A DNA stretch of 64,000 bases from an uncultured bacterium (GTDB lineage: Bacteria > Oederibacteriota > PGYV01 > CAWJRG01): assembly GCA_963845185.1 (NCBI GenBank), contig CAWJRG010000010.1, forward strand, positions 448,001-512,000, in the 5' to 3' direction. The notes under the pieces are model-generated. The model saw nothing but the letters and a program-made list of their open reading frames with translations. It ran no database searches and was not told the origin of the DNA. Below are positions 1 to 64,000 of this stretch, in pieces. A program made the translations under genes and the position numbers. Position 1 is the stretch's first letter. Every line of letters starts with the position of its first letter.

Positions 1-3000
1 CGGTGTATTGGTTGGCGTTATGGACATAGTGTTTGTCGGTGTCTCTGTTTGAGTTATTGTTTGTGTTATTGAAGGCGTTGCCGACAAAGTGGGCGTCGGG
101 CTGAGGCACGCGCCGAATTCTTCCATCCTGTAATTGCCCCCGTCTGAAGCATAAATGTCTCCGCTGCTGTCCACTGCTACTCCGTTAACACCTTCAAACT
201 GCCCACTGTTTGTTCCAGTACTGCCCCACTGCGTTATATACGCGCCCGTGCTGCTGAATTCCTCGATCCTGTTATTCCCGTCGTCTGCAACATATACGTT
301 TCCGCTGCTGTCCACTGCCACTTCCACAGGATAGTTAAGCTGCCCGTCGCCGCTTCCGGGATTTAAATATGAACTTCCAAACTGGGTAATATATGCTCCT
401 GTGCTGCTGAATACCTCAATTCTGTTATTATTCAGGTCTGCGACATACACATCCCCGCCGCTGCCCACTGCTATTCCGTAAGGATAATTAAACTGCCCGT
501 TCCCGGATCCAAGGCTTCCCCACTGTGTTATATATGTTCCCGTGCTGGTAAATTCTTCAATCCTGTTGTTGCTGGAATCTGCTACATACACGTTTCCGCT
601 GCCTGATATCGCTACTCCATGGGGTTGGTTTAACCCTCCGCCCCATTGTGTTATATATGTTCCTGTGCTGCTGAACTCTTCGATTCTGCCATTGGTCCAG
701 TCTGCAACAAATACATTTCCGCTGCTGTCTATTGCCATTCCGGTGGGGCCTCCAAACTGGCCGTTGCCGCTCCCGCCGCTGCCAAATTGCGTTATATACG
801 CGCCTGTGCTGCTGAACACTTCAATCCTGTTATTAATTCCATCCGCAACATACACGTCCCCGCTGCCTGATACTGCCACTTCCCATGGGACTCCAAACTG
901 CCCGTTGCCGTTTCCATAACTGCCCCATGCCCTGATAAAACAAGGCGCCCCGGGCGCTGTCGTGCTTGTCGGCGTCGGGGTTATATTGCACGGTCCGAAT
1001 TCTTCAATCCTGTTGTTTGAATAATCGGAAATATAAATATCCCCACTGCTGTTTACTGCCACTCCATAAGGATTGCGGAACTGCCAGTTGCCGTTTCCGG
1101 GACTGCCCCATTGCGTTATGTATGTGCCTGTGCTGCTGAATTCTTCGACCCTGTCAAGAGTGGAATTATTTTCCGCTACATACACGTTTCCGCTGCTGTC
1201 TATTGCTATCCCTACAGGGTTAAGAAACTGTGCGGGGTCGCTTCCATAACCGCCAAACTGTGTTATATACGCGCCCGAACTGCTGAATTCTTCGACCCTG
1301 TCATTGCTTGAATCTACTACATATACGTTTCCGCTGCTGTCTGTTGCTATCCCGGTAGGTTCAATAATCTGCCCGTTGCCGCTTCCATAACTGCCGAATT
1401 GGGTTATGTACACGCCAGTGCTGGTGAATTTTTCGATCCTGTCATTACCGCCGTCCGTAACATACACGTTTCCGCTGCTGTCTGTTGCTATTCCGTTGGG
1501 ACGGACAAACTGCCCGTCGCCTGCTCCATGACCGCCCCATTGTGTGATATATGCGCCTGTACTGCTGAATTCCTCTATCCTGAGATTACCATAATCTATG
1601 ACATATACGTTCCCGCCTGCGCCGACTGCCACTCCAACAGGGTTGATAAACTGCCCATAGCCGGATCCGGAAATTCCCCACTGGGTAATATACGCTCCTG
1701 TGCTGCTGAATTCCTCTATCCTGTTATTACCAGAATCCGCGACATACACGTCCCCGTTGCTGTCTGTTGCTATTCCTTTAGGGCCATAAAACTGTCCGTT
1801 GCCGCTCCCGCCGCTGCCCACTGCAGTAATAAAACATGGCGTCGGCCCTGATACTAAAGTGGCAGTATTGGTCGGCATCAAAGTAAATGTGCCTGTCGGA
1901 GACACTACAGGCGTGTCTGTCAAAGACGCAGTCGGTGTAAACGTGTCCGGCGGGGTAGGCGTTATGGAAGGAGTATCTGTCACAGATACTACAGGAGTAT
2001 TTGTCATTGTCGAGCCGGGCGGCACTGGCGTATCTGTCTGGGTTGTTGTCGGTACGCACAAGCACATTATATTAGTCCATGGGGATAATATCGGGCATAT
2101 TATGGAACTGTCAGGCGATGATTCTGTTTGAAATATGATACTATACGAAAACAGGTGCCACCCGCCCCAGGACCCGGCGCCCAGCAGTTTGCTGGGGCAG
2201 TTGCGCCCGGACCTCCAGCGCTTGTGTCGCCGTAAGTCACTGTTATCTGCCCTGTATTGGCAGCCAGGCCCGCAACCTCAACTGTTATATTGCCTCCGCT
2301 TACGCTTGAGCTGACCAGAGTCCCGCTGTTTACTGTTACTGTAAAATATCCCGGGTCAGTAGTTGTTGCGCTCGGCGTGTTCCATCCTGTCCCGGACATT
2401 GTTATTATTAAAGTCCCGTATCCGGGCAAGCTCGCCATGTGTCAGGCCCTGCTGTATAAGTAAAAACAATCGTATTGCCAGTGCTTCCCGCACAAAATGA
2501 TGCCGGGTTTACAGCTATGCTCCCCTCGCCGATACATTGCGTTTGTGTCACAGTTGGAGTGGACGTATTCTGCGGAGTCTCTGTTCCGGTAAATGTCTGT
2601 GTTACAGGCAGCGTGTTTGTCGGAGATACTATGGGTGTGTTTGTCAACGACGCAGTCTGCGTCGGCGTATCCTGCGGAGTCGGTGTTTCGGTAAATGTCG
2701 GCGTCATAGAAGGCGTGCTTGTTGCCGATACAACAGGCGTTATTGTCGGGCTTGGGCATGTGCCGAATTCCTGTATCCTGTAATTTAAAGTGTCTGCAAC
2801 ATACACATCCCCATTGCTGTCTATAGCTATTCCGTCAGGATCATTAAACTGCCCGTTGCCGCTTCCTTCACTTCCCCATTGTGTAATGTATGCGCCTGTG
2901 CTGCTGAATTCCTGTACCCTGTAATTGCCGTCCACGATATAAACATCCCCGCTGCTGTCTATTGTCACTCCGACAGGATGATTAAACTGCCCGTTGCCGT

Positions 3001-3692
3001 ATCCCTGGGTGCCCCATTGTGTTATATAATTGCCTGAACTGTCGAATTCTTCGATTCTGTTATTATATTGGTCCAGGACATACACGTCCCCGTTGCTGTC
3101 TGCTGCTATTCCCGTGGTTATATTAAACTGCCCATTTCCCGTTTCCAATGCCGCCCCATTGTGTAATGTATGCGCCTGTACTGCTGAATTCCTGGACCCT
3201 GTTATTATTCGAGTCAGTTACATATATATACCCGCTGCTGTCTATTGCTATCCCATAAGGGGACCAAAACTGCCCGTTGGCCTGACCTCCGCTTCCCCAT
3301 TGTGTTATGTAATTGCCCGAGCTGTCGAATTCTTCGATTCTGTTATTATCCAGGTCTGCAACATACACATTCCCGCTGCTGTCTATTGCCAGTCCTTCAG
3401 GGTCCATAAACTGCCCGTTGCCGGTTCCATAACTGCCCCATTGTGTAATATATGTCCCTGTGCTGCTGAATTCTTCTATTCTACTGTTTACTGAGTTGTC
3501 TGCAACATACACATCCCCGCTGCTGTTTATTGCTATCCCATTCGGGGAATCAAACTGCCCGTTACCGCTTCCGTAAGTTCCCCAGCTGAGAATATAACAG
3601 GGCGGGGCAGTGCCTGCGAATAAATTATTTGCCGCGAAAATAAATGACAATAACAAAATTGTGGTTATTATTTTTGCCTTACTTTTGCCCAC
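1..3692 (-). pseudogene. Secreted multi-NHL beta-propeller protein with Thr/Pro stalks, split by 3 frameshifts (pseudogene or sequencing errors); 3' end runs off the window
   Basis: ORF pieces 3692-3123, 3148-2408 and 2438-2100, plus a frame that reads open from about 2170 to 1, join into: signal peptide (MGKSKAKIITTILLLSFIFAANNLFA), NHL propeller (WGxxGxGNGQFxxPxGIAIDSSGNVYVADxxNNRIQEF repeats), T-rich linker, beta-rich domain, linker, two more propellers. Indels lie at about 3135-3140, 2435 and 2165-2182. RBS AAGGAG precedes GTG 3692. Confidence 0.8.
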
Positions 3693-3778
3693 CTATAATG
3701 CTCCTTTTAAAAAATATGCATCTTTTCCGCTCCAGTTGACATAAATGCATTAAAACGCCCTTAATTACAGGTTGAATT

Positions 3779-3798
3779 ATTAGACAAATTATACACCA
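3779..3798 (-). promoter_or_regulatory. Conserved -10-containing promoter motif TGGTGTATAATTTGTCTAAT upstream of NHL gene 1
   Basis: An identical 20-mer occurs at 8694-8713 upstream of the next NHL gene; it contains TATAAT on the minus strand. Confidence 0.6.
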
Positions 3799-3880
3799 AT
3801 AAGTTCCTTGTTTATTTAAAAAAATTCAATGGTTTAAGGCTTTTTATTGTTTCGGCTTATAAAACCCCCTGCTTTTAAAA

Positions 3881-4471
3881 TCAGCTAAACTTATTATTAA
3901 TAATCCGTTCCACGTCCTTGAGCCAGTTTTTCCTTTGCTGCGGCGTGCTTGTTACCATGATGCCGTAGGTTTTCCTGTAAAAATCCTTTATTCCGGCCAG
4001 GCCGAACACGCAGTTTTTCCATATTGTCTCCAGCGGGTCCCTGAATGTTTTCTTTTCCCTTAGCGGCTTTGTATTTGAAGTATTAAAAACAATCGCGGTT
4101 TTTGCCTTTAACAGCCCTACAGGCACGCCCTCGCCCTTGTCGCCTTCCAGGAATTTATATGCTGTGCCAACCCTTATCACCCTGTCTATCCAGCCTTTCA
4201 TTATTGCCGGCGGCATGCCCCACCAGTTCGGGTGCACTATAATAATGCCGTTTGCTTCCCAGATTTCTTTGCAGTGCTTTTTTACGATTGCAGGCAGCAT
4301 CGCTCCTCTTTTATCTTCCCCCTCCGGCAAGACAGGCGGAAATTTTTCCTCGTAAAGGTCGTGGAAAATTATTTCACAGCCTTTTTTCTCAAGCGCCTTT
4401 GCCGCTGTTTCTGCTATTGCCCTGCAGAAACTTTTTTTGTTTGGATTTGCCAGTATTATCAATATTTTCAT
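3881..4471 (-). CDS. Flavodoxin-fold NAD(P)H dehydrogenase (quinone), Flavodoxin_2/MdaB-like
   Basis: MKILIILANPNKKSF, HDLYEEKF, HPNWWGMPPAIMKGWIDRV motifs. Confidence 0.88.
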   Translation of the reverse strand: MKILIILANPNKKSFCRAIAETAAKALEKKGCEIIFHDLYEEKFPPVLPEGEDKRGAMLPAIVKKHCKEIWEANGIIIVHPNWWGMPPAIMKGWIDRVIRVGTAYKFLEGDKGEGVPVGLLKAKTAIVFNTSNTKPLREKKTFRDPLETIWKNCVFGLAGIKDFYRKTYGIMVTSTPQQRKNWLKDVERIINNKFS

Positions 4472-4481
4472 TGCGTCTCCT

Positions 4482-4712
4482 TTATCGCTTATTAAACCAT
4501 TCTTTAATCTGTTTTGTTTTATCCCCCTGTATTTCTATTGTGCCGTTCTTTACAGTTCCGCCTGTTCCAAGGATTGTTTTTAAATCCTTTGCAATCGCGT
4601 TTAACCTGTATTCGCCGTAAGTGTGCAGGCCCGATATGATCGTCACCTGCTTCGCGCCCCTTTTTTCAAAGTATATTTTTGGCTTTGGCGGCTGCGGATT
4701 GGATTTTTTCAT
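4482..4712 (-). CDS. yciH: Translation initiation factor SUI1/YciH (eIF1 family), short form
   Basis: EKRGAKQVTIISGL, AKDLKTILGTGGTVKNGTIEIQGD signature. Confidence 0.85.
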   Translation of the reverse strand: MKKSNPQPPKPKIYFEKRGAKQVTIISGLHTYGEYRLNAIAKDLKTILGTGGTVKNGTIEIQGDKTKQIKEWFNKR

Positions 4713-4764
4713 TGTAACGAACCGATAAATGTGGCTATAGTCGTAAACCGCATCAGTGTTTTCA

Positions 4765-7700
4765 TTACAATACCACCAGCACGCCTGTCCAGTGTTTTTT
4801 TGCTTTTCCCTGGTTTGCCTGTTTTACTGCAGTCACATCCACAAAATAAATCCCGTTATCAATTTTTCTGCTGTTTTCCAGTATTATTTCCAGCTTTGTG
4901 CCCGGTGTCACACCGGCAAATACATTGTTATAAACCTTTCTCATGCTTACGGTAAATATTTTCACCCTTAAGTCTATTACGCCGCACATATCAAAAAGCA
5001 GGTTCACTGTCCTCCCGTTGCACGGATTTGGATATAACATGGCGCTCAGGTTCATGTCGCACACAGGCGTCTGTGTGTATGCCGGTGTCGTGGTGCATGT
5101 GGCAGTAAACGTCGCGGGGTATAATGTCTGCGTGGGCGAAGCTGTTGCAGTGAATGTCTGCGTATATGTCCTGGTCGCTGTGTATGTGATTGTGACCGTC
5201 GCTGTCTGGTTGCATGTGAAATAAGCAGGCTGGGGCAATTGATTGCAGGATTTCATTTTTACCGCTGTATAAACGCCGAAAATAGTATCAGCCAGGTACA
5301 CATTGCCGTTCTGGTCCACGTCTATGCCGTTGCCCGTGGCAAAGCCCGGAACGCAGCCCAGCAGTTGCGAGCTGAAAGAATTGTTGTAAACAACATACCC
5401 TCCTGTCGAGCCTGACAGGACATATATATTTCCAGCCATGTCCATTGCCATGGCAGTTGGCCACCCGGACATGGTTGAAACAACAATAGGCTGGTTTGAA
5501 TAAACATAGCTGTTCAGTCCACCTGTTTCAATATATTTTACAACTCTCGAATTGGTCGTGTCGTTCAAATAAAGGCTGGTCCCTGTCTTTACGCCTCCAG
5601 TCAATGGCCCCAGGGTAAGGCCTGTGCTTTGAATCAGGGCGCGCTGTGTTCCTGTCGGGTCCAGCTCGTAAACCAGTCCCTGGTCATTTGTCACATATGC
5701 GTTCCCGTAACTATCCACGTTTACGCTTCTTAATCCCGAGTTCGGCAGGGCTGCAAAAAGCGTTGTATTGCCTGACGCATCAACTTTTATTATGTCGAAT
5801 GTATTTCTGTTCACCACATATATGCCGTCAAAATTGCACCTGCCCCGGGCTATGCCATATCCGCCCGGCATGCTTACGCTTCCGCCCGTCCCAAAAGATG
5901 TGATTGTTATTCCGTTGTAATCAAAGGCCCACAGTGTGGAGTTGTTAGTCGGCGCATTGTCCATCACGTATACCCTCTTACGCTCCATATCCACAGCAAG
6001 CCCTCCTGCCGGTCCTGTAAGTGTAGGGTCGGTCCATGTATTGTCAAACGCGCAGCAGCCCGGAGTCGGTGTGGGTATGGGCGTGGCAACAGGCTGCCAG
6101 TACACCAGCACCCTTCCCCTGTTCAGGTCTCCTATATACAAATTGTTCTGGCTGTCAAACGTAGAGCAAAAATATGCCGAGCCAAAATCTTTTATGTACG
6201 CCGAGGCCTCGCCGTCCACCAGCGGGCTTGCCGCAGGGTTAATGAATATCTTCGGGAATTGAGAGCCTATATACATTGTGCCGAGCACCATGGTGCTGTT
6301 GTCAGTGGTAAATGCAGGCTCAAAAGGCCCGCATGCGTTCAGTTCAGGCGCCGGAGGCACGTCGCACAAACCGTATCCTGTATTAAAATCCCCGTTCCTC
6401 GCGAAAACAGCAGAGGCAGGTATGTGGAAAAGCGGCGTTGTTGCCGAGTTGTTCTGTATCGTGGCAAAATCATACCTGAGCAGCCGCCAGTTTCCGTATG
6501 ACTCCAGCGTAAAATCAGACACATACAAATTGCCGTTTTTGTCGAGCTCTACGTTGCCCGGCCCGTAAAGCGAAGCCGCGGAAGCGTTTTGCATTGACCC
6601 GTAATGTGTCGCGTCAATATAATTTATGGCGTTCGAAACCGCATCAGGCTGGCCGAGTATGATATCCACCTGCGGATTTGTAAGCGGATTGCGCACGCGG
6701 AAAACCCTGTTGTTCATGGTATCTGATATCCAAACATAATTCCGGCCGGTAGAATCAATATCCGGCGCCACGCTGAATACCGAATTTGCCCATGACACCT
6801 TTACAGACGGCTGCCCGAGCAGCGGTATTGAATTAGCAAGCAGCTCAGCAGGCGCCGCAAATGGAGTAAGAGGCAGGTTATAAATTTCCACCGATGATGT
6901 TCCGCCGCCGTTCCTGGCTGCCCACAAATGCTGTTGGGGCGAGGCATAATCCTCCCTGATGCGGCTAAAAGACACGGGATAACCGTAATATGAATAAGGT
7001 TCAGCCGCGAAATTTACGTTTGTGCTGTCTATGCCGGCAAACCCGTCTGCAGGCTTGTTATTATATAGGCCCGATGAAGCGGGACCAAGCCCGGGCATAT
7101 TCCAGTACATTAACCTGTATAGATCAGCCAGTATCAGCTGTCCCGCGGCCACAGCCAGACCTACTGGAACGCATATTCCCTTGTTTGTTATATTATTCAT
7201 CATACCGTGCTGGCGCGCCTTTAAAATATCTACATCAGCTGAATGCCCGGGCCCGGTGGCTCCAGGTACGAGCACAGGCGCTAGCGTGGGTATGGGAGCA
7301 GGGAACCTCAGCGCAGTGTTTACGCCGTTTCCAAAACCCACATACACATTACCGGCCTGGTCCACGCCAACCCCGCCGACAGGCCTTGTGGTTATATATG
7401 ACTGCGCTATTTGCCCGTCTGTGTATGTAAAATCCGGGCGTCGCCGGAAATTGCCGAGAACGGTGTCGCTACTCCCACAGGCTGGTATTGAAGCAATACC
7501 TCTTTAGGCGCAGCGGAAAATACCCCTCCCGGAAAAGAAACATTGAACAAAATCACCTGGTTGGTGCACATGTCTGTTACCCATACGTTTCCGGAAATAT
7601 CCAGCCCCATGCCTGTAGGGCATTGGAAATAATTGGTTATCATTCCGCTGGCGCTCATGCCGTTCGTGTATGCGGGATTGCCGTTTGTATCGGTGCCTGA

Positions 7701-8639
7701 AGGCTGGAAGACCAGTACCCTTTCCAAGCCTGCGTCAAGGACAAAAACATTTCCTGCATTATCCACGCAGACCGAGTCAGGCTGGTTCATCTGGTTAAGT
7801 ACTGTATTGTCCGAGGTTGAAACATTGTGTGTAAAATCAATTTGCCCGAGTACAACATCGGCAGTTGAAATCGGCACGCCCTGATTCGGCGCGTTCGGGT
7901 TCGGGAACCTGAGGACCCTGTTGTTTCCCGAGTCACACACCCATAGGTTGCCAACTGAGTCAATGGCAACTCCTCCCCTGCCGGTAAGGTAAAAACATAA
8001 TCCTGCCGCTGATACAGCGCACTGGTGGTAGCCTGAAACCATGTCAGCCTGCCCCCACTCATAGGACGCGGCAATGCCCTGCGACCCGGCTGCCGGTGTA
8101 TTGTAGCGCAGCACGCGGTTGTTAAAAACATCAGGCACATACAGGTTTCCCTGCTGGTCAACAGCCATAGTGACCTGGCACCCGCTTTCCCACGGAGACC
8201 CGCTTTCCAAAGGAGTGCCGCACAAAGAGCTTGCCGAAGGCTGGGGGTAAACAGGATAGTTCCCGAAATTCGAGTCGCCGTTGCACGCGCAGTGCGTGAA
8301 ATCCGGCTGGCCGAACACCATGTCCGCGTTAAAGCCTGTGCCTGTTATGCCCTGGTTTGGGGTAAAAATTGAAATATTGCTGTAGCCAAGTATCCTGCTG
8401 TTGTTCCCGTCAAAAATATAAAGTCGCTGCGGGTTTGAATAGCGGTCAACCACAACCCCTGACAGATTAAAACCCCTGCCGTTTACTACTGTGTTCGGCG
8501 CTGCGCCGGTAAAATCATCCTGTCCCAGCACCACATCAGCCCACAAGTCTCCTGAAACTCCCCTGACCGGCGCGGATAAAATATATGAGGAAGGCAATAA
8601 TAAGCAGAAACTCACGAACAGTATTTTTCTTTTATTCAC
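4765..8639 (-). pseudogene. Secreted NHL-repeat (ADVVLGQxDFT-type) beta-propeller protein with Thr-X stalk and C-terminal YPNP sorting domain; one frameshift near 7436
   Basis: ORF 8639-7407 (signal peptide, ADVVLGQDDFT, DVFNNRVLRY) and ORF 7365-4765 become one frame if a C is added to GCCCG (GAC GCC CCG GAT TTT ACA TAC). The C-terminus reads YPNPCNG...KIFTVSMRKV...NGIYFVDV. Confidence 0.75.
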
Positions 8640-8693
8640 ATATCACTCCTCTGATGTGTCGTAAAATATACCCTAATAATTAAATCATGAGCA

Positions 8694-8713
8694 ATTAGAC
8701 AAATTATACACCA
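8694..8713 (-). promoter_or_regulatory. Second copy of the conserved promoter motif, upstream of NHL gene 2
   Basis: ATTAGACAAATTATACACCA, identical to 3779-3798; the flanking AT tract is also similar. Confidence 0.6.
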
Positions 8714-8876
8714 GAAAGTTTCATTTTATTATTAAAAAATAACTTTAAAAGGAGGATTAAAATCAATAAAAAGTGGATTGCCTGCGTTTTAATCCCTGCA
8801 GGTATATGTTATAAATTGTTAATTGAAAATAACAAAGAAAGTTATTTAGTTCAAACTAATCAGGAGGAGGCAAAGC

Positions 8877-8963
8877 ATGGCAACTAAAAAAGCGGCAAAG
8901 AAAAAGAAAGCAAAAGTTTGTTCCGTATGTGGGAAACCAATGAAAAAGTGCAGCTGCAGGTAA
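8877..8963 (+). CDS. 28-aa basic zinc-knuckle microprotein MATKKAAKKKKAKVCSVCGKPMKKCSCR (not in the ORF track)
   Basis: Strong RBS AGGAGGAGG just before ATG 8877, TAA at 8961-8963, CxxCGxPxxxCxC motif, and an intrinsic terminator immediately downstream. Confidence 0.8.
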   Translation: MATKKAAKKKKAKVCSVCGKPMKKCSCR

Positions 8964-8979
8964 GCAGTCTAAGGATATC

Positions 8980-9020
8980 AGGGTCCAAATCAAAATTTTG
9001 GTTTGGGCCCTTTTGTTTTT
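8980..9020 (+). terminator. Intrinsic terminator between the convergent microprotein gene and NHL gene 3
   Basis: AGGGTCCAAATCAAAA/TTTTGGTTTGGGCCCT stem followed by TTTGTTTTTT. Confidence 0.75.
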
Positions 9021-9023
9021 TAG

Positions 9024-11798
9024 TTAATGAGTTTTGAATATTTTGCCCGTCTTTAATATATTATTGGAATTTAATTCAATTACATAATAATAAATCCCCG
9101 GCGATGCCTTGCCTCCGTATGAATTCCTGCCGTTCCAGTACACATCCGGTGTTTGCGCAGTCAATGAAATTACCAGCTCAGCTGATACTGTATATATGTG
9201 TATGTTTGCGCCTATTGGCAGGTTGATGATTTTCAACTCCCCTTCCACTGCCTTATCCGGATTAAAAGGATTTGGATAAACAATGATATTGTCAAAAGGA
9301 TAAGGAGTGGGAGTTATTGTTATTGTAGGTGATATTGTTAAGGTAGGCGTTAAACTTGCCGTAAAAGTCTGTGTTATTGTAATTGTCTTGGTTGGCGACG
9401 CTGTATAAGTCAGCGTTTCAGTAATCGTTTCTGTTATGGTTAATGTTGATGTTGCAGTATTTGTGATTGTGCCGGTCAACGACACGGTAAATGTCTGCGT
9501 TATTGTCGCAGTGTTTGTCGCTGTGGCTGTAAGCGTGTCAGTGCATGTATTTGTATATGTCACTGTCTGTGTATATGTGCATGTGGCAGATCCCGTGTTT
9601 GTGTAAGTCGACGTTGCTGAATAAGTAGGTGTTTGCGTATATGTGGGGGTAATTGTTCCTGTTGCAGTATAAGTCAGGGTTGCTGTAAGCGTCGCGGTCT
9701 GCGTGTAAGTTAGTGTTACTGTAAAGGTCGGCGTTATTGTATTCGTGCATGTCGGCGTTGCCGTACCTGTGTAAGTCGGTGTCTGCGTGTATGTAGTTGT
9801 GCCTGTACTTGTTGCAGTAATTGTATATGTCAATGAGCTTGTGTTTGAAATTGTTGCAGTTGGAGATATTGTCATGGTTGTGGTTTGTGTTATTGAAGGC
9901 GTTGCCGAAGGGGTCGGCGTCGGGCTCCCGCAAGCGCCGAATTCTTCCACCCTGTTATTCCCCCCGTCTGAAACATAAACATTTCCGCTGCTGTCCACTG
10001 CTATACCATTCGGAGAATTAAATTGCCCGTTGCCGCTACCAGAATTACCCCATTGGGTAATATAAGTACCTGTACTGCTGAATTCCTGAATGTTGTTATT
10101 ATTACGGTCTGTGACATATACATTACCGCTGCTGTCTACTGCTATTCCGTAAGGAAATTCAAATTGACCCGGACTGGTTCCGCTATTGCCCCACTGTGTT
10201 ATATATGCGCCTGTATTGCTGAAAACTTCTATCCTGTTATTGCCGGAATCTGTAACATAAACATTTCCGCTGCCATCCACTGCTATTCCATAAGGATTAT
10301 TAAATTGTCCAGGACCGTTTCCGGAAACACCCCATTGCATAATGTATGCTCCAGTACTGCTGAATTTTTGAACCCGGTTATTCCCAGAATCTGTGACATA
10401 TACGTTTCCGCTGCTGTCAATTGCTATTCCGGTAGGCCCATGAAAAAATTGTCCTGGACCGTTTCCAGAAGCACCCCATTGCGTTATATATATTCCTGTG
10501 CTGCTAAATTTCTGGATCCGGTTATTCCAGTCATCTGTAACATAAACATTTTCAGTACTGTCTATTGCAATTCCTACATTAGCAATAAAACCATAATTAC
10601 CGGTCCCATTACTGCCCCATTGTCTTATATAAGTGCCCGAACTGTTGAATTCTTCGATTCTATTATTTCCAAAGTCTGAAACATATACATTCCCGCTGCT
10701 GTTTATTGCTATCCCGCTCGGGCCGTTAAACTGGCCGTTTCCTGTCCCGGTAGTACCCCACTGTGTAATATAACAAGGTGCCGGCCCTGATGTAAAAGTT
10801 GGAGTATATGTAATCGTCGGCGTATTTGTAAATGACAGAATTGGCGTCACCGTCGGGCTGGGGCACACACCGAATTTCTGGATCCTGTTATTTCCCCACT
10901 CTACAACATAAACATTCCCGCTGCTGTCTATTGCCACTCCATAGGGCTGAGAAAACTGTCCATTACCGGTTCCACCACTGCCCCATTGTGTTATATATGT
11001 ACCTGAACTGCTAAACTCTTGAATTCTATTATTATTTGCGTCTGCAACATATATATTATCGCTGCTATCTACTGCCACTTCCGTAGGATAATTAAACTGC
11101 CCGTTGCCGCTTCCGGAACCGCCCCATTGTGTTATATATACTCCTGTACTGCTGAATTCCTGGATTCTGTTATTCGTTGTATCTGCAATATAAATATTTC
11201 CATTGCTATCTATTGCCACTCCAAAGGAACGATTAAATTGCCCGTTGCCACTTCCAAAACTTCCAAATTGATTTATATATGTATCCGAACTGCTAAATTC
11301 TTGAATTCTGCTGTTAAGAGTATCTGCAACATATATATTATTAATGCTGTCTATTGCTACTCCTACAGGATAATTAAACTGCCCATTACCAGCTCCAGTA
11401 GTACCCCATTGTGTGATATATACACCAGCAGATGTAAATTCTTGAATCCTATTATTGTACACTTCTGAAACATATACATTTCCACCACTATCTATGGCTA
11501 TTCCCTGAGGACCATTAAACTGTCCATTACCGATCCCAGCATTACCCCATTGTGTAATATATGTACCTGTACTGCTAAATTCTTGAATTCTGTTATTCCC
11601 ATTATCTGCAACAAATACATTCCCGCTACTGTCTATGGCTACTCCAAAAGGATAACTAAACTGCCCGTTGCCGGTTCCAGAAGTTCCCCACTGTGTTATA
11701 TAACAGGGAGCAGTATCAGCAAATGAATTATTTGCCGCGAAAATGAATGCTGAAAACAACAGCGCTGTGATTATTTTTTTTGCCATGCTTTTGCCCAC
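9024..11798 (-). CDS. Secreted protein: two 6-bladed NHL propellers, about 200-aa Thr-X stalk, C-terminal T9SS-type A/FlgD-Ig-like domain
   Basis: 12 NHL repeats; C-terminus YPNPFNPDK...IYTVSAELV...WNGRN...PGIYYYVIE. Start placed at GTG 11798 (RBS AAGGAG; N-terminus homologous to the gene starting at 3692). Confidence 0.88.
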   Translation of the reverse strand: MGKSMAKKIITALLFSAFIFAANNSFADTAPCYITQWGTSGTGNGQFSYPFGVAIDSSGNVFVADNGNNRIQEFSSTGTYITQWGNAGIGNGQFNGPQGIAIDSGGNVYVSEVYNNRIQEFTSAGVYITQWGTTGAGNGQFNYPVGVAIDSINNIYVADTLNSRIQEFSSSDTYINQFGSFGSGNGQFNRSFGVAIDSNGNIYIADTTNNRIQEFSSTGVYITQWGGSGSGNGQFNYPTEVAVDSSDNIYVADANNNRIQEFSSSGTYITQWGSGGTGNGQFSQPYGVAIDSSGNVYVVEWGNNRIQKFGVCPSPTVTPILSFTNTPTITYTPTFTSGPAPCYITQWGTTGTGNGQFNGPSGIAINSSGNVYVSDFGNNRIEEFNSSGTYIRQWGSNGTGNYGFIANVGIAIDSTENVYVTDDWNNRIQKFSSTGIYITQWGASGNGPGQFFHGPTGIAIDSSGNVYVTDSGNNRVQKFSSTGAYIMQWGVSGNGPGQFNNPYGIAVDGSGNVYVTDSGNNRIEVFSNTGAYITQWGNSGTSPGQFEFPYGIAVDSSGNVYVTDRNNNNIQEFSSTGTYITQWGNSGSGNGQFNSPNGIAVDSSGNVYVSDGGNNRVEEFGACGSPTPTPSATPSITQTTTMTISPTATISNTSSLTYTITATSTGTTTYTQTPTYTGTATPTCTNTITPTFTVTLTYTQTATLTATLTYTATGTITPTYTQTPTYSATSTYTNTGSATCTYTQTVTYTNTCTDTLTATATNTATITQTFTVSLTGTITNTATSTLTITETITETLTYTASPTKTITITQTFTASLTPTLTISPTITITPTPYPFDNIIVYPNPFNPDKAVEGELKIINLPIGANIHIYTVSAELVISLTAQTPDVYWNGRNSYGGKASPGIYYYVIELNSNNILKTGKIFKTH

Positions 11799-12013
11799 TA
11801 AATTGCTCCTTAAAAAAAAGGCTATAATCATCCCTTATTTATAATATATACCATACGATCGGCCTAATAACAATTATTAATATATTCATGCATTATCCTG
11901 AGTTTACGGCTGGTAATGTCTGCGAAAGCGGATAAAACAGGCGAGGCATGCATGAAGTGCTGCTATTGGAGTACGGCTTGAAAAATTCTGGTAATATGTA
12001 ATTTATTTTTACC

Positions 12014-12095
12014 GCATTCATTCATCCACAGGCAGTTTCCTGCGCCGGGAAAGCTAAATCTTCGGCGTCAGGAAACCCGTGGTATTCTGAATGGC
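12014..12095. repeat. Long nested intergenic hairpin (REP/PATE-like or structured RNA)
   Basis: ATTCA..CCAC-AGG..GTTTCCTG-CGCCG ... CGGCG-T-CAGGAAAC-CC-GTGG..TGAAT arms pair over about 80 nt. Confidence 0.55.
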
Positions 12096-12135
12096 TGTGA
12101 TTTTCGTTCAAATCTGCTGCGGGCTTTTTATTATT

Positions 12136-13257
12136 CTAATGCACCTGCACCGTCATATCACCGTTGCAGTCGCTGTATGTCAGGTAAAGATGCCCGCTTG
12201 ACTGGTCTACCGTAAGCCATGTGTCTTCTATATCGCAGGAATTCGGGTAACCGGCGTAAAGTTGCCAGCTGCCGTTGTTGTAGTATTTCACCGTAGCTGC
12301 TTCAGGGTTAGGCATACTGTCCTGGGCTTCATCGTCAAACGCAACATAAGGCACGCCGTTGTAAACACATCCGGAAACAGACTCAATATCATCACCGTTC
12401 GATATGCTTCCAAGAGTGCCTACGCTTTGCAGGTTGGTATTAAGTGTCATTACAACAGCGCCATAAGTTGAATTATAATATATCAAATACAGATTGCCGT
12501 TGCTTACTGTCATTACCGGGTCCCATTGTTCGTCAATCGTTACGGTGGTATTGGTTACCGGCAACCAGTTTGTTCCGTTATAATACATAAGGCTGAGATA
12601 GTTGTTATTATCGTCATCATAGGCAATATACAGGGTATTGTTGTAAACCACCATCGCTGCGTTTTCCGCGTAAGTGCAAATCGTGCCCAAATCAACCCAT
12701 GACAAATTCGAGCTGTTATACCACGCAGCATGCAATGCGCCGCTTGAATCAATATAAGAAATATATAAAACATTATCTAACACTGCCATCGAGATCATTT
12801 CATCAAAGCTTCCTACCGCAAAGCCGCTGGTTCCAAGCGTCACCCAGTTGTTTCCGCTTAATTGATATATTGTTATATTGCCGGTGCTGCTGTCAGTAGT
12901 GGCCAAATAAAGCGTATTGTTGATGGCAAAAAGCGAGTAATATCCGTCAGAAACAGAGCCTGTGGTAAAGCCCGGGCTGCCGGCATCTACCCAGCTTGTC
13001 CCGTTATATTTCATAACCGTAATCCCGTAGTTGGAAGTTGAGTAATCAACAAAAGCCACGTATGTAGTGCCGCCGGAAACTACAATCTGCCCGTCATAAG
13101 CAGCTCCGGGGTCAACTTCAGCTCCTCCGACGTTTGTCCAGCTCTGCGGAGTGGGCGTTGGGGCCGGGGTTGTGGGGGTTTTTTTTCTGCAGTTTACTGT
13201 GAAAAATAGGGCAAAAACAAAAAATACTAAAACAAAAAATGCTGTAAATTTTTTCAT
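12136..13257 (-). CDS. Lipoprotein with predicted beta-propeller repeats, function unknown
   Basis: Lipobox FTVN-C, PT tether, repeated 'NxLYIAY.D...VxxYNGxxW' blades. Confidence 0.7.
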   Translation of the reverse strand: MKKFTAFFVLVFFVFALFFTVNCRKKTPTTPAPTPTPQSWTNVGGAEVDPGAAYDGQIVVSGGTTYVAFVDYSTSNYGITVMKYNGTSWVDAGSPGFTTGSVSDGYYSLFAINNTLYLATTDSSTGNITIYQLSGNNWVTLGTSGFAVGSFDEMISMAVLDNVLYISYIDSSGALHAAWYNSSNLSWVDLGTICTYAENAAMVVYNNTLYIAYDDDNNNYLSLMYYNGTNWLPVTNTTVTIDEQWDPVMTVSNGNLYLIYYNSTYGAVVMTLNTNLQSVGTLGSISNGDDIESVSGCVYNGVPYVAFDDEAQDSMPNPEAATVKYYNNGSWQLYAGYPNSCDIEDTWLTVDQSSGHLYLTYSDCNGDMTVQVH

Positions 13258-13503
13258 TTATTCCTCCCTTTTTGTTGAGATACGCCTTAAGCGTGTCTTT
13301 TAGAATATTATTGCATAATTTTTATTTCTCAATTTTCCCGTATAAAGTTTATATCCGGAATCTCCAATTGTCAATTGAAAACATTTCCGCCTATACATTT
13401 CCGGCGGAAGGTTCCTCGCGCACTACGATAATTACAGGAAAGGCCTTGCTGATTTTATGAACAAGGCAATCCAAATATACTGCGAAACAGCTTTAAAATA
13501 ATA

Positions 13504-14025
13504 TTATATTTTATTCAGCATTGATGAGTAGTCGTTGAACAAATCCAGCATATCAAGCTGCACCGATATTTGCCCGCGGTGGTGGGTCTGATGATTAAAC
13601 CACTGCAGCAAAAGTTTCCACAGTTCCTTTTCAATCTCTTCACCCTTATAGTTCTTAAACTTTATTATTGCGTTAAGTTTATTGTCGTCAAGTTCTTCAA
13701 CAAACTGGATAATTGTCTCATCAAGGTCCTTCCTGAACTTAAACAGCTTTGTGTAATCCCCTTCCATTTCTTTTTTCAGGGTTTCGTTGTCAAGTTGCAG
13801 GACAGAAGAGCCTGCCAGCGCCTTGTTTTCCGGCAAAGATGCCTTAAACCGCCTTAACCACGCAATATCCGTATTAAGAATATGTGACATAGTGTCAAAA
13901 ATCGCCGGGTAATATGCTTTTGATTTCTGAAATATCTTTTCTTTTGGCATAGGCTCAACCAGTTTCAGAATCTCCTGGTTAACGGCCTTGTTATACTTTG
14001 CGTAAGACTGGAATATTATCTTCAT
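13504..14025 (-). CDS. DinB family protein
   Basis: YNKAVN, TMSHILNTD, FNHQTHHRGQIS motifs. Confidence 0.88.
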   Translation of the reverse strand: MKIIFQSYAKYNKAVNQEILKLVEPMPKEKIFQKSKAYYPAIFDTMSHILNTDIAWLRRFKASLPENKALAGSSVLQLDNETLKKEMEGDYTKLFKFRKDLDETIIQFVEELDDNKLNAIIKFKNYKGEEIEKELWKLLLQWFNHQTHHRGQISVQLDMLDLFNDYSSMLNKI

Positions 14026-14056
14026 TTTGTTTCTCCTGTCTACGGCTTAAAGAAGA

Positions 14057-14180
14057 CCCCTTTCCCCTCGACGGGGGAAGGTTGGGATGAGGGTGACGTA
14101 GCGGCTACTTTGCCCATAGCGTCGATGCTGTTTGCTGCTTCTTCACCCTCACCTTTTTCCTCTCCCGTCAAGGGAGAGGA
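14057..14180. repeat. Inverted pair of CCCTCTCCC-N-GGGAGAGG-type palindromic repeats (REPIN-like)
   Basis: CCCCTTTCCCCTCGACGGGGGAAGGTTGGGATGAGGGTGA and its inverted partner TCACCCTCACCTTTTTCCTCTCCCGTCAAGGGAGAGGA. Confidence 0.7.
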
Positions 14181-14206
14181 GACCTCAAACTAAAGCCGAT
14201 ATATTT

Positions 14207-15166
14207 TTATTTAAAATTTTCTAATTCTTTCTCTATTTTTTCTATAACCTCTGGTTTGAGCGTAACATCCCCTGCCTTGACTGTCTCGAGTATCTGCCCG
14301 GGCTTTCGCGCTCCAACTATGGCTGAAGTTACTTCAGGCCGCCTTAAAATCCACGCTATTGCAAGCTGCGCGATGGTAATTTTATTATCCGCGGCGATTG
14401 CCTTTAATTTTTCAATGAGCTTGAGGTTTTTTGAAAGCTCAGGCTCATTAAACCTGGCGTCGCGCTTCCTGTGGTCTGATTCAGGCAGGCTGCTGACCCA
14501 TTCTTTTGTCACCTTGCCTGTCAAAAGCCCTCTTTCCATGGGCGAGTATACTACGACGCCTATATTGTTTTCTTTGCAAAAAACAAGCTGGTCGTTTTCT
14601 ATTCCGCGCCTTAGCATGCTGTAAGGCGGCTGCAAAGACGCTATCCTGCCTGTGCCCGCTATCTTTTTCATCTGCGCCGTGCTGAAATTCGATATGCCCG
14701 CGTACCTGACCTTGCCCTCTTTTACCAGTTCTGTCATTGCGCCCCAGCCTTCTTCCAGATCCTTTTCAGGGTCTGGCCAGTGCATCTGGTAAAGGTCTAT
14801 TACGGAAACATCCAGCCGCTTCAGGCTGTCCTCGCATTCTTTTTTTATCTCTTCTTTTTTAAGAACTCCGAAAATCTCGCTGCCGTCCTCGTTCCATCTC
14901 CTGGCGCACTTTGTGGCGATAATTAGTTTGTTCCTTTTGCCTTTTATTGCCTTTCCCACTTCTACTTCCGAGTGCCCGAGCCCGTAAACAGCTGCAGTGT
15001 CTATCCAGTTAATGCCGCTGTCTATTGCCTCGTGCACGGTCTTTATCGTGTCGCTGTCGTCCTGAGGCCCCCACGAAAACCTCCATCCTGCTCCGCCCGC
15101 TGCCCAAGTGCCAAGCCCGATTACGGTCAGTTCAAGGTCTGTCCAACCAAGTTTCCTTTTTTTCAT
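14207..15166 (-). CDS. Aldo/keto reductase
   Basis: IGLGTW, WIDTAAVYG, IATKC, IDLYQMHWPD, SLQPPYSML, AQLAIAW; start moved to ATG 15166 (RBS GGAGG). Confidence 0.93.
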   Translation of the reverse strand: MKKRKLGWTDLELTVIGLGTWAAGGAGWRFSWGPQDDSDTIKTVHEAIDSGINWIDTAAVYGLGHSEVEVGKAIKGKRNKLIIATKCARRWNEDGSEIFGVLKKEEIKKECEDSLKRLDVSVIDLYQMHWPDPEKDLEEGWGAMTELVKEGKVRYAGISNFSTAQMKKIAGTGRIASLQPPYSMLRRGIENDQLVFCKENNIGVVVYSPMERGLLTGKVTKEWVSSLPESDHRKRDARFNEPELSKNLKLIEKLKAIAADNKITIAQLAIAWILRRPEVTSAIVGARKPGQILETVKAGDVTLKPEVIEKIEKELENFK

Positions 15167-15180
15167 AAAACACCTCCAAA

Positions 15181-15252
15181 ACCCCCTGTTGTCCCCCTTT
15201 ATTAAAGGGGGAATTAAAATTCTCCCCCTTAACAAGGGGGAGTTAGAGGGGG
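15181..15252. repeat. Double-hairpin CCCCCTT-N3-AAGGGGG repeat, copy 1
   Basis: TCCCCCTTT-ATT-AAAGGGGGA and CTCCCCCTT-AAC-AAGGGGGAG; a homologous copy lies at 44846-44906. Confidence 0.7.
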
Positions 15253-15356
15253 CTTACTTGATAACTTTAATAACTTAATAATTCATTTTATTCAACTTCA
15301 AAACAGAACATTCTACTGACCAAATTCTACCAATATAGATGTAGAGACACGCCATG

Positions 15357-16970
15357 GAGTCTGTCTCAAAACTCTTTTAAACGCCTTGCATTGCCTACAC
15401 TTATCGCGTTTTTTAGCCCCTATCTTTATTATTTCTCTTCTTTTCGATTTGTGGTTCTTTTCTTGTCAGGTTGCGAACCTTAATTTAACCTTACCTTCCC
15501 TCCACAAGGCATACATTGTCTTTATGTTATGGGCGGCGCATATAAAAGACCATTGTGTTTTTACGCTTTCGATTCCTCTAACACTAAATCTTGTAAAACC
15601 AAGTACGTTTTTTATACGTCCCAATAATGGCTCAACTATTGTTTTTCTCTTTCGAAGCTGTTCTTTCCAGTTATTGACCCTAGCTTCTTCTCTGTATATT
15701 GACACTATCTCCTCATACTCATGCTTATTTGCTTCTATTATCCTTCCGGATTTTACCTTGCTGCATTCGTATTTATAAATACAATCCCTATGATCCCCGC
15801 ATCGGTATATCATTGTCTCTTTTCCGTTTTTCTTCTTCCTTATACTGGTATATTCAAGCCTGCCATTTTTAGGACATACATATTCGTTTTTTTCTTTGTC
15901 GTATTTAAAATGCGCTTTGCCATACGGCCTATCGCTGTCATCCTCCGGCAAGTTAACAATTATATTCCTTTTTTCTTCTTTGGCTTTTGCCAGTTCTTCC
16001 GGTGAATAATACCCTCCATCCGCAAGCGTTACTCCTGATTTTTGTCCGGTATTCGACTCTGCTTTTTCTATCATATCATTCAGCATGTGAGCATCCGATT
16101 CCTTGTTTGTCACATTCTCTGCCACAATTATCTGTTTCTTTGCGTCCACAACAACCTGTGAGTTATATGCCTGTTGCAGTCCTTTACCTCTTGTCATCAT
16201 GAACCGGCTGTCTCTATCTGTGGGGTTTTCAGTTGTTTTTCCTTCACTTTTCATACGTTCTATATGTTCTCTTATTACCTGACGCAGTTTCTCCTTTTCC
16301 TGCAATTCTTTTGGCATTCCGCACTTACTTTTGCCCTCTTCATCGTCTTGTTCGTCATTTTTCTCAATTTCCACCATTATTTTGTCTATTTCTCTGTCTA
16401 ATTCTTGTATTTTTTTATTCATGTCTTTTATTGTTTTGGTCTTTTCCTTATTTACATCTGCCTGTATTTTTGTGCCGTCCACGGCTTGAATTTCAAAACC
16501 AACCAAATTGTTGTTTGTTGCCACACGCACCGTCTCCTTCAGTAAAACCCTTATCTGCTCTTTATTTCCTTTAAAAAATCTCCATAGCGTATTATGGTCG
16601 GGATGATTATTCCCGGTTATCCATATCATCCCCATTGAATCGTAAGTCATTTTTTCAACTTTTCTGCTGCTCTTTTTTCCTTCCAGTATGCCGTACATCC
16701 ATGCCCCAAGTAAAAGATCTACAAAATATCCCGGTCTTCCGGTTTCTTCTTCCATTTTAAAACCCATCTCTTCAAGCGGTAATTCTTCTACGAATTCTAC
16801 GACAAATCGAGCTAAATGATCTTTTGAAACCCAATCTTCTATTGCCGGTGGCAGTAGATACATTTGATTTCTATCGGCTCTTATCGTTGGCATTTGGTTT
16901 CTCCTTCGCTAAATTTTGAAACCATTATACCATTTATGTCAAAGAATTAAGAGGCTTTTGAGACAGACTC
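15357..16970 (-). mobile_element. IS1182-family insertion sequence, copy 1 (1614 bp), inserted in a GTAG-REP
   Basis: 15-bp perfect terminal IR GAGTCTGTCTCAAAA; 4-bp target duplication CATG (15353-15356 and 16971-16974); the flanks reconstitute GTAGAGACACGCCATGGCGTGTCTCTAC. Confidence 0.95.
15466..16893 (-). CDS. IS1182-family DDE transposase
   Basis: DUF772-like N-terminus (LLPPAIEDWVSKDHLARFV, PDHNTLWRF), DGTKIQA, YNSQVVVD, ADGGYYS, RKTIVEPLLGRIK. Confidence 0.93.
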   Translation of the reverse strand: MPTIRADRNQMYLLPPAIEDWVSKDHLARFVVEFVEELPLEEMGFKMEEETGRPGYFVDLLLGAWMYGILEGKKSSRKVEKMTYDSMGMIWITGNNHPDHNTLWRFFKGNKEQIRVLLKETVRVATNNNLVGFEIQAVDGTKIQADVNKEKTKTIKDMNKKIQELDREIDKIMVEIEKNDEQDDEEGKSKCGMPKELQEKEKLRQVIREHIERMKSEGKTTENPTDRDSRFMMTRGKGLQQAYNSQVVVDAKKQIIVAENVTNKESDAHMLNDMIEKAESNTGQKSGVTLADGGYYSPEELAKAKEEKRNIIVNLPEDDSDRPYGKAHFKYDKEKNEYVCPKNGRLEYTSIRKKKNGKETMIYRCGDHRDCIYKYECSKVKSGRIIEANKHEYEEIVSIYREEARVNNWKEQLRKRKTIVEPLLGRIKNVLGFTRFSVRGIESVKTQWSFICAAHNIKTMYALWREGKVKLRFAT

Positions 16971-16993
16971 CATGGCGTGTCTCTACAATTAAA

Positions 16994-19732
16994 TTATAAT
17001 TTTATTTTTACTTCTTCTCCCCCATATTTCACCACAGCATCAGGTTTTTTTGTATCTTCCAAGCCTGAGCCATGGCCTGCCCTCACAAATACTATTTTAA
17101 ATTTCCGCGCCAAAAGCATACCCGGAAACTTGCCTTGACGTTTGCCTATTATCAAAGTTTTCTTTTTCTCATCCCACTTTATCGGGATTATGGAATAGCT
17201 TCCTTTTTCATAGTTGTAATTGTCTCCCTCGTCTTCGAACAAATCAAATTCCGCGTCTTTGCCGGTATACACCCTGAGCTCTATCGGGTCAGCAGGCTTT
17301 TCAGACGTGTACTGCATGTCCGGGCCCATTGGTATTATCGAACCACCTGGCACAAATAGCGGCATTGTGCCAAGGGATGGCTTTAGTTTTATTTGCTGGC
17401 CGCCCGCAAGCACCCTGCCTGTCCAGAAGTCAAACCATTTCTTGCCTAGCGGCAGATAAACCATTACATATTTTTTTGCCTCATCAGCTTTCATTTCTGG
17501 CGTGTGCCAGTTCAGCCTCATTATTGCCTGCTTCATCTTAAATTGCTGATGTTCGAGTTTTATGTTGTATTTTGTATTTGCCTTGAGTTTTAATTTCGTG
17601 TTAAATTTTTTTTCCTCCCTGTTTTTCCATTCGTTTATCACAAGCTTGTCATCTATCCACACTCTCACGCTGCCGTCAGTGATAGCCGTGAAATCATACT
17701 CGCCTGCAGCGCCTGTCAGTATCTTTCCTGTCCATCTCTGCGAATATTCAGCGTCTATATCGAGCGGTATGTTGCCTGCCCATCCCATGCTTGACGTGTC
17801 GAGTTTCCGCTTCGCGCGCAAGTCGGTGAAATCCATGTTGTTGAATATTTCATAAACAAGCCCGTTTTCCTTGCCGTCAGGCGTAAAAAGGTTGTTGAGG
17901 TAGATATAGTCGCCTTTATTTTTAGTATCAGCATACAGTTCTTTTGTTATTGGGCATGCCATGATTGACTTGCCGAACATGTACTGTGTGGCAATGTTTA
18001 ACGAACGCCTGTCTTCAGTAAAGTCCGATGCCAGCGGCCTTATGAACGAATAGCCGTCGCTTGTCACTTTCCACGCAGTCGAGTAAATATACGGCATAAG
18101 CCTGTAGCGCAGTTTTATGAACTTTGCCTGTGTGTCATATTCTGTTGAGCCCGGATTTCCGAATCTCCATATTTCCCTTGGTAATGCCGTGCCGTGCGTG
18201 CGGAACACCGGCAGAAAAGCCACGAACTGGAACCACCTGAGGTAAAGCTCCTTATACGCAGGGTCATTGAGCGGGTCTTTGTATTTGAAAAACGGGTAAA
18301 AAGCTCCCACGTCGCTTGTCCAGTACGGCACGCCTGCAGCTGAAAAATTGATTCCTGCCGCGACCTGGTTCCTTAAAGTTTCCCATCCTGCAAACGTGTC
18401 GCCAGACCATGAGGCTGAAGCGTTTCTCTGCTGGCCCGCAAAAGCCGAGCGCGTAAGTATAAATATGCGCTTTTTATTGGACACCCTGCGCTGGTTTTCA
18501 TAAACGCCTTTTGTTGTCATGAGTGAAAACGCGTTCAGGTACTTTGCCATTGTACCGAGCGCGTTTTTTCCGCAGGCCTTGGTTGTTTCTTCCCAGACAA
18601 ACCTGTCCTCTGCAGACACGAACTCAGCCTCTGAACCGTCCATCCAGTACGCATCAACGTTATTGTCATATAAACACTTTTTTAAATATTTCCAGTAAAT
18701 CTTCCTGGCTTCTTCACTGTAAGCGTCATAAACCCTGGACCCTGTCCAGTGCGGCGGCTTGAACAAGAATCCCTTTGCTTTCATTTCCTTGTGAATTGCC
18801 GACTCCGGCCCGAATGCCGGCCAGACAGAAGCCATGAGATGCCCGCCCAGGCCGTGTATTTCCTGCATCATTTTTTTCGGCTCAGGGAAACGGTTTTTCT
18901 CCCAAATCATTCCGGAAAAAACTTCGTTCTCTCCCCAGTATCTCCAGTCCTGCACTATGCTGTCGATTGGAACTTTCCTCTCACGGTATTCTTTAAGTAT
19001 GTTTAAAAGCTCGTCCTGGTCAAGGTATCGTTCCTTTGACTGCCAGTAGCCAAATACCCATTTAGGGAACATGGGAGCATGGCCTGTTAAATCCCTGTAT
19101 TTGCTTATTGCCCCGTCAATATTTTTCCCGTAAATAAAATAGTAGTCCACGCAGTCAGCTGCTTCGGACAAAAAAGAAAAATCCTTTTCGCCTGCGTGGA
19201 ATTTTGTCTCTGAATAATTATCCCAGAGTATTCCCCATCCGCGGCTGGAAATCAGGAACGGATTTACAATCACTCTGTTTGCCTGCACCATTAAAACATC
19301 GCAGTTTTTGTAATTCATGAAACCTTCCTCATACTGGCCTAGGCCGTATAATCCTTCCTGTTTTGAAATTTCAAACCCCTGGCCGGCGTGAAAGCATTTT
19401 TCCTTTTGTACTATTGCAGGTTTTAAAATCCTTGTGTTTGTTTTTTCTTCAAGCAGCAGTTTGCCTGCCTTGTCGTAAAAGCAGGTTAAGCCGGTTCGCT
19501 TGTTGATTTTGACTTTTAGTTTTTCCGTTGTTACAACCATTTCTTTCGCGCTTTCCTGCAAATGGCAGGCTGTCTTTCCCGGCTTCATTGTCACAATAAG
19601 GCTTTTGTTTTGCTTTTTCGCGCCGACCGGGCAATGATTTACTCTTATAATCTCCGGCGAAAAAATCTCGACAACAAGCTTTTCTTTTCCTGTATTTAAT
19701 TCAACCTTATTTCTGTTTGCTTTACTCTTCAT
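16994..19732 (-). CDS. GH31 alpha-xylosidase with PA14 insertion, no signal peptide
   Basis: GYWQSKERY, VQDWRYW, WMDGSE, WSGD, LRWFQF..FRTHG; PA14-like segment (YSQRWTGKI..DGSVRVWIDDKLVINEW); ATG 19732 after GGAGG. Confidence 0.88.
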   Translation of the reverse strand: MKSKANRNKVELNTGKEKLVVEIFSPEIIRVNHCPVGAKKQNKSLIVTMKPGKTACHLQESAKEMVVTTEKLKVKINKRTGLTCFYDKAGKLLLEEKTNTRILKPAIVQKEKCFHAGQGFEISKQEGLYGLGQYEEGFMNYKNCDVLMVQANRVIVNPFLISSRGWGILWDNYSETKFHAGEKDFSFLSEAADCVDYYFIYGKNIDGAISKYRDLTGHAPMFPKWVFGYWQSKERYLDQDELLNILKEYRERKVPIDSIVQDWRYWGENEVFSGMIWEKNRFPEPKKMMQEIHGLGGHLMASVWPAFGPESAIHKEMKAKGFLFKPPHWTGSRVYDAYSEEARKIYWKYLKKCLYDNNVDAYWMDGSEAEFVSAEDRFVWEETTKACGKNALGTMAKYLNAFSLMTTKGVYENQRRVSNKKRIFILTRSAFAGQQRNASASWSGDTFAGWETLRNQVAAGINFSAAGVPYWTSDVGAFYPFFKYKDPLNDPAYKELYLRWFQFVAFLPVFRTHGTALPREIWRFGNPGSTEYDTQAKFIKLRYRLMPYIYSTAWKVTSDGYSFIRPLASDFTEDRRSLNIATQYMFGKSIMACPITKELYADTKNKGDYIYLNNLFTPDGKENGLVYEIFNNMDFTDLRAKRKLDTSSMGWAGNIPLDIDAEYSQRWTGKILTGAAGEYDFTAITDGSVRVWIDDKLVINEWKNREEKKFNTKLKLKANTKYNIKLEHQQFKMKQAIMRLNWHTPEMKADEAKKYVMVYLPLGKKWFDFWTGRVLAGGQQIKLKPSLGTMPLFVPGGSIIPMGPDMQYTSEKPADPIELRVYTGKDAEFDLFEDEGDNYNYEKGSYSIIPIKWDEKKKTLIIGKRQGKFPGMLLARKFKIVFVRAGHGSGLEDTKKPDAVVKYGGEEVKIKL

Positions 19733-19784
19733 CTTTTCCTCCACAATAAATTATATTATATTTTAAGTGCATCCTGTTTTAAAA

Positions 19785-21062
19785 TCATATGCTACTGACT
19801 TGCACAGGGGCCCGAACCCGTTTTTTAACCATATTGCCTGCTTGCTTCCACAAAGACCTTATAAAATAAACCCATATTGCCAGCAGGATAAAAAACTTGA
19901 ATGAAAGCAATAGTGACAAAAACCAGTTTTTGGCACTGGAAAAAGGGAAAGGCATCGCTATGCACACGGCTGCCGCAAGCGACAGGCTAAAAAAATAATT
20001 TTCGCCCGATTCAATCGCCCTGTACATAAGTACCAATAAGGCCGGAATTATGTACACAAGGTGCATTTCCCCGGAATATGATGATGTCATGTGCAAAAGC
20101 AGGAGAAAAGCGCACACCCCGTCCATGCTTGCCGCCCTAGTGTTTTTCGCGTTTATAAAAAGCGCAAAGCAGGAAACCGCGACAAGCGCAAAATTTATCA
20201 GGTACGGTGTTGCTGCAGCCAGAATTTTGCTTGCAAAAACCGGTTTCGAGTATTCGCTTTCCATAAACAGGCGCGACATAAAACTGTTTACGTTCACGTT
20301 CCACGGCACTGTCGGCGACAAAAAGTCCAGAATGGTTTTTGAGTACCCGAGTGTAGGAGCCACCTGTTTCGCCCAAGCCGGCCACGCTGCGCTTGGCAGG
20401 ACTATTATGGACAAGAGGTAGGCGGCAAATACGTAAAATATTGACCACAAAAGAACCCTGAATTTCCTGGCGAATATAAAATAAAACAAAAAAATCAGCG
20501 GAAAAAGCTTGAGCAGCAGGGCTGCCGCAAACGGCGCAGCTGTCAGCGCCGGGTGTTTGTTTTCGATTAAAAACGACCAGCCCAGGCATATTAAGACCAC
20601 AAGTATCAGGTTAACCTGGCCCAATTCTATATTTGCCTTGCATGAATAAAATAAAAAAACATAAACTGCGGAAAAAACCAGAAAAGCCCATTCTTTGCCG
20701 GCTTTCATCACTTTGAAAAGGAATATGTAAAGGAAGAGAAGTATCATTGCCTGGTTTATGAAAAACATGACCAGCTTCGCTATATTGTACGGCAGCAGGC
20801 TTAGCGGGTAAAAAAACATCAGGCCCGCAGGCGGGTACGGGTACGGGTACACAAAGGTTTTTTCCCCGCTCCCGGCTTTCTGCAGAGCCTCGTAATCATA
20901 AGGCGATATTCCCTTTTCAAACGCCAGTTTTGCCGGGAAATAAAAAGTCGGGAAGTCAATCGCTGTTTTCGGGATGGCCATAAGCCCGTCGAAGACAAAA
21001 AAAGCAGCGTACGCAGCTATGATTATGGCAAGATAAATTCTTTTATCTGCGCTTTTTTCCAT
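19785..21062 (-). CDS. GT87/DUF2029 family (GT-C) membrane glycosyltransferase
   Basis: DFPTFY, YPYPPAGLMFFYPL, LGQVNL, LKLFP motifs and many TM segments; ATG 21062 abuts the galT-galK stop. Confidence 0.8.
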   Translation of the reverse strand: MEKSADKRIYLAIIIAAYAAFFVFDGLMAIPKTAIDFPTFYFPAKLAFEKGISPYDYEALQKAGSGEKTFVYPYPYPPAGLMFFYPLSLLPYNIAKLVMFFINQAMILLFLYIFLFKVMKAGKEWAFLVFSAVYVFLFYSCKANIELGQVNLILVVLICLGWSFLIENKHPALTAAPFAAALLLKLFPLIFLFYFIFARKFRVLLWSIFYVFAAYLLSIIVLPSAAWPAWAKQVAPTLGYSKTILDFLSPTVPWNVNVNSFMSRLFMESEYSKPVFASKILAAATPYLINFALVAVSCFALFINAKNTRAASMDGVCAFLLLLHMTSSYSGEMHLVYIIPALLVLMYRAIESGENYFFSLSLAAAVCIAMPFPFSSAKNWFLSLLLSFKFFILLAIWVYFIRSLWKQAGNMVKKRVRAPVQVSSI

Positions 21063-21064
21063 TT

Positions 21065-23224
21065 TTATATTTCCCTCACGCCCTGCCCAGGCTCGCACAC
21101 GTAAAAATCCGCCGTCAATCCCGTTTTTTTCTTATACCCTGCCGCGACATTTGCCTTGAAATCAAATATCGAGTCCCTGTGCACAATGTTTATCGTGCAG
21201 CCGCCGAAGCCCGCGCCTGTCATGCGCCCGCCAAGGTATCCGGGCTGCTTTTTTGCCTCTTCAAAAAGCGCGTCAAGCTCAGGGCCCGTCACTTCGTAAT
21301 CGTCCCTTAAAGATATGTGCGACTCTTCCAGCAGTTTGCCGAGCGCCTTAAGGTCATTGCTCTTCATGGCCTTTACAGCCTTTTTCACGCGTTCGTTTTC
21401 CGACACGACGTGCCTGGCCCTTTTTTGCAGCACAGGGCTTGTGATTTGATTCTTGCATTTTTCGAATGTTTCCATGTCCATGTCGCACAGTTCTTTTATG
21501 TCAATTGCTTTTTTAATATCCAGCAAAGCCTGCCTGCATTCCATACGCCGTTCGTTGTATTTTGAGCCTGCAAGCTCCCTTTTTTTGTTTGTGTTTGCCA
21601 GCACAATGCGGTATTCCCCGAATTCAAGCGGTATGTAATCGTGCTCGAGCGTGTTGCAGTTTAAAATCATTGCGCTGCCTTTTTTCGACACGGCTGAAGC
21701 GAACTGGTCCATGATGCCGCATTTCACTCCCACGAACTCGTTCTCCGCCCTCTGGCATAATAATGCCATGTCCTCCTTGTCAATAGCCAGCCCGAATATC
21801 TCAGATAACCCGTACGCGAATACCGTTTCAAAGGCGGCCGACGAGGAAATTCCTGCCCCTGCAGGTATTTCGCTGAAAAACAAAACCTCGGCCCCGCTTT
21901 TTATATTGTAGCAGGCATCCATTAACGCGTTCAATACGCCTGCCGGGTAATTTGCCCATAATATTTCATTGTTAAATGCCGATTTTTCCCGCACATCGAG
22001 TTCTATGGTTTCCGGCGCGTTTATATCCTTTAAAATTATCTTTGAATCTTTTCTTTTCCTTATCGCCATATAAGAGTTCAGGTCTACTGCTGCCGGCAGC
22101 ACAAGCCCGCCGTTGTAATCAATGTGCTCGCCTATTATGTTTATCCTTGCAGGCGCAGAGAATACCCTTATGGCGCTGCCTTTTTCCGGGCTGGCGCCGT
22201 ACACTTTTATAAATTCGTTTATAAATTCTATTTTAAACCTTTCCTTGTCCCACGACGCAAAATATTTATATTTAGCTGCAATGAGCTGCTTTGCCGTGTC
22301 TTCCACGGCAGCCACGTTCGCGGCAGCCCATGCGCCTGACTCTGAAGACGCGTAATATTTTATCTTGTCCTTTGCCCGCAGAGGCGGGTAAAACTCTATG
22401 TGGAAATGGTAATATTTTTTGCTGTCCTTGTGCTCAGGCGAGTTCACCGGGCACTGGTGCGCGCACATCATGAAGGGAAACGGCCGGTTGAACACAAAAT
22501 CAAAAGCGCCTTCTATGATTTTCAGCGCCTCTGCCAGGTCTTTTCTTTCTTCCCTGTTTAAATCCGTTATATAGGGCCTGTGCATTTTGCTTGAAACAAA
22601 CACGCCAAACGGGTAATCCGTAAAATAAGGCAGGTACACAATGAAGCTTTTGTTTTCATATATAATCCTGCTTCCGGATTTTTCCTCTTCCTTGTTAATG
22701 CCGCATATCAGGCATTTGCCGGTCTTTTTGTAATGTGCCTTTGCGTTTTCAAGCTCGGTTTTTATTTTTAGCGGAATGAACGGGTATGCGTAAATCTGGC
22801 CGTGCGGGTGTATCATGGTGACGCCGACTTCCTCGCCTTTGTTCTCAAACGGGAATACGTATTTTATTTTTTTGTCTTTTGAAAGTTTTTCGCAGCGCTC
22901 TGCCCACAAATCCACGATCTTTGTTATATGCTCGGTTGGCAGCTGCGACATGGTTGTCTTGTGCTCGGGCGAATAAAGTATGACCTCGCATTTGCCGTAT
23001 GAAGGCGCGTTTTTGTAAACGGATGATTTTATTTTCCCGGGCTTTCCCGGGTTTTTCATAAGCGCGGGAAAGTCATTGTCGTATTTGAGCACATCGTATT
23101 TTTTTAATTTCCCCTGCCCCGGGCAAAACGCGCAGAAGTTTTCCTTCATATCAGGCCTGCCCTGCCTTTTTGCAGCGACCATTGTCCATGTGCCGAGCAA
23201 AGGGTTCCATCTCAATTCAGTCAT
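21065..23224 (-). CDS. galT-galK: Fused galactose-1-phosphate uridylyltransferase (GalT) and galactokinase (GalK)
   Basis: N-half: ELRWNPLLGTW, CAFCPG, NDFPAL, catalytic HPHGQ. C-half: APARINIIGEHIDYNGG, PAGAGISSSAA, CGIMDQ, GGRMTGAGFGGC. One uninterrupted 719-aa frame. Confidence 0.92.
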   Translation of the reverse strand: MTELRWNPLLGTWTMVAAKRQGRPDMKENFCAFCPGQGKLKKYDVLKYDNDFPALMKNPGKPGKIKSSVYKNAPSYGKCEVILYSPEHKTTMSQLPTEHITKIVDLWAERCEKLSKDKKIKYVFPFENKGEEVGVTMIHPHGQIYAYPFIPLKIKTELENAKAHYKKTGKCLICGINKEEEKSGSRIIYENKSFIVYLPYFTDYPFGVFVSSKMHRPYITDLNREERKDLAEALKIIEGAFDFVFNRPFPFMMCAHQCPVNSPEHKDSKKYYHFHIEFYPPLRAKDKIKYYASSESGAWAAANVAAVEDTAKQLIAAKYKYFASWDKERFKIEFINEFIKVYGASPEKGSAIRVFSAPARINIIGEHIDYNGGLVLPAAVDLNSYMAIRKRKDSKIILKDINAPETIELDVREKSAFNNEILWANYPAGVLNALMDACYNIKSGAEVLFFSEIPAGAGISSSAAFETVFAYGLSEIFGLAIDKEDMALLCQRAENEFVGVKCGIMDQFASAVSKKGSAMILNCNTLEHDYIPLEFGEYRIVLANTNKKRELAGSKYNERRMECRQALLDIKKAIDIKELCDMDMETFEKCKNQITSPVLQKRARHVVSENERVKKAVKAMKSNDLKALGKLLEESHISLRDDYEVTGPELDALFEEAKKQPGYLGGRMTGAGFGGCTINIVHRDSIFDFKANVAAGYKKKTGLTADFYVCEPGQGVREI

Positions 23225-23269
23225 TTGTTTTCTCCCGAATAATATGCAATTTATGAATTACCCTTTGAT

Positions 23270-23352
23270 AATTTAATACTTGTTTTATAATAAGTCAATA
23301 GCATCCTTGCCAAATGAATGCCTTGACAGGCAATTAAACCGCGTAGTATAAT
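23270..23352. promoter_or_regulatory. Divergent sigma70-type promoters (galTK on minus, OMP gene on plus)
   Basis: Plus: TTGACA(23323)-N18-TATAAT(23347). Minus: TTGACT(23298)-N17-TAAATT. Confidence 0.6.
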
Positions 23353-23394
23353 TTTTACAATGATTTAAAGGCAAAACATTTAGGAGGCCAGGGT

Positions 23395-24138
23395 ATGAAA
23401 AAAATTTTAATCCTCTCCGCGTTTATTTTCCTGTCTTTTTCTTTAATCTTTGGCTCTTACCAGTCAGACGTCTCAAACGCCTACAAACAATACAAAGCCG
23501 GGCATTACAAAGAAGCGCTCAGGCTTTATGAAAAAGCATATAAACAGCACCGCACCAGACAGGTTTACGACTACATAGTGTACCTTCAAAATAAGCTGTA
23601 TAAGCGTAAGAATACCCGGGCTGAGAATTACTACAGCAGCGACGGCATTAAATGGGCCCCGCAGGAAAGGATTATAACCGTGAACCCGATCGGGCTTCTC
23701 GGCGGCGACCTGGGCGCCCATTATGAAATGACCATGGGCCGCTCAAACGGCCTCGGGTTTAACGCAGGCCTTGACTTTCACGGCGGCGACTGGCTCTGGC
23801 TCGGTATAAACGCAGGAACAGAATATAACTGGTATTTCCAGAACCACGCCTTAAACGGCTGGTTTGCAGGCCCCGGCGCCGGTATCAGCCTGCTCTTAAT
23901 CCGTCATAAATATACTCCGGCCGGGCAGACAGCATCCGTAACCGGTTCTTCTATCGGGCTCGGCATGCAGCTTGGGGGCCACGGCGGTTACAGGTGGATA
24001 TTTGACAACGGGTTTGTTGTTGACGTAATTGCAGGCCTTGGCTTCACAATACCGATAAGCAGCGCAATCAACGGCGCATACGCGCCTTTCGGCGGAATAG
24101 GGCCGTTTTTGGGATGCGACCTCGGCTACGCGTTTTAA
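23395..24138 (+). CDS. Secreted protein: TPR-like helix pair plus small outer-membrane beta-barrel (DUF3575-like)
   Basis: Signal peptide; YKAGHYKEALRLYEKAY (TPR-like); amphipathic strands, GWFAGP, GYRWIF; C-terminal LGYAF. Confidence 0.7.
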   Translation: MKKILILSAFIFLSFSLIFGSYQSDVSNAYKQYKAGHYKEALRLYEKAYKQHRTRQVYDYIVYLQNKLYKRKNTRAENYYSSDGIKWAPQERIITVNPIGLLGGDLGAHYEMTMGRSNGLGFNAGLDFHGGDWLWLGINAGTEYNWYFQNHALNGWFAGPGAGISLLLIRHKYTPAGQTASVTGSSIGLGMQLGGHGGYRWIFDNGFVVDVIAGLGFTIPISSAINGAYAPFGGIGPFLGCDLGYAF

Positions 24139-24155
24139 ACATTATATAAATTTGC

Positions 24156-24192
24156 AAATAATAAAGGCGCCCTTTCGGCGCCTTTATTATTT
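24156..24192. terminator. Bidirectional intrinsic terminator
   Basis: AAATAATAAAGGCGCC-CTTTC-GGCGCCTTTATTATTT, perfect 16-bp stem between convergent genes. Confidence 0.88.
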
Positions 24193-24234
24193 ATGCACTA
24201 TCAAAAATATTCTTGCTTAAAAATTATCCCTTAT

Positions 24235-24867
24235 TTATTTCACTCCTGAGATATTGTCTATATATATGGGCCCGCCAAATGGCTTGCCTGAGTTTAAAAC
24301 AAGGTACATGTGCCACATGTCGCCGCTCAGTTGTGAGCTGTCCAGTTTATATTCCAGCTTGTTCCAGCCCGCTTTTAAAAATCCCTGCACCTGATACCAG
24401 GCGTTTGCAGAGCCTGAAAAAACAAGAAAAATCTGCGCATAATCCATGTCAGCTATCGTGCTTTTCGGCACATAAACATCCATGGTAATACTGGTAAATT
24501 TCGTAAGGTCCGGGGAAAACGGCCCGTCGTTTATTGCCACATTCTGGTTCCAGCCCGCTGAATTTTTCGTGTCGATTTTCATTGAATACTTTCCTTCGGT
24601 CACGTATTTCGGGTCATCATTTACCTGGCATGCGTCAGCCCATTTGCCCTTGCCCTGCCATCCGTCAGTGGAATTTGATTCAAAACCCCAGAGCACTGTG
24701 CCCTTGCCTGTGGTTGCTGCTGCCTGAGCTGTTGTTGTCGCGCCTGCAGCTGCCGCTGTTGTTGCCGTGGTTCCGCTTGATGCCGTCCCTTCCGGCGTAG
24801 CGCATCCTGAGAACACCATGGGTAAAACAAGTACTGCTAAAGCCAAAAACAATAAAACTTTTCTCAT
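24235..24867 (-). CDS. Lipoprotein with Ala/Thr tether and one carbohydrate-binding-module-like jelly-roll
   Basis: Lipobox VFSG-C; LWGFESNSTDGW, VTEGKYSMKID, ITMDVYVP, IYIDNI pattern typical of galactose-binding-like CBMs. Confidence 0.7.
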   Translation of the reverse strand: MRKVLLFLALAVLVLPMVFSGCATPEGTASSGTTATTAAAAGATTTAQAAATTGKGTVLWGFESNSTDGWQGKGKWADACQVNDDPKYVTEGKYSMKIDTKNSAGWNQNVAINDGPFSPDLTKFTSITMDVYVPKSTIADMDYAQIFLVFSGSANAWYQVQGFLKAGWNKLEYKLDSSQLSGDMWHMYLVLNSGKPFGGPIYIDNISGVK

Positions 24868-25070
24868 AACCCTGCCTCCTTTTCAATATTTTTCATTTTT
24901 AGACTGCTGATATTTGCCTCTAATGAGTGCATTTAATATAACACATTTTTTTCTATTTTTTAACAATAAATATTTTTATTGTGCCGTAAAACCCCTTATT
25001 TCTTTATAATAAAATGCAACGCTTAATTTTATTTACCAAAAATACATTGCAACCCTGTATTTCACTCTTA

Positions 25071-25193
25071 TCATTTTTCCTTTCCACAGTATTTACATTC
25101 CCATAATTTAGTGCTGTCCTGTATTTTTCCCCAATCTTTAAGCCTCCACTGATGAAACCCCATAAGGCAAAGTAAACGGTGTAAGAAGTTCAT
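25071..25193 (-). CDS. 40-aa Cys/His microprotein MNFLHRLLCLMGFHQWRLKDWGKIQDSTKLWECKYCGKEK, DUF1660-like (not in the ORF track)
   Basis: ATGA overlap with the upstream gene's stop; LLCxxGxHxW...CxxCG pattern; TGA at 25071-25073. Confidence 0.68.
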   Translation of the reverse strand: MNFLHRLLCLMGFHQWRLKDWGKIQDSTKLWECKYCGKEK

Positions 25194-25624
25194 CTGGGCA
25201 CCTCATTTTCAGAAAGATATTTAACCAGCATTATATTATCGCTTAAAGGCAACCCGTTTTCTTCGTCAAAAATTTGTATGCTTAAAAGGCATTCATCTAT
25301 ATAATAATCCAGCCGGATTGTCGAGTCAAAATCTGTTTCTTCCTCGTAATTCGAAAGCTTGGGTTTCTGGGATGCTGTTTTTCCCCACATACCGCCGCCT
25401 CTATCTTCATTATTTTCAACTTTCGTCCTAATTGTATAAATTTCCGCTCCTTCCGGTGCTCGGCCTGCAAATTCGCTGTCCTCGTCAACAAATCCAGTGA
25501 CAACCGGGCTGTCCTCGTATATTTTTTTGTATGCTTCGGACAGGTATGAAATAGCTTCGTCTTCCGTAGTTATAAAAAATGCAAATTTAGAATCCAAGAC
25601 TGCCGGGTTTGTTAGTTGTTTCAT
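25190..25624 (-). CDS. Hypothetical acidic protein
   Basis: 144-aa ORF with RBS GAGGTGG; no family recognised. Confidence 0.6.
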   Translation of the reverse strand: MKQLTNPAVLDSKFAFFITTEDEAISYLSEAYKKIYEDSPVVTGFVDEDSEFAGRAPEGAEIYTIRTKVENNEDRGGGMWGKTASQKPKLSNYEEETDFDSTIRLDYYIDECLLSIQIFDEENGLPLSDNIMLVKYLSENEVPR

Positions 25625-25647
25625 TTTCCCACCTCAAAAATTTAAAT

Positions 25648-26037
25648 TTATTTATCTTTACTTTTTATACCAAACCCCAGCCATCTGCCGTCAACATCCT
25701 CAACGACAAATTCCCTGTTGTGATAATCAGTCTGAAACAGCGGACGGGCTATTTTTGCGCCGGCAACCCTGAATTCCTCCTGCAGTTCTTCCTGTTTGTC
25801 AGTGAGAAAATACACGTCATACCCATACCCGTATAGTTTCCTGTTTGGAATGACTTCCTGCCCGTTTGATTTTGTCAGAATAATTTCTTCAGAATCGCGG
25901 TATAAACAAATATGCGGTTCTTTCGCGTCAAGATACTGCACTGCCTTAAATCCCATTACTTTTTCATAATATTCCGCTGTCTTTAATATGTCAGTACACG
26001 GAAACACGCACCGTGACGCAAGCAGTTTCTTTTTCAT
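25648..26037 (-). CDS. VOC/glyoxalase-bleomycin resistance family protein
   Basis: DILKTAEYYEKVMGF and TDYHNREFVVEDVDGRWLGFG. Confidence 0.85.
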   Translation of the reverse strand: MKKKLLASRCVFPCTDILKTAEYYEKVMGFKAVQYLDAKEPHICLYRDSEEIILTKSNGQEVIPNRKLYGYGYDVYFLTDKQEELQEEFRVAGAKIARPLFQTDYHNREFVVEDVDGRWLGFGIKSKDK

Positions 26038-28223
26038 TATTTCACTTCAATATCCCCGTAAGACACGCCCCTGCCTTCTGCGGAGATATAGCACCTGCCG
26101 TATATCCTCGGGTCTCCGGTTATGCAATGTATAAATCCGTACTGGTGCCTGTCGTCGTTTATGCGCACCCAGGTATTTCCAGTATCATCTGACCTGAAAA
26201 TTCCTACTACCTCTGAAATTTTTCCCCATAAATATATTGCCGGGTATTTTGCGTCAGGCGCTGCCTTGCCGAAACCTATCCTGTAAGCTTCCCCGACATT
26301 TCCTATTTTATCCGCTGATTTGCCAGAGTCAGTCGAGCGGAAAAGCCCGCCGTTCTCGCCCGCAATCCAGATGTCTCCCTCTACTCCGGGCACAGCCGCT
26401 GCGGTGCCTACTCCCCAGCCAAAATCTTTCACCGTAGGCAAACCCGAAGCTTCGCGCGAAAAGCTCGCGCCTTTGTCCTCGCTTATCCACATCAGGCCGT
26501 TCACGAAATCATATATGTAAAACCTGGCAGGGTTGACCGTGTCTGCTATGGGGTGGTATATGCCGTCCGGAAGGTCAGCGCATTCTTTCCACGTCGCGCC
26601 GCTGTCAAAAGAATAATAAACTTTTGCGTTTTCAGCCTGCCAGCCTTTGCCTTTTTCCGGCGCCCACACTATGCTTTTGCCGTCAGCCGATATTGCTATT
26701 GACCTGCTGCCTCCGCGTTTTACTGCTTCCGGATGCGAAACAAAATCAGTCCATGTTATTCCGTTGTCAGTTGAATACGCGCCAAAAGGCGGCTTATCGA
26801 ATGTCTTTGCCATTAACTGCGGGTTGCTCCACGCGCAGGCTATTGAAAGCGTTGTCCATTTCGGCGGAAAGTACCGGTTTGGCGGCGCAGCGTCAAGGTT
26901 GTCTTCGTACCTGAATCCGTCCACGTCTCCTACAGCAGTGAATAAACGCGCGCCTGAAGGCGGGCTTATTATCTGCATTGGCACGGTCTCTTCTATTCCC
27001 TTGTCGTTAAAAAACCACTTAACATTTTTTGAAGTTATGTTATTGCTTGCCCACAGCCCGTAGCCGGTGACCCACATCGCGGTTTTGGAATCAAAAGGGT
27101 CTATTTTCACGTCTGCTATCCAGTGCGGCTTCATGTCGTTTTTCGTGTCTGTGTACGGCGCAAATGAATAATCCCATTTCGCTTCTTTTATAATAGTCTT
27201 CCAGGTCTTGCCGCCGTCCATGGACTGGAAAACATCGTCATGCTCAGCCCACCTGTCAATCGTGCTTATGAGTATATGCTTTGGGTTTCTTGCGTCAATT
27301 GATATGCCCGAGAACCCGCCTGAACCTTCGGGTGCTTTCAGGTCTGTCCACGCAGCGGTTTCTATATTATATTTCCACACCGCCCCGCGTGACGCGCCGT
27401 TTGGCCCGGGATTGTCCGAGAATGTAAGATAAAGTTCGCTTCCTGCCATGCCTGCCCTTAATGCCATTAAGTCCTTTGGCTGGCCCGCGACAAGCAACCA
27501 GGTATTTCCAGCGTCGTTTGACACGTACAGGCTGTCTGAATTTTCAGCTGCCGACGCGAATATCCTTTTTGTAGGGCTGCCTTTTTCGCCGCTTGACTTG
27601 TCAAAAATGACAAAATTAAAATTAACAGCAGCGCAAGAAGTGACCTTTGCCCATGTGTTTCCCGAATCCGCTGATTTCCAGAGCCCGTCCCTTGTCGTGC
27701 CCATAAAAATTACCGAGCCGAGGTTCGGGTCAACTGCCACCCTTTCACCGCAGCCCCTGCCGTTCTCGTTACCGCCGACTTTAAAAGAAAGCGGTACTGT
27801 TTTCCATGTTTCACCCCTGTCGTTTGATATCTGGAAAGCTCCCTTGCCTGCCCAGTCCTGCGTGTACTTGCCTGTCATCATGTAAACCTTGTTTGGGTCA
27901 TCCGGGTCAAGGCCAATGCTCAATATGCCGTTATACTCTGACTGGTCCTTGCCGAACATGTCGGTTATGCATACCCACTCTTTTTTATCCTTGTCCCATT
28001 TGTACGCGCCGCCCATGTCGGTCCGCAGGTACACGAGCCCCTTCTCCGCAGGGTGATATATAATGCCGGGTATAAACCCGCCGCCTCCTGCTATGACGCT
28101 CTTCCAGTTATATGACTGGGTTTTTACAGCCTTTTCCGGCGCTACTGCCGTGGCAGCGCAGCCGCAAAATATAAAAGATAAAACTAGTATTGCCGGGACT
28201 AAAAACTTCATTGCCTTTTTCAT
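26037..28223 (-). CDS. GH74 xyloglucanase, lipoprotein
   Basis: Lipobox IFCG-C; GGGGFIPGII, RTDMGGAY and GDVDG catalytic Asp motifs; BNR/Asp-box repeats; RINDDRHQYG, GDPRIYGR. Confidence 0.92.
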   Translation of the reverse strand: MKKAMKFLVPAILVLSFIFCGCAATAVAPEKAVKTQSYNWKSVIAGGGGFIPGIIYHPAEKGLVYLRTDMGGAYKWDKDKKEWVCITDMFGKDQSEYNGILSIGLDPDDPNKVYMMTGKYTQDWAGKGAFQISNDRGETWKTVPLSFKVGGNENGRGCGERVAVDPNLGSVIFMGTTRDGLWKSADSGNTWAKVTSCAAVNFNFVIFDKSSGEKGSPTKRIFASAAENSDSLYVSNDAGNTWLLVAGQPKDLMALRAGMAGSELYLTFSDNPGPNGASRGAVWKYNIETAAWTDLKAPEGSGGFSGISIDARNPKHILISTIDRWAEHDDVFQSMDGGKTWKTIIKEAKWDYSFAPYTDTKNDMKPHWIADVKIDPFDSKTAMWVTGYGLWASNNITSKNVKWFFNDKGIEETVPMQIISPPSGARLFTAVGDVDGFRYEDNLDAAPPNRYFPPKWTTLSIACAWSNPQLMAKTFDKPPFGAYSTDNGITWTDFVSHPEAVKRGGSRSIAISADGKSIVWAPEKGKGWQAENAKVYYSFDSGATWKECADLPDGIYHPIADTVNPARFYIYDFVNGLMWISEDKGASFSREASGLPTVKDFGWGVGTAAAVPGVEGDIWIAGENGGLFRSTDSGKSADKIGNVGEAYRIGFGKAAPDAKYPAIYLWGKISEVVGIFRSDDTGNTWVRINDDRHQYGFIHCITGDPRIYGRCYISAEGRGVSYGDIEVK

Positions 28224-28261
28224 GCACAGTCTCCTTTTCTCGATGTTTGTCTTCTTTTATC

Positions 28262-28289
28262 GTAGAGACACGCCATGGCGTGTCTCTAC
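28262..28289. repeat. GTAG-type REP palindrome (intact copy of the IS target)
   Basis: Perfect 28-bp palindrome GTAGAGACACGCCATGGCGTGTCTCTAC. Confidence 0.9.
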
Positions 28290-28311
28290 ATTTATGAAAA
28301 CATTTTTCTGC

Positions 28312-28653
28312 TTACATTTCCCTGAAAAAATACAGCGCAGCGGTTAAAACCGCGCCTACAATAAAAATAGTCCGCGTGTCGCGGACAAATAACGAATAAG
28401 CACATAATATTACGCCTATGATTATAAATGGAGCGTTTGATTTTTTCTTCCCGTACAGGAACGCGAAAACTCCAACCCCGCTGAAAACCGTGCCCCACAT
28501 AATGCCCCAGATTGAAAACCCCGCAAGCAGGCCTTTTGCCTCAGGCGGCAGGCTGCTGGTAAGTGAAGTGCCAATCATGTCCCCGAGTTCGTCACCTTGG
28601 GCAAATGCCGCGGCCAGCCATGTAAATATCATCATTAAAACTGATTTTTTCAT
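28312..28653 (-). CDS. Small membrane protein, function unknown
   Basis: Signal-like N-terminus; FSGVGVFAFLYGKK...IIGVILCAYSLFV hydrophobic helices. Confidence 0.65.
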   Translation of the reverse strand: MKKSVLMMIFTWLAAAFAQGDELGDMIGTSLTSSLPPEAKGLLAGFSIWGIMWGTVFSGVGVFAFLYGKKKSNAPFIIIGVILCAYSLFVRDTRTIFIVGAVLTAALYFFREM

Positions 28654-28823
28654 TTTTTCACCTAAGTCGATGTTTTTGAGACAAACCCGAAGGGTGAAGT
28701 CGAAAATTACAACGACTTATACCCGCTCAAGTCTTGAGCTTGCGAAAGGCAAGCGGTATAAATTATACCAAAAAACACGCCTTTTATCTTTAAATATTTA
28801 ATTTGTAATTTTTAATTTATTTG

Positions 28824-28832
28824 TGCTATACT
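28824..28832 (+). promoter_or_regulatory. Extended -10 promoter TGCTATACT directly before the helicase ATG
   Basis: TG-n-TATACT ends 8 nt before ATG 28841; no SD sequence in between. Confidence 0.55.
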
Positions 28833-28840
28833 ATTTGCAT

Positions 28841-30070
28841 ATGACACCAACACAAGACAGTTTTAACGGGCTCGGGATAGCACCCGGCCTCTTAGATATC
28901 ATAGCGAAATTAAAATTCACCGTACCAACTCCCATCCAGTACAAGGCAATCCCTCTCGCCGTCACCGGCACTGATATAATTGGAATAGCGCAGACCGGCA
29001 CAGGCAAGACACTTGCATTTGGCCTGCCCATGGTCCAGCGCCTGGCACAAACCCCGCATGGCCGCGGCCTTATAGTACTCCCCACGCGCGAACTGGCAAT
29101 GCAGGTAAACGAAACCATGATAAAACTCACGCCCGTTTTTAAAATGAAAACCGCGGTACTGATAGGCGGGCTTTCCATGTACAACCAGATAATCGCGTTA
29201 AAACAGGCACCCCGTATAATAATAGCCACGCCAGGCAGGCTTTTGGACCACATGGAAAGGCGCACTGTCAGGCTGGACGATGTCCGTATACTTGTGCTCG
29301 ATGAAGCTGACCGCATGCTTGACATGGGATTCATGCCGCAGATAATTGAAATCCTGCGCGCACTTCCAAAAGACCGGCAGACCATGCTTTTTTCCGCGAC
29401 CATGCCTTCCGACATCGTGAAAATAGCTTCAGGCTACATGAAACTTCCTGTGCGCACCGAGATCGCGCCCCAGGGAACAGCGGCAGAGCTTGTGTCGCAG
29501 GAAATATTCGTGGTGCAGGCAAATTTAAAACCCGTAATTTTAAACGAGATTCTCAAGCAGTATACCGGCTCGGTCCTGCTTTTCACCCGCACAAAAAGGG
29601 GCGCTGCAAGAGTCACGCGCAGCCTCAGGAACAACGGTTTTTCCGCTGCCGAGATACACTCGGACAGGTCCATGGGCCAGCGAAAAGAAGCATTGCAGGG
29701 TTTTAAGTCAGGCAGGTACCGCGTGCTCGTCGCGACCGATATAGCTGCCCGCGGCATAGACGTCGTAGGCATAGAGCTTGTGCTGAATTACGACCTGCCC
29801 GACGAGCCAGGGTATTATGTACACCGCATCGGCAGGACAGGCAGGGCAGGTTTGACAGGCCACGCAATATCCATAGCAACGCCCGACCAGGCAAGCGACG
29901 TCCGGAGCATAGAAAGAATAATAAGGACAACCATCCCGATTTCAACCCACCCCAAAGTACCTACGGAAAAATTTAAAGCTCCTGCTTTTGGAGGCTCCAA
30001 CTCAAACCTGGCTTTTTCCAGCAGCAAGTTTTTCAGGCGGGGTGGCCGCAGGCCAAGGCCGTGGAGATAA
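28841..30070 (+). CDS. DEAD-box RNA helicase (RhlE-like)
   Basis: Q motif PTPIQ, AQTGTGKT, PTRELA, TPGRL, DEAD, SAT, ARGID, HRIGRTGR; basic C-terminal tail. Confidence 0.95.
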   Translation: MTPTQDSFNGLGIAPGLLDIIAKLKFTVPTPIQYKAIPLAVTGTDIIGIAQTGTGKTLAFGLPMVQRLAQTPHGRGLIVLPTRELAMQVNETMIKLTPVFKMKTAVLIGGLSMYNQIIALKQAPRIIIATPGRLLDHMERRTVRLDDVRILVLDEADRMLDMGFMPQIIEILRALPKDRQTMLFSATMPSDIVKIASGYMKLPVRTEIAPQGTAAELVSQEIFVVQANLKPVILNEILKQYTGSVLLFTRTKRGAARVTRSLRNNGFSAAEIHSDRSMGQRKEALQGFKSGRYRVLVATDIAARGIDVVGIELVLNYDLPDEPGYYVHRIGRTGRAGLTGHAISIATPDQASDVRSIERIIRTTIPISTHPKVPTEKFKAPAFGGSNSNLAFSSSKFFRRGGRRPRPWR

Positions 30071-30294
30071 GGCTTACCTGAAGTGTCTTAAACCCAAGCG
30101 CCAGCCACGAATTACTTAATTTGAATAAAATTCTTGCAAATCGTCCATAAAGATGAACAATCGAGCAATTGAACAGTTGACCGCAGGTGAACTGGGTCAA
30201 GTCAACATCTTCCTTGTTTGGGTTTTACTTTTCTCATCTGTTCACCTATCTCCTGCTCACCTGCTCTAAAATGAAATAAGCCAACTTCTTGGGC

Positions 30295-32409
30295 TTATTT
30301 CATTTTCGGTTCCCCGTATAATACTCCCCTGCCTTCTGCCGAAATATAGCACCTGCCATAAATCCTCGGGTCGCCGATTACGCAGTGTATGAATCCGTAC
30401 TGGTGCCTGTCGTCGTTTATGCGCACCCACGTTTTGCCTGTATCATCCGACCTGAAAATACCAGTAATCCCCGCGATTTTCCCCCATAAATATATTGCAG
30501 GATATTTTGCTCGAGGCGCTGCCTTGCCGAACCCTATTCTGTAAGCCTCCTCGATAATTTCTATTTTACCCGCTGATTTTCCTGAATCATTTGAGTGAAA
30601 AAGCCCGCACTTGCCCGCGGCAATCCATATGTCGCCTTCCCTGCCTGCCACGGCTGCTGCGCTGAAATCAGCCATGCCGTCATAGCCGCTGTAATACCCC
30701 CCGGCATCCAGTCCTGAAACTCCTGTCGAAAAACTTTGACCGCCATCTGTGCTGACAAGCAGGCATGCCTTGACCCCGTCATAAATATAAAACTTATTTG
30801 GATTGGCCCTGTCTGAAAACGGCCACAAATTTTTTGCCTCAACTCCGGCGCAGGTGAGCCATGAATTGCCGTTATCTTTTGAATAGGACATTGCAGCGTT
30901 TAGCGGCTGCCATACTATGTTTTTGCCGTCGCTTGATACAGCTATGCTTCTCAGCCAGCCCTTTGTCGCTCCTGCCGGATATGAAGCAAAATCAGTCCAG
31001 TTCAAGCCGTTATCAATTGAAAAAGCCCCGTATGGCGGTTTTGAATTAAATGCCTTTACCATAAAAGGCGTTTTTTCCGCGAAGTCTATGGCCAGTGTTG
31101 TGCCAACATGCGGTTTGAACCTGTCTTCAGGGGATGCGTTTAAATTTTTATGGACAAACCCGTCAATGTCGCCCATTGCAGATATCAAATGCGCACCGTA
31201 ACCAGGGCTTATTATTTGCATTGCCACTGTTTGTTCTATTTTTTTGTCGTCAAAAAACCACGTGACAGGTGATGACAAAATATTTTTGCTTGTCCATATC
31301 CCGTAGCCTGTCGTGAAAATTGCCCTGTTTGAATCAAACGGGTCTATTTTGACATCAGCAATCCAGTGCGGTATCAGGTTTGATGTGTAGCCAGCGTATG
31401 TCCTGTCCCACTTTGATGTTTCAAGCAGGTCTGTCCAGGTTTTGCCTGCGTCAATTGAGCTGTAGATTTCGTCAAACGGAAACCACCTGTTAAGCGTGCT
31501 GACGAGCATGTGCCCGGGATTTTGCGCATCAATTGATATGCAGGCAAACCCGCCTTCGCCTGCCGGCACATTAAGGTTTGCCCACTCCCCGCTTTCCATA
31601 TTATATCTATATACCGAACCCTTTGTAGCGTTTGTCGGGCCTGCCGAATCTGAAAAAGCCATAAAAAGGTTTTTGCCTGCTATGTCAGCCCTTAATGCCA
31701 TTAAATCCATTGGCTGGCCGGATACCAGCGACCAGCTGTCACCGGCGTCATTTGATATATAAAGGCTGCCTGAATTATCTGCTGCTGCCGCGAATATCCT
31801 CTGCGTAGCCTTGGATTTCTTAACGCTTGCTTTGTCAAAAATCACGAAATTTATGTTTAGCACAGGAAAAGAATTTACACGCGCCCAGGTATTACCGTAA
31901 TCAGCCGACTTCCACAGCCCGTCTTTTGTCGTACCCATGAAAATTATGGAGCCAGAGTTCGGGTCAACGGCCAGTCTTTCGCCCGCGCCCCTGCCTCTTT
32001 CATTGCCGCCGGCCTTAAAAGGCAGAATCACGCGTGCCCATGTTTCTCCCCTGTCTTTTGAAATATGGAAAGCACCGTTCCTGTCTGTTTCTCTCGTGTA
32101 TTTGCCGTTCATCATGTAAACTTTGTCCGGGTCGTTTGCATCCACTGCCATGCTCAATACGCCGTTGTAGTCTGCCTCATCCTTGCCGAACATGTCAGTT
32201 ATGCATAACCACCCGCCTTTTTTGGCGTTATAGCGGTACGCCCCGCCCATGTCTGTGCGCAAATATATAAGGCCGGGCTCACCTGGGTGGAATATAATGC
32301 CGGGTATGAACCCCCCGCCTCCGGTTATAACACTTTTCCATGTATATGAAGTTTTTTCAGTATGTTTTTTTATTGTTTTTGCTTTGGTTGTCCTGGATTT
32401 GACGCTCAT
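30295..32409 (-). CDS. GH74 xyloglucanase/oligoxyloglucan hydrolase paralog lacking a signal peptide
   Basis: Same GH74 motifs (RTDMGGAY, GDIDG); N-terminus MSVKSRTTKAKTIKKHTEKT has no hydrophobic core. Confidence 0.9.
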   Translation of the reverse strand: MSVKSRTTKAKTIKKHTEKTSYTWKSVITGGGGFIPGIIFHPGEPGLIYLRTDMGGAYRYNAKKGGWLCITDMFGKDEADYNGVLSMAVDANDPDKVYMMNGKYTRETDRNGAFHISKDRGETWARVILPFKAGGNERGRGAGERLAVDPNSGSIIFMGTTKDGLWKSADYGNTWARVNSFPVLNINFVIFDKASVKKSKATQRIFAAAADNSGSLYISNDAGDSWSLVSGQPMDLMALRADIAGKNLFMAFSDSAGPTNATKGSVYRYNMESGEWANLNVPAGEGGFACISIDAQNPGHMLVSTLNRWFPFDEIYSSIDAGKTWTDLLETSKWDRTYAGYTSNLIPHWIADVKIDPFDSNRAIFTTGYGIWTSKNILSSPVTWFFDDKKIEQTVAMQIISPGYGAHLISAMGDIDGFVHKNLNASPEDRFKPHVGTTLAIDFAEKTPFMVKAFNSKPPYGAFSIDNGLNWTDFASYPAGATKGWLRSIAVSSDGKNIVWQPLNAAMSYSKDNGNSWLTCAGVEAKNLWPFSDRANPNKFYIYDGVKACLLVSTDGGQSFSTGVSGLDAGGYYSGYDGMADFSAAAVAGREGDIWIAAGKCGLFHSNDSGKSAGKIEIIEEAYRIGFGKAAPRAKYPAIYLWGKIAGITGIFRSDDTGKTWVRINDDRHQYGFIHCVIGDPRIYGRCYISAEGRGVLYGEPKMK

Positions 32410-32432
32410 TAGATACCTTTGAATTTATATTT

Positions 32433-32461
32433 GTAGAGACGACCCGCCGGGCCGTCTCTAC
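32433..32461. repeat. GTAG-type REP palindrome variant
   Basis: GTAGAGACGACCCGCCGGGCCGTCTCTAC. Confidence 0.85.
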
Positions 32462-32473
32462 TGTCTAAAGATT

Positions 32474-33781
32474 TTATTTTTTCCCGCTGAAATACTCGTC
32501 GTTTATTTCCTTTGTTATTTTTTTCAGGGCTTTCTCTGCCGTGTCTTCGTCGTTCCACACCCTGTCAAGCGCCGGGCTTATATATTTGATTCCTATTTCC
32601 TCCCACTCTTTTATAAGCGGCGTGAAATGGATGTATTTAACTGCGTCAAGCATGATTTTCTTGTTTTTCGGCTTTTGGTCGTCCATAAACTGCTTTGACT
32701 CCGCGAGTTTTATTATGGCAGGCTGCAGGCCGCCTTCGCTCGACAAATCTATCTGGCCCTTTTCGCCCGCGAACCTTTTTAAGACCTGCCATGCCAGTTC
32801 CTTATTTTTGCACTGGCTCGTTATGGCATAGCCTGAACCGCCTGAAGGAAATCCTCTTTTGCCTTTCGGGCCCTTGGGAAACATAACTACATCCCAGTCG
32901 AAATCTTTTATGTCCCTGAAATACCCCGCTTTCCAGTAACCTGTATAAAACATGGCTATCTTGCCCTCCGTGAATTTGGAAGCCGTGCCGTACCATCCCA
33001 TGGTAGTGGAATTGATTACCACAGGCGGGGGTGTTACCTTGTATTTGTTCGCCAGGTCTGCCCTGAACTGGATTCCCGCTATTGCCTCAGGCGAATCAAG
33101 CACTATTTTTGTCGGGTGCTTAATATCGTCCACTATGGCGCCGCCGTTTGAGTAAACCCACGCTTCCCATATTGTCCACTCGTCGAGGAACCCGTACTGC
33201 GTTACATTTCCTTTGGCGTCCCTTTTTGTCAGTTTTTGCGCTTTTTCAAGCAAATCCTTCCATGTCCAGTCGTCTTTCGGGTACGCTACACCTGCCTCGT
33301 CGAACAGCTTTTTGTTGTAATAAACAACGCATATGGGCGCTATGTCCCTGGGTATCACGTATAATTTCTTGTCAACCGTGAACCTGTCCACAATCTCCGG
33401 GTAATAATCCTTTATATTGAAATCCTTGTCCTTGTCGTTTTCGATATAAGGCGTGAGGTCCACGAGCAGGCCGCTGTCTTGCAGGTACTTAAAATTACCT
33501 TCCTCGACAAAAAGTATGTCGGGCAAATTTCCTCCTGCTGCCTCGGTCATGACTTTTTCCATGTACGGGCTTCCCGATGGCGCGCGTTCCTGCGTCACTG
33601 TAATGCCTTTTGTCAATTTAATGTCTTTTATGATTTTTTCGACGTTTTTCATTTCTATTATGTCGCCCCAGTGCATGACCCGGATTTTGTCGGTTTTTTG
33701 GCCGCCGCCGCAGGCACCAAAAATTAGGGCTAATAAAATAAAAGCAAAAAATAAATATAAAAATATTCTAATTTTTTTCAT
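32474..33781 (-). CDS. Sugar ABC transporter substrate-binding lipoprotein (CUT1 family)
   Basis: Lipobox IFGA-C; LPDILFVE, LVDLTPYIE, VVYYNKKLFDEAGVAYP..WTWKD, FTEGKIAM, WDVVMFPKGPKG. Confidence 0.92.
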   Translation of the reverse strand: MKKIRIFLYLFFAFILLALIFGACGGGQKTDKIRVMHWGDIIEMKNVEKIIKDIKLTKGITVTQERAPSGSPYMEKVMTEAAGGNLPDILFVEEGNFKYLQDSGLLVDLTPYIENDKDKDFNIKDYYPEIVDRFTVDKKLYVIPRDIAPICVVYYNKKLFDEAGVAYPKDDWTWKDLLEKAQKLTKRDAKGNVTQYGFLDEWTIWEAWVYSNGGAIVDDIKHPTKIVLDSPEAIAGIQFRADLANKYKVTPPPVVINSTTMGWYGTASKFTEGKIAMFYTGYWKAGYFRDIKDFDWDVVMFPKGPKGKRGFPSGGSGYAITSQCKNKELAWQVLKRFAGEKGQIDLSSEGGLQPAIIKLAESKQFMDDQKPKNKKIMLDAVKYIHFTPLIKEWEEIGIKYISPALDRVWNDEDTAEKALKKITKEINDEYFSGKK

Positions 33782-33949
33782 TTTAAAACCTCCTTAGAGT
33801 CCGTTCATTTTGCCAAGCGTCAACATGCAGTCAAATAGTCCGGGGTGATTATTTGACGGGTTGTTTCCGTAAATCATTTAATATAAAAACTACCCGGCAA
33901 AATCTTACAAAATCTTGTACCCACTCCAGTTTAAGGCCGCAAGGCCGAA

Positions 33950-34178
33950 AACCCCCAATCTCAGCCAGCATCTTCTTAAAATCCTCTGTTTCGTTTGAAA
34001 GAGCTCCTCTAAATCTGACTTAACCTTCTTTTGTCACCGCTGTAACATAACACATGTTCTTGTACACATCAACACCGAAATACAATATACGGCACCTCCT
34101 ATGTTTTTAATGTTGTGGGTGCTAACGCACGCCGCGTTACCATTATACCTGGGGGGTGCCTTCTTTTCATATTACATC
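33950..34178 (-). mobile_element. IS110/IS1111-family remnant: left end plus degenerate first ~45 codons of the transposase
   Basis: Minus-strand translation from 34088: (I)LYFGVDVYKNMCYVTAVTKEG*VRFRGALSNETEDFKKMLAEIG, resembling the DEDD-RuvC N-terminus (G[IV]DxxK), with an in-frame TAA at 34020-34022. The upstream end has TATAAT and a GGCACC/GGTGCC inverted repeat overlapping the GGAGG RBS. Confidence 0.72.
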
Positions 34179-34241
34179 TCCCTAAATAGGGAAAGGGGCG
34201 GGGGTGCGGGTGCATTCATGGTGATGCATTATTATTTCACT

Positions 34242-37200
34242 TTATTGCACCGCAAGATAGTCCAGATTGACACACCCGTCGCCTTTGTCCTTTTGAAGCG
34301 TTATTATATTGTCGCCTTTTTTCAGCATAAGAATGATGGCTACGTTGTCCCATGTGTCCCAGTCTTCAAGGGCCTTGAATTTCAATTTCCTCTTGAATTT
34401 CCCGTTCACATAAAGGCTTAATGTCTGTTCGCTTCCCATGGCATTGGCGTAACGGATTAAAATATGGTATTTCCCGGCGGTGGAAACCGTTACCGTAAAG
34501 GCCGTCTTTTGCCCGAAGCCCTGGTAATAACCTGCTACGAATCCTTTGCCCGAATAATCGTCATGATCCGTAGCTACACCGGCACCGCCGGATAAGGACG
34601 CATCCTCAGCCTCATAAACCGCGCCTGCAGGCTTCGGAACCGGATTGGGCTTCCCTGTAGCAGCAACCTGCTGTATTTCATCGGCCGATCGGTCCAATTC
34701 CAGAGCGACAATTGTTTCTTTGGCTTCGCTATTTTCAGTATCAAGAAAAACTTCAATTTTGCGCTTTGTCTGGAGGAAGCCGGCATGTCCGCCGGTCAGT
34801 ACGGCCGCATACACGACCCTGGCCGGAATACCGGGAAGAATAAGTTTATTTTCCCGCCATTGGCTGAGATGTATATAAATCGTTTTGTTCTTATGTGTCG
34901 AGTATCCGTAATCGCCCGGCAGGAAAGGGCCAGGTTGTCCATCCGCAACCGGTTTGCTTTCCGGAATCGCCTTTCCGTTTGCCGGCGGCGAAAAAAACCA
35001 GGAACCGGCCTGGGAAAAAGCCGCTGCTCCTTCTCCTCCCGAGTATATCCGGTGACGGCTGGCCGATTTTTCCAAAAGTACGCTTGTTTTTTCAGGAGAT
35101 TTGCCCTGCTCATCAAACACGGCAAGGATATTCTCACCGGCTTTCATCCAGCATGATGGCAGCCAGATACCGGGGCATCCCTTCAGTATTTCAGGGTAAC
35201 GGCCAAGGTTATGGCCGTTGAGCCAGATGCTGCCTGCGGAAAGCCCGTCCGTGGCAAAGCGGTAAACGCAGCCTGCTTCCGGAATTTTAGAAAGGTTAAA
35301 AGCCGTCCTGTAATAGGCGGGCATCCCGCCGGTCGCGGCCGGAGCCGACCATTTCAGGCCGGAATCGTCAGGGTTCACGCCTCCCTTCATTTTCCATCCG
35401 GCCAATGTCACGGAGCTGTCTTGCGAAACTACCGGGCCGGCCAGCCCCTTCCATGCGTCCAGGAAAGTTAAGCTGCCTGTAACAGCGTAAAATTTGCTTC
35501 TTCCGGCATGCGCTGTAAAAACAGACAGTTCATGGTTCCCGGCTGTCATGGTGATGGGGACTTCAAACGCATTCACCATTATTTTCGCATCATAATATGA
35601 GGCCAATTTTCCATCCACGAAAAAGGAAGCCCTGTCGCCGATATGCTTGAACTTAAATATGTTGACCGTGTTTATGCTGGAAACCCGGGTAAAGTACCAG
35701 GCGTAAGCAGAAGTATCCCCATCCTGGCCCATTGCCGGCGGATTTCCGTCCGGCAGGGAGAACCATGCCATGGAATCCTGATGGGGAGGAATCTCCAAAG
35801 CCATATTCCACCCGGCTAAATGAATTATTTCAGGTGAAGCAGCATCGGCCGCCGGTAATTTGGCTTTCTGGCTGCCTTTCCCGCTGTAAATAACAAGTTC
35901 GGAGGCCGCGGGAACTCCAAAAGGATAATCTACGGAATATTGCGGATTGCCTGAAGCGTCCAGATTGAATTCATTGAGATAGGAAGCGCCGACGACGATC
36001 TGGCGGCCGGCAGCAGTATCAACGAACCATGTCCTGTCAACAGTTTCCTTGTTCATAACCAGTAGCCGGATTTTAGCCGTACTAAAATCGAGCAGTTCTT
36101 CGCCCACACCCTTTGACGGAAAAACAAAAGAAAGAGTGGTGGTGGATCCGGGCTTGAGCTGGAACCCCGCGTTTTGAACGGTCACCCCGGTTCCGGCTTT
36201 CACGCTTTCAAATTTGACTTTTCCGGATTCCCCTGTCCCGCCGAAGCAAACCATGGTCGTAATGTCTCCTTGTGAGACAATGCCCAAAAGACGGCTGTCT
36301 GCCCGGGCCAGAGTAACTCCCGGAGCAACAGGAACATTGACGGCTATTCCTGTGATTTCGCCCGGAGCCAGCTTAATCCTGGTTCCATCTTTTAAGATTG
36401 CCGTGGCCCCGGTGGTTCCTTGGTTGTCCAGGAACACCAGGGTTCCATCCGGACCGGTCCGGGCCGTTATTGAGACGCCCTGTGCGAAACCCTGGAACTG
36501 TTCTGTGGCATCATTGCTGCAGGCGAGAATTCCTGAAAAGGTGCCGGCAAAATAGGCCAGCCGTTTGAGCCTGAAATAAAGCTCACGCGTCTCTCCTCCC
36601 TGCCCTATGAGCGTCCCGAAATCATAGCTGGACGCCACCTCGTCGTTATTGAAATAACCGAAATTTGTGCCGCCATGACACATATAGAGATTGAAACCGT
36701 TGCCGCCGTGCGCTAAAACACGCCATGGATGCCGCTCGCCGTTCCTTAAATCCTCTTTGCTGTTTCCGAAGCGGTCAAACCAGGTTGTCCACAGTTCGGT
36801 GCACATCCATGGGTTTTTCCGCATGGAGGTGTCAATGGGCGTTTCCGGAGCCGGGTCGCTGCCGTGGTGAAGGCCGCTGAAATACATCGGCACTTCCAGC
36901 CCATTCCGGCGCGCCAGACCGAGCAGGTACTCAAAATAACCGTTGTCCATGTCCAGTCCCCAGTGCCGGCCATTGTCTGTGGCCTGCTCGTTTTCCAATT
37001 GGATTAGGATGACGTTGCCACCCTTATGAATCTGGCGTTTGGCGATGATCGGGAGCATCTTGTCAAACCAGGCATCCACGCATTTTAGGAAAGGCTTGTT
37101 ATCTTTGCGGACTTCCACGCCATCCTTGAAGTAAAGCCATGTGGGGAACCCGCCATTTTCCCACTCGGAACAGATGTATGGACCTACCCGGACAATGGCC

Positions 37201-37589
37201 CAAAGGCCGACTTTCTTGGCAATATCAAGGAATTCGCCTATGTCACGGCTTTCTGTAGTGAAATCAAACTGCCCTTCTTTCATTTCGTGGTAGTTCCAGA
37301 AAATATATGTCTCGACCGTGTTGAACCCGGCGCGTTTGAGCTTGAGCAGTATATCGTACCAGTTTTCCCTCGGCACCCTCGCGTAATGCACACTGCCCGA
37401 AACTATGAAGACGCGCTTGCCGTTGATGACGAACCCGTGGTTGTCGAAATTGACGGCCCTGACCGCCCCGGTCGCAGGAGGCAGGATGTCGTCGTTTGGC
37501 TGGTAATTCCATATGCCGGCCCGTCCTGCTGCCGGCAGGAAAGCGGTTAAACCCAGCAGCATAAAAAATTTTTCAAACAGTTTTTTCAT
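34242..37589 (-). CDS. GH35 beta-galactosidase with an extra fucosidase-type C-terminal beta-sandwich and CBM35/CBM6
   Basis: Signal peptide; SGSVHYARVP, ETYIFWNYHE, RVGPYICSEW, QLENE, CTELWTTWF, NLYMCHGGTNFG; C-terminal YEAEDA..YSGKGFVAGY..NLDYL. Confidence 0.9.
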   Translation of the reverse strand: MKKLFEKFFMLLGLTAFLPAAGRAGIWNYQPNDDILPPATGAVRAVNFDNHGFVINGKRVFIVSGSVHYARVPRENWYDILLKLKRAGFNTVETYIFWNYHEMKEGQFDFTTESRDIGEFLDIAKKVGLWAIVRVGPYICSEWENGGFPTWLYFKDGVEVRKDNKPFLKCVDAWFDKMLPIIAKRQIHKGGNVILIQLENEQATDNGRHWGLDMDNGYFEYLLGLARRNGLEVPMYFSGLHHGSDPAPETPIDTSMRKNPWMCTELWTTWFDRFGNSKEDLRNGERHPWRVLAHGGNGFNLYMCHGGTNFGYFNNDEVASSYDFGTLIGQGGETRELYFRLKRLAYFAGTFSGILACSNDATEQFQGFAQGVSITARTGPDGTLVFLDNQGTTGATAILKDGTRIKLAPGEITGIAVNVPVAPGVTLARADSRLLGIVSQGDITTMVCFGGTGESGKVKFESVKAGTGVTVQNAGFQLKPGSTTTLSFVFPSKGVGEELLDFSTAKIRLLVMNKETVDRTWFVDTAAGRQIVVGASYLNEFNLDASGNPQYSVDYPFGVPAASELVIYSGKGSQKAKLPAADAASPEIIHLAGWNMALEIPPHQDSMAWFSLPDGNPPAMGQDGDTSAYAWYFTRVSSINTVNIFKFKHIGDRASFFVDGKLASYYDAKIMVNAFEVPITMTAGNHELSVFTAHAGRSKFYAVTGSLTFLDAWKGLAGPVVSQDSSVTLAGWKMKGGVNPDDSGLKWSAPAATGGMPAYYRTAFNLSKIPEAGCVYRFATDGLSAGSIWLNGHNLGRYPEILKGCPGIWLPSCWMKAGENILAVFDEQGKSPEKTSVLLEKSASRHRIYSGGEGAAAFSQAGSWFFSPPANGKAIPESKPVADGQPGPFLPGDYGYSTHKNKTIYIHLSQWRENKLILPGIPARVVYAAVLTGGHAGFLQTKRKIEVFLDTENSEAKETIVALELDRSADEIQQVAATGKPNPVPKPAGAVYEAEDASLSGGAGVATDHDDYSGKGFVAGYYQGFGQKTAFTVTVSTAGKYHILIRYANAMGSEQTLSLYVNGKFKRKLKFKALEDWDTWDNVAIILMLKKGDNIITLQKDKGDGCVNLDYLAVQ

Positions 37590-37624
37590 CCGGTTTTTTC
37601 TCGCTCAATAGTTTTTAAACCCGG

Positions 37625-39781
37625 TTACTGTATCGCCAGATAATCAAGGTTGACGCATCCGTCACCTTTTTCCTTCTGGAGGGCTATGGTGTTATCGCCT
37701 TTTGTCAAATCCAGCTCAAAATCCAGGTTAGCCCAGGTTTCCCAATCCGGGGTAGTTTCAAACTCCAGCTTCTGCGTAAACTTTCCGTTGACGTACATGC
37801 TCAGGGCCTGCACGCTTCCCGTTCCGTTTGAATACCTTATAACAGCTTTGTGTTTCCCGCCTTCTTCAATCTTCACCTTGAATTCCGTTTTTTGGCCCAT
37901 GCCCATGTAATATCCGGCAACAAACCCCTTGCCTGAATAGCCGTCGTGATCATTTGCTATATATGCTCCGCCTGATAAAACAGCATTCTCGGCATTATAT
38001 GCTGTTCCATTCGGTTTTGGGACGGTCCAGTCATGCTCAGGGTAAGGCGGTTCCTGGAACGGCACCGGTTCCAGATCCGTTCCCGAAACTTTCAGGGTGG
38101 CGGTGTAGTCTGAAACGTGCCGGTCCGGAAGCGTGACTAAAAGGCCATCCTTGTCCTGTTTCCAGTCCAGCTTGCCTTGATATCCCAATAAGCTCACGTT
38201 TTGAATTATGTTTTGTTTTTTGCCCTCCACAGAAGCCAAAGACTTTACGAGTACTTTGCTGTCCTGCGGCAAGCCCATTATTATGGCGTAGAGTATATCC
38301 CCTTTGACAGTAAAGCGGATATCAGCCGGCTTGTAATGCATAACTCTCTCGCTGACCGCTCCCCCGCGGGCCTTAATGGGGCCCTCGCCGAAAACCTTCC
38401 ATGGACGTGTGCCAAAAATGCATTCCTGGTTGACAGCCATCCAGTCAGCCATGCCCTTCAGGAATGCCAGCTCGTCAGGGTCAAGCGTGCCGTCGCCCTT
38501 TACCGGGATGGAAAGCAGCAAATTCCCGTTCTTGGAAACAATGTCGCAGAGCATGTGCACGACCTGGTCTACGGTCTTATATCCATGGCGCTTATAAATG
38601 CCGGCGTCATAGTGCCAGTTGCCAATGCAGGAGCAGGTTTGCCAGTGCAGAGGCTCGATGCCGGCTGCGCCGCCGCGCTCATAATCTTCTACTACTGCAG
38701 AAAGGTGTTCTGGTTTCAGCTTCTTAGCCGTAACAACAGCCTCAAGCTTGCCGTTATGGAAGGCCATGTTGGAGTTATAAAAGTCCGTGACGAGGTCCAG
38801 GCCTGTCTGGCCGAAGGGAAGCTCGGTGTCATCAAAATATACCAGGTCCGGGTGGTATTTTTCCACGAGTTCCTGGGTACGCAAATACCATTTGTCAACG
38901 TAGTAAGGATTATTTGGAGGCCCGGTCTCAAACCACTCATCGTCGTTCTTCGTGTACCAGTCCTGCATATCCTGCCATGTTTTAATGCCGTCCGGAACCA
39001 CAATGGCCGGTCCGGCGTATAATTCCTGTGGGTCAAGCCCTTCCCACCACTTGCCTTTCCCGTCCTCCCTGGTCATCCAGCCGTCATAGCGGACACCGGC
39101 TTTCGGGCCTTCAGGGTCATAACCGTACGCGGTCTGGAACCAGTGCCAGGCATGAGAGGAATGGTTGGAAACGCCAAAGTACAACCCTGCGGCAAGCGCC
39201 GCCTTTTGCCATATGCCTACTATATCCTTATGCGGCCCGATGCGCACGGAATTCCATTCCTGGTATGTTGAATCGTAGCAGTCGAAGTTATCGTGGTGAT
39301 TGGCAAGAGCCACGAAATATTTGGCTCCTGCGGCCTTGTATAAAGCCATGAGTTTCTCAGGATCCCAGTTCTCGGCGTGCCAGATGTTGTCAATATCCTT
39401 GAACCCGTATTCTGTAGGGTGCCCGTAGTTTTTCAAATGGTCGTCGTACTGGTCGTTGTTGTTGACGTGGAGATACATCTGGCGGGCGTACCAGTCCCCG
39501 CATTCAGGCTGGCACTGGCCGCTCCAATGCGCCCAGATGCCGAACTTGGCGTCCTGGAACCACTCAGGGCATTTATAATTTTTAGCCAGCGACTTCCAGT
39601 TCGGCTTGAAAGGACCCTTGGCGACAGTGCGCTTCGGCAAAGTCTTATGCGGCAAAGCCGGCAATTTCCGGCCATTAACGTCTGAAATCTTGTTATCCAT
39701 TCCCATGGAAATACCATATGACGTCATAATGACAACCAATCCTAAATGAAGCTGGAATGCCCATTTAAATATTTTTTTCAT
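37625..39781 (-). CDS. GH29 alpha-L-fucosidase with C-terminal CBM35/CBM6
   Basis: PEWFQDAKFGIWAHW, AGAKYFVALANHHDNFD, PDLVYFD, DIVSKNGNLLL, IFGTRPW; probable signal peptide from ATG 39781. Confidence 0.92.
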   Translation of the reverse strand: MKKIFKWAFQLHLGLVVIMTSYGISMGMDNKISDVNGRKLPALPHKTLPKRTVAKGPFKPNWKSLAKNYKCPEWFQDAKFGIWAHWSGQCQPECGDWYARQMYLHVNNNDQYDDHLKNYGHPTEYGFKDIDNIWHAENWDPEKLMALYKAAGAKYFVALANHHDNFDCYDSTYQEWNSVRIGPHKDIVGIWQKAALAAGLYFGVSNHSSHAWHWFQTAYGYDPEGPKAGVRYDGWMTREDGKGKWWEGLDPQELYAGPAIVVPDGIKTWQDMQDWYTKNDDEWFETGPPNNPYYVDKWYLRTQELVEKYHPDLVYFDDTELPFGQTGLDLVTDFYNSNMAFHNGKLEAVVTAKKLKPEHLSAVVEDYERGGAAGIEPLHWQTCSCIGNWHYDAGIYKRHGYKTVDQVVHMLCDIVSKNGNLLLSIPVKGDGTLDPDELAFLKGMADWMAVNQECIFGTRPWKVFGEGPIKARGGAVSERVMHYKPADIRFTVKGDILYAIIMGLPQDSKVLVKSLASVEGKKQNIIQNVSLLGYQGKLDWKQDKDGLLVTLPDRHVSDYTATLKVSGTDLEPVPFQEPPYPEHDWTVPKPNGTAYNAENAVLSGGAYIANDHDGYSGKGFVAGYYMGMGQKTEFKVKIEEGGKHKAVIRYSNGTGSVQALSMYVNGKFTQKLEFETTPDWETWANLDFELDLTKGDNTIALQKEKGDGCVNLDYLAIQ

Positions 39782-39899
39782 ACAATAAATTCCTTTCATG
39801 ATTCTTCCCGGGATAGTGTTTAAGCTCCGGGAGTTATTTTCTCTCGGTGATGGAACTGATTTTTATGGGGTTTTCAATACACTCTGCCACAAAAATGAA

Positions 39900-42473
39900 T
39901 CACTGCGCGACTACCAATACAGCTGAAAAAGCCGGAACAAGGATTTTAAGTTTCGCACCCGATGTTTTTTGAATCCCCGAAACCACAAGCCGTTTGCCGG
40001 AATCTTCGGTGAAAAAGTAGGTATTGTATGAAGTGGCGCGGGCCGGAAGGGCAATGGTGGTGTCAAAGGCCGTATCATGATTCTTGTTTACCAGGACCAC
40101 GAAAGTCTTGGTGGCGTCCCTGGCGCCGAAGGAATAAAGGTCCGGTGAGGAACTGGTGGCGCTCACAGTCTTCCCATTCACTTTGGACCCCTTGCCGTCG
40201 TAATTGCCGTAAAGCCGGTGGGCTAAAAACAGGTAATTGTCGGGTTGTGCCCCGCTCCAATCGCAGGCCATGTCCAGCCCTTCCCGCATGAAGATGCCGA
40301 GTTTGACGGTTTCAATCAGTCCTCCATGGTAATAGTGCGGGCCGGCGGGATAATATTCGGTTATGGAATACTTGGTGCCGGGATAATTCTCCGCGATGAT
40401 CTTTTTCATCTTGGGGATCATCCCCACAAAGGGATCCCATAAGTACGGTTTGTTGGCGGAATTTGCGCACCAGCTTGCCGGGTCCTCAAAGGTCGGATCC
40501 CACCAAACCCTCAGGGCCTCAAACTGTTTGGGCGTGACCACTGGATCGTAGGGATAGTCCCCATTCATGCTGATCGTGTTGCCCTTACTATCAGTGTCCC
40601 AAACATCCGGGCAGCCGTGGTTGTCCAGGTAGTCGATGAGCCGTATGCCTGCCTTTTCCGAGAGCTTCTTCATTTGCCTCAGGTAATACACCACCTGCGG
40701 AAGATTTCCATGTGCCTTGCGGTCGGTCCACATTTCATGGCTCTTTTTCTTGCTGTCCTCCACGTCAAATTCATTGATACCGCCTGGATTATAGTCCCAG
40801 TTCGAGCCTGCCAGTTCCATGACACCCCAGCCGCTCCAGCCGATCACTTTAGCGCTGGGATCAGCTTCTTTCACTGCCTGGGCGTACTTGGCGTTCAGGT
40901 CCACGAGTTGGTCATAGCTTATGCCCTTGGGCCAAACGTCACGATGGTTGGCTATCCAGCACCCGGGCTCATTGTCCATCTGGTAGAACTTCACCCCGCC
41001 TTTGGAAGCTGTCCCGAATAGCTTCACAATGGTTTTGACCCATTCCTTCTGATATTCCGGGTCGGACGGCACATAGTTGTAGTTTGGGTCGTTGTCACGG
41101 ATGTTTTTGCCCCCGGGCAATATGCCGTTTCCCGCGCCCTGCCCGTCAGTGGACGTTTGGTCGGGATATTTGGATGTCGGAAAGGAACAAAGTCTCGGCC
41201 CGTCTTTAGACACTGACTTGGCTACCCATCCGGTGGTTGGAATGGTGATGATGGACTGGCAGCCTGCTGAAAAACTATCGGTGATGAACTTGGCATAATC
41301 CTTGTCCTTTTCCTGGCCGCTTTCCGGTGGGCTGCCGGAGTTCAGGAAAAACCAGTCTCCGCCCCGGTTGGTCGAGTTCTCTTTCCAGTTATAGTTGGAA
41401 GTAGCGTTTCCTCCCCAGCGGTTCACGGTTCCGCCCAATTGTTTCAGCTTATCACTATCCTGGTAGTTGTATCCCCAGAGGTAGGGTGAGATGGGACGAC
41501 CGGGCTTGGATAAGAGCGATATTGAGGCTGACTTTATAGAAGCAGACTCAGCGGTCACCGTAACAGTTTCGTAAGATGAGGTTTCTTTCTCATTTTGCGC
41601 CGCCACGGCCACGAGGTGCGGGCTCCCTGCAGACAGCAAGCCGGACTCGATCTTCACCTGCCGTTTGTCAGCTCCCTTTACCTGGGCCGTATCCTTCCCG
41701 TCTATAGTCACTATGTACTGCTGGATGCCTTCGTCGCTGGCCTTGTCCCAGATGAGCATCACGCCTCCCGGCACCCGGTACCACCCGAGGTTTTCCACCG
41801 GCGTGACCAGCGCGGTGTCGGTCACGTAAATTTTGTCGAAATGCACGTAAACCGGCTTGTTCTCGGGAAAATCACCCGTTAAATTGATATTAAGGGTTTT
41901 CATGTTGGTTGAGCTCATTTTGGAAAAATTCGGGAACGAAGCAAAAGGGATGACCACCCGCGTCCAGGTTTCGCCGATTTTCTTGCCTTCGGCGTAATTG
42001 CTTAGTTTGACCGAACCGGAATCTACGTCGCCGCTAAGAGCAGCCTCGAAATCCACCCCCGGGGAATTGGTCCTCACGTACATTACGAGGTTTTTTGCCT
42101 TGGAAAAATCCTGGCCCGACCATGATCCGTTGAAAGCCACACCGCCGCCCGCCCACTTCTTATCCCAATGCTTGTTGTCGCCCTGGGTGACCCATGTGAA
42201 CTCAAACGAAAGGCAGTTGCCGTCGTTGTTATCGCTGTCGAAAATGACCCAGCTCGCGTTATTGTTTGTGATCCTGGATTCTATTTTCTGGTTGCAGGGG
42301 TCGGACCGCAAAATAAATTTATGCTGGTCTCCCATGCTGACAATGCTTACGCCCCCTTTCCCGTCCTTTCCGGACGAATCTGCCCAGCAAGGGCCGTAAA
42401 AGGTGACGTCCTCGTCGCTCCATGCGATTGCAGAGATCAAAACAAAAGAAACGATCAAAAAAAGTTTCCGCAT
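39900..42473 (-). CDS. GH44 endoglucanase/xyloglucanase with N-terminal CBM-like and Fn3-like modules
   Basis: ISPYLWGYN, RWGGNATSNYNW, MDNEPG (acid/base), YPGTKYSITEY (nucleophile), YGNYDGKGS; signal peptide MRKLFLIVSFVLISAIAWS after RBS AAAGGAG; alternative in-frame ATG at 42590. Confidence 0.85.
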   Translation of the reverse strand: MRKLFLIVSFVLISAIAWSDEDVTFYGPCWADSSGKDGKGGVSIVSMGDQHKFILRSDPCNQKIESRITNNNASWVIFDSDNNDGNCLSFEFTWVTQGDNKHWDKKWAGGGVAFNGSWSGQDFSKAKNLVMYVRTNSPGVDFEAALSGDVDSGSVKLSNYAEGKKIGETWTRVVIPFASFPNFSKMSSTNMKTLNINLTGDFPENKPVYVHFDKIYVTDTALVTPVENLGWYRVPGGVMLIWDKASDEGIQQYIVTIDGKDTAQVKGADKRQVKIESGLLSAGSPHLVAVAAQNEKETSSYETVTVTAESASIKSASISLLSKPGRPISPYLWGYNYQDSDKLKQLGGTVNRWGGNATSNYNWKENSTNRGGDWFFLNSGSPPESGQEKDKDYAKFITDSFSAGCQSIITIPTTGWVAKSVSKDGPRLCSFPTSKYPDQTSTDGQGAGNGILPGGKNIRDNDPNYNYVPSDPEYQKEWVKTIVKLFGTASKGGVKFYQMDNEPGCWIANHRDVWPKGISYDQLVDLNAKYAQAVKEADPSAKVIGWSGWGVMELAGSNWDYNPGGINEFDVEDSKKKSHEMWTDRKAHGNLPQVVYYLRQMKKLSEKAGIRLIDYLDNHGCPDVWDTDSKGNTISMNGDYPYDPVVTPKQFEALRVWWDPTFEDPASWCANSANKPYLWDPFVGMIPKMKKIIAENYPGTKYSITEYYPAGPHYYHGGLIETVKLGIFMREGLDMACDWSGAQPDNYLFLAHRLYGNYDGKGSKVNGKTVSATSSSPDLYSFGARDATKTFVVLVNKNHDTAFDTTIALPARATSYNTYFFTEDSGKRLVVSGIQKTSGAKLKILVPAFSAVLVVAQ

Positions 42474-42617
42474 AAATTCTCCTTTGATTTTTTTCAGGCC
42501 GGTTTTTTCAACAAAAGTTTTTCGCAGAGATACAAGAACTATAAATAAAGCTAAAACAAAAATCAAAACAGTCATAAAGAAATTATTCATTTTCAAACCT
42601 CCAAAAGATAATTGCAT

Positions 42618-42746
42618 TTTATAATTATAAAACACAACGGATGGGTCCTTTGCCGAAACAACGTCGCAGCCCTTTTCAGGCTAAGGAAGTATGACAGGCT
42701 CGCCTGTTGTGCAAGCAAACCTTGTTTTTTCGTTGAACTCCTTCAT
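42618..42746 (-). pseudogene. N-terminal stub of a GH62 paralog
   Basis: Translates MKEFNEKTRFACTTGEPVILP*PEKGCDVVSAKDPSVVFYNYK, versus the adjacent GH62 MKEFNEKTRFKWVSSGPIILPQPEKGREIVCSKDPSVVFYNDK. Confidence 0.88.
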
Positions 42747-42750
42747 ATTT

Positions 42751-43719
42751 TTACTTTTTGTGAACTGCCTTTAAGAGCCCAATCTTGTACGGCAGCAGGT
42801 GATATTCCATGCCGTTGCTATCTGGGTCGTGGCCCTGGAAAAGCATCTGCAAATTTTCAGGGTCTATGGTGAGGGTCTCATCATAACTGTCCCTTATAAG
42901 CTCTCCGTGGCTTATGTCTAATGTCCACGGCTTTACACCCTGCTCGAATGTCACATTGCTTAAGCCGGCAAAAGGCTCGTCCCATGTGGCTGCCTGCTCT
43001 TTCCATTCTCCGTTCAGCGAATCCGCGACAAAGCTCTTATAATACCTTTCCCAGTCAGGAAGCTTGCTCGCCTCAATTATCGTAAGGTATTTTTTTTGGC
43101 CCTTTATGCGGTAGGTGCAGCTTCCTTCAAATAATTCGTTCCTTTCCTTATTACATAGGACCACTTCGGGCTCGCTCATAGCGTTCGGGAAGTCCTCAAT
43201 CCTTGTCCTGCTGCGGTAAAAGCGGCCGTTATTGCCGGAAAAGAAAAGATAAACGTGTTTGTCGTCGCATATTATCCAGTGATCAAGCCATGACCCGTCC
43301 ACAACGCTTTTCGGTACCCCATCGAAAAAGTCATGGGGAGCGGTCCATCCATCAGGGTTGTCTATATTGTCGTTTGTCGAGTACTGCGGTTGATTACCTT
43401 GGAATATCATGTACCATTTTTTTTGCGGCGTAAAATAAAAAACTTCCGGAGCGCAGTGGTAGCCGAGCAGATTTGGGTTGTTGTCCTTGGGGTATGCCTT
43501 TGCGGACTTCGCGTCAGCCCAGTCCTTAAAGCTGATAAACTGCATGCTCCAGTAATGTGCCCTGTCGCATGTGGTATAAAACACGTACCATTTGTCATTA
43601 TAAAAAACAACTGACGGGTCCTTTGAGCAAACAATTTCGCGGCCTTTTTCAGGCTGCGGCAGTATAATAGGCCCGCTTGAGACCCATTTAAACCTGGTTT
43701 TTTCGTTAAATTCTTTCAT
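42751..43719 (-). CDS. GH62 alpha-L-arabinofuranosidase, no signal peptide
   Basis: KDPSVVFYN, APEVFYFTPQKKWYMIFQ, LFEGS, DISHGELIR, ETLTIDP. Confidence 0.9.
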   Translation of the reverse strand: MKEFNEKTRFKWVSSGPIILPQPEKGREIVCSKDPSVVFYNDKWYVFYTTCDRAHYWSMQFISFKDWADAKSAKAYPKDNNPNLLGYHCAPEVFYFTPQKKWYMIFQGNQPQYSTNDNIDNPDGWTAPHDFFDGVPKSVVDGSWLDHWIICDDKHVYLFFSGNNGRFYRSRTRIEDFPNAMSEPEVVLCNKERNELFEGSCTYRIKGQKKYLTIIEASKLPDWERYYKSFVADSLNGEWKEQAATWDEPFAGLSNVTFEQGVKPWTLDISHGELIRDSYDETLTIDPENLQMLFQGHDPDSNGMEYHLLPYKIGLLKAVHKK

Positions 43720-43767
43720 TTTAAATCCTTCGCTTGCATTTGTAAAAAACAGGATTTCAACCCTGTC

Positions 43768-44112
43768 TCAATATTTTTTGTTTTGCTGCTCTGTATCTTT
43801 GAGACTTTCTGCCAGATCCTTGAAATTCCTAACCTCGACAAAAAGCACGTCAGGCAAGGCGCCTGCCGCTGCCTCGGTCATGACTTTTTCCATGTACGGG
43901 CTTCCCGAAGGCGCGCGTTCCTGGGTCACTGTAATGCTTTTTGTTTTTTTCAGGTCTTTTATGATTTTCTCCACGTTCTTCATCTCTATTACGTCACCCC
44001 AGTGCATGACGCGGATCCTGTTTTTGTCCTGTGTCCCTCCACACGAGTAAAAAAATAGCCGTGGTTAGTAGTAAGGCAACAAATAAGCATAAAAATATTT
44101 TAACTTTTTCAT
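43768..44112 (-). pseudogene. Truncated, frameshifted paralog of the sugar-binding lipoprotein at 32474-33781
   Basis: MKKLKIFLCLF... then +1 T in a T7 run near 44050, then SCGGTQDKNRIRVMHWGDVIEMKNVEKIIKD...APSGSPYMEKVMTEAAAG, nearly identical to the intact gene; homology stops after about 100 aa. Confidence 0.88.
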
Positions 44113-44182
44113 TTTGCGCCTATGTAAATTGAATTTTCAATACATTTTCAGAAACAAGCTATAACATACATCGGCAAAAATT

Positions 44183-44797
44183 TTAGTTTGCAGTGACATC
44201 ATCAATATAAATGTTGCCGGACCACGCATTCGTGCCGTCGCTGACTATTTGAATCCCGATCTTCGTGACATCACTGTAATTAGACGACGACATCAGGTAA
44301 GTTATCTGGCTCCAGGTATTTGGTGTGAGATGCCCTGATATTGGCGTTGTCCCGCTCCAATAACTGCCGGCGCTGTAAAAAATATACAATTGGTATGAAT
44401 ATGTCGTGGGGAAATTACTTGGTAAAAATACGTTTATTGTCAATGTTTTTCCCTGAAGGTTCGACGGGCTGGGATTGCCTATTTCAAACTCTCCGCTTTT
44501 GGCCGTGGCTGGGAAAGAACATGTAAGCTGCACACAATAACTTCCGGATACTACGGTTCCGCCGGGTACCGAGCTCGCCGGCACATCTGTAGCGCCGGTG
44601 ATTCCAGGATCCCCGCCAATGTTCCAGCCGTCAAGGCTGCCCTCAAAGTCATAACAAAGGTAAGGTGCCGGTGTTGCCGTGGGGGTCGGCGGCAGAGGCG
44701 GCGGCATGGGCCCGTCCTGCTGCTTTCTGCAGCTTGAAATGAAAATCAGGCACATAACTACAGAAATTGCGATAATTACAGGTAATATTTTTTTCAT
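44183..44797 (-). CDS. Lipoprotein with Pro/Thr tether and one CBM-like jelly-roll
   Basis: Lipobox FISS-C; YDFEGSLDGW, NLQGKTLTINVFLP, NTWSQITY, VTKIGIQI, IYIDDV. Confidence 0.7.
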   Translation of the reverse strand: MKKILPVIIAISVVMCLIFISSCRKQQDGPMPPPLPPTPTATPAPYLCYDFEGSLDGWNIGGDPGITGATDVPASSVPGGTVVSGSYCVQLTCSFPATAKSGEFEIGNPSPSNLQGKTLTINVFLPSNFPTTYSYQLYIFYSAGSYWSGTTPISGHLTPNTWSQITYLMSSSNYSDVTKIGIQIVSDGTNAWSGNIYIDDVTAN

Positions 44798-44845
44798 GTC
44801 AAAACCTCCTCGTGATAGTGTTTATTTTTGCAAGCAAGCATAAAA

Positions 44846-44906
44846 CGCCCTGTCATCCCCCTTTAACAAAGGGGGAAACTGATCCCTCCCCCTTAACAAG
44901 GGAGTT
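44846..44906. repeat. Double-hairpin CCCCCTT-N3-AAGGGGG repeat, copy 2
   Basis: CCCTGTCATCCCCCTTTAACAAAGGGGGA...CTCCCCCTTAACAAGGGAGTTA, homologous to 15181-15252. Confidence 0.7.
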
Positions 44907-45007
44907 AAATATCCCTGTGGGATATGTAACGGGTAGAAGTCATATTGATATTCTAAAATATTACTTTTCTACCCAACAGGAGGGGGGTGCCCTTCCTATT
45001 GTTTTTA

Positions 45008-47113
45008 TTAAAACTTCATTGTCATTTTCGCGTCTATTTCCTGCGCGTTAAAGCTGTTCGAATCGTTTTTGTTGTCTTTTATGATTGTATTTGTATAAGA
45101 CATGCCTATTGTTGCTGCGCTGATAAACTGGTAATCAATTCCTGCTCCGTAGCTCGCTATGTTTTCGTCGTATTCCTGCCTGTTCTGGTATCCCCATCTG
45201 GTTCCGGTTATGTAAGTATACGGATATTCAGACCCTTTAAATGCAATATCTTTATATCCCGCTGCAAGCACCCATTTTTTGTCAGGGCTGTATTCAATGC
45301 CCATGTCTGTTATCCCCGACCTCAAATCCACGTCGTTGCCGACAGGCGCATCATTGAACGTGTATTCGTTTTTATATCCGCCCGAAAGCATAAAATCCCA
45401 TAATTTTAATTTTGCGCCCGCTTCCAGGGTGTTGAATGTCCTGGCATAATACGCCGAATCCCCGGGAAGGTACGAAATGATTTCCTCCAGGTCCGAGTAT
45501 TTTATGTAAGGCATTAAAATGCCGTCAAAATATTTCCCCGAAAGCTTGAATATCAACCCCTGCCTGTCCGGCGTTGCGTCGCCGTAAGGCATAGAGTTGT
45601 TTTCATAAAAAACATAAGGCATCAGGTTCGATCCGGGCTGAAAATACGAAGCCACAATCGCAGGATTATACCTTGTAAAAGGATAGATAAAGCCGCTAAC
45701 CGAGTACGGCGTACATGTAAGCGATGCGCTCCATGTATTGTTTTGCGTTACATAAGGAAAATTATTTTGGGCGTCATACATCCTGGTCTGGGCCGCGTAT
45801 GCGGTAAAAGAGTTGCCGTTTACAAAAAATGCCGCTTCAATTTTTGTATCGTTGTATTCTGTCTCTGCCGCAATTCTAAAAGCAGTGTCGCTTATATATT
45901 TGTTCTGCCAGCTCTGTCCGGCGTCACTGCCCGAGTAATAATCCGACGCGGCAAACTCACCTTCTACTTTCGCCATGCCCATTATATTGATTTCTCCGTT
46001 AACCGAGCCGACATAGTTGTCAAGTACCGGGTTGCCGTTTACGCTGCCCGTGTCCCGCGCGTCCTTTATTTCCACGAAATTCACGCCGAGTTTTAATATA
46101 TCCTTTAGTATTTCTGAGGATATCCTGCCCGCGCCCATGTACTGGTCGTGAGTGTACGGAATTATGATGGTGCCTGACTGGCTGAGGCCGGGTATTACCG
46201 AGTAATTTGTAAAATTTGCCGCAGCAATCCTGGCAGCCATTATATCAAATGAAACATCCGGCCCGAACAAATTTATCGTTGTGCTTGCCTTGCCGCCTGT
46301 AACGGGCCAGGAGTTATCGCCAAGGTAAAGTTCCGCTTTGTTCATGTCCCTTTTATCGGAAAAAACCTTTGATTCATCCGGCCTTTCATCGTCCACCGCC
46401 CATATTGTATACGGAGTGAGTTTTGCCTGAAAATCTCCAATTGAAAATTTTATCCGGTAATCTCCGTATATGGAAATCCTCTTTGTGACCACAATACTCT
46501 GGGATCCCCAGAACCCGCCGAACACTTCCTCCAGCCTTAAAACCGCGTCCATGGATAATCCTTTCAAAGCTATCAGGTTAAAATCAAGGTCAACATATTC
46601 GGTAATAGGCCTGAACCTTTTGGGCGCGGCGCCGGCGTATGTACTGTTATTGCCGTAAAGCAGCAGGTCGGTCATATACGCGCCTGCATCTCCGTTTATG
46701 CGCAGCCCGGTTTTGGAAAGCAGCTTGTCCTGTTTTTCCTTAAGCTGCTGTTCCTTGTTCTGCTCTTCCTTTAATTTAAGGTCTATGAGCGTCTGCTCAA
46801 TAGTGCTCAGCTTCTGGCCTGCTTCCAGCATGTCGGTCTGGAACTCTTTTACCAGGTCAAAGACTTTGTCTATGTTTTCATTTGTAGCCAGGTCGCCTGT
46901 CGCGTCGCCGAGCAGGTTGGTTACGGCGTTATTGATGTATGCCACTACATCCTGGCGTGAGAGCTGCTCCTTATCAAGCGGGGTCGTTATAACCTTCGCA
47001 TCCGCCAGGGACTTTATTGCATGGAAAGTGTCGCTGTCTATTGCCTCCTCTGCCGCAATAATCAAAGCCGGCACGAGTAAAACCGCTAAAACATATAATG
47101 TCTTTTTCAACAT
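45008..47113 (-). CDS. Outer-membrane protein: SLH-like domain, coiled coil, large beta-barrel (OmpM/SomA-like architecture)
   Basis: Signal peptide; DTFHAIKSLADAKVI..LSRQDVVAYINNA (SLH-like); VFDLVKEFQTDMLEAGQKLSTIEQTL coiled coil; barrel starting LRINGD; amphipathic strands ending DAKMTMKF. Confidence 0.68.
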   Translation of the reverse strand: MLKKTLYVLAVLLVPALIIAAEEAIDSDTFHAIKSLADAKVITTPLDKEQLSRQDVVAYINNAVTNLLGDATGDLATNENIDKVFDLVKEFQTDMLEAGQKLSTIEQTLIDLKLKEEQNKEQQLKEKQDKLLSKTGLRINGDAGAYMTDLLLYGNNSTYAGAAPKRFRPITEYVDLDFNLIALKGLSMDAVLRLEEVFGGFWGSQSIVVTKRISIYGDYRIKFSIGDFQAKLTPYTIWAVDDERPDESKVFSDKRDMNKAELYLGDNSWPVTGGKASTTINLFGPDVSFDIMAARIAAANFTNYSVIPGLSQSGTIIIPYTHDQYMGAGRISSEILKDILKLGVNFVEIKDARDTGSVNGNPVLDNYVGSVNGEINIMGMAKVEGEFAASDYYSGSDAGQSWQNKYISDTAFRIAAETEYNDTKIEAAFFVNGNSFTAYAAQTRMYDAQNNFPYVTQNNTWSASLTCTPYSVSGFIYPFTRYNPAIVASYFQPGSNLMPYVFYENNSMPYGDATPDRQGLIFKLSGKYFDGILMPYIKYSDLEEIISYLPGDSAYYARTFNTLEAGAKLKLWDFMLSGGYKNEYTFNDAPVGNDVDLRSGITDMGIEYSPDKKWVLAAGYKDIAFKGSEYPYTYITGTRWGYQNRQEYDENIASYGAGIDYQFISAATIGMSYTNTIIKDNKNDSNSFNAQEIDAKMTMKF

Positions 47114-47195
47114 TTAATTACCTCCGTGTATCACAATTTTCAATTCTCAATAAAAATGTTTTCATTGAATATTGATAATTCTTAATTGTCAATTA

Positions 47196-49673
47196 TTAAA
47201 AATAGTCCTTTACTTCCGCGTATACTTCCCAGCCGTTGAAATTATTTGCCGGAACCTCGCTGTCCTTGTGCGTAAATTCCTTCAGCCTTAAATATAGCGA
47301 TGCCCTTGAGCCGAAATCATAGTCAAACCCTGTTCCGTACGCTGTGTCAAGGTAATCAATCCCGTAAGGAATTACATTGTTCGACGCCCATCTTTCCACT
47401 GCGTAAAAACCGATTAAATTAACGCTGTTTATTATATTATACGCGAGGCACCCTGAAGTTATGTTCTGGCATAAAAGCCTGTTGGGGTTATAATCCACCA
47501 TTAAGCTGGCGTCATTGTTTAACGTGGTCAATTCGCTGTAAACCATGAGTAAAACATCCCTGTTGTATTTTATCAGCTTGTTGAGTTCATACCTGAAATC
47601 AAGCGTCAGATTGTTATAAAACTTATCGGTATTGCCGGTTACCGCGCTTGAAACCATGTATTCGGTGTTTGATTCCCATATAGCAGTCGCCAGTCCTCCC
47701 TTATTAAAATGAATAATCTGGTTTGTTAAGAGAGTATTGTCGGCAGTAGGCGCTATTCCGTACCTGTTTTTGTTATAATTTAAAAACGGCTGGTAAATAT
47801 TGCTCCCCAGCCATCCGTAATTGCTTCCAAGGAAGTTAAAATATACGGCTCCATCCCTGACATCCCCGTTTAAAAAGTGCGTTGAAAAGAACATGTTGCC
47901 CGTATCTTTGAGCTGGCTCGATACCCCGTAATTCAGCATGAACATGCCGTTTGGTATATTCACTTTCACGGTTGCCTCAATCTTATTTTCATTGTTTGAC
48001 ATTGTCGTAGGATCCTGGGCAGAAGTAATGTTTTTTATGTCTACCTGGTTTGTCGTATGATTTATCTCTTCATAAGTCGTATTATTGACGCCTGAGCCAG
48101 CCGAAAAATAATCAGAGTCTATCCTTGTGTATCTTAATTCAAGTTCCATGTTTTTTACCGGCAGCGCGGGAAACGCGTCTATAAAAAGAGCGCTCCCTGT
48201 CTGTGTAAAAGGCTTTACCGGGACAGCATTCCAGTTGTCATAAAAATCGGGATCGTTCGCGCATTTTCCGTAATTATTCGCTATTGCGAATTCTACGTTT
48301 GTTTTCATTAACTTTATCACATTGGTTTTTACGCTTGCGCCTGCCACGGTGTTGGCTATAGTAGAGTCAGTCGGCTGCCCGCTTGGCGCCCCGGCGTATA
48401 TCTCACTTTTTTCATTTGATTGATTGTAAAAATTAAGCGACCAATCCGTGTCATAAAGTCCGGGCAGGTTTTGCCTGCGGGTCAACTGGCCGGCGTATTC
48501 ATAAAGAAAATTCTGGTTATAAGTTACTTTGCCGGCCATCAGCTTGAGCTGGCCGAGCCCGAAGAAATTGCTGTTTAAAACATCCGCTCCCATCCACGGG
48601 TGCATGGACCATCTATCATCCAGATGTATAGAGTAATTGTGTATAAGGTTCTCGAAATGATCCTTTGTTTTTTCCTCACCGGCATAGATGTCCCTGTCAA
48701 AAATTATAGGCCTCAATGTTATGCCGGACGAAACGGTAAATAAACTTACGTTATCCCAGAACATTCCTGCAGTTATTTTCCAGTTGTACAAAGTAAGAGA
48801 TACGGTGGAAGTGTTGTAATTTCCATTGGCACGCGGGTCTGAAGTTCCGCCTTCTCCTACATTATATCCAAGAGATAATTCAACATTATCCATGGGCGTA
48901 CTGTCTATGGTCATGCCAAGGATGGTGCTGAGAGCCGATATGCGCATATTGCTCGCGCCGGATGATTCCATGTCCGTCCACCTTGATGTTAAATTGCCTG
49001 TTATCTTTAACGGCGGCTGGTCTGAGAAAACCGTATTTTTAAAATCATTTTCTATGTCTCCGATTTCCGCAAGCAGCGCTTCCACGCTTTCGCTGAACTT
49101 GTCTGTTTCCGGCTGGTTAATATATTTTTCCGTATCCGGCAGCTCGCTGAGTTCATTCGCGAACCTGCCGGCGTAAGCTGTAAGCGTGTCGCTGTACTCT
49201 GCCCCTGCCTGCCGGCTTACGGCTTGAGCCGTACCCGGTGTGGCTGCACGGGAAGAATTTTTGACTGCTTCCGATATATACACGGCAGCTTCTTTATTTG
49301 TTATGGCGTTGAGCTTGAAATATTTCGAATCTTCGGATTTTATCAGGCCGTCATTTGCCATATTGGAAAAGTCCGTATAAATCCTGTCTGATTGCGGGAT
49401 TATTAATTCATTTTTAGGCAAAACCGCAATTGTTGCAGCCGGTACCGGGGTTATTGCAATCACCGGGGTTGGCGGCGCTGTTGGTGTTTCTATCATTGTG
49501 TGCGCGGGCTTTATCCGCGCCTTTCTGTGTTTCTGCTTTACCACAGTTACCGGAGTTTGAATTGTTATGATGGTTGGGGTTGTTGCGGGTGTTGGATTTT
49601 TTTTCTTCGAACATGCAGTCGTAAATAAAATACCTATAAGAATTATTACGGCAACCGTAAACAATTTTTTCAT
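47196..49673 (-). CDS. Lipidated outer-membrane protein: PT tether, SLH-like domain, coiled coil, large beta-barrel
   Basis: Lipobox FTTA-C; IYTDFSNMANDGLI..ITNKEAAVYISEAV; AGRFANELSEL; barrel starting LKITGN; C-terminus GWEVYAEVKDYF. Confidence 0.62.
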   Translation of the reverse strand: MKKLFTVAVIILIGILFTTACSKKKNPTPATTPTIITIQTPVTVVKQKHRKARIKPAHTMIETPTAPPTPVIAITPVPAATIAVLPKNELIIPQSDRIYTDFSNMANDGLIKSEDSKYFKLNAITNKEAAVYISEAVKNSSRAATPGTAQAVSRQAGAEYSDTLTAYAGRFANELSELPDTEKYINQPETDKFSESVEALLAEIGDIENDFKNTVFSDQPPLKITGNLTSRWTDMESSGASNMRISALSTILGMTIDSTPMDNVELSLGYNVGEGGTSDPRANGNYNTSTVSLTLYNWKITAGMFWDNVSLFTVSSGITLRPIIFDRDIYAGEEKTKDHFENLIHNYSIHLDDRWSMHPWMGADVLNSNFFGLGQLKLMAGKVTYNQNFLYEYAGQLTRRQNLPGLYDTDWSLNFYNQSNEKSEIYAGAPSGQPTDSTIANTVAGASVKTNVIKLMKTNVEFAIANNYGKCANDPDFYDNWNAVPVKPFTQTGSALFIDAFPALPVKNMELELRYTRIDSDYFSAGSGVNNTTYEEINHTTNQVDIKNITSAQDPTTMSNNENKIEATVKVNIPNGMFMLNYGVSSQLKDTGNMFFSTHFLNGDVRDGAVYFNFLGSNYGWLGSNIYQPFLNYNKNRYGIAPTADNTLLTNQIIHFNKGGLATAIWESNTEYMVSSAVTGNTDKFYNNLTLDFRYELNKLIKYNRDVLLMVYSELTTLNNDASLMVDYNPNRLLCQNITSGCLAYNIINSVNLIGFYAVERWASNNVIPYGIDYLDTAYGTGFDYDFGSRASLYLRLKEFTHKDSEVPANNFNGWEVYAEVKDYF

Positions 49674-49854
49674 TTATAATAACTCCTGTTCAAATCAGTC
49701 ATAAAAAAAAGGATTTTATGCTTTATTTTAATCCCTTAATTTTTTAAATTATAAACCCAAGCCGTTGATACAGGTATGTCTTCTTTCTTCATTAATCCCT
49801 TTCCCTGTATTTTAAGCCGGTTAAATTCTTTAAATTAGAACCACATTCCCTGTA

Positions 49855-49882
49855 ATTATAAATGATATTATATTTATGTCAA
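49855..49882 (-). promoter_or_regulatory. Consensus sigma70 promoter driving the porin/CAZyme gene run
   Basis: TTGACA-N16-TATAAT on the minus strand, about 180 nt upstream of ATG 49673. Confidence 0.7.
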
Positions 49883-49965
49883 TAAAATTTATCGGAAAAT
49901 TGCCAAAATTTAGCTTGACTGAATCAGCAAATCATTATAGCTTGTTTAAAAAAAATAAACAAATT

Positions 49966-50036
49966 GTAGGGACGATTCGCGAATCGCCCAAAAACAAAGA
50001 AAATAAAAACCAGGGTAATTCATGAATTACCCCTGC
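49966..50036. repeat. Pair of GTAG-type REP palindromes
   Basis: GTAGGGACGATTCGCGAATCGCCC (49966-49989) and the perfect GGGTAATTCATGAATTACCC (50013-50032); a degenerate copy lies at 23246-23264. Confidence 0.75.
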
Positions 50037-50059
50037 AAAAATTAAACGAGGAGGCAGTT

Positions 50060-51718
50060 ATGAAATTTAATAGCAGGGATTTAATTTTTAAAACCATTTT
50101 TTTATTTGTTTTATTCTTTGCATTTTCAATCACAGGTTTTTGCGCTGTGGCTGACATCAGCATAAACGCTGACAAGGCAATACGTGTGTTGCCAAACGAG
50201 CTTTTCGGTCAGAATATGGCGGTATGGGAAAAAACAGGCGACGGTTCAGACCCGGGTTATATAGACGCGGTCAAGGCTATGCAGTGCGCCATTGTCAGGT
50301 TCCCTGGCGGCAGTTACGCTGATATTGTTGACTGGGAGAACATACCCCAGTGCAAACTGTCATGGGTGCCGGTGACAATGCAAAAAGGCATTGCCTTTGC
50401 CAGGGCCTGCGGCATACAAATGCAGATAATAGTTAATTACGCCGGCAACTGGTGCGACAAGGACCAGGGCCATGACGCAGCCGTGAAAAAAGCCGCGGAC
50501 TGGGTGAAATACATGAACGTTACCAACGGCGGCGCTTATCCCGTGAAATACTGGGAAATAGGCAACGAGACTTTCGGCAGCGGTGAAAGCGGATTCTGGA
50601 GCGACGACGAGGAGGGCGGCACGCGCTACGGCAACTATTTCGTGGACTTTTATAAAGCCATGAAAAAAGTGGACCCGAAAATACAGATAGGCGCCCAGTG
50701 CCAGTTTGACCATGCAGGTTTCACCAAAGGCGAGCTCGAGGCCCTGAAAGCCAAAAAAGTCGTCCCTGACTTTTTTATAATCCATGTTTACACCATCTGG
50801 CTGACTGACAGGTTAAAGGGAATGTCTTGGGACTCTACCCTTTACGCGTCAAACCCTGTGCTGGACGCCAGGATAATGGACAATGTAGCTCAGGGTATTT
50901 CAATCACCACCCAGACTGACCAGCTTGTGGAAAAATACTTCGGCAAAAAATACGTTGGAAAAATACCGTACTGGTGCACTGAGTGGCGTTCAATACTGGA
51001 TTACAAGTTTGACGAGTTTGTGGACACTATGTTCTCCGCACAGTTTCTGCTCGAGATGGGCAGGCTTGGCTGGCAGGGCGCAAATATATGGGATTTAAAA
51101 AACGGATTTGACGTGAAAAAGGGATGTGACTTTGGCCTGCTCCGCACAGGCGTGAACAAGGACGTTGCGGACGACAATCCAATAGACAGCCCGCGCCCTA
51201 CATATTATATATTCCCTTACCTGTCACGCGTGTTCGGCAGGCAGATGGTCGAGTGTACAGCGCCTGCATACGTGCCGAACGCAGTTCCCGGAAAATACCC
51301 GGTTGACTGGAACCTGAACACAGTTACAGGCAACAGGATCCGAGCGTGGGCTTCAAAGGATGCATCCGGTAACCTGACTATCTTTGTGGCAAATAATGAT
51401 TCCAATAATAGCGCGACCGCAAACATCACGATAAACGGATTTAACGCGGACAAGCAGGGGAAAATATGGCTTTTTGAGCCCTCGGGAAACACTTATTACG
51501 GCAGCGACAAGCCTGTCCTGCAGCGCACGCATTTGAAAATAAACGGCAGCGAAGACCCGTCCATCAGTTCCCTGCCCGGTGACGGCAAGACCATAGATAC
51601 CGGGAATGTTTTCAAGGTTGATTTGCCTGCTGCTTCAATGGCGCTTATAAAGGTCCCGGCTGCCCCTGTTCCCACACCGGCTTCCGCGCCAGAATCAGTA
51701 ACCAAACCAGCGAAATAA
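50060..51718 (+). CDS. Secreted clan GH-A glycoside hydrolase (GH51/GH44-like; family uncertain)
   Basis: Signal peptide; LFGQNMAVW, RFPGGSYAD, KYWEIGNE (acid/base), YWCTEW (nucleophile); C-terminal beta-sandwich. Confidence 0.72.
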   Translation: MKFNSRDLIFKTIFLFVLFFAFSITGFCAVADISINADKAIRVLPNELFGQNMAVWEKTGDGSDPGYIDAVKAMQCAIVRFPGGSYADIVDWENIPQCKLSWVPVTMQKGIAFARACGIQMQIIVNYAGNWCDKDQGHDAAVKKAADWVKYMNVTNGGAYPVKYWEIGNETFGSGESGFWSDDEEGGTRYGNYFVDFYKAMKKVDPKIQIGAQCQFDHAGFTKGELEALKAKKVVPDFFIIHVYTIWLTDRLKGMSWDSTLYASNPVLDARIMDNVAQGISITTQTDQLVEKYFGKKYVGKIPYWCTEWRSILDYKFDEFVDTMFSAQFLLEMGRLGWQGANIWDLKNGFDVKKGCDFGLLRTGVNKDVADDNPIDSPRPTYYIFPYLSRVFGRQMVECTAPAYVPNAVPGKYPVDWNLNTVTGNRIRAWASKDASGNLTIFVANNDSNNSATANITINGFNADKQGKIWLFEPSGNTYYGSDKPVLQRTHLKINGSEDPSISSLPGDGKTIDTGNVFKVDLPAASMALIKVPAAPVPTPASAPESVTKPAK

Positions 51719-51747
51719 TCTTATAAAATAAAAAGAGACGGGACCAG

Positions 51748-53361
51748 GAGTCTGTCTCAAAACTCTTTTAAACGCCTTGCATTGCCTACACTTATCGCGT
51801 TTTTTAGCCCCTATCTTTATTATTTCTCTTCTTTTCGATTTGTGGTTCTTTTCTTGTCAGGTTGCGAACCTTAATTTAACCTTACCTTCCCTCCACAAGG
51901 CATACATTGTCTTTATGTTATGGGCGGCGCATATAAAAGACCATTGTGTTTTTACGCTTTCGATTCCTCTAACACTAAATCTTGTAAAACCAAGTACGTT
52001 TTTTATACGTCCCAATAATGGCTCAACTATTGTTTTTCTCTTTCGAAGCTGTTCTTTCCAGTTATTGACCCTAGCTTCTTCTCTGTATATTGACACTATC
52101 TCCTCATACTCATGCTTATTTGCTTCTATTATCCTTCCGGATTTTACCTTGCTGCATTCGTATTTATAAATACAATCCCTATGATCCCCGCATCGGTATA
52201 TCATTGTCTCTTTTCCGTTTTTCTTCTTCCTTATACTGGTATATTCAAGCCTGCCATTTTTAGGACATACATATTCGTTTTTTTCTTTGTCGTATTTAAA
52301 ATGCGCTTTGCCATACGGCCTATCGCTGTCATCCTCCGGCAAGTTAACAATTATATTCCTTTTTTCTTCTTTGGCTTTTGCCAGTTCTTCCGGTGAATAA
52401 TACCCTCCATCCGCAAGCGTTACTCCTGATTTTTGTCCGGTATTCGACTCTGCTTTTTCTATCATATCATTCAGCATGTGAGCATCCGATTCCTTGTTTG
52501 TCACATTCTCTGCCACAATTATCTGTTTCTTTGCGTCCACAACAACCTGTGAGTTATATGCCTGTTGCAGTCCTTTACCTCTTGTCATCATGAACCGGCT
52601 GTCTCTATCTGTGGGGTTTTCAGTTGTTTTTCCTTCACTTTTCATACGTTCTATATGTTCTCTTATTACCTGACGCAGTTTCTCCTTTTCCTGCAATTCT
52701 TTTGGCATTCCGCACTTACTTTTGCCCTCTTCATCGTCTTGTTCGTCATTTTTCTCAATTTCCACCATTATTTTGTCTATTTCTCTGTCTAATTCTTGTA
52801 TTTTTTTATTCATGTCTTTTATTGTTTTGGTCTTTTCCTTATTTACATCTGCCTGTATTTTTGTGCCGTCCACGGCTTGAATTTCAAAACCAACCAAATT
52901 GTTGTTTGTTGCCACACGCACCGTCTCCTTCAGTAAAACCCTTATCTGCTCTTTATTTCCTTTAAAAAATCTCCATAGCGTATTATGGTCGGGATGATTA
53001 TTCCCGGTTATCCATATCATCCCCATTGAATCGTAAGTCATTTTTTCAACTTTTCTGCTGCTCTTTTTTCCTTCCAGTATGCCGTACATCCATGCCCCAA
53101 GTAAAAGATCTACAAAATATCCCGGTCTTCCGGTTTCTTCTTCCATTTTAAAACCCATCTCTTCAAGCGGTAATTCTTCTACGAATTCTACGACAAATCG
53201 AGCTAAATGATCTTTTGAAACCCAATCTTCTATTGCCGGTGGCAGTAGATACATTTGATTTCTATCGGCTCTTATCGTTGGCATTTGGTTTCTCCTTCGC
53301 TAAATTTTGAAACCATTATACCATTTATGTCAAAGAATTAAGAGGCTTTTGAGACAGACTC
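51748..53361 (-). mobile_element. IS1182-family insertion sequence, copy 2 (1614 bp), inserted in the loop of an intrinsic terminator
   Basis: Same IRs and length as copy 1; target duplication CCAG (51744-51747 and 53362-53365); the flanks reconstitute AAAAAGAGACGG-GACCAGTG-CCGTCTCTTTTT. Confidence 0.95.
51857..53284 (-). CDS. IS1182-family DDE transposase
   Basis: Translation identical to 15466-16893. Confidence 0.93.
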   Translation of the reverse strand: MPTIRADRNQMYLLPPAIEDWVSKDHLARFVVEFVEELPLEEMGFKMEEETGRPGYFVDLLLGAWMYGILEGKKSSRKVEKMTYDSMGMIWITGNNHPDHNTLWRFFKGNKEQIRVLLKETVRVATNNNLVGFEIQAVDGTKIQADVNKEKTKTIKDMNKKIQELDREIDKIMVEIEKNDEQDDEEGKSKCGMPKELQEKEKLRQVIREHIERMKSEGKTTENPTDRDSRFMMTRGKGLQQAYNSQVVVDAKKQIIVAENVTNKESDAHMLNDMIEKAESNTGQKSGVTLADGGYYSPEELAKAKEEKRNIIVNLPEDDSDRPYGKAHFKYDKEKNEYVCPKNGRLEYTSIRKKKNGKETMIYRCGDHRDCIYKYECSKVKSGRIIEANKHEYEEIVSIYREEARVNNWKEQLRKRKTIVEPLLGRIKNVLGFTRFSVRGIESVKTQWSFICAAHNIKTMYALWREGKVKLRFAT

Positions 53362-53498
53362 CCAGTGCCGTCTCTTTTTTTATATCAACTATTTATTTAA
53401 AGATAAAGAACCGTCGTAGTAATATCTTGTTGTTATGTCTTCCCACACTGTTATGCGTCTCCTTATGTAATTCAGCAAGATATGATATTTTATTGCAA

Positions 53499-56400
53499 CT
53501 ATTTAAATATTATTATGCACTTTATTTTTGAACGGGCTTTTCTGCCGTTCACGCCTGATGCTTCTATATAATAATAGCACGAACTGCTCGCGAAGCTGTT
53601 AAACTGGCTTACGTCTTCAGGTTTTATTTTTAATCCTGCAGTATCATAACCGCTCAGCTGTATCCTCTTTACAAGCCTGTAAGATTGGGTATATATCATC
53701 ATGTATGCGTCGTTTACATCCTGTGTTAAATAATATGACACCATAAAATTCCCGCCTCTTTGCACTAAAATCGGGTTCGGATAAACCTTCTGGTCATTTA
53801 CCTCAAAAGAAGATTGCGTGGCTGCAGTTGTCGGCGTAACTGTCACAACAATGCTTTGTGTTGCCGAAGGTACTGTGCCAGTTGCCGTCTGTGTCTCAGA
53901 AGGGGTCAAAGTCAGTGTCATAGTCGCTGTATAAGAATATGTTCCGGTCATGGTCTGTGAAATTGTAGCAGTATAAGAATATGTTTCCGTAATAGTCGCA
54001 GTTCCGGTAAATGAACTTGTCGGGGTGGAACTGTATGTCTGCGTATATGTCGGCGTGATTGTAAAGGTTCCCGTCGGCGTCATGGAAGACGTGCGTGTCA
54101 TAATAAACGTCTTTGTCATTGTCTCGGTCATTGTCACCGTATAAGTATCTGTCGGCGTCGAAGTATTTGTTCCTGTTGCCGTGCTTGTGTCAGTCGCTGT
54201 GGGAGTGCCTGTAAGTGTTATTGTCCATGTCGGCGTCTCTGTATAGGTTGGCGTCTCGGACACGATTGGGCTTTCCGTGCTTGTCGGCGATATTGTGAAT
54301 GTGTCAGTCGGGCTGCAGACCTCTGTTTCCGTCGGCGTCGGCGTCTCTGTATAGGTAGGCGTCTCGGACACGATCGGGCTTTCCGTGCTTGTCGGCGATA
54401 TTGTGAATGTATAAGTCGGGCTGCAGACTTCTGTTTCTGTAACAGTCAAAGTATAGGTAGGCGTCTCGGACACAATTGGGCTTTCCGTGCTTGTCGGCGA
54501 TATTGTGAATGTACCAGTCGGGCTGCAGACCTCTGTTTCTGTTGACGTCGGCGTCTCCGTATAGGTCGGCGTCTCGGACACAACCGGGCTTTCTGTTTCC
54601 GTCTGGGTCTCTGTCGCCGTATATGTTGGGCTGTCAAACTCGGTTTCAGTTGCAGTCGGCGTATATGTATAGGTTGGCGTTTCTGATAAAACCGGGCTCT
54701 CTGTTTCCGTCTGGGTCGCCGTCGGCGTATATGTGGGGCTGCAAACCCCGGTTTCGGTTACCGTCAAGGTTTCTGTCGCTGTATATGTTTCTGTGGGAGG
54801 CGGAGTACTCGTCACTGTTCCTGTGTTTGTGGCTGTTGCCGTCGGCACTATTACAGATATGTCGTCCACATACCATCCGCGGAAATCATTTGCGTAACCG
54901 TCCACCGAATCAAATTCAAACCTGAACATGACATCCTGCCCGGCATAGGCGCTTAGCGGTATGGCAACCTGGTACCATACGTCTTCTGTGCCGTAAAGGT
55001 TGTCTATTTTTACCCAGCTTGCGCCCATGTCCGTGGAAATATAAATGTTCCTTAAGTCATAATCCGGCGAATCCTCGGTTTCTTCCCAGCTTAAGAAAGT
55101 CAGGTATGACCCGGCCTGTATATTGTAATAAGCCTGGGTTATCATGCTGCCGTATGTCCTGTCCCCTGTGTCGTAAGTAAGGGTTGAATCAATGCCGTAG
55201 TACCATACCAGCGGGCTCGTGGACGGGTCTCCCCCGGGCGCCTCGCTGTCCGGCACCTGGTGCCACAGCCCTAAAATTATCACGGTTGACGTGCATGTCG
55301 GGGTGTACGTGGGCGTGCTGGACATCGTGCTTGTAATGCTTGGCGTAAATGTCGGCGTCCATGTAAGTGTGCTGGACATTGTGCCTGTAACGCTCGGCGT
55401 TATTGAAGAAGTCAATGTGCGCGTATTTGTGGCCGAAACATATACCGTACTGGTGCTGGTGCCGGTAAATGTGCCTGTCGGCGTAATGGTCGGCGTCGGG
55501 CCTGCCAGTGTAATGTCGTCCAGGTACCATCCGCGGTAATCGTTTGCATAGGCGTCCACCGTGTCAAACGTAAATTTAAACCTGACGTTCTGGCCAACGT
55601 ATGCGGACAGGTCTATGGTCACCTGGTGCCAGACATTTTCAATGCCGAAAAGGTTGTATATCTGCGCCCAGGTTGTGCCACCGTCAGTTGAAATATAAAC
55701 ATTCCTCGTGTCATAATACGGCGAATTTTCAGTCTGTTCCCAGCTTAAAAAAGTCAGGCTTGAGCCCGGTGCGATGTTGTAATAAACCGGCCCTATAAGG
55801 TCGCCCGTGTTTCTCGCTCCTGTGTCATAGGTCAGGGTTGAATCCAGGCCGTAATACCACGAATCCGGGCTTGGAGATGTCCTGCCCGGCGGTGTCTGGC
55901 TGTCCGGCACCTGGTGCCACAGTCCTGTTGCTGTATAGCTTCCGCCTATGGGAGTTATTGTAAATGTCGGCGATATTGTGCTCGTACGGGTGATTGTCAT
56001 TGTCGGCGTATTTGAATATGTAACCGTCATGGTGTACTGGGAATATGATACCTTGTCTATCCAGCCGCAGTCGCTGCCAGCATCACCGGAAGCGTCCTTG
56101 GTATACATCCACCTTATAACATGGTCGCCCGCCCCAAGCGTATATGTCTGTAAAGTCCACCCGGCTTCGCCTGAAATAGAGCTGGTCAGCACGCCGTCTA
56201 TGAAAAGCTCCAGGTAATCGCTGTTCAGTTGCGAGGAAACCTTCCAGTAAAAGCTCAGGTTTCCCGGCCCTGCATAGTCTGTCTCCACATAGCTGTACTG
56301 GCTTGCCGTAACATGGCCGCTCTGCCCGGCTGAGCCGCCGTAGTAATAAGTGGACGCCTCTCCAAACCACGCGGCTGCGCCGTAGCTTGAAAAAACCGTG

Positions 56401-59400
56401 CCCGGGCAGTCCACTGCCGTCGCGAAATCAATTGTTGCCGTTGCCGTTGGCGTGATGGTCTGCGTGCCGGTTGATGTCAGTGCCGGCGTATTTGTCGGCG
56501 TCATGTAAGTAAATACAACCTCGTCTACCCATCCTGCATCTGAGCCGGCCGGGCTTGAGCTGTCCTTGGAATATTCCCATGTCAGCGTGTGGACACCGTC
56601 CGGTACTAAATATGAGAACTGCTGCCAGTCAACATTCCCGCTTATCTCCTGTATCTTGGTGTTGTCTATGTAAAAATCCAGGAGGCCGGAAGCCGGCTGG
56701 CTCGATACTTTCCAGTAAAAGCTTATCATGCCCGGCCCGGTTGTCGTGGTCTGCAGATACGTCTGCATGTTGCTGCCTATCGCGCCGCTCTGCGCAGCGC
56801 CTCCGTTGTAATAATAAACCGAGCCCTCGCCTGCCCACTGGGAATTGCCCATTGTGGTAAAGGTGAGCGAGTAATTGTCAAGCGCCTGGTTTAAGGACAT
56901 GGTTGGCGTTAATGTAACTGTCGGCGTTGCTATGATTGTCTGGGTTGCGGTCTTTGTGATTGTAAAAGTCGGCGTCGCGCTCACAGCCGGGGTGATGGTG
57001 GATGTCGGCGTCGACAGTATGACCACTGAAAGCGAAAGCGTGTATTCCGGTATGGTCTGCGGCATCCCGTAATATTTATATACTGATACTACCTCGGCGT
57101 AATATGTGCCCGGTTGCAGCGTAGTCGATATCAGTGACCATACTCCCATGCCGCCGCTGTCGTCGTCATATAACAAGTATGTGCCCGTTGCAGCTCCCGC
57201 TGCCGTGTAAAGGTATAGTCCCGTGTCGCCTGACTGGCCCGGCCCGATTGATGAAATAACAATATCAGACGGGTATGTTAAAGTAAACTTTACCCAGTCC
57301 ACGTCTCCCACAGGGTATATTGAGTGTATCTGCGGCACGCCGTTGTAAATATAATTCGCGTGCAGATAATCCCCGTCGTATTCGTAGCTGTCAAGCTCTC
57401 CCTGCGGCGTGCTTGTCGGCGTGACTGTGTAAGTGACTGTTATTGTGGCTGTAAACTGTGAAACATTCAGCGTTATCGTGTACTGCGGTATGACTGCGTT
57501 CTGCCCTGTCTCCTGCACTTCCGCGTAATATGTCCCCGGGCCAAGCATGCGCGTGATGCCGGCAAATCCGGACTGCTCGATGTCGCTGGCTATCGGCGTG
57601 ACCGGCACTCCTGACGAGCTATAAAGCCACATGGATGTCGCGCCTGAAGCTCCTGATGTCGTGATGTTGACCGTGCCCTGCGAGCCTATGGTAAATTTTA
57701 CCCAGTCAGTGTCTGCAGGATTGTCAATGCTGTGCGTCTGCGGCGTGCCTGTGTATATCCAAGACGCGCTGGTGTATACATTGTCGGGCTCGTATATGTC
57801 CGGAGGGACCGGTGTCTGCGTGGATGTCGGCGTAACCGCCAAAACATTGAGGTCCAGATTATAGCTGTCAATCGTCTGGTTCTTGCCTTTTTCGTTTACT
57901 TCCGCGTAGTAAATCCCGGGCGGCAGGGTCATTGTTATGGATGAGCAGAACCCGCCTCCGCTGTTGTCGTCGTACGCAAGGTATGTCGTTGGCACTCCAA
58001 CGTCGTTATACAAATACATTTCAGTATCGCCCAAAGTATTGGATGTCCATATGTGTATCATCGACTCCTGCGTGAGGGTGAATTTCACCCAGTCAACGTC
58101 GGTTGGCACGTGTATGCTGTGCGTCTGAGTGACGCCCGGCACTATAACCTTCGCGTTCTCGAAAGTGTCGTCGTTTTCATACATGTCGCCCACTACAGGC
58201 GTTTGCGTGCATGTCGGCGTTATCGGGTTGATATTCACGGCAAGGTAGTACGACGGGATGATTGCGTTCTGACCGTTTTGCATTACCTCCACGTAGTAAG
58301 TGCCCGGCCCTAAAGTCTCAGTCAGGCCGGAGAAAAATCCCAGGCCGTCGTCGTTGTTCATTGCCAGGTATGTATTCGGCACCCCGGTTGCGTTGTAAAG
58401 GTAAATAACCGTGTCGCCTGAAACTCCCGAAGTGTTGATTGTCACAACCGAGTTTACCGCGACGGTGAATTTCACCCAGTCAACGTCCGTGGGCGTGTTT
58501 ATGGAGTGTTCCTGCTGGACTCCGCTTAGTATTGTTTTTGCCTGTAAATATGTATTGTCCGGTTCGTACATGTCCGGCAGCACCGCGGTTGATGTGGGCG
58601 TCGGTGTAATGGGCGTCATGTTCAGGCTTAAATTATAATACGGTATGATTTCGCTCTGGCTGTATTGCTGTATGCGTATGTAATATGTGCCCTGCGTTAA
58701 GTTCCCTGTTATTTCCGAGAAATAGTCGTACCCGAGGCCCTTTCCGTCTATGTCGTCGTTGTACAGTAAGTATGTGTTCGGCACGCCCGCGGATGTGTAC
58801 AGCCACATTACTGTGTCGCCTGTGTCTTCGTCGCTCACGCCGCTTGTTTTAATATCGACGTATGACGGCGTTGTTACGTCAAATTTTATCCAGTCAACAT
58901 CTGTCATCGGGAATATGCTGCGTATCTGCGTCTCCCCGTTTTGTATGTATTTGGCCTGCGTGTATGTATTGTCCGGCTCATACGCGTCGGGCCCGGCTAT
59001 TGTCATTGTAACAAAATAATCAGGTATTATTGTTTCATTATCATAGCTCTGGATTTTTACATAATAAGTGCCTGCAGGCAGTACCTCTTCTATCTTTGAG
59101 CACGCGCCGATACCACCGTCGTCGTCATAGGCAAGATATGTGCCTGCGGCAACGCCTGACGAATCATAAAGCCACATTTCAGTATCTATAGCGTCGCCCC
59201 ATGTCTCCACTATGACATCCGATGAAGCTGACAGCGTGAAACTCAGCCAGTCAACGTCGGTCGCAGGCACTATATTGTGCTCCTGACGCTGCCACGGGTA
59301 AATCGGTTTCGCGTGCTCGTAGTCGCCGTCGTATTCATACGCGTCCAGCGGTATCTGGGTAAGCGTAATTGTGGGTGTTGGCGTTGCTGTTGTAGTGACT

Positions 59401-62400
59401 GTAGGAGTATTGGTAAATGTAAACGTCAGGTATATTGTGCTGGTCAATGTGGGGCTCGCTGTCAAAGTGGCCGTGCTGGTCTCGGTTTCTGAATAAGTGG
59501 CTGTCTGCGTCATTGACGGGCTGGCTGTTAAGGTTTCTGTCTGGGTAGTGGTTGGCGTCGCCGTGGCTGTAAAAGGCTCTGTTTCCGTGAATGTCATTGT
59601 CGGAGTAAATGTCTGTGTTATTGTCTGCGTTATGGTCTGCGTGACTGTGGGCGAGTCTGTTGGTGTAGCGGTAAAAGTCTGCGTAGCTGTCGCCGTGGGT
59701 GTTTCTGTAAAAGTCTGCGTTTGAGTATATGTGGGCGAGTCTGTAGGCGTAAAAGTCGCAGTGCCCGTGAATGTCTGCGTGCCTGTTGCCGTTGATGTCC
59801 CGGTAGCTGAAGGAGTTTCGGTCCCGGTCCATGTGCCTGTTGCGGTAAGCGTCGGCGTAAAAGTCGCGGTCCCTGTCGCTGTCTGCGTGGCTGTTGGAGT
59901 ATATGTGTAAGTGGATGTTGCCGTCTTTGTCGGCGTGACGGTCAGGGTCGGCGTAGGCGGCTCAATGACAAGTATATTAGGGCTTGTCCCTGTGACGGAC
60001 ATGTCGGTTGTCTGCTTTACTGTTATTGTAAATATGCCGTCTGTATTCAGCGTTGCGGTAAATGCAACCACCCCGGCATCCGCCAATGCAAATTTATAAT
60101 CCGCCGGCAGCGAAGCTGCTGCGTCCGTTGAGAAAAAAGTTACCGTATTGTTATAGGTATCTACTGTCGCTCCGTACGCGTCCTTTGCCCTGACGTTTAT
60201 TGTAAACGGCTGTCCCTTATATACCGATGCCGGCGCGGACACCGCGAACGATACAACAGGCACTGTTGTTATTATTCCCGATGTTTCAGTGTCGTCCGGG
60301 TTTGTCATTTTCACGGTCACTACATGCTGTACCCCTGAAAGTATGGACAGCTGCAGGAGCGCGGTCGCTTTGCCTGATGAGTCAGTGGAGGTTTCAAGCG
60401 GGCTTATTGAGCCGTTGTTCGTCGAGAAATCAATGAGCACTCCCTGCATGCCTATGGTATTGCCGTTCTGGTCCACTACCTGGGCTGTTATTGTGACAAA
60501 AGAGCCTGCGGCTGCAGTAGTGTTTGATGACGGCGACACCATGATAAAATATCCGGTCACCACCGTGAGCGTGTCTGTGCCGTCTGTGATATGCCCGTCG
60601 TGCGCTGTAAGGGTGTAGGTGCCTGTATAATGGCTTTTTACGTAAACCGTGGCAGCGCCGCTGGAATCAAGAGCGGCTATTACTGTTGTGCCCCAGTTAA
60701 TTTTATCAAGTGAAAAAAGCACATTGGCCGAATTTGCCGTGAGTGTCACGTAATCAGGCGAGACAGTCGCCGGAGAATCGTAACCGTTCGCGTCTTTCGC
60801 GTTTATATAAAGCGTGCCAATTTTGTCTGCGCCCTGCGACATTGGAGCCGGCAAAAACGCAAGGTGTGTCGCTGCCGCGGATGCGGATATTGTTATTGTC
60901 GTGCCAAGCAGGCCGGGCGAATCTATCACGCAGTAATCCATGCTTCCTGTCGCGTCCGTGCTTACTTTGAAAAAGATTGTAATCTGGCCGCTCGCGTTTG
61001 TCGTGTTTGACAGCGACGCTATTGCCGCGTTTTGCGTTTTCCCTGTCTGTACCATGGCTGTGCCTGTTACCCACTGCCCGACTATCGGGTTGCCGTATAA
61101 ATCCGTGACCTGCGCTGTTATTGTGACCCACTGCCCCGCGGGTACCGAGTATTTGTTTGATGTCGCGCTTAAAATAGCCGCCTGGCCGGCAACAATTGTC
61201 GCGTATGCCTTTCCGTCAGTAAGCGCGCCGGCGCTGTCGTGCGCAGTAATTGTTTTACTGTTTCCGACAATGGTATCCATATAATACAGGTTCGCACTGC
61301 CGTTATTTAACGTTACGTTCAGCGACTGGCTCCATGTGGTCTGGTCAACGGAAAATTTCATTGTTGACGAAACTGACGAAACCTGCACGACGCTGTTTGA
61401 GAACGCGTTGTTGCCTGACGAGTCTTTTGCCTGTAATGCTATCGCGTACGGATTGCCAGCTGCGGAAGTGCTTGTGACAGGATGTATAACAAGGTATGAA
61501 GCCTGTGAGTTATTTACATAAATCACCGAAGAGCCGGATAAAACCCCTGATGCTGACGCGGTTACCGTGACAGTTTCCGGCGCTGAATCCCTGACAAGAA
61601 GGCTTTTAATTGCAGTCCCCTGAAACACGGCCGACGGCGACCATGTCGACCCGTTGTCAGTTGAAAACTGGAATGTGCCTGAACCCGAGTTTACTGTAAT
61701 ATTCCTTGTGTCTGAAACAAAATTTCCAAACTGATCGGTGATGTCGGCGTAAAGCGTGCTTGTCATTCCCGTCTGCATGGACAGCGTGCCGGGGCTTAAG
61801 CTGACTTTTGACGCGGGCCCTGCAATAAAATTCACCGTGATTATCTTTGATATGTGCGCGCCGCGAACGGTAATGTTTGCCTGTCCTGCTTTTGTGGACG
61901 ACACGCGGGCAAACGCGTTCCCGCTCCAGTCGGTTATTGCCTTTGTATTAAGGCTCACCGCTACCGGCGCTATGATGTCCTCAGGCCTGCTGGACGTAAA
62001 ATCAAAAATTGCGTATCCTATCGCGGTATTGTCGGGCGCGTACATGTGCGCGGTTATCGTGCACGAGCTTGCCCCGTCCGCGGTTATATTCCCTGCCGGC
62101 GACTGCGCCAGGCTGTAATCCTTTACGACCCAGATATAATTGTTAATCGGAGCCGGCGTGCTTATGCCTCCGTTTCCCTGGTTGGCGGCTAAATTGCCGT
62201 CAACCATTACGGTGTTGTTAAACGGTATGGTGTTGAAGTTTGAAAAGAAATTTTTCACAACGTTGCCGCTCGAATCCTTGAACTGTATGTTGTCAAAGAC
62301 CGCGTTGAATGTGCCTGCTTTGTTTGACGGCGCGCCGTTGTAACCGATGTTGCCCGTGTCCTGTGAAAGCTCGGCCTGGTTATAAGTGGCTCCTCCGAGG

Positions 62401-64000
62401 GCCGATATGTTGAATTTCCTGTGGTACCAGGTTCCGTCAGCGTAAGCGCCAAGGTCCATGGAAGGATGGCACCTTACCCCGTTCTGGTCTATTATATAAG
62501 TTTGTGAAGCCTGGCCATAGTCCCTCATGTCGCCGAAAGAACCTGCGAACTCGGTCCCTGTGTAAAAATCCGCGCTCGATGACGGTACGAAAACGTCGTA
62601 TTCGAGGTAATTGTTGTTTGCTATCGCGGTGTTTGCCGGCTGCGATATGTAAATATAGACAAACTCGTATGTGTTTGCCGCTGTTAAATATGATGTCAAA
62701 AGCAGCGGCTGTCCGTATGAGGTGGCCGGTGTGATTACGTTTATATTGTTGCTGGTGCCTGATATTGACCCTGAAATTATGTCGGTAGCTGTTATTGTCT
62801 GTATTCCGTTTGTAATGAGTGTGGATGAGAAAATTCTGCTGCCCGAGTCTGAAAGCTGGAAACTGTAATCAGCAGGCAGTATTCCCGACCCGTCGGTTGA
62901 GGAAAAATGCACGGTACCCGTGTAATTGGTTATGACGTTTCCGTAAGCGTCCTGGGCTGTTACGACAAAATTAAACGCAACCCCGGAGTCGGCGGAAGAC
63001 GGTGCTGTCACAAGGAATTTTGCCAGTGCCCCGGCTATGACATTTATGTCGTTGCTTGTGCCGTTGATTGAAGCGTCGGTGATGTCCTGGCAGTGTATCC
63101 TCTGTATGCCGGTCGTCTTCATTGTAACTGCTAATATTTTTACCCCGTTATCCGCTGCCGTAAACTGGGTATCCCCCGGGGAAACCCAGTTTGAGTCTGT
63201 GGATGAAAAGCTTACTGTCCCTGTATAGCCGGTTGCCACGTCTCCATACGCGTCTTTTGCAGTGACCGTGATATAAAATACCTGCCCTGCTGTCACGGAT
63301 GACGGCGCGTTTATAATAAATCCAATTGCGTCTCCTGTTGTGACAAGTATGCTTGCCGTGCCTGTCATGCCCGTATCCACTGTGTCATTGCCCGTTATCG
63401 TTTGTGTCCCGGGTGTCATAAGCACAACCTGGAATATATGCGAACCTGCATCAGTCGCCGGCACGTATGCATAGTCATCCGGAAGCGTAAACACTGCCGC
63501 GCTTGTGGAAAGGTGCAGTGTCCCGGCATAATTGTCCGCCACTTCGTTTCCGTATATGGCGCTTGTCATTGCTGTGACTGTTATGTAAAAAGGCTGTCCC
63601 GCTTTCACCGTGGCAGGCGCTGTGATTATATAATGATCGTGGTCCTTTGTCGGTGTGGGAGTTACCGTGCAGGTTATTGTGTCTGTAAATGAAGGTGTAT
63701 ATGTTGGCGACATTGTGGAAGTTTGGCTATCAGTATATGTAAAAGTAGGGCTTGAAGTAATGGTATATGTGAATGTCCCTGTTACTGTAGCTGAAAAAGA
63801 AGGTGAAGCGCTGGGAGTGATTGTCGGCGTGGCAGTGTAAGTTCCTGTTATAGTGAATGTGCCTGTAAATGTTTCTGTGCAGGTAAAAGTCGGCGTACAG
63901 GTAAAAGTCAGGCTGGGCGTCTGGGTATATGTGAATGTTTCTGTAAAAGTCGCGGATATTGAATAAGTCGGCGTAAAGGAAGGCGTATATGTCGGTGTTT
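53499..64000 (-). CDS. Giant (>3490 aa, 5'-truncated by the window) surface protein: Ig/invasin-like repeats, 6 PPC-like repeats, paired jelly-roll domains, Thr-X stalks, C-terminal YPNP sorting domain
   Basis: The frame stays open to 64000. Motifs: 'TVTAxDAYGN..YTGTVxFSSTD' Ig repeats; 6x DxYEPDN..HSI...DVDWVKF; 2x SFYWKVSS..GSDxGWxD; 2x LTFLSWExTE..ISTDxGxxW..FRGWYxDDI; terminal VYPNP..IYTQSYRLVK. Confidence 0.88.
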   Translation of the reverse strand, partial: TPTYTPSFTPTYSISATFTETFTYTQTPSLTFTCTPTFTCTETFTGTFTITGTYTATPTITPSASPSFSATVTGTFTYTITSSPTFTYTDSQTSTMSPTYTPSFTDTITCTVTPTPTKDHDHYIITAPATVKAGQPFYITVTAMTSAIYGNEVADNYAGTLHLSTSAAVFTLPDDYAYVPATDAGSHIFQVVLMTPGTQTITGNDTVDTGMTGTASILVTTGDAIGFIINAPSSVTAGQVFYITVTAKDAYGDVATGYTGTVSFSSTDSNWVSPGDTQFTAADNGVKILAVTMKTTGIQRIHCQDITDASINGTSNDINVIAGALAKFLVTAPSSADSGVAFNFVVTAQDAYGNVITNYTGTVHFSSTDGSGILPADYSFQLSDSGSRIFSSTLITNGIQTITATDIISGSISGTSNNINVITPATSYGQPLLLTSYLTAANTYEFVYIYISQPANTAIANNNYLEYDVFVPSSSADFYTGTEFAGSFGDMRDYGQASQTYIIDQNGVRCHPSMDLGAYADGTWYHRKFNISALGGATYNQAELSQDTGNIGYNGAPSNKAGTFNAVFDNIQFKDSSGNVVKNFFSNFNTIPFNNTVMVDGNLAANQGNGGISTPAPINNYIWVVKDYSLAQSPAGNITADGASSCTITAHMYAPDNTAIGYAIFDFTSSRPEDIIAPVAVSLNTKAITDWSGNAFARVSSTKAGQANITVRGAHISKIITVNFIAGPASKVSLSPGTLSMQTGMTSTLYADITDQFGNFVSDTRNITVNSGSGTFQFSTDNGSTWSPSAVFQGTAIKSLLVRDSAPETVTVTASASGVLSGSSVIYVNNSQASYLVIHPVTSTSAAGNPYAIALQAKDSSGNNAFSNSVVQVSSVSSTMKFSVDQTTWSQSLNVTLNNGSANLYYMDTIVGNSKTITAHDSAGALTDGKAYATIVAGQAAILSATSNKYSVPAGQWVTITAQVTDLYGNPIVGQWVTGTAMVQTGKTQNAAIASLSNTTNASGQITIFFKVSTDATGSMDYCVIDSPGLLGTTITISASAAATHLAFLPAPMSQGADKIGTLYINAKDANGYDSPATVSPDYVTLTANSANVLFSLDKINWGTTVIAALDSSGAATVYVKSHYTGTYTLTAHDGHITDGTDTLTVVTGYFIMVSPSSNTTAAAGSFVTITAQVVDQNGNTIGMQGVLIDFSTNNGSISPLETSTDSSGKATALLQLSILSGVQHVVTVKMTNPDDTETSGIITTVPVVSFAVSAPASVYKGQPFTINVRAKDAYGATVDTYNNTVTFFSTDAAASLPADYKFALADAGVVAFTATLNTDGIFTITVKQTTDMSVTGTSPNILVIEPPTPTLTVTPTKTATSTYTYTPTATQTATGTATFTPTLTATGTWTGTETPSATGTSTATGTQTFTGTATFTPTDSPTYTQTQTFTETPTATATQTFTATPTDSPTVTQTITQTITQTFTPTMTFTETEPFTATATPTTTQTETLTASPSMTQTATYSETETSTATLTASPTLTSTIYLTFTFTNTPTVTTTATPTPTITLTQIPLDAYEYDGDYEHAKPIYPWQRQEHNIVPATDVDWLSFTLSASSDVIVETWGDAIDTEMWLYDSSGVAAGTYLAYDDDGGIGACSKIEEVLPAGTYYVKIQSYDNETIIPDYFVTMTIAGPDAYEPDNTYTQAKYIQNGETQIRSIFPMTDVDWIKFDVTTPSYVDIKTSGVSDEDTGDTVMWLYTSAGVPNTYLLYNDDIDGKGLGYDYFSEITGNLTQGTYYIRIQQYSQSEIIPYYNLSLNMTPITPTPTSTAVLPDMYEPDNTYLQAKTILSGVQQEHSINTPTDVDWVKFTVAVNSVVTINTSGVSGDTVIYLYNATGVPNTYLAMNNDDGLGFFSGLTETLGPGTYYVEVMQNGQNAIIPSYYLAVNINPITPTCTQTPVVGDMYENDDTFENAKVIVPGVTQTHSIHVPTDVDWVKFTLTQESMIHIWTSNTLGDTEMYLYNDVGVPTTYLAYDDNSGGGFCSSITMTLPPGIYYAEVNEKGKNQTIDSYNLDLNVLAVTPTSTQTPVPPDIYEPDNVYTSASWIYTGTPQTHSIDNPADTDWVKFTIGSQGTVNITTSGASGATSMWLYSSSGVPVTPIASDIEQSGFAGITRMLGPGTYYAEVQETGQNAVIPQYTITLNVSQFTATITVTYTVTPTSTPQGELDSYEYDGDYLHANYIYNGVPQIHSIYPVGDVDWVKFTLTYPSDIVISSIGPGQSGDTGLYLYTAAGAATGTYLLYDDDSGGMGVWSLISTTLQPGTYYAEVVSVYKYYGMPQTIPEYTLSLSVVILSTPTSTITPAVSATPTFTITKTATQTIIATPTVTLTPTMSLNQALDNYSLTFTTMGNSQWAGEGSVYYYNGGAAQSGAIGSNMQTYLQTTTTGPGMISFYWKVSSQPASGLLDFYIDNTKIQEISGNVDWQQFSYLVPDGVHTLTWEYSKDSSSPAGSDAGWVDEVVFTYMTPTNTPALTSTGTQTITPTATATIDFATAVDCPGTVFSSYGAAAWFGEASTYYYGGSAGQSGHVTASQYSYVETDYAGPGNLSFYWKVSSQLNSDYLELFIDGVLTSSISGEAGWTLQTYTLGAGDHVIRWMYTKDASGDAGSDCGWIDKVSYSQYTMTVTYSNTPTMTITRTSTISPTFTITPIGGSYTATGLWHQVPDSQTPPGRTSPSPDSWYYGLDSTLTYDTGARNTGDLIGPVYYNIAPGSSLTFLSWEQTENSPYYDTRNVYISTDGGTTWAQIYNLFGIENVWHQVTIDLSAYVGQNVRFKFTFDTVDAYANDYRGWYLDDITLAGPTPTITPTGTFTGTSTSTVYVSATNTRTLTSSITPSVTGTMSSTLTWTPTFTPSITSTMSSTPTYTPTCTSTVIILGLWHQVPDSEAPGGDPSTSPLVWYYGIDSTLTYDTGDRTYGSMITQAYYNIQAGSYLTFLSWEETEDSPDYDLRNIYISTDMGASWVKIDNLYGTEDVWYQVAIPLSAYAGQDVMFRFEFDSVDGYANDFRGWYVDDISVIVPTATATNTGTVTSTPPPTETYTATETLTVTETGVCSPTYTPTATQTETESPVLSETPTYTYTPTATETEFDSPTYTATETQTETESPVVSETPTYTETPTSTETEVCSPTGTFTISPTSTESPIVSETPTYTLTVTETEVCSPTYTFTISPTSTESPIVSETPTYTETPTPTETEVCSPTDTFTISPTSTESPIVSETPTYTETPTWTITLTGTPTATDTSTATGTNTSTPTDTYTVTMTETMTKTFIMTRTSSMTPTGTFTITPTYTQTYSSTPTSSFTGTATITETYSYTATISQTMTGTYSYTATMTLTLTPSETQTATGTVPSATQSIVVTVTPTTAATQSSFEVNDQKVYPNPILVQRGGNFMVSYYLTQDVNDAYMMIYTQSYRLVKRIQLSGYDTAGLKIKPEDVSQFNSFASSSCYYYIEASGVNGRKARSKIKCIIIFK
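54228..54770 (-). repeat. Intragenic tandem repeat of about 100-110 bp (SPTxTFTISPTSTESPIVSETPTYTETPTxTETEVC), about 5 copies
   Basis: Near-identical DNA units such as GGCGTCTCGGACACGATTGGGCTTTCCGTGCTTGTCGGCGATATTGTGAATGT recur. Confidence 0.8.

Follow-up and report, generated by a model that had tools for sequence, protein, structure and literature searches.

How can a bacterium with an outer membrane take up xyloglucan fragments when the locus holds neither SusC/SusD nor a TonB-dependent receptor? This question is raised by a 64,000-nucleotide stretch of DNA (the window) from a 99%-complete genome of an uncultured member of Ca. Goldiibacteriota, in which lpxC indicates an LPS outer membrane. 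We predict that the locus serves xyloglucan utilisation, and that a pair of CHU_1276/1277-family proteins, modelled as plug-less barrels that likely join by their stalks, probably fills the role of SusC/SusD by letting xyloglucan oligosaccharides through to the periplasm.

Gene content and enzymes of the locus

The genes named in the original prediction were each found in their place: GH31 with PA14, a GalT-GalK fusion, the ABC binding protein (SBP_bac_1), GH35 (here with CBM35), GH29 (here with CBM6), GH44, GH62 and two GH74 genes, together with two small lipoproteins and two large open reading frames without a Pfam match. The run from 49673 to 30295 lies entirely on the minus strand, headed by the consensus promoter that had been claimed. 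The enzymes and import genes are:

16994..19744, minus strand: GH31 alpha-xylosidase with PA14, without signal peptide, predicted cytoplasmic; nearest solved relatives are alpha-xylosidases (BoGH31A, E 3e-166)
21065..23224, minus strand: GalT-GalK fusion, of equal length in related loci
25190..25624, minus strand: 144-aa protein without Pfam match, retained in the closest related locus (87% identical in L229)
26037..28223, minus strand: GH74 xyloglucanase, lipoprotein with lipobox, 59% identical to the other GH74 of the window
30295..32409, minus strand: GH74 xyloglucanase, without signal peptide, predicted cytoplasmic
32474..33781, minus strand: ABC sugar-binding lipoprotein, family 1 (PF01547)
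34242..37589, minus strand: GH35 beta-galactosidase with CBM35 (PF01301, E 3e-78), without tail, predicted periplasmic; inserted block
37625..39799, minus strand: GH29 alpha-L-fucosidase with CBM6/35 (PF01120, E 2e-80), without tail, predicted periplasmic; inserted block
39900..42635, minus strand: GH44 endoglucanase/xyloglucanase (PF12891; PDB GH44, E 2e-68), signal peptide, without tail, predicted periplasmic; inserted block
42751..43719, minus strand: GH62 alpha-L-arabinofuranosidase (PF03664, E 5e-58), without signal peptide; inserted block
50060..51718, plus strand: secreted clan GH-A-like enzyme, 552 aa, divergent, without export tail, weak GH51 likeness

By family and motif, the XyGUL enzyme set (xyloglucanase, alpha-xylosidase, beta-galactosidase, alpha-fucosidase) is complete at the locus, and both catalytic motifs of GH74 are present (best solved relative 6P2M, E 8e-228). 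The GH-A enzyme had been suggested to act on arabinose; the GH51 likeness found for it is weak (E 4e-4), and it keeps the same divergent position in two related loci (L051 and L229). Since GH62 and this 552-aa enzyme are atypical for xyloglucan, the substrate range may be wider. The export tail, present on 153 proteins, is on none of the eight CAZymes of the window, and tailed GH74/GH44 enzymes are encoded elsewhere in the genome. Gene content bore out the expectation that the window holds no beta-glucosidase, permease or regulator; GH3 and GH94 genes were located outside it.

The ABC binding lipoprotein is 55-64% identical to two binding proteins adjoining a MalF/G-type permease. This permease lies on a different contig (C5) and has those two binding proteins of its own, with MalK also elsewhere, and it likely serves the locus. 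In one related locus (L245) the permease operon stands 1.1 kb before a barrel pair. A genome-wide search found no susC above the cut-off and no SusD.

The GH62-GH44-GH29-GH35 block is a recent insertion, with a gene remnant at each edge:

43804..44046, minus strand: left edge; leftover 5' part of the ABC binding-protein gene, sharing 78% identity with residues 23-103 of the full-length copy
33954..34088, minus strand: right edge; remnant of a transposase-like gene, sharing 84% identity with the beginning of a repeated open reading frame of 349 aa

The transposase-like gene, putatively IS110, has at least four other copies. Identical IS1182 copies bracket the whole cluster (15356-16971 and 51747-53362). 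A composite transposon was nevertheless ruled out: the two copies lie in separate hairpins and have separate 2-bp duplications, the genome has 14 copies, and relatives retain the core without them. A GT87 gene, a DEAD helicase, a glyoxalase and a 247-aa open reading frame within the span are missing from the related loci that were read. A "xylose isomerase" label for a 374-aa gene in one related locus (L058) had no Pfam match and was dropped.

The barrel pair, its stalk and its lipoproteins

The promoter of the barrel operon and the proteins that would act at the outer membrane are:

49855..49882, minus strand: sigma70-type consensus promoter from which the barrel operon would be read, 12/12 match
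47196..49673, minus strand: CHU_1276-like barrel A of 825 aa, with a lipobox, a P/T linker, an SLH-like head and a coiled coil, then a barrel predicted to have 22 strands and no plug
45008..47113, minus strand: CHU_1277-like barrel B of 701 aa, with a signal peptide, an SLH-like head and a coiled coil, then likewise a barrel predicted to have 22 strands and no plug
44183..44797, minus strand: 204-aa CBM-like lipoprotein, a candidate partner that would bind glycan at the surface (PF21253 at its cut-off)
24235..24867, minus strand: second CBM-like lipoprotein, 210 aa, weak CBM_17_28, marker of the xyloglucan-type locus

The promoter (TTGACA-16-TATAAT, 49882-49855) was the sole 12/12 site in a scan that gave 27 sites overall against 24.4 in shuffles, and comparable TTGAC..TATAAT sites precede most of the related first-barrel genes compared. 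A search by eye, without statistics, upstream of the barrel genes found no palindrome common to xyloglucan-type loci.

Pfam, NCBIfam and Foldseek assigned no family to either barrel; the NCBIfam set used has no model matching even the C. aurantiaca proteins. Sequence comparison nevertheless identifies the two, which are paralogues, as homologues of CHU_1276 and CHU_1277 of the Cytophaga "atypical PUL". The barrel A family matches the Bacteroidota CHU_1276 family (HHalign 99.8%, E 2.5e-30; reciprocal HMM E 7.5e-28), and barrel B matches CHU_1277 directly (BLASTP 26% over 512 aa, E 3e-20; HHalign 100%, E 1.4e-57). The order is that of Cytophaga hutchinsonii, a CHU_1276-like gene directly followed by a CHU_1277-like gene. 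Judged by this homology, the design is therefore a variant of a described system, with an identifiable family. The proposal of OmpM-like porins as SusC/SusD analogues changes accordingly: by sequence homology the two do not look like ordinary OmpM porins, but the SLH-like head and plug-less barrel stand.

The models have pLDDT 74 for barrel A and 78 for barrel B, and each shows an SLH-like head, a coiled coil and then a 22-strand barrel without a plug. In both, the odd strand connections are long and the even ones have 2-6 residues. Loops 3 and 7 hold 20 conserved polar or aromatic residues, and in barrel B these loops are long and conserved. Identity as a TonB receptor or SusC, which would have told against the original prediction, was rejected: neither PF07715 nor PF00593 matches, both models are helical ahead of strand 1, and structural matches to TonB receptors begin past the plug (Z 15.3, rmsd 3.9, 374 aligned; Z 14.5, rmsd 3.9, 398 aligned). 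OmpM (8BYM) matched the barrel with Z 12.8, rmsd 7.1 and 263 aligned, among many tied barrels.

The heads had been called SLH domains. Pfam finds SLH in 0/46 and 0/60 proteins and nowhere in the genome, but a family profile (A5) matches the OmpM stalk 8BZ2 (E 2.3e-11) and Sap SLH (E 6e-4), so the head is SLH-like, divergent and under Pfam detection. The two proteins share the OmpM architecture of SLH(-like) head, coiled coil and C-terminal barrel. The binding motif is degenerate: of the residues with which SLH domains bind, the tryptophan is missing in both window barrels and the arginine in barrel A. Negativicutes bind polyaminated peptidoglycan instead of pyruvylated polymer. A complex model of the stalks only, as a 2:1 heteromer, scored 0.77 against 0.01 for the best control, although solved OmpM stalk trimers may help this score through likeness; the mark was reached by 116 of 157 solved pairs and 2 of 215 mismatched pairs. 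Runs agreed in at least 95% of contacts, with partner pLDDT at least 67. The model supports likely binding between the stalks of barrels A and B.

The 210-aa lipoprotein is homologous to the 204-aa family (HHalign 99.8%), for which Atlas neighbours, as leads only, are SGBP_B_XBD and CBM27. A 204-aa-like gene stands after barrel B in related xyloglucan-type loci. Comparison with the CHU_1278 family gave HHalign 48%, and no CHU_1278 orthologue was found; with the CHU_1279 family it gave 93% (E 2.5e-7, signal region included), although CHU_1279 has tandem CBMs and the lipoprotein here has one domain, not two.

Of 93 loci, 87 have the CHU_1276-like gene directly ahead of the CHU_1277-like one, and the remaining 6 are cut by contig ends. 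Homologues were sought in genomes with patterns derived from Cytophagales. Goldiibacteriota have two subfamilies, on separate branches of a FastTree tree (support 93 and 97). The cellulase-type adjoins cellulases and CBM11/CBM9-like proteins; the xyloglucan-type, as at this locus, adjoins tail-less GH74s, an ABC binding protein, GalT-GalK and GH31 (7/24 genomes). Exactly these 7 genomes have the short GH74 and the stand-alone 210-aa lipoprotein. Across relatives the pair keeps its CBM-like lipoproteins, ABC binding protein and xyloglucan enzymes. The link to CAZymes fades with distance, which in part tells against the original prediction: among distant homologues from other classes of the phylum, a glycoside hydrolase lies no more than 3 genes upstream or 4 genes downstream in 2 of 13 cases, and one pair (G076) stands after a GNAT gene. 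The names of 20 distant homologues were uninformative. In Bacteroidota, glycoside hydrolases from various families lie close to 50 of 80 loci.

A proposed route and its alternatives

CBM-like lipoproteins would hold the glycan at the cell surface, and the lipoprotein GH74 with the tailed GH74/GH44 enzymes encoded elsewhere would cut it. Oligomers would cross the A/B heteromer, with conserved loops 3 and 7 as filter or gate, and periplasmic GH29, GH35 and GH44 would trim them. The binding protein would keep the periplasmic level low and deliver oligomers to the C5 permease with a shared MalK, and cytoplasmic GH31, GH74, GH3/GH94 and GalK-GalT would complete breakdown. Uptake would be facilitated diffusion drawn by the ABC step, without TonB.

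A less likely reading makes the pair a platform at the cell surface, which would anchor glycan-binding lipoproteins and keep the cell attached to the polymer; loops would close the lumen, and sugars would come in via other porins. This seems unlikely. NCBI names both barrel families "cellulose-binding protein", a conserved loop of 84 residues could plug the lumen, CBM-like lipoproteins accompany even hydrolase-less pairs, and PMC12016534 suggests that CHU_1279 stabilises a larger complex. A platform is hard to reconcile with the operon's ABC binding protein and its tail-less, predicted-periplasmic enzymes, which require an entry route, with barrel subfamilies that track the enzyme set, or with the poorer growth of a chu_1276 mutant at low glucose, as cited in the same paper.

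An energised importer, with loops 3 and 7 or the periplasmic stalk as a gate pulled by a TonB/ExbBD-type motor encoded elsewhere, is quite improbable. The plug domain is absent by Pfam and model, the stalk is in 0/127 Bacteroidota homologues, and neither tonB nor exbB was seen among the annotated neighbours. Still, the predicted 22 strands equal the TonB-receptor barrel size and the stalk could pass on force. "TonB-free" also proved true of the locus but not of the genome, which has TonB (TonB_C), two ExbB genes and 7 genes for TonB receptors, so that the pair could be energised in trans; one of these receptors lies 4 kb from a GH95/GH62/GH43 group, with cobalamin genes between.

That the barrels are OmpM-like general porins and membrane tethers, tied to CAZymes by gene neighbourhood only, is very improbable: the head's match to the OmpM stalk (E 2e-11), strong consensus promoters, presence in 22/24 genomes of the order and distant loci often without hydrolases would fit, but the barrel is homologous to CHU_1277 and to no listed porin family, the window copies lack the binding residues noted above, csaB was not found in the 99%-complete genome, 10 OmpA-domain proteins could tether the membrane, and two subfamilies track two enzyme sets.

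Relation to known systems and meaning

The closest known counterpart is the chu_1276-chu_1280 "atypical PUL" of Cytophaga hutchinsonii, also in C. aurantiaca and Sporocytophaga myxococcoides. CHU_1276 and CHU_1277 are reported as outer-membrane proteins important for cellulose use (PMC12016534 and the studies it cites). That cassette has a homologous barrel pair in the order seen here, with CBM-like lipoprotein(s) and glycoside hydrolases behind it, likewise without SusC/SusD. What is new here is the phylum, the SLH-like/coiled-coil stalk on both barrels, xyloglucan enzymes where the Cytophaga cassette has one GH9, and an ABC binding protein in the operon; there are also two paralogous cassettes per genome, and single-domain lipoproteins without a clear CHU_1278 orthologue.

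Veillonella OmpM1 (PMC10628300) shares the SLH(-like) head, coiled coil, C-terminal barrel and long loops 3 and 7. It has 16 strands against 22 predicted here, where the barrel is of the CHU_1276/1277 family, has two different subunits and a degenerate binding motif without csaB found, and is tied to glycan enzymes. The XyGULs of Bacteroides, Cellvibrio and Xanthomonas (PMC8245568) share GH74, GH31, GH35, a fucosidase and, with related loci, a SASA-family esterase, but use SusC/SusD or TonB-dependent receptors, absent from the locus here; the fucosidase in our locus is GH29, with GH95 elsewhere. The xyloglucan system of Ruminiclostridium cellulolyticum (PMC4780118) shares ABC oligosaccharide import and a cytoplasmic alpha-xylosidase. 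That organism has no outer membrane, whereas oligosaccharides here have to pass an LPS outer membrane beforehand, and the periplasm is the predicted location of some debranching enzymes.

OmpM is reported only from Terrabacteria (distribution in diderm Terrabacteria: bioRxiv 2021.05.31.446380). The SLH-like/barrel architecture now appears in a lineage adjoining Elusimicrobia. Goldbacteria presumably lie on the other side of the Terrabacteria divide.

How cellulose products pass the outer membrane of Cytophaga-type bacteria without SusC/SusD is an open question, and two papers state that the outer-membrane transporter of Cytophaga is unidentified. The locus places the CHU_1276/1277 pair in a second phylum of cellulose degraders, combines an outer-membrane cassette of the Bacteroidota type with an ABC step of the Firmicutes type, and pairs the barrels with a soluble substrate, whose oligosaccharides can be purchased and assayed, and a testable subunit contact. 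PUL scans keyed on susC/susD miss such loci. More tentatively, the family may be a third, cross-phylum class of outer-membrane glycan transporter: loop-gated, plug-less 22-strand heteromers that need no TonB and are exchanged among loci for cellulose, xyloglucan, starch, chitin and xylan, with stoichiometry 2:1 here and 1:1:1 where there are three genes, and in Goldiibacteriota with an OmpM-like stalk that clamps the subunits to one another and possibly to the wall. If this is true, CHU_1276/1277 proteins would be the long-sought route for glucan chains to periplasmic endoglucanases.

Predicted structure of the barrel pair

Features of the window carrying the system
47196-49673 (-): barrel A, CHU_1276-like, 825 aa
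45008-47113 (-): barrel B, CHU_1277-like, 701 aa
44183-44797 (-): 204-aa CBM-like lipoprotein
34242-43719: GH35, GH29, GH44 and GH62
32474-33781 (-): binding protein, an ABC sugar-binding lipoprotein
30295-32409: GH74, predicted cytoplasmic
26037-28223: GH74 lipoprotein
24235-24867 (-): 210-aa CBM-like lipoprotein
21065-23224: GalT-GalK
16994-19744: GH31
50060-51718: 552-aa GH-A-like enzyme

The predicted structures of barrels B and A (pLDDT 78 and 74) each have a helical head, then a coiled coil and 22 strands, whose connections alternate between long ones and ones of 2-6 residues. The conserved residues of the barrel are concentrated in loop 3 (38 aa) and loop 7 (84 aa), and the two barrel families are paralogous (HHalign 97.7%). 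The original prediction that these are not TonB receptors is borne out by the models, which have no plug: fold searches aligned them with SusC and other TonB receptors over the barrel alone, at 6-10% identity and with many tied rows, and the match begins after the plug.

The SLH assignment of the head held in part. There is no Pfam SLH match, but a profile built from 48 heads matches the OmpM stalk (E 2.3e-11) and the Sap SLH domain (6e-4), and in the source genome (G000; 3.5 Mb, 99% complete) its matches are confined to the four barrels. The window heads are without part of the binding motif set out in PMC10628300, csaB was not found in this 99%-complete genome, and ten OmpA-domain proteins were; wall binding by the head is therefore doubtful, and its main role may be in assembly.

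Two copies of the barrel B stalk, meaning its head and coiled coil (22-140), were co-folded with one barrel A stalk (88-226) and scored 0.77, while the best of three controls scored 0.01; 116 of 157 solved pairs attain the score mark, as do 2 of 215 mismatched ones, counts that are only rough. At least 95% of the contacts agreed between runs, with partner pLDDT of at least 67, and they include R53 and D94 of barrel B, both invariant in the alignment. The 2:1 stoichiometry was chosen for the run, and OmpM stalk trimers are already solved, a likeness which may contribute to the score. The model supports, but does not show, binding of the two stalks to each other.

The start of barrel A in the window (49410-49673) holds a lipobox and a P/T-rich linker, both absent from relatives; it resembles the starts of a large Kelch-repeat lipoprotein family in the genome (about 30 matches). 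In L229, the closest related locus (71%), a Kelch-repeat-type lipoprotein gene sits between the two barrels.

Enzymes and history of the window copy

Pfam confirmed the predicted enzyme list, and both the single-direction run of minus-strand genes and the consensus promoter at its head (12/12 match) are real. The GH74 at 30295-32409 is nearest to xyloglucanase 6P2M and the GH31 to alpha-xylosidases, with catalytic motifs in place. Judged from N-termini, four proteins are cytoplasmic (GH31, GalT-GalK, GH62 and one GH74) and two are lipoproteins (the second GH74 and the binding protein); signal peptides are found on GH35, GH29, GH44 and the 552-aa enzyme. A C-terminal export-tail-like domain is common to 153 proteins of the genome, and none of the eight window CAZymes scores against the profile that finds them, so the secreted ones are predicted as likely to remain in the periplasm.

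Other features of the window
2408-11831: several beta-propeller proteins with NHL repeats, of which two give weak secretion-tail matches and one is apparently split across two frames (2408-3692)
15356-16971 and 51747-53362: IS1182 copies, 1616 bp, 14 in the genome
19785-21098: GT87
23395-24138: 247-aa secreted ORF, no Pfam match
25648-26037: glyoxalase-fold gene
28823-30070: DEAD-box helicase
53499-63713: 3404-aa secreted protein with PPC, Ig-like and BNR repeats

In L229, barrel B, lipoprotein, binding protein and two GH74 genes follow one another uninterrupted. The window's GH62-GH44-GH29-GH35 block is bounded by a 5' remnant of the binding-protein gene and a transposase remnant; given the remnants on both sides and the unbroken order of L229, the block is a recent addition. 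The GT87, 247-aa, glyoxalase-fold and DEAD-box genes also interrupt the locus, and none was seen in the related loci examined. The IS1182 copies beside the cluster are independent insertions and not a joint unit; every copy lies at the centre of a short hairpin and is accompanied by a duplication of 2 bp. Genes that border the locus directly in L229, among them a second GH29 (515808-517259 of contig C10), are here set apart from it by the 3404-aa protein and the IS.

Conservation in the phylum and the rest of the pathway

Named homologues of barrel B belong to Ca. Goldbacteria/Goldiibacteriota, a phylum described as cellulolytic in PMC7031533; the main text of that paper uses none of the terms TonB, porin, outer membrane or xyloglucan. 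The source genome has lpxC and therefore an LPS outer membrane. Barrel B is present in 22 of the order's 24 genomes and in 61 of the 99 from the phylum. A CHU_1276-like gene lies directly upstream of it in 87 of 93 loci, the other six ending at contig edges (95 were sampled, and two without a called barrel B were left out).

FastTree separates a xyloglucan-type subfamily (11 rows, support 93) from a cellulase-type one (25 rows, support 97), with 22 Bacteroidota rows apart from both; labels were taken from neighbouring genes except for one locus (L241), two duplicate pairs are included, and kin are not independent. Xyloglucan-type loci keep the CBM-like lipoprotein, binding protein, one or two GH74s, 210-aa lipoprotein, GalT-GalK and GH31, and GH2, GH29 and a SASA esterase are often added. 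GH74 occurs in 9 of 12 related loci examined, the remaining three being incomplete. The 7 of 24 genomes that have the 210-aa lipoprotein in stand-alone form are also those with short GH74s, and nine further genomes have long GH74s or a fragment only. The expected linkage of barrels to CAZymes is kept in xyloglucan-type relatives, but in other classes of the phylum a hydrolase lies near just 2 of 13 loci, one of them below the cut-off, which counts against the reading.

A second, paralogous barrel pair on contig C5 (L004, 157481-180729), with GH9 and GH8 before it and CBM9-like and CBM11-like proteins after, is a cellulase-type cassette present in most genomes of the order. Loci of other classes (L068, L218-L222, L224-L226) have three barrels in tandem, one CHU_1276-like and two CHU_1277-like, all with SLH-like heads; CBM-like lipoproteins lie alongside, in mostly housekeeping surroundings. 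A divergent third subtype in another genome (G085, L252:7100-11009; barrel B 32% identity, ending at a contig edge) runs barrel B, two lipoproteins, ABC binding protein and priA, with no hydrolase.

A MalF/G-type permease on C5 adjoins two binding proteins that share 55-64% identity with that of the window, and in locus L245 such a permease operon stands ahead of a cellulase-type barrel pair. The source genome also encodes two MalK, one GH94 and one GH3. One of the MalK-type ATPases is encoded two genes away from the GH94 phosphorylase (C1, 280945-285625); the second shares its N-terminal sequence and lies on C9. The SusC/D-free part of the original prediction stood genome-wide, as no TonB-receptor match passed the 368-bit threshold for SusC (the best scored 24.9 bits) and SusD was not found, but the genome does have eight TonB-receptor matches at seven places, two among metal or cobalamin uptake genes.

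Relationship to the CHU_1276/CHU_1277 system

A family profile search (E <= 0.001) gave 545 representatives, many of them stalk-less barrels of about 570 aa named Cytophagaceae/Bacteroidetes, which match the barrel family by HHalign (100%, E 1.4e-57). A named-genome scan returned 80 of 231 loci, all 80 Bacteroidota by title, including C. aurantiaca.

C. aurantiaca locus, genes in order with NCBI names
747 aa: CHU_1276 family
605 aa: CHU_1277 family
379 aa: hypothetical
374 aa: CHU_1279 family
589 aa: Cel9C

Compared directly, barrel B matches CHU_1277 at 26% over 512 aa (E 3e-20). For barrel A and CHU_1276 the direct match is at E 5e-10, and a profile comparison gives 99.8% and E 2.5e-30. Reciprocal profiles against 2897 ORFs of the source genome found the expected barrels only. 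In one locus (L209) the CHU_1279 protein is identical to that of C. hutchinsonii, including the published Y253, F256 and F343. The head profile matches none of 127 Bacteroidota barrels. A hydrolase (GH9, GH3, GH13/97, GH18, GH5, GH10/30/43/67 or GH2) lies near 50 of the 80 Bacteroidota loci; the count covers 81 of 153 neighbour clusters, and many of the loci are short.

PMC12016534 describes chu_1276 and chu_1277 as encoding outer-membrane proteins important for cellulose use, citing Zhou 2016, Ji 2014 and Wang 2019, and reports the gene cluster from three species. A literature search covering few subscription papers gave five that name chu_1276, each on C. hutchinsonii to judge by its title, and none that links the family to Goldbacteria or xyloglucan. 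We regard the locus as real, and as a form not previously described of a known but unexplained system.
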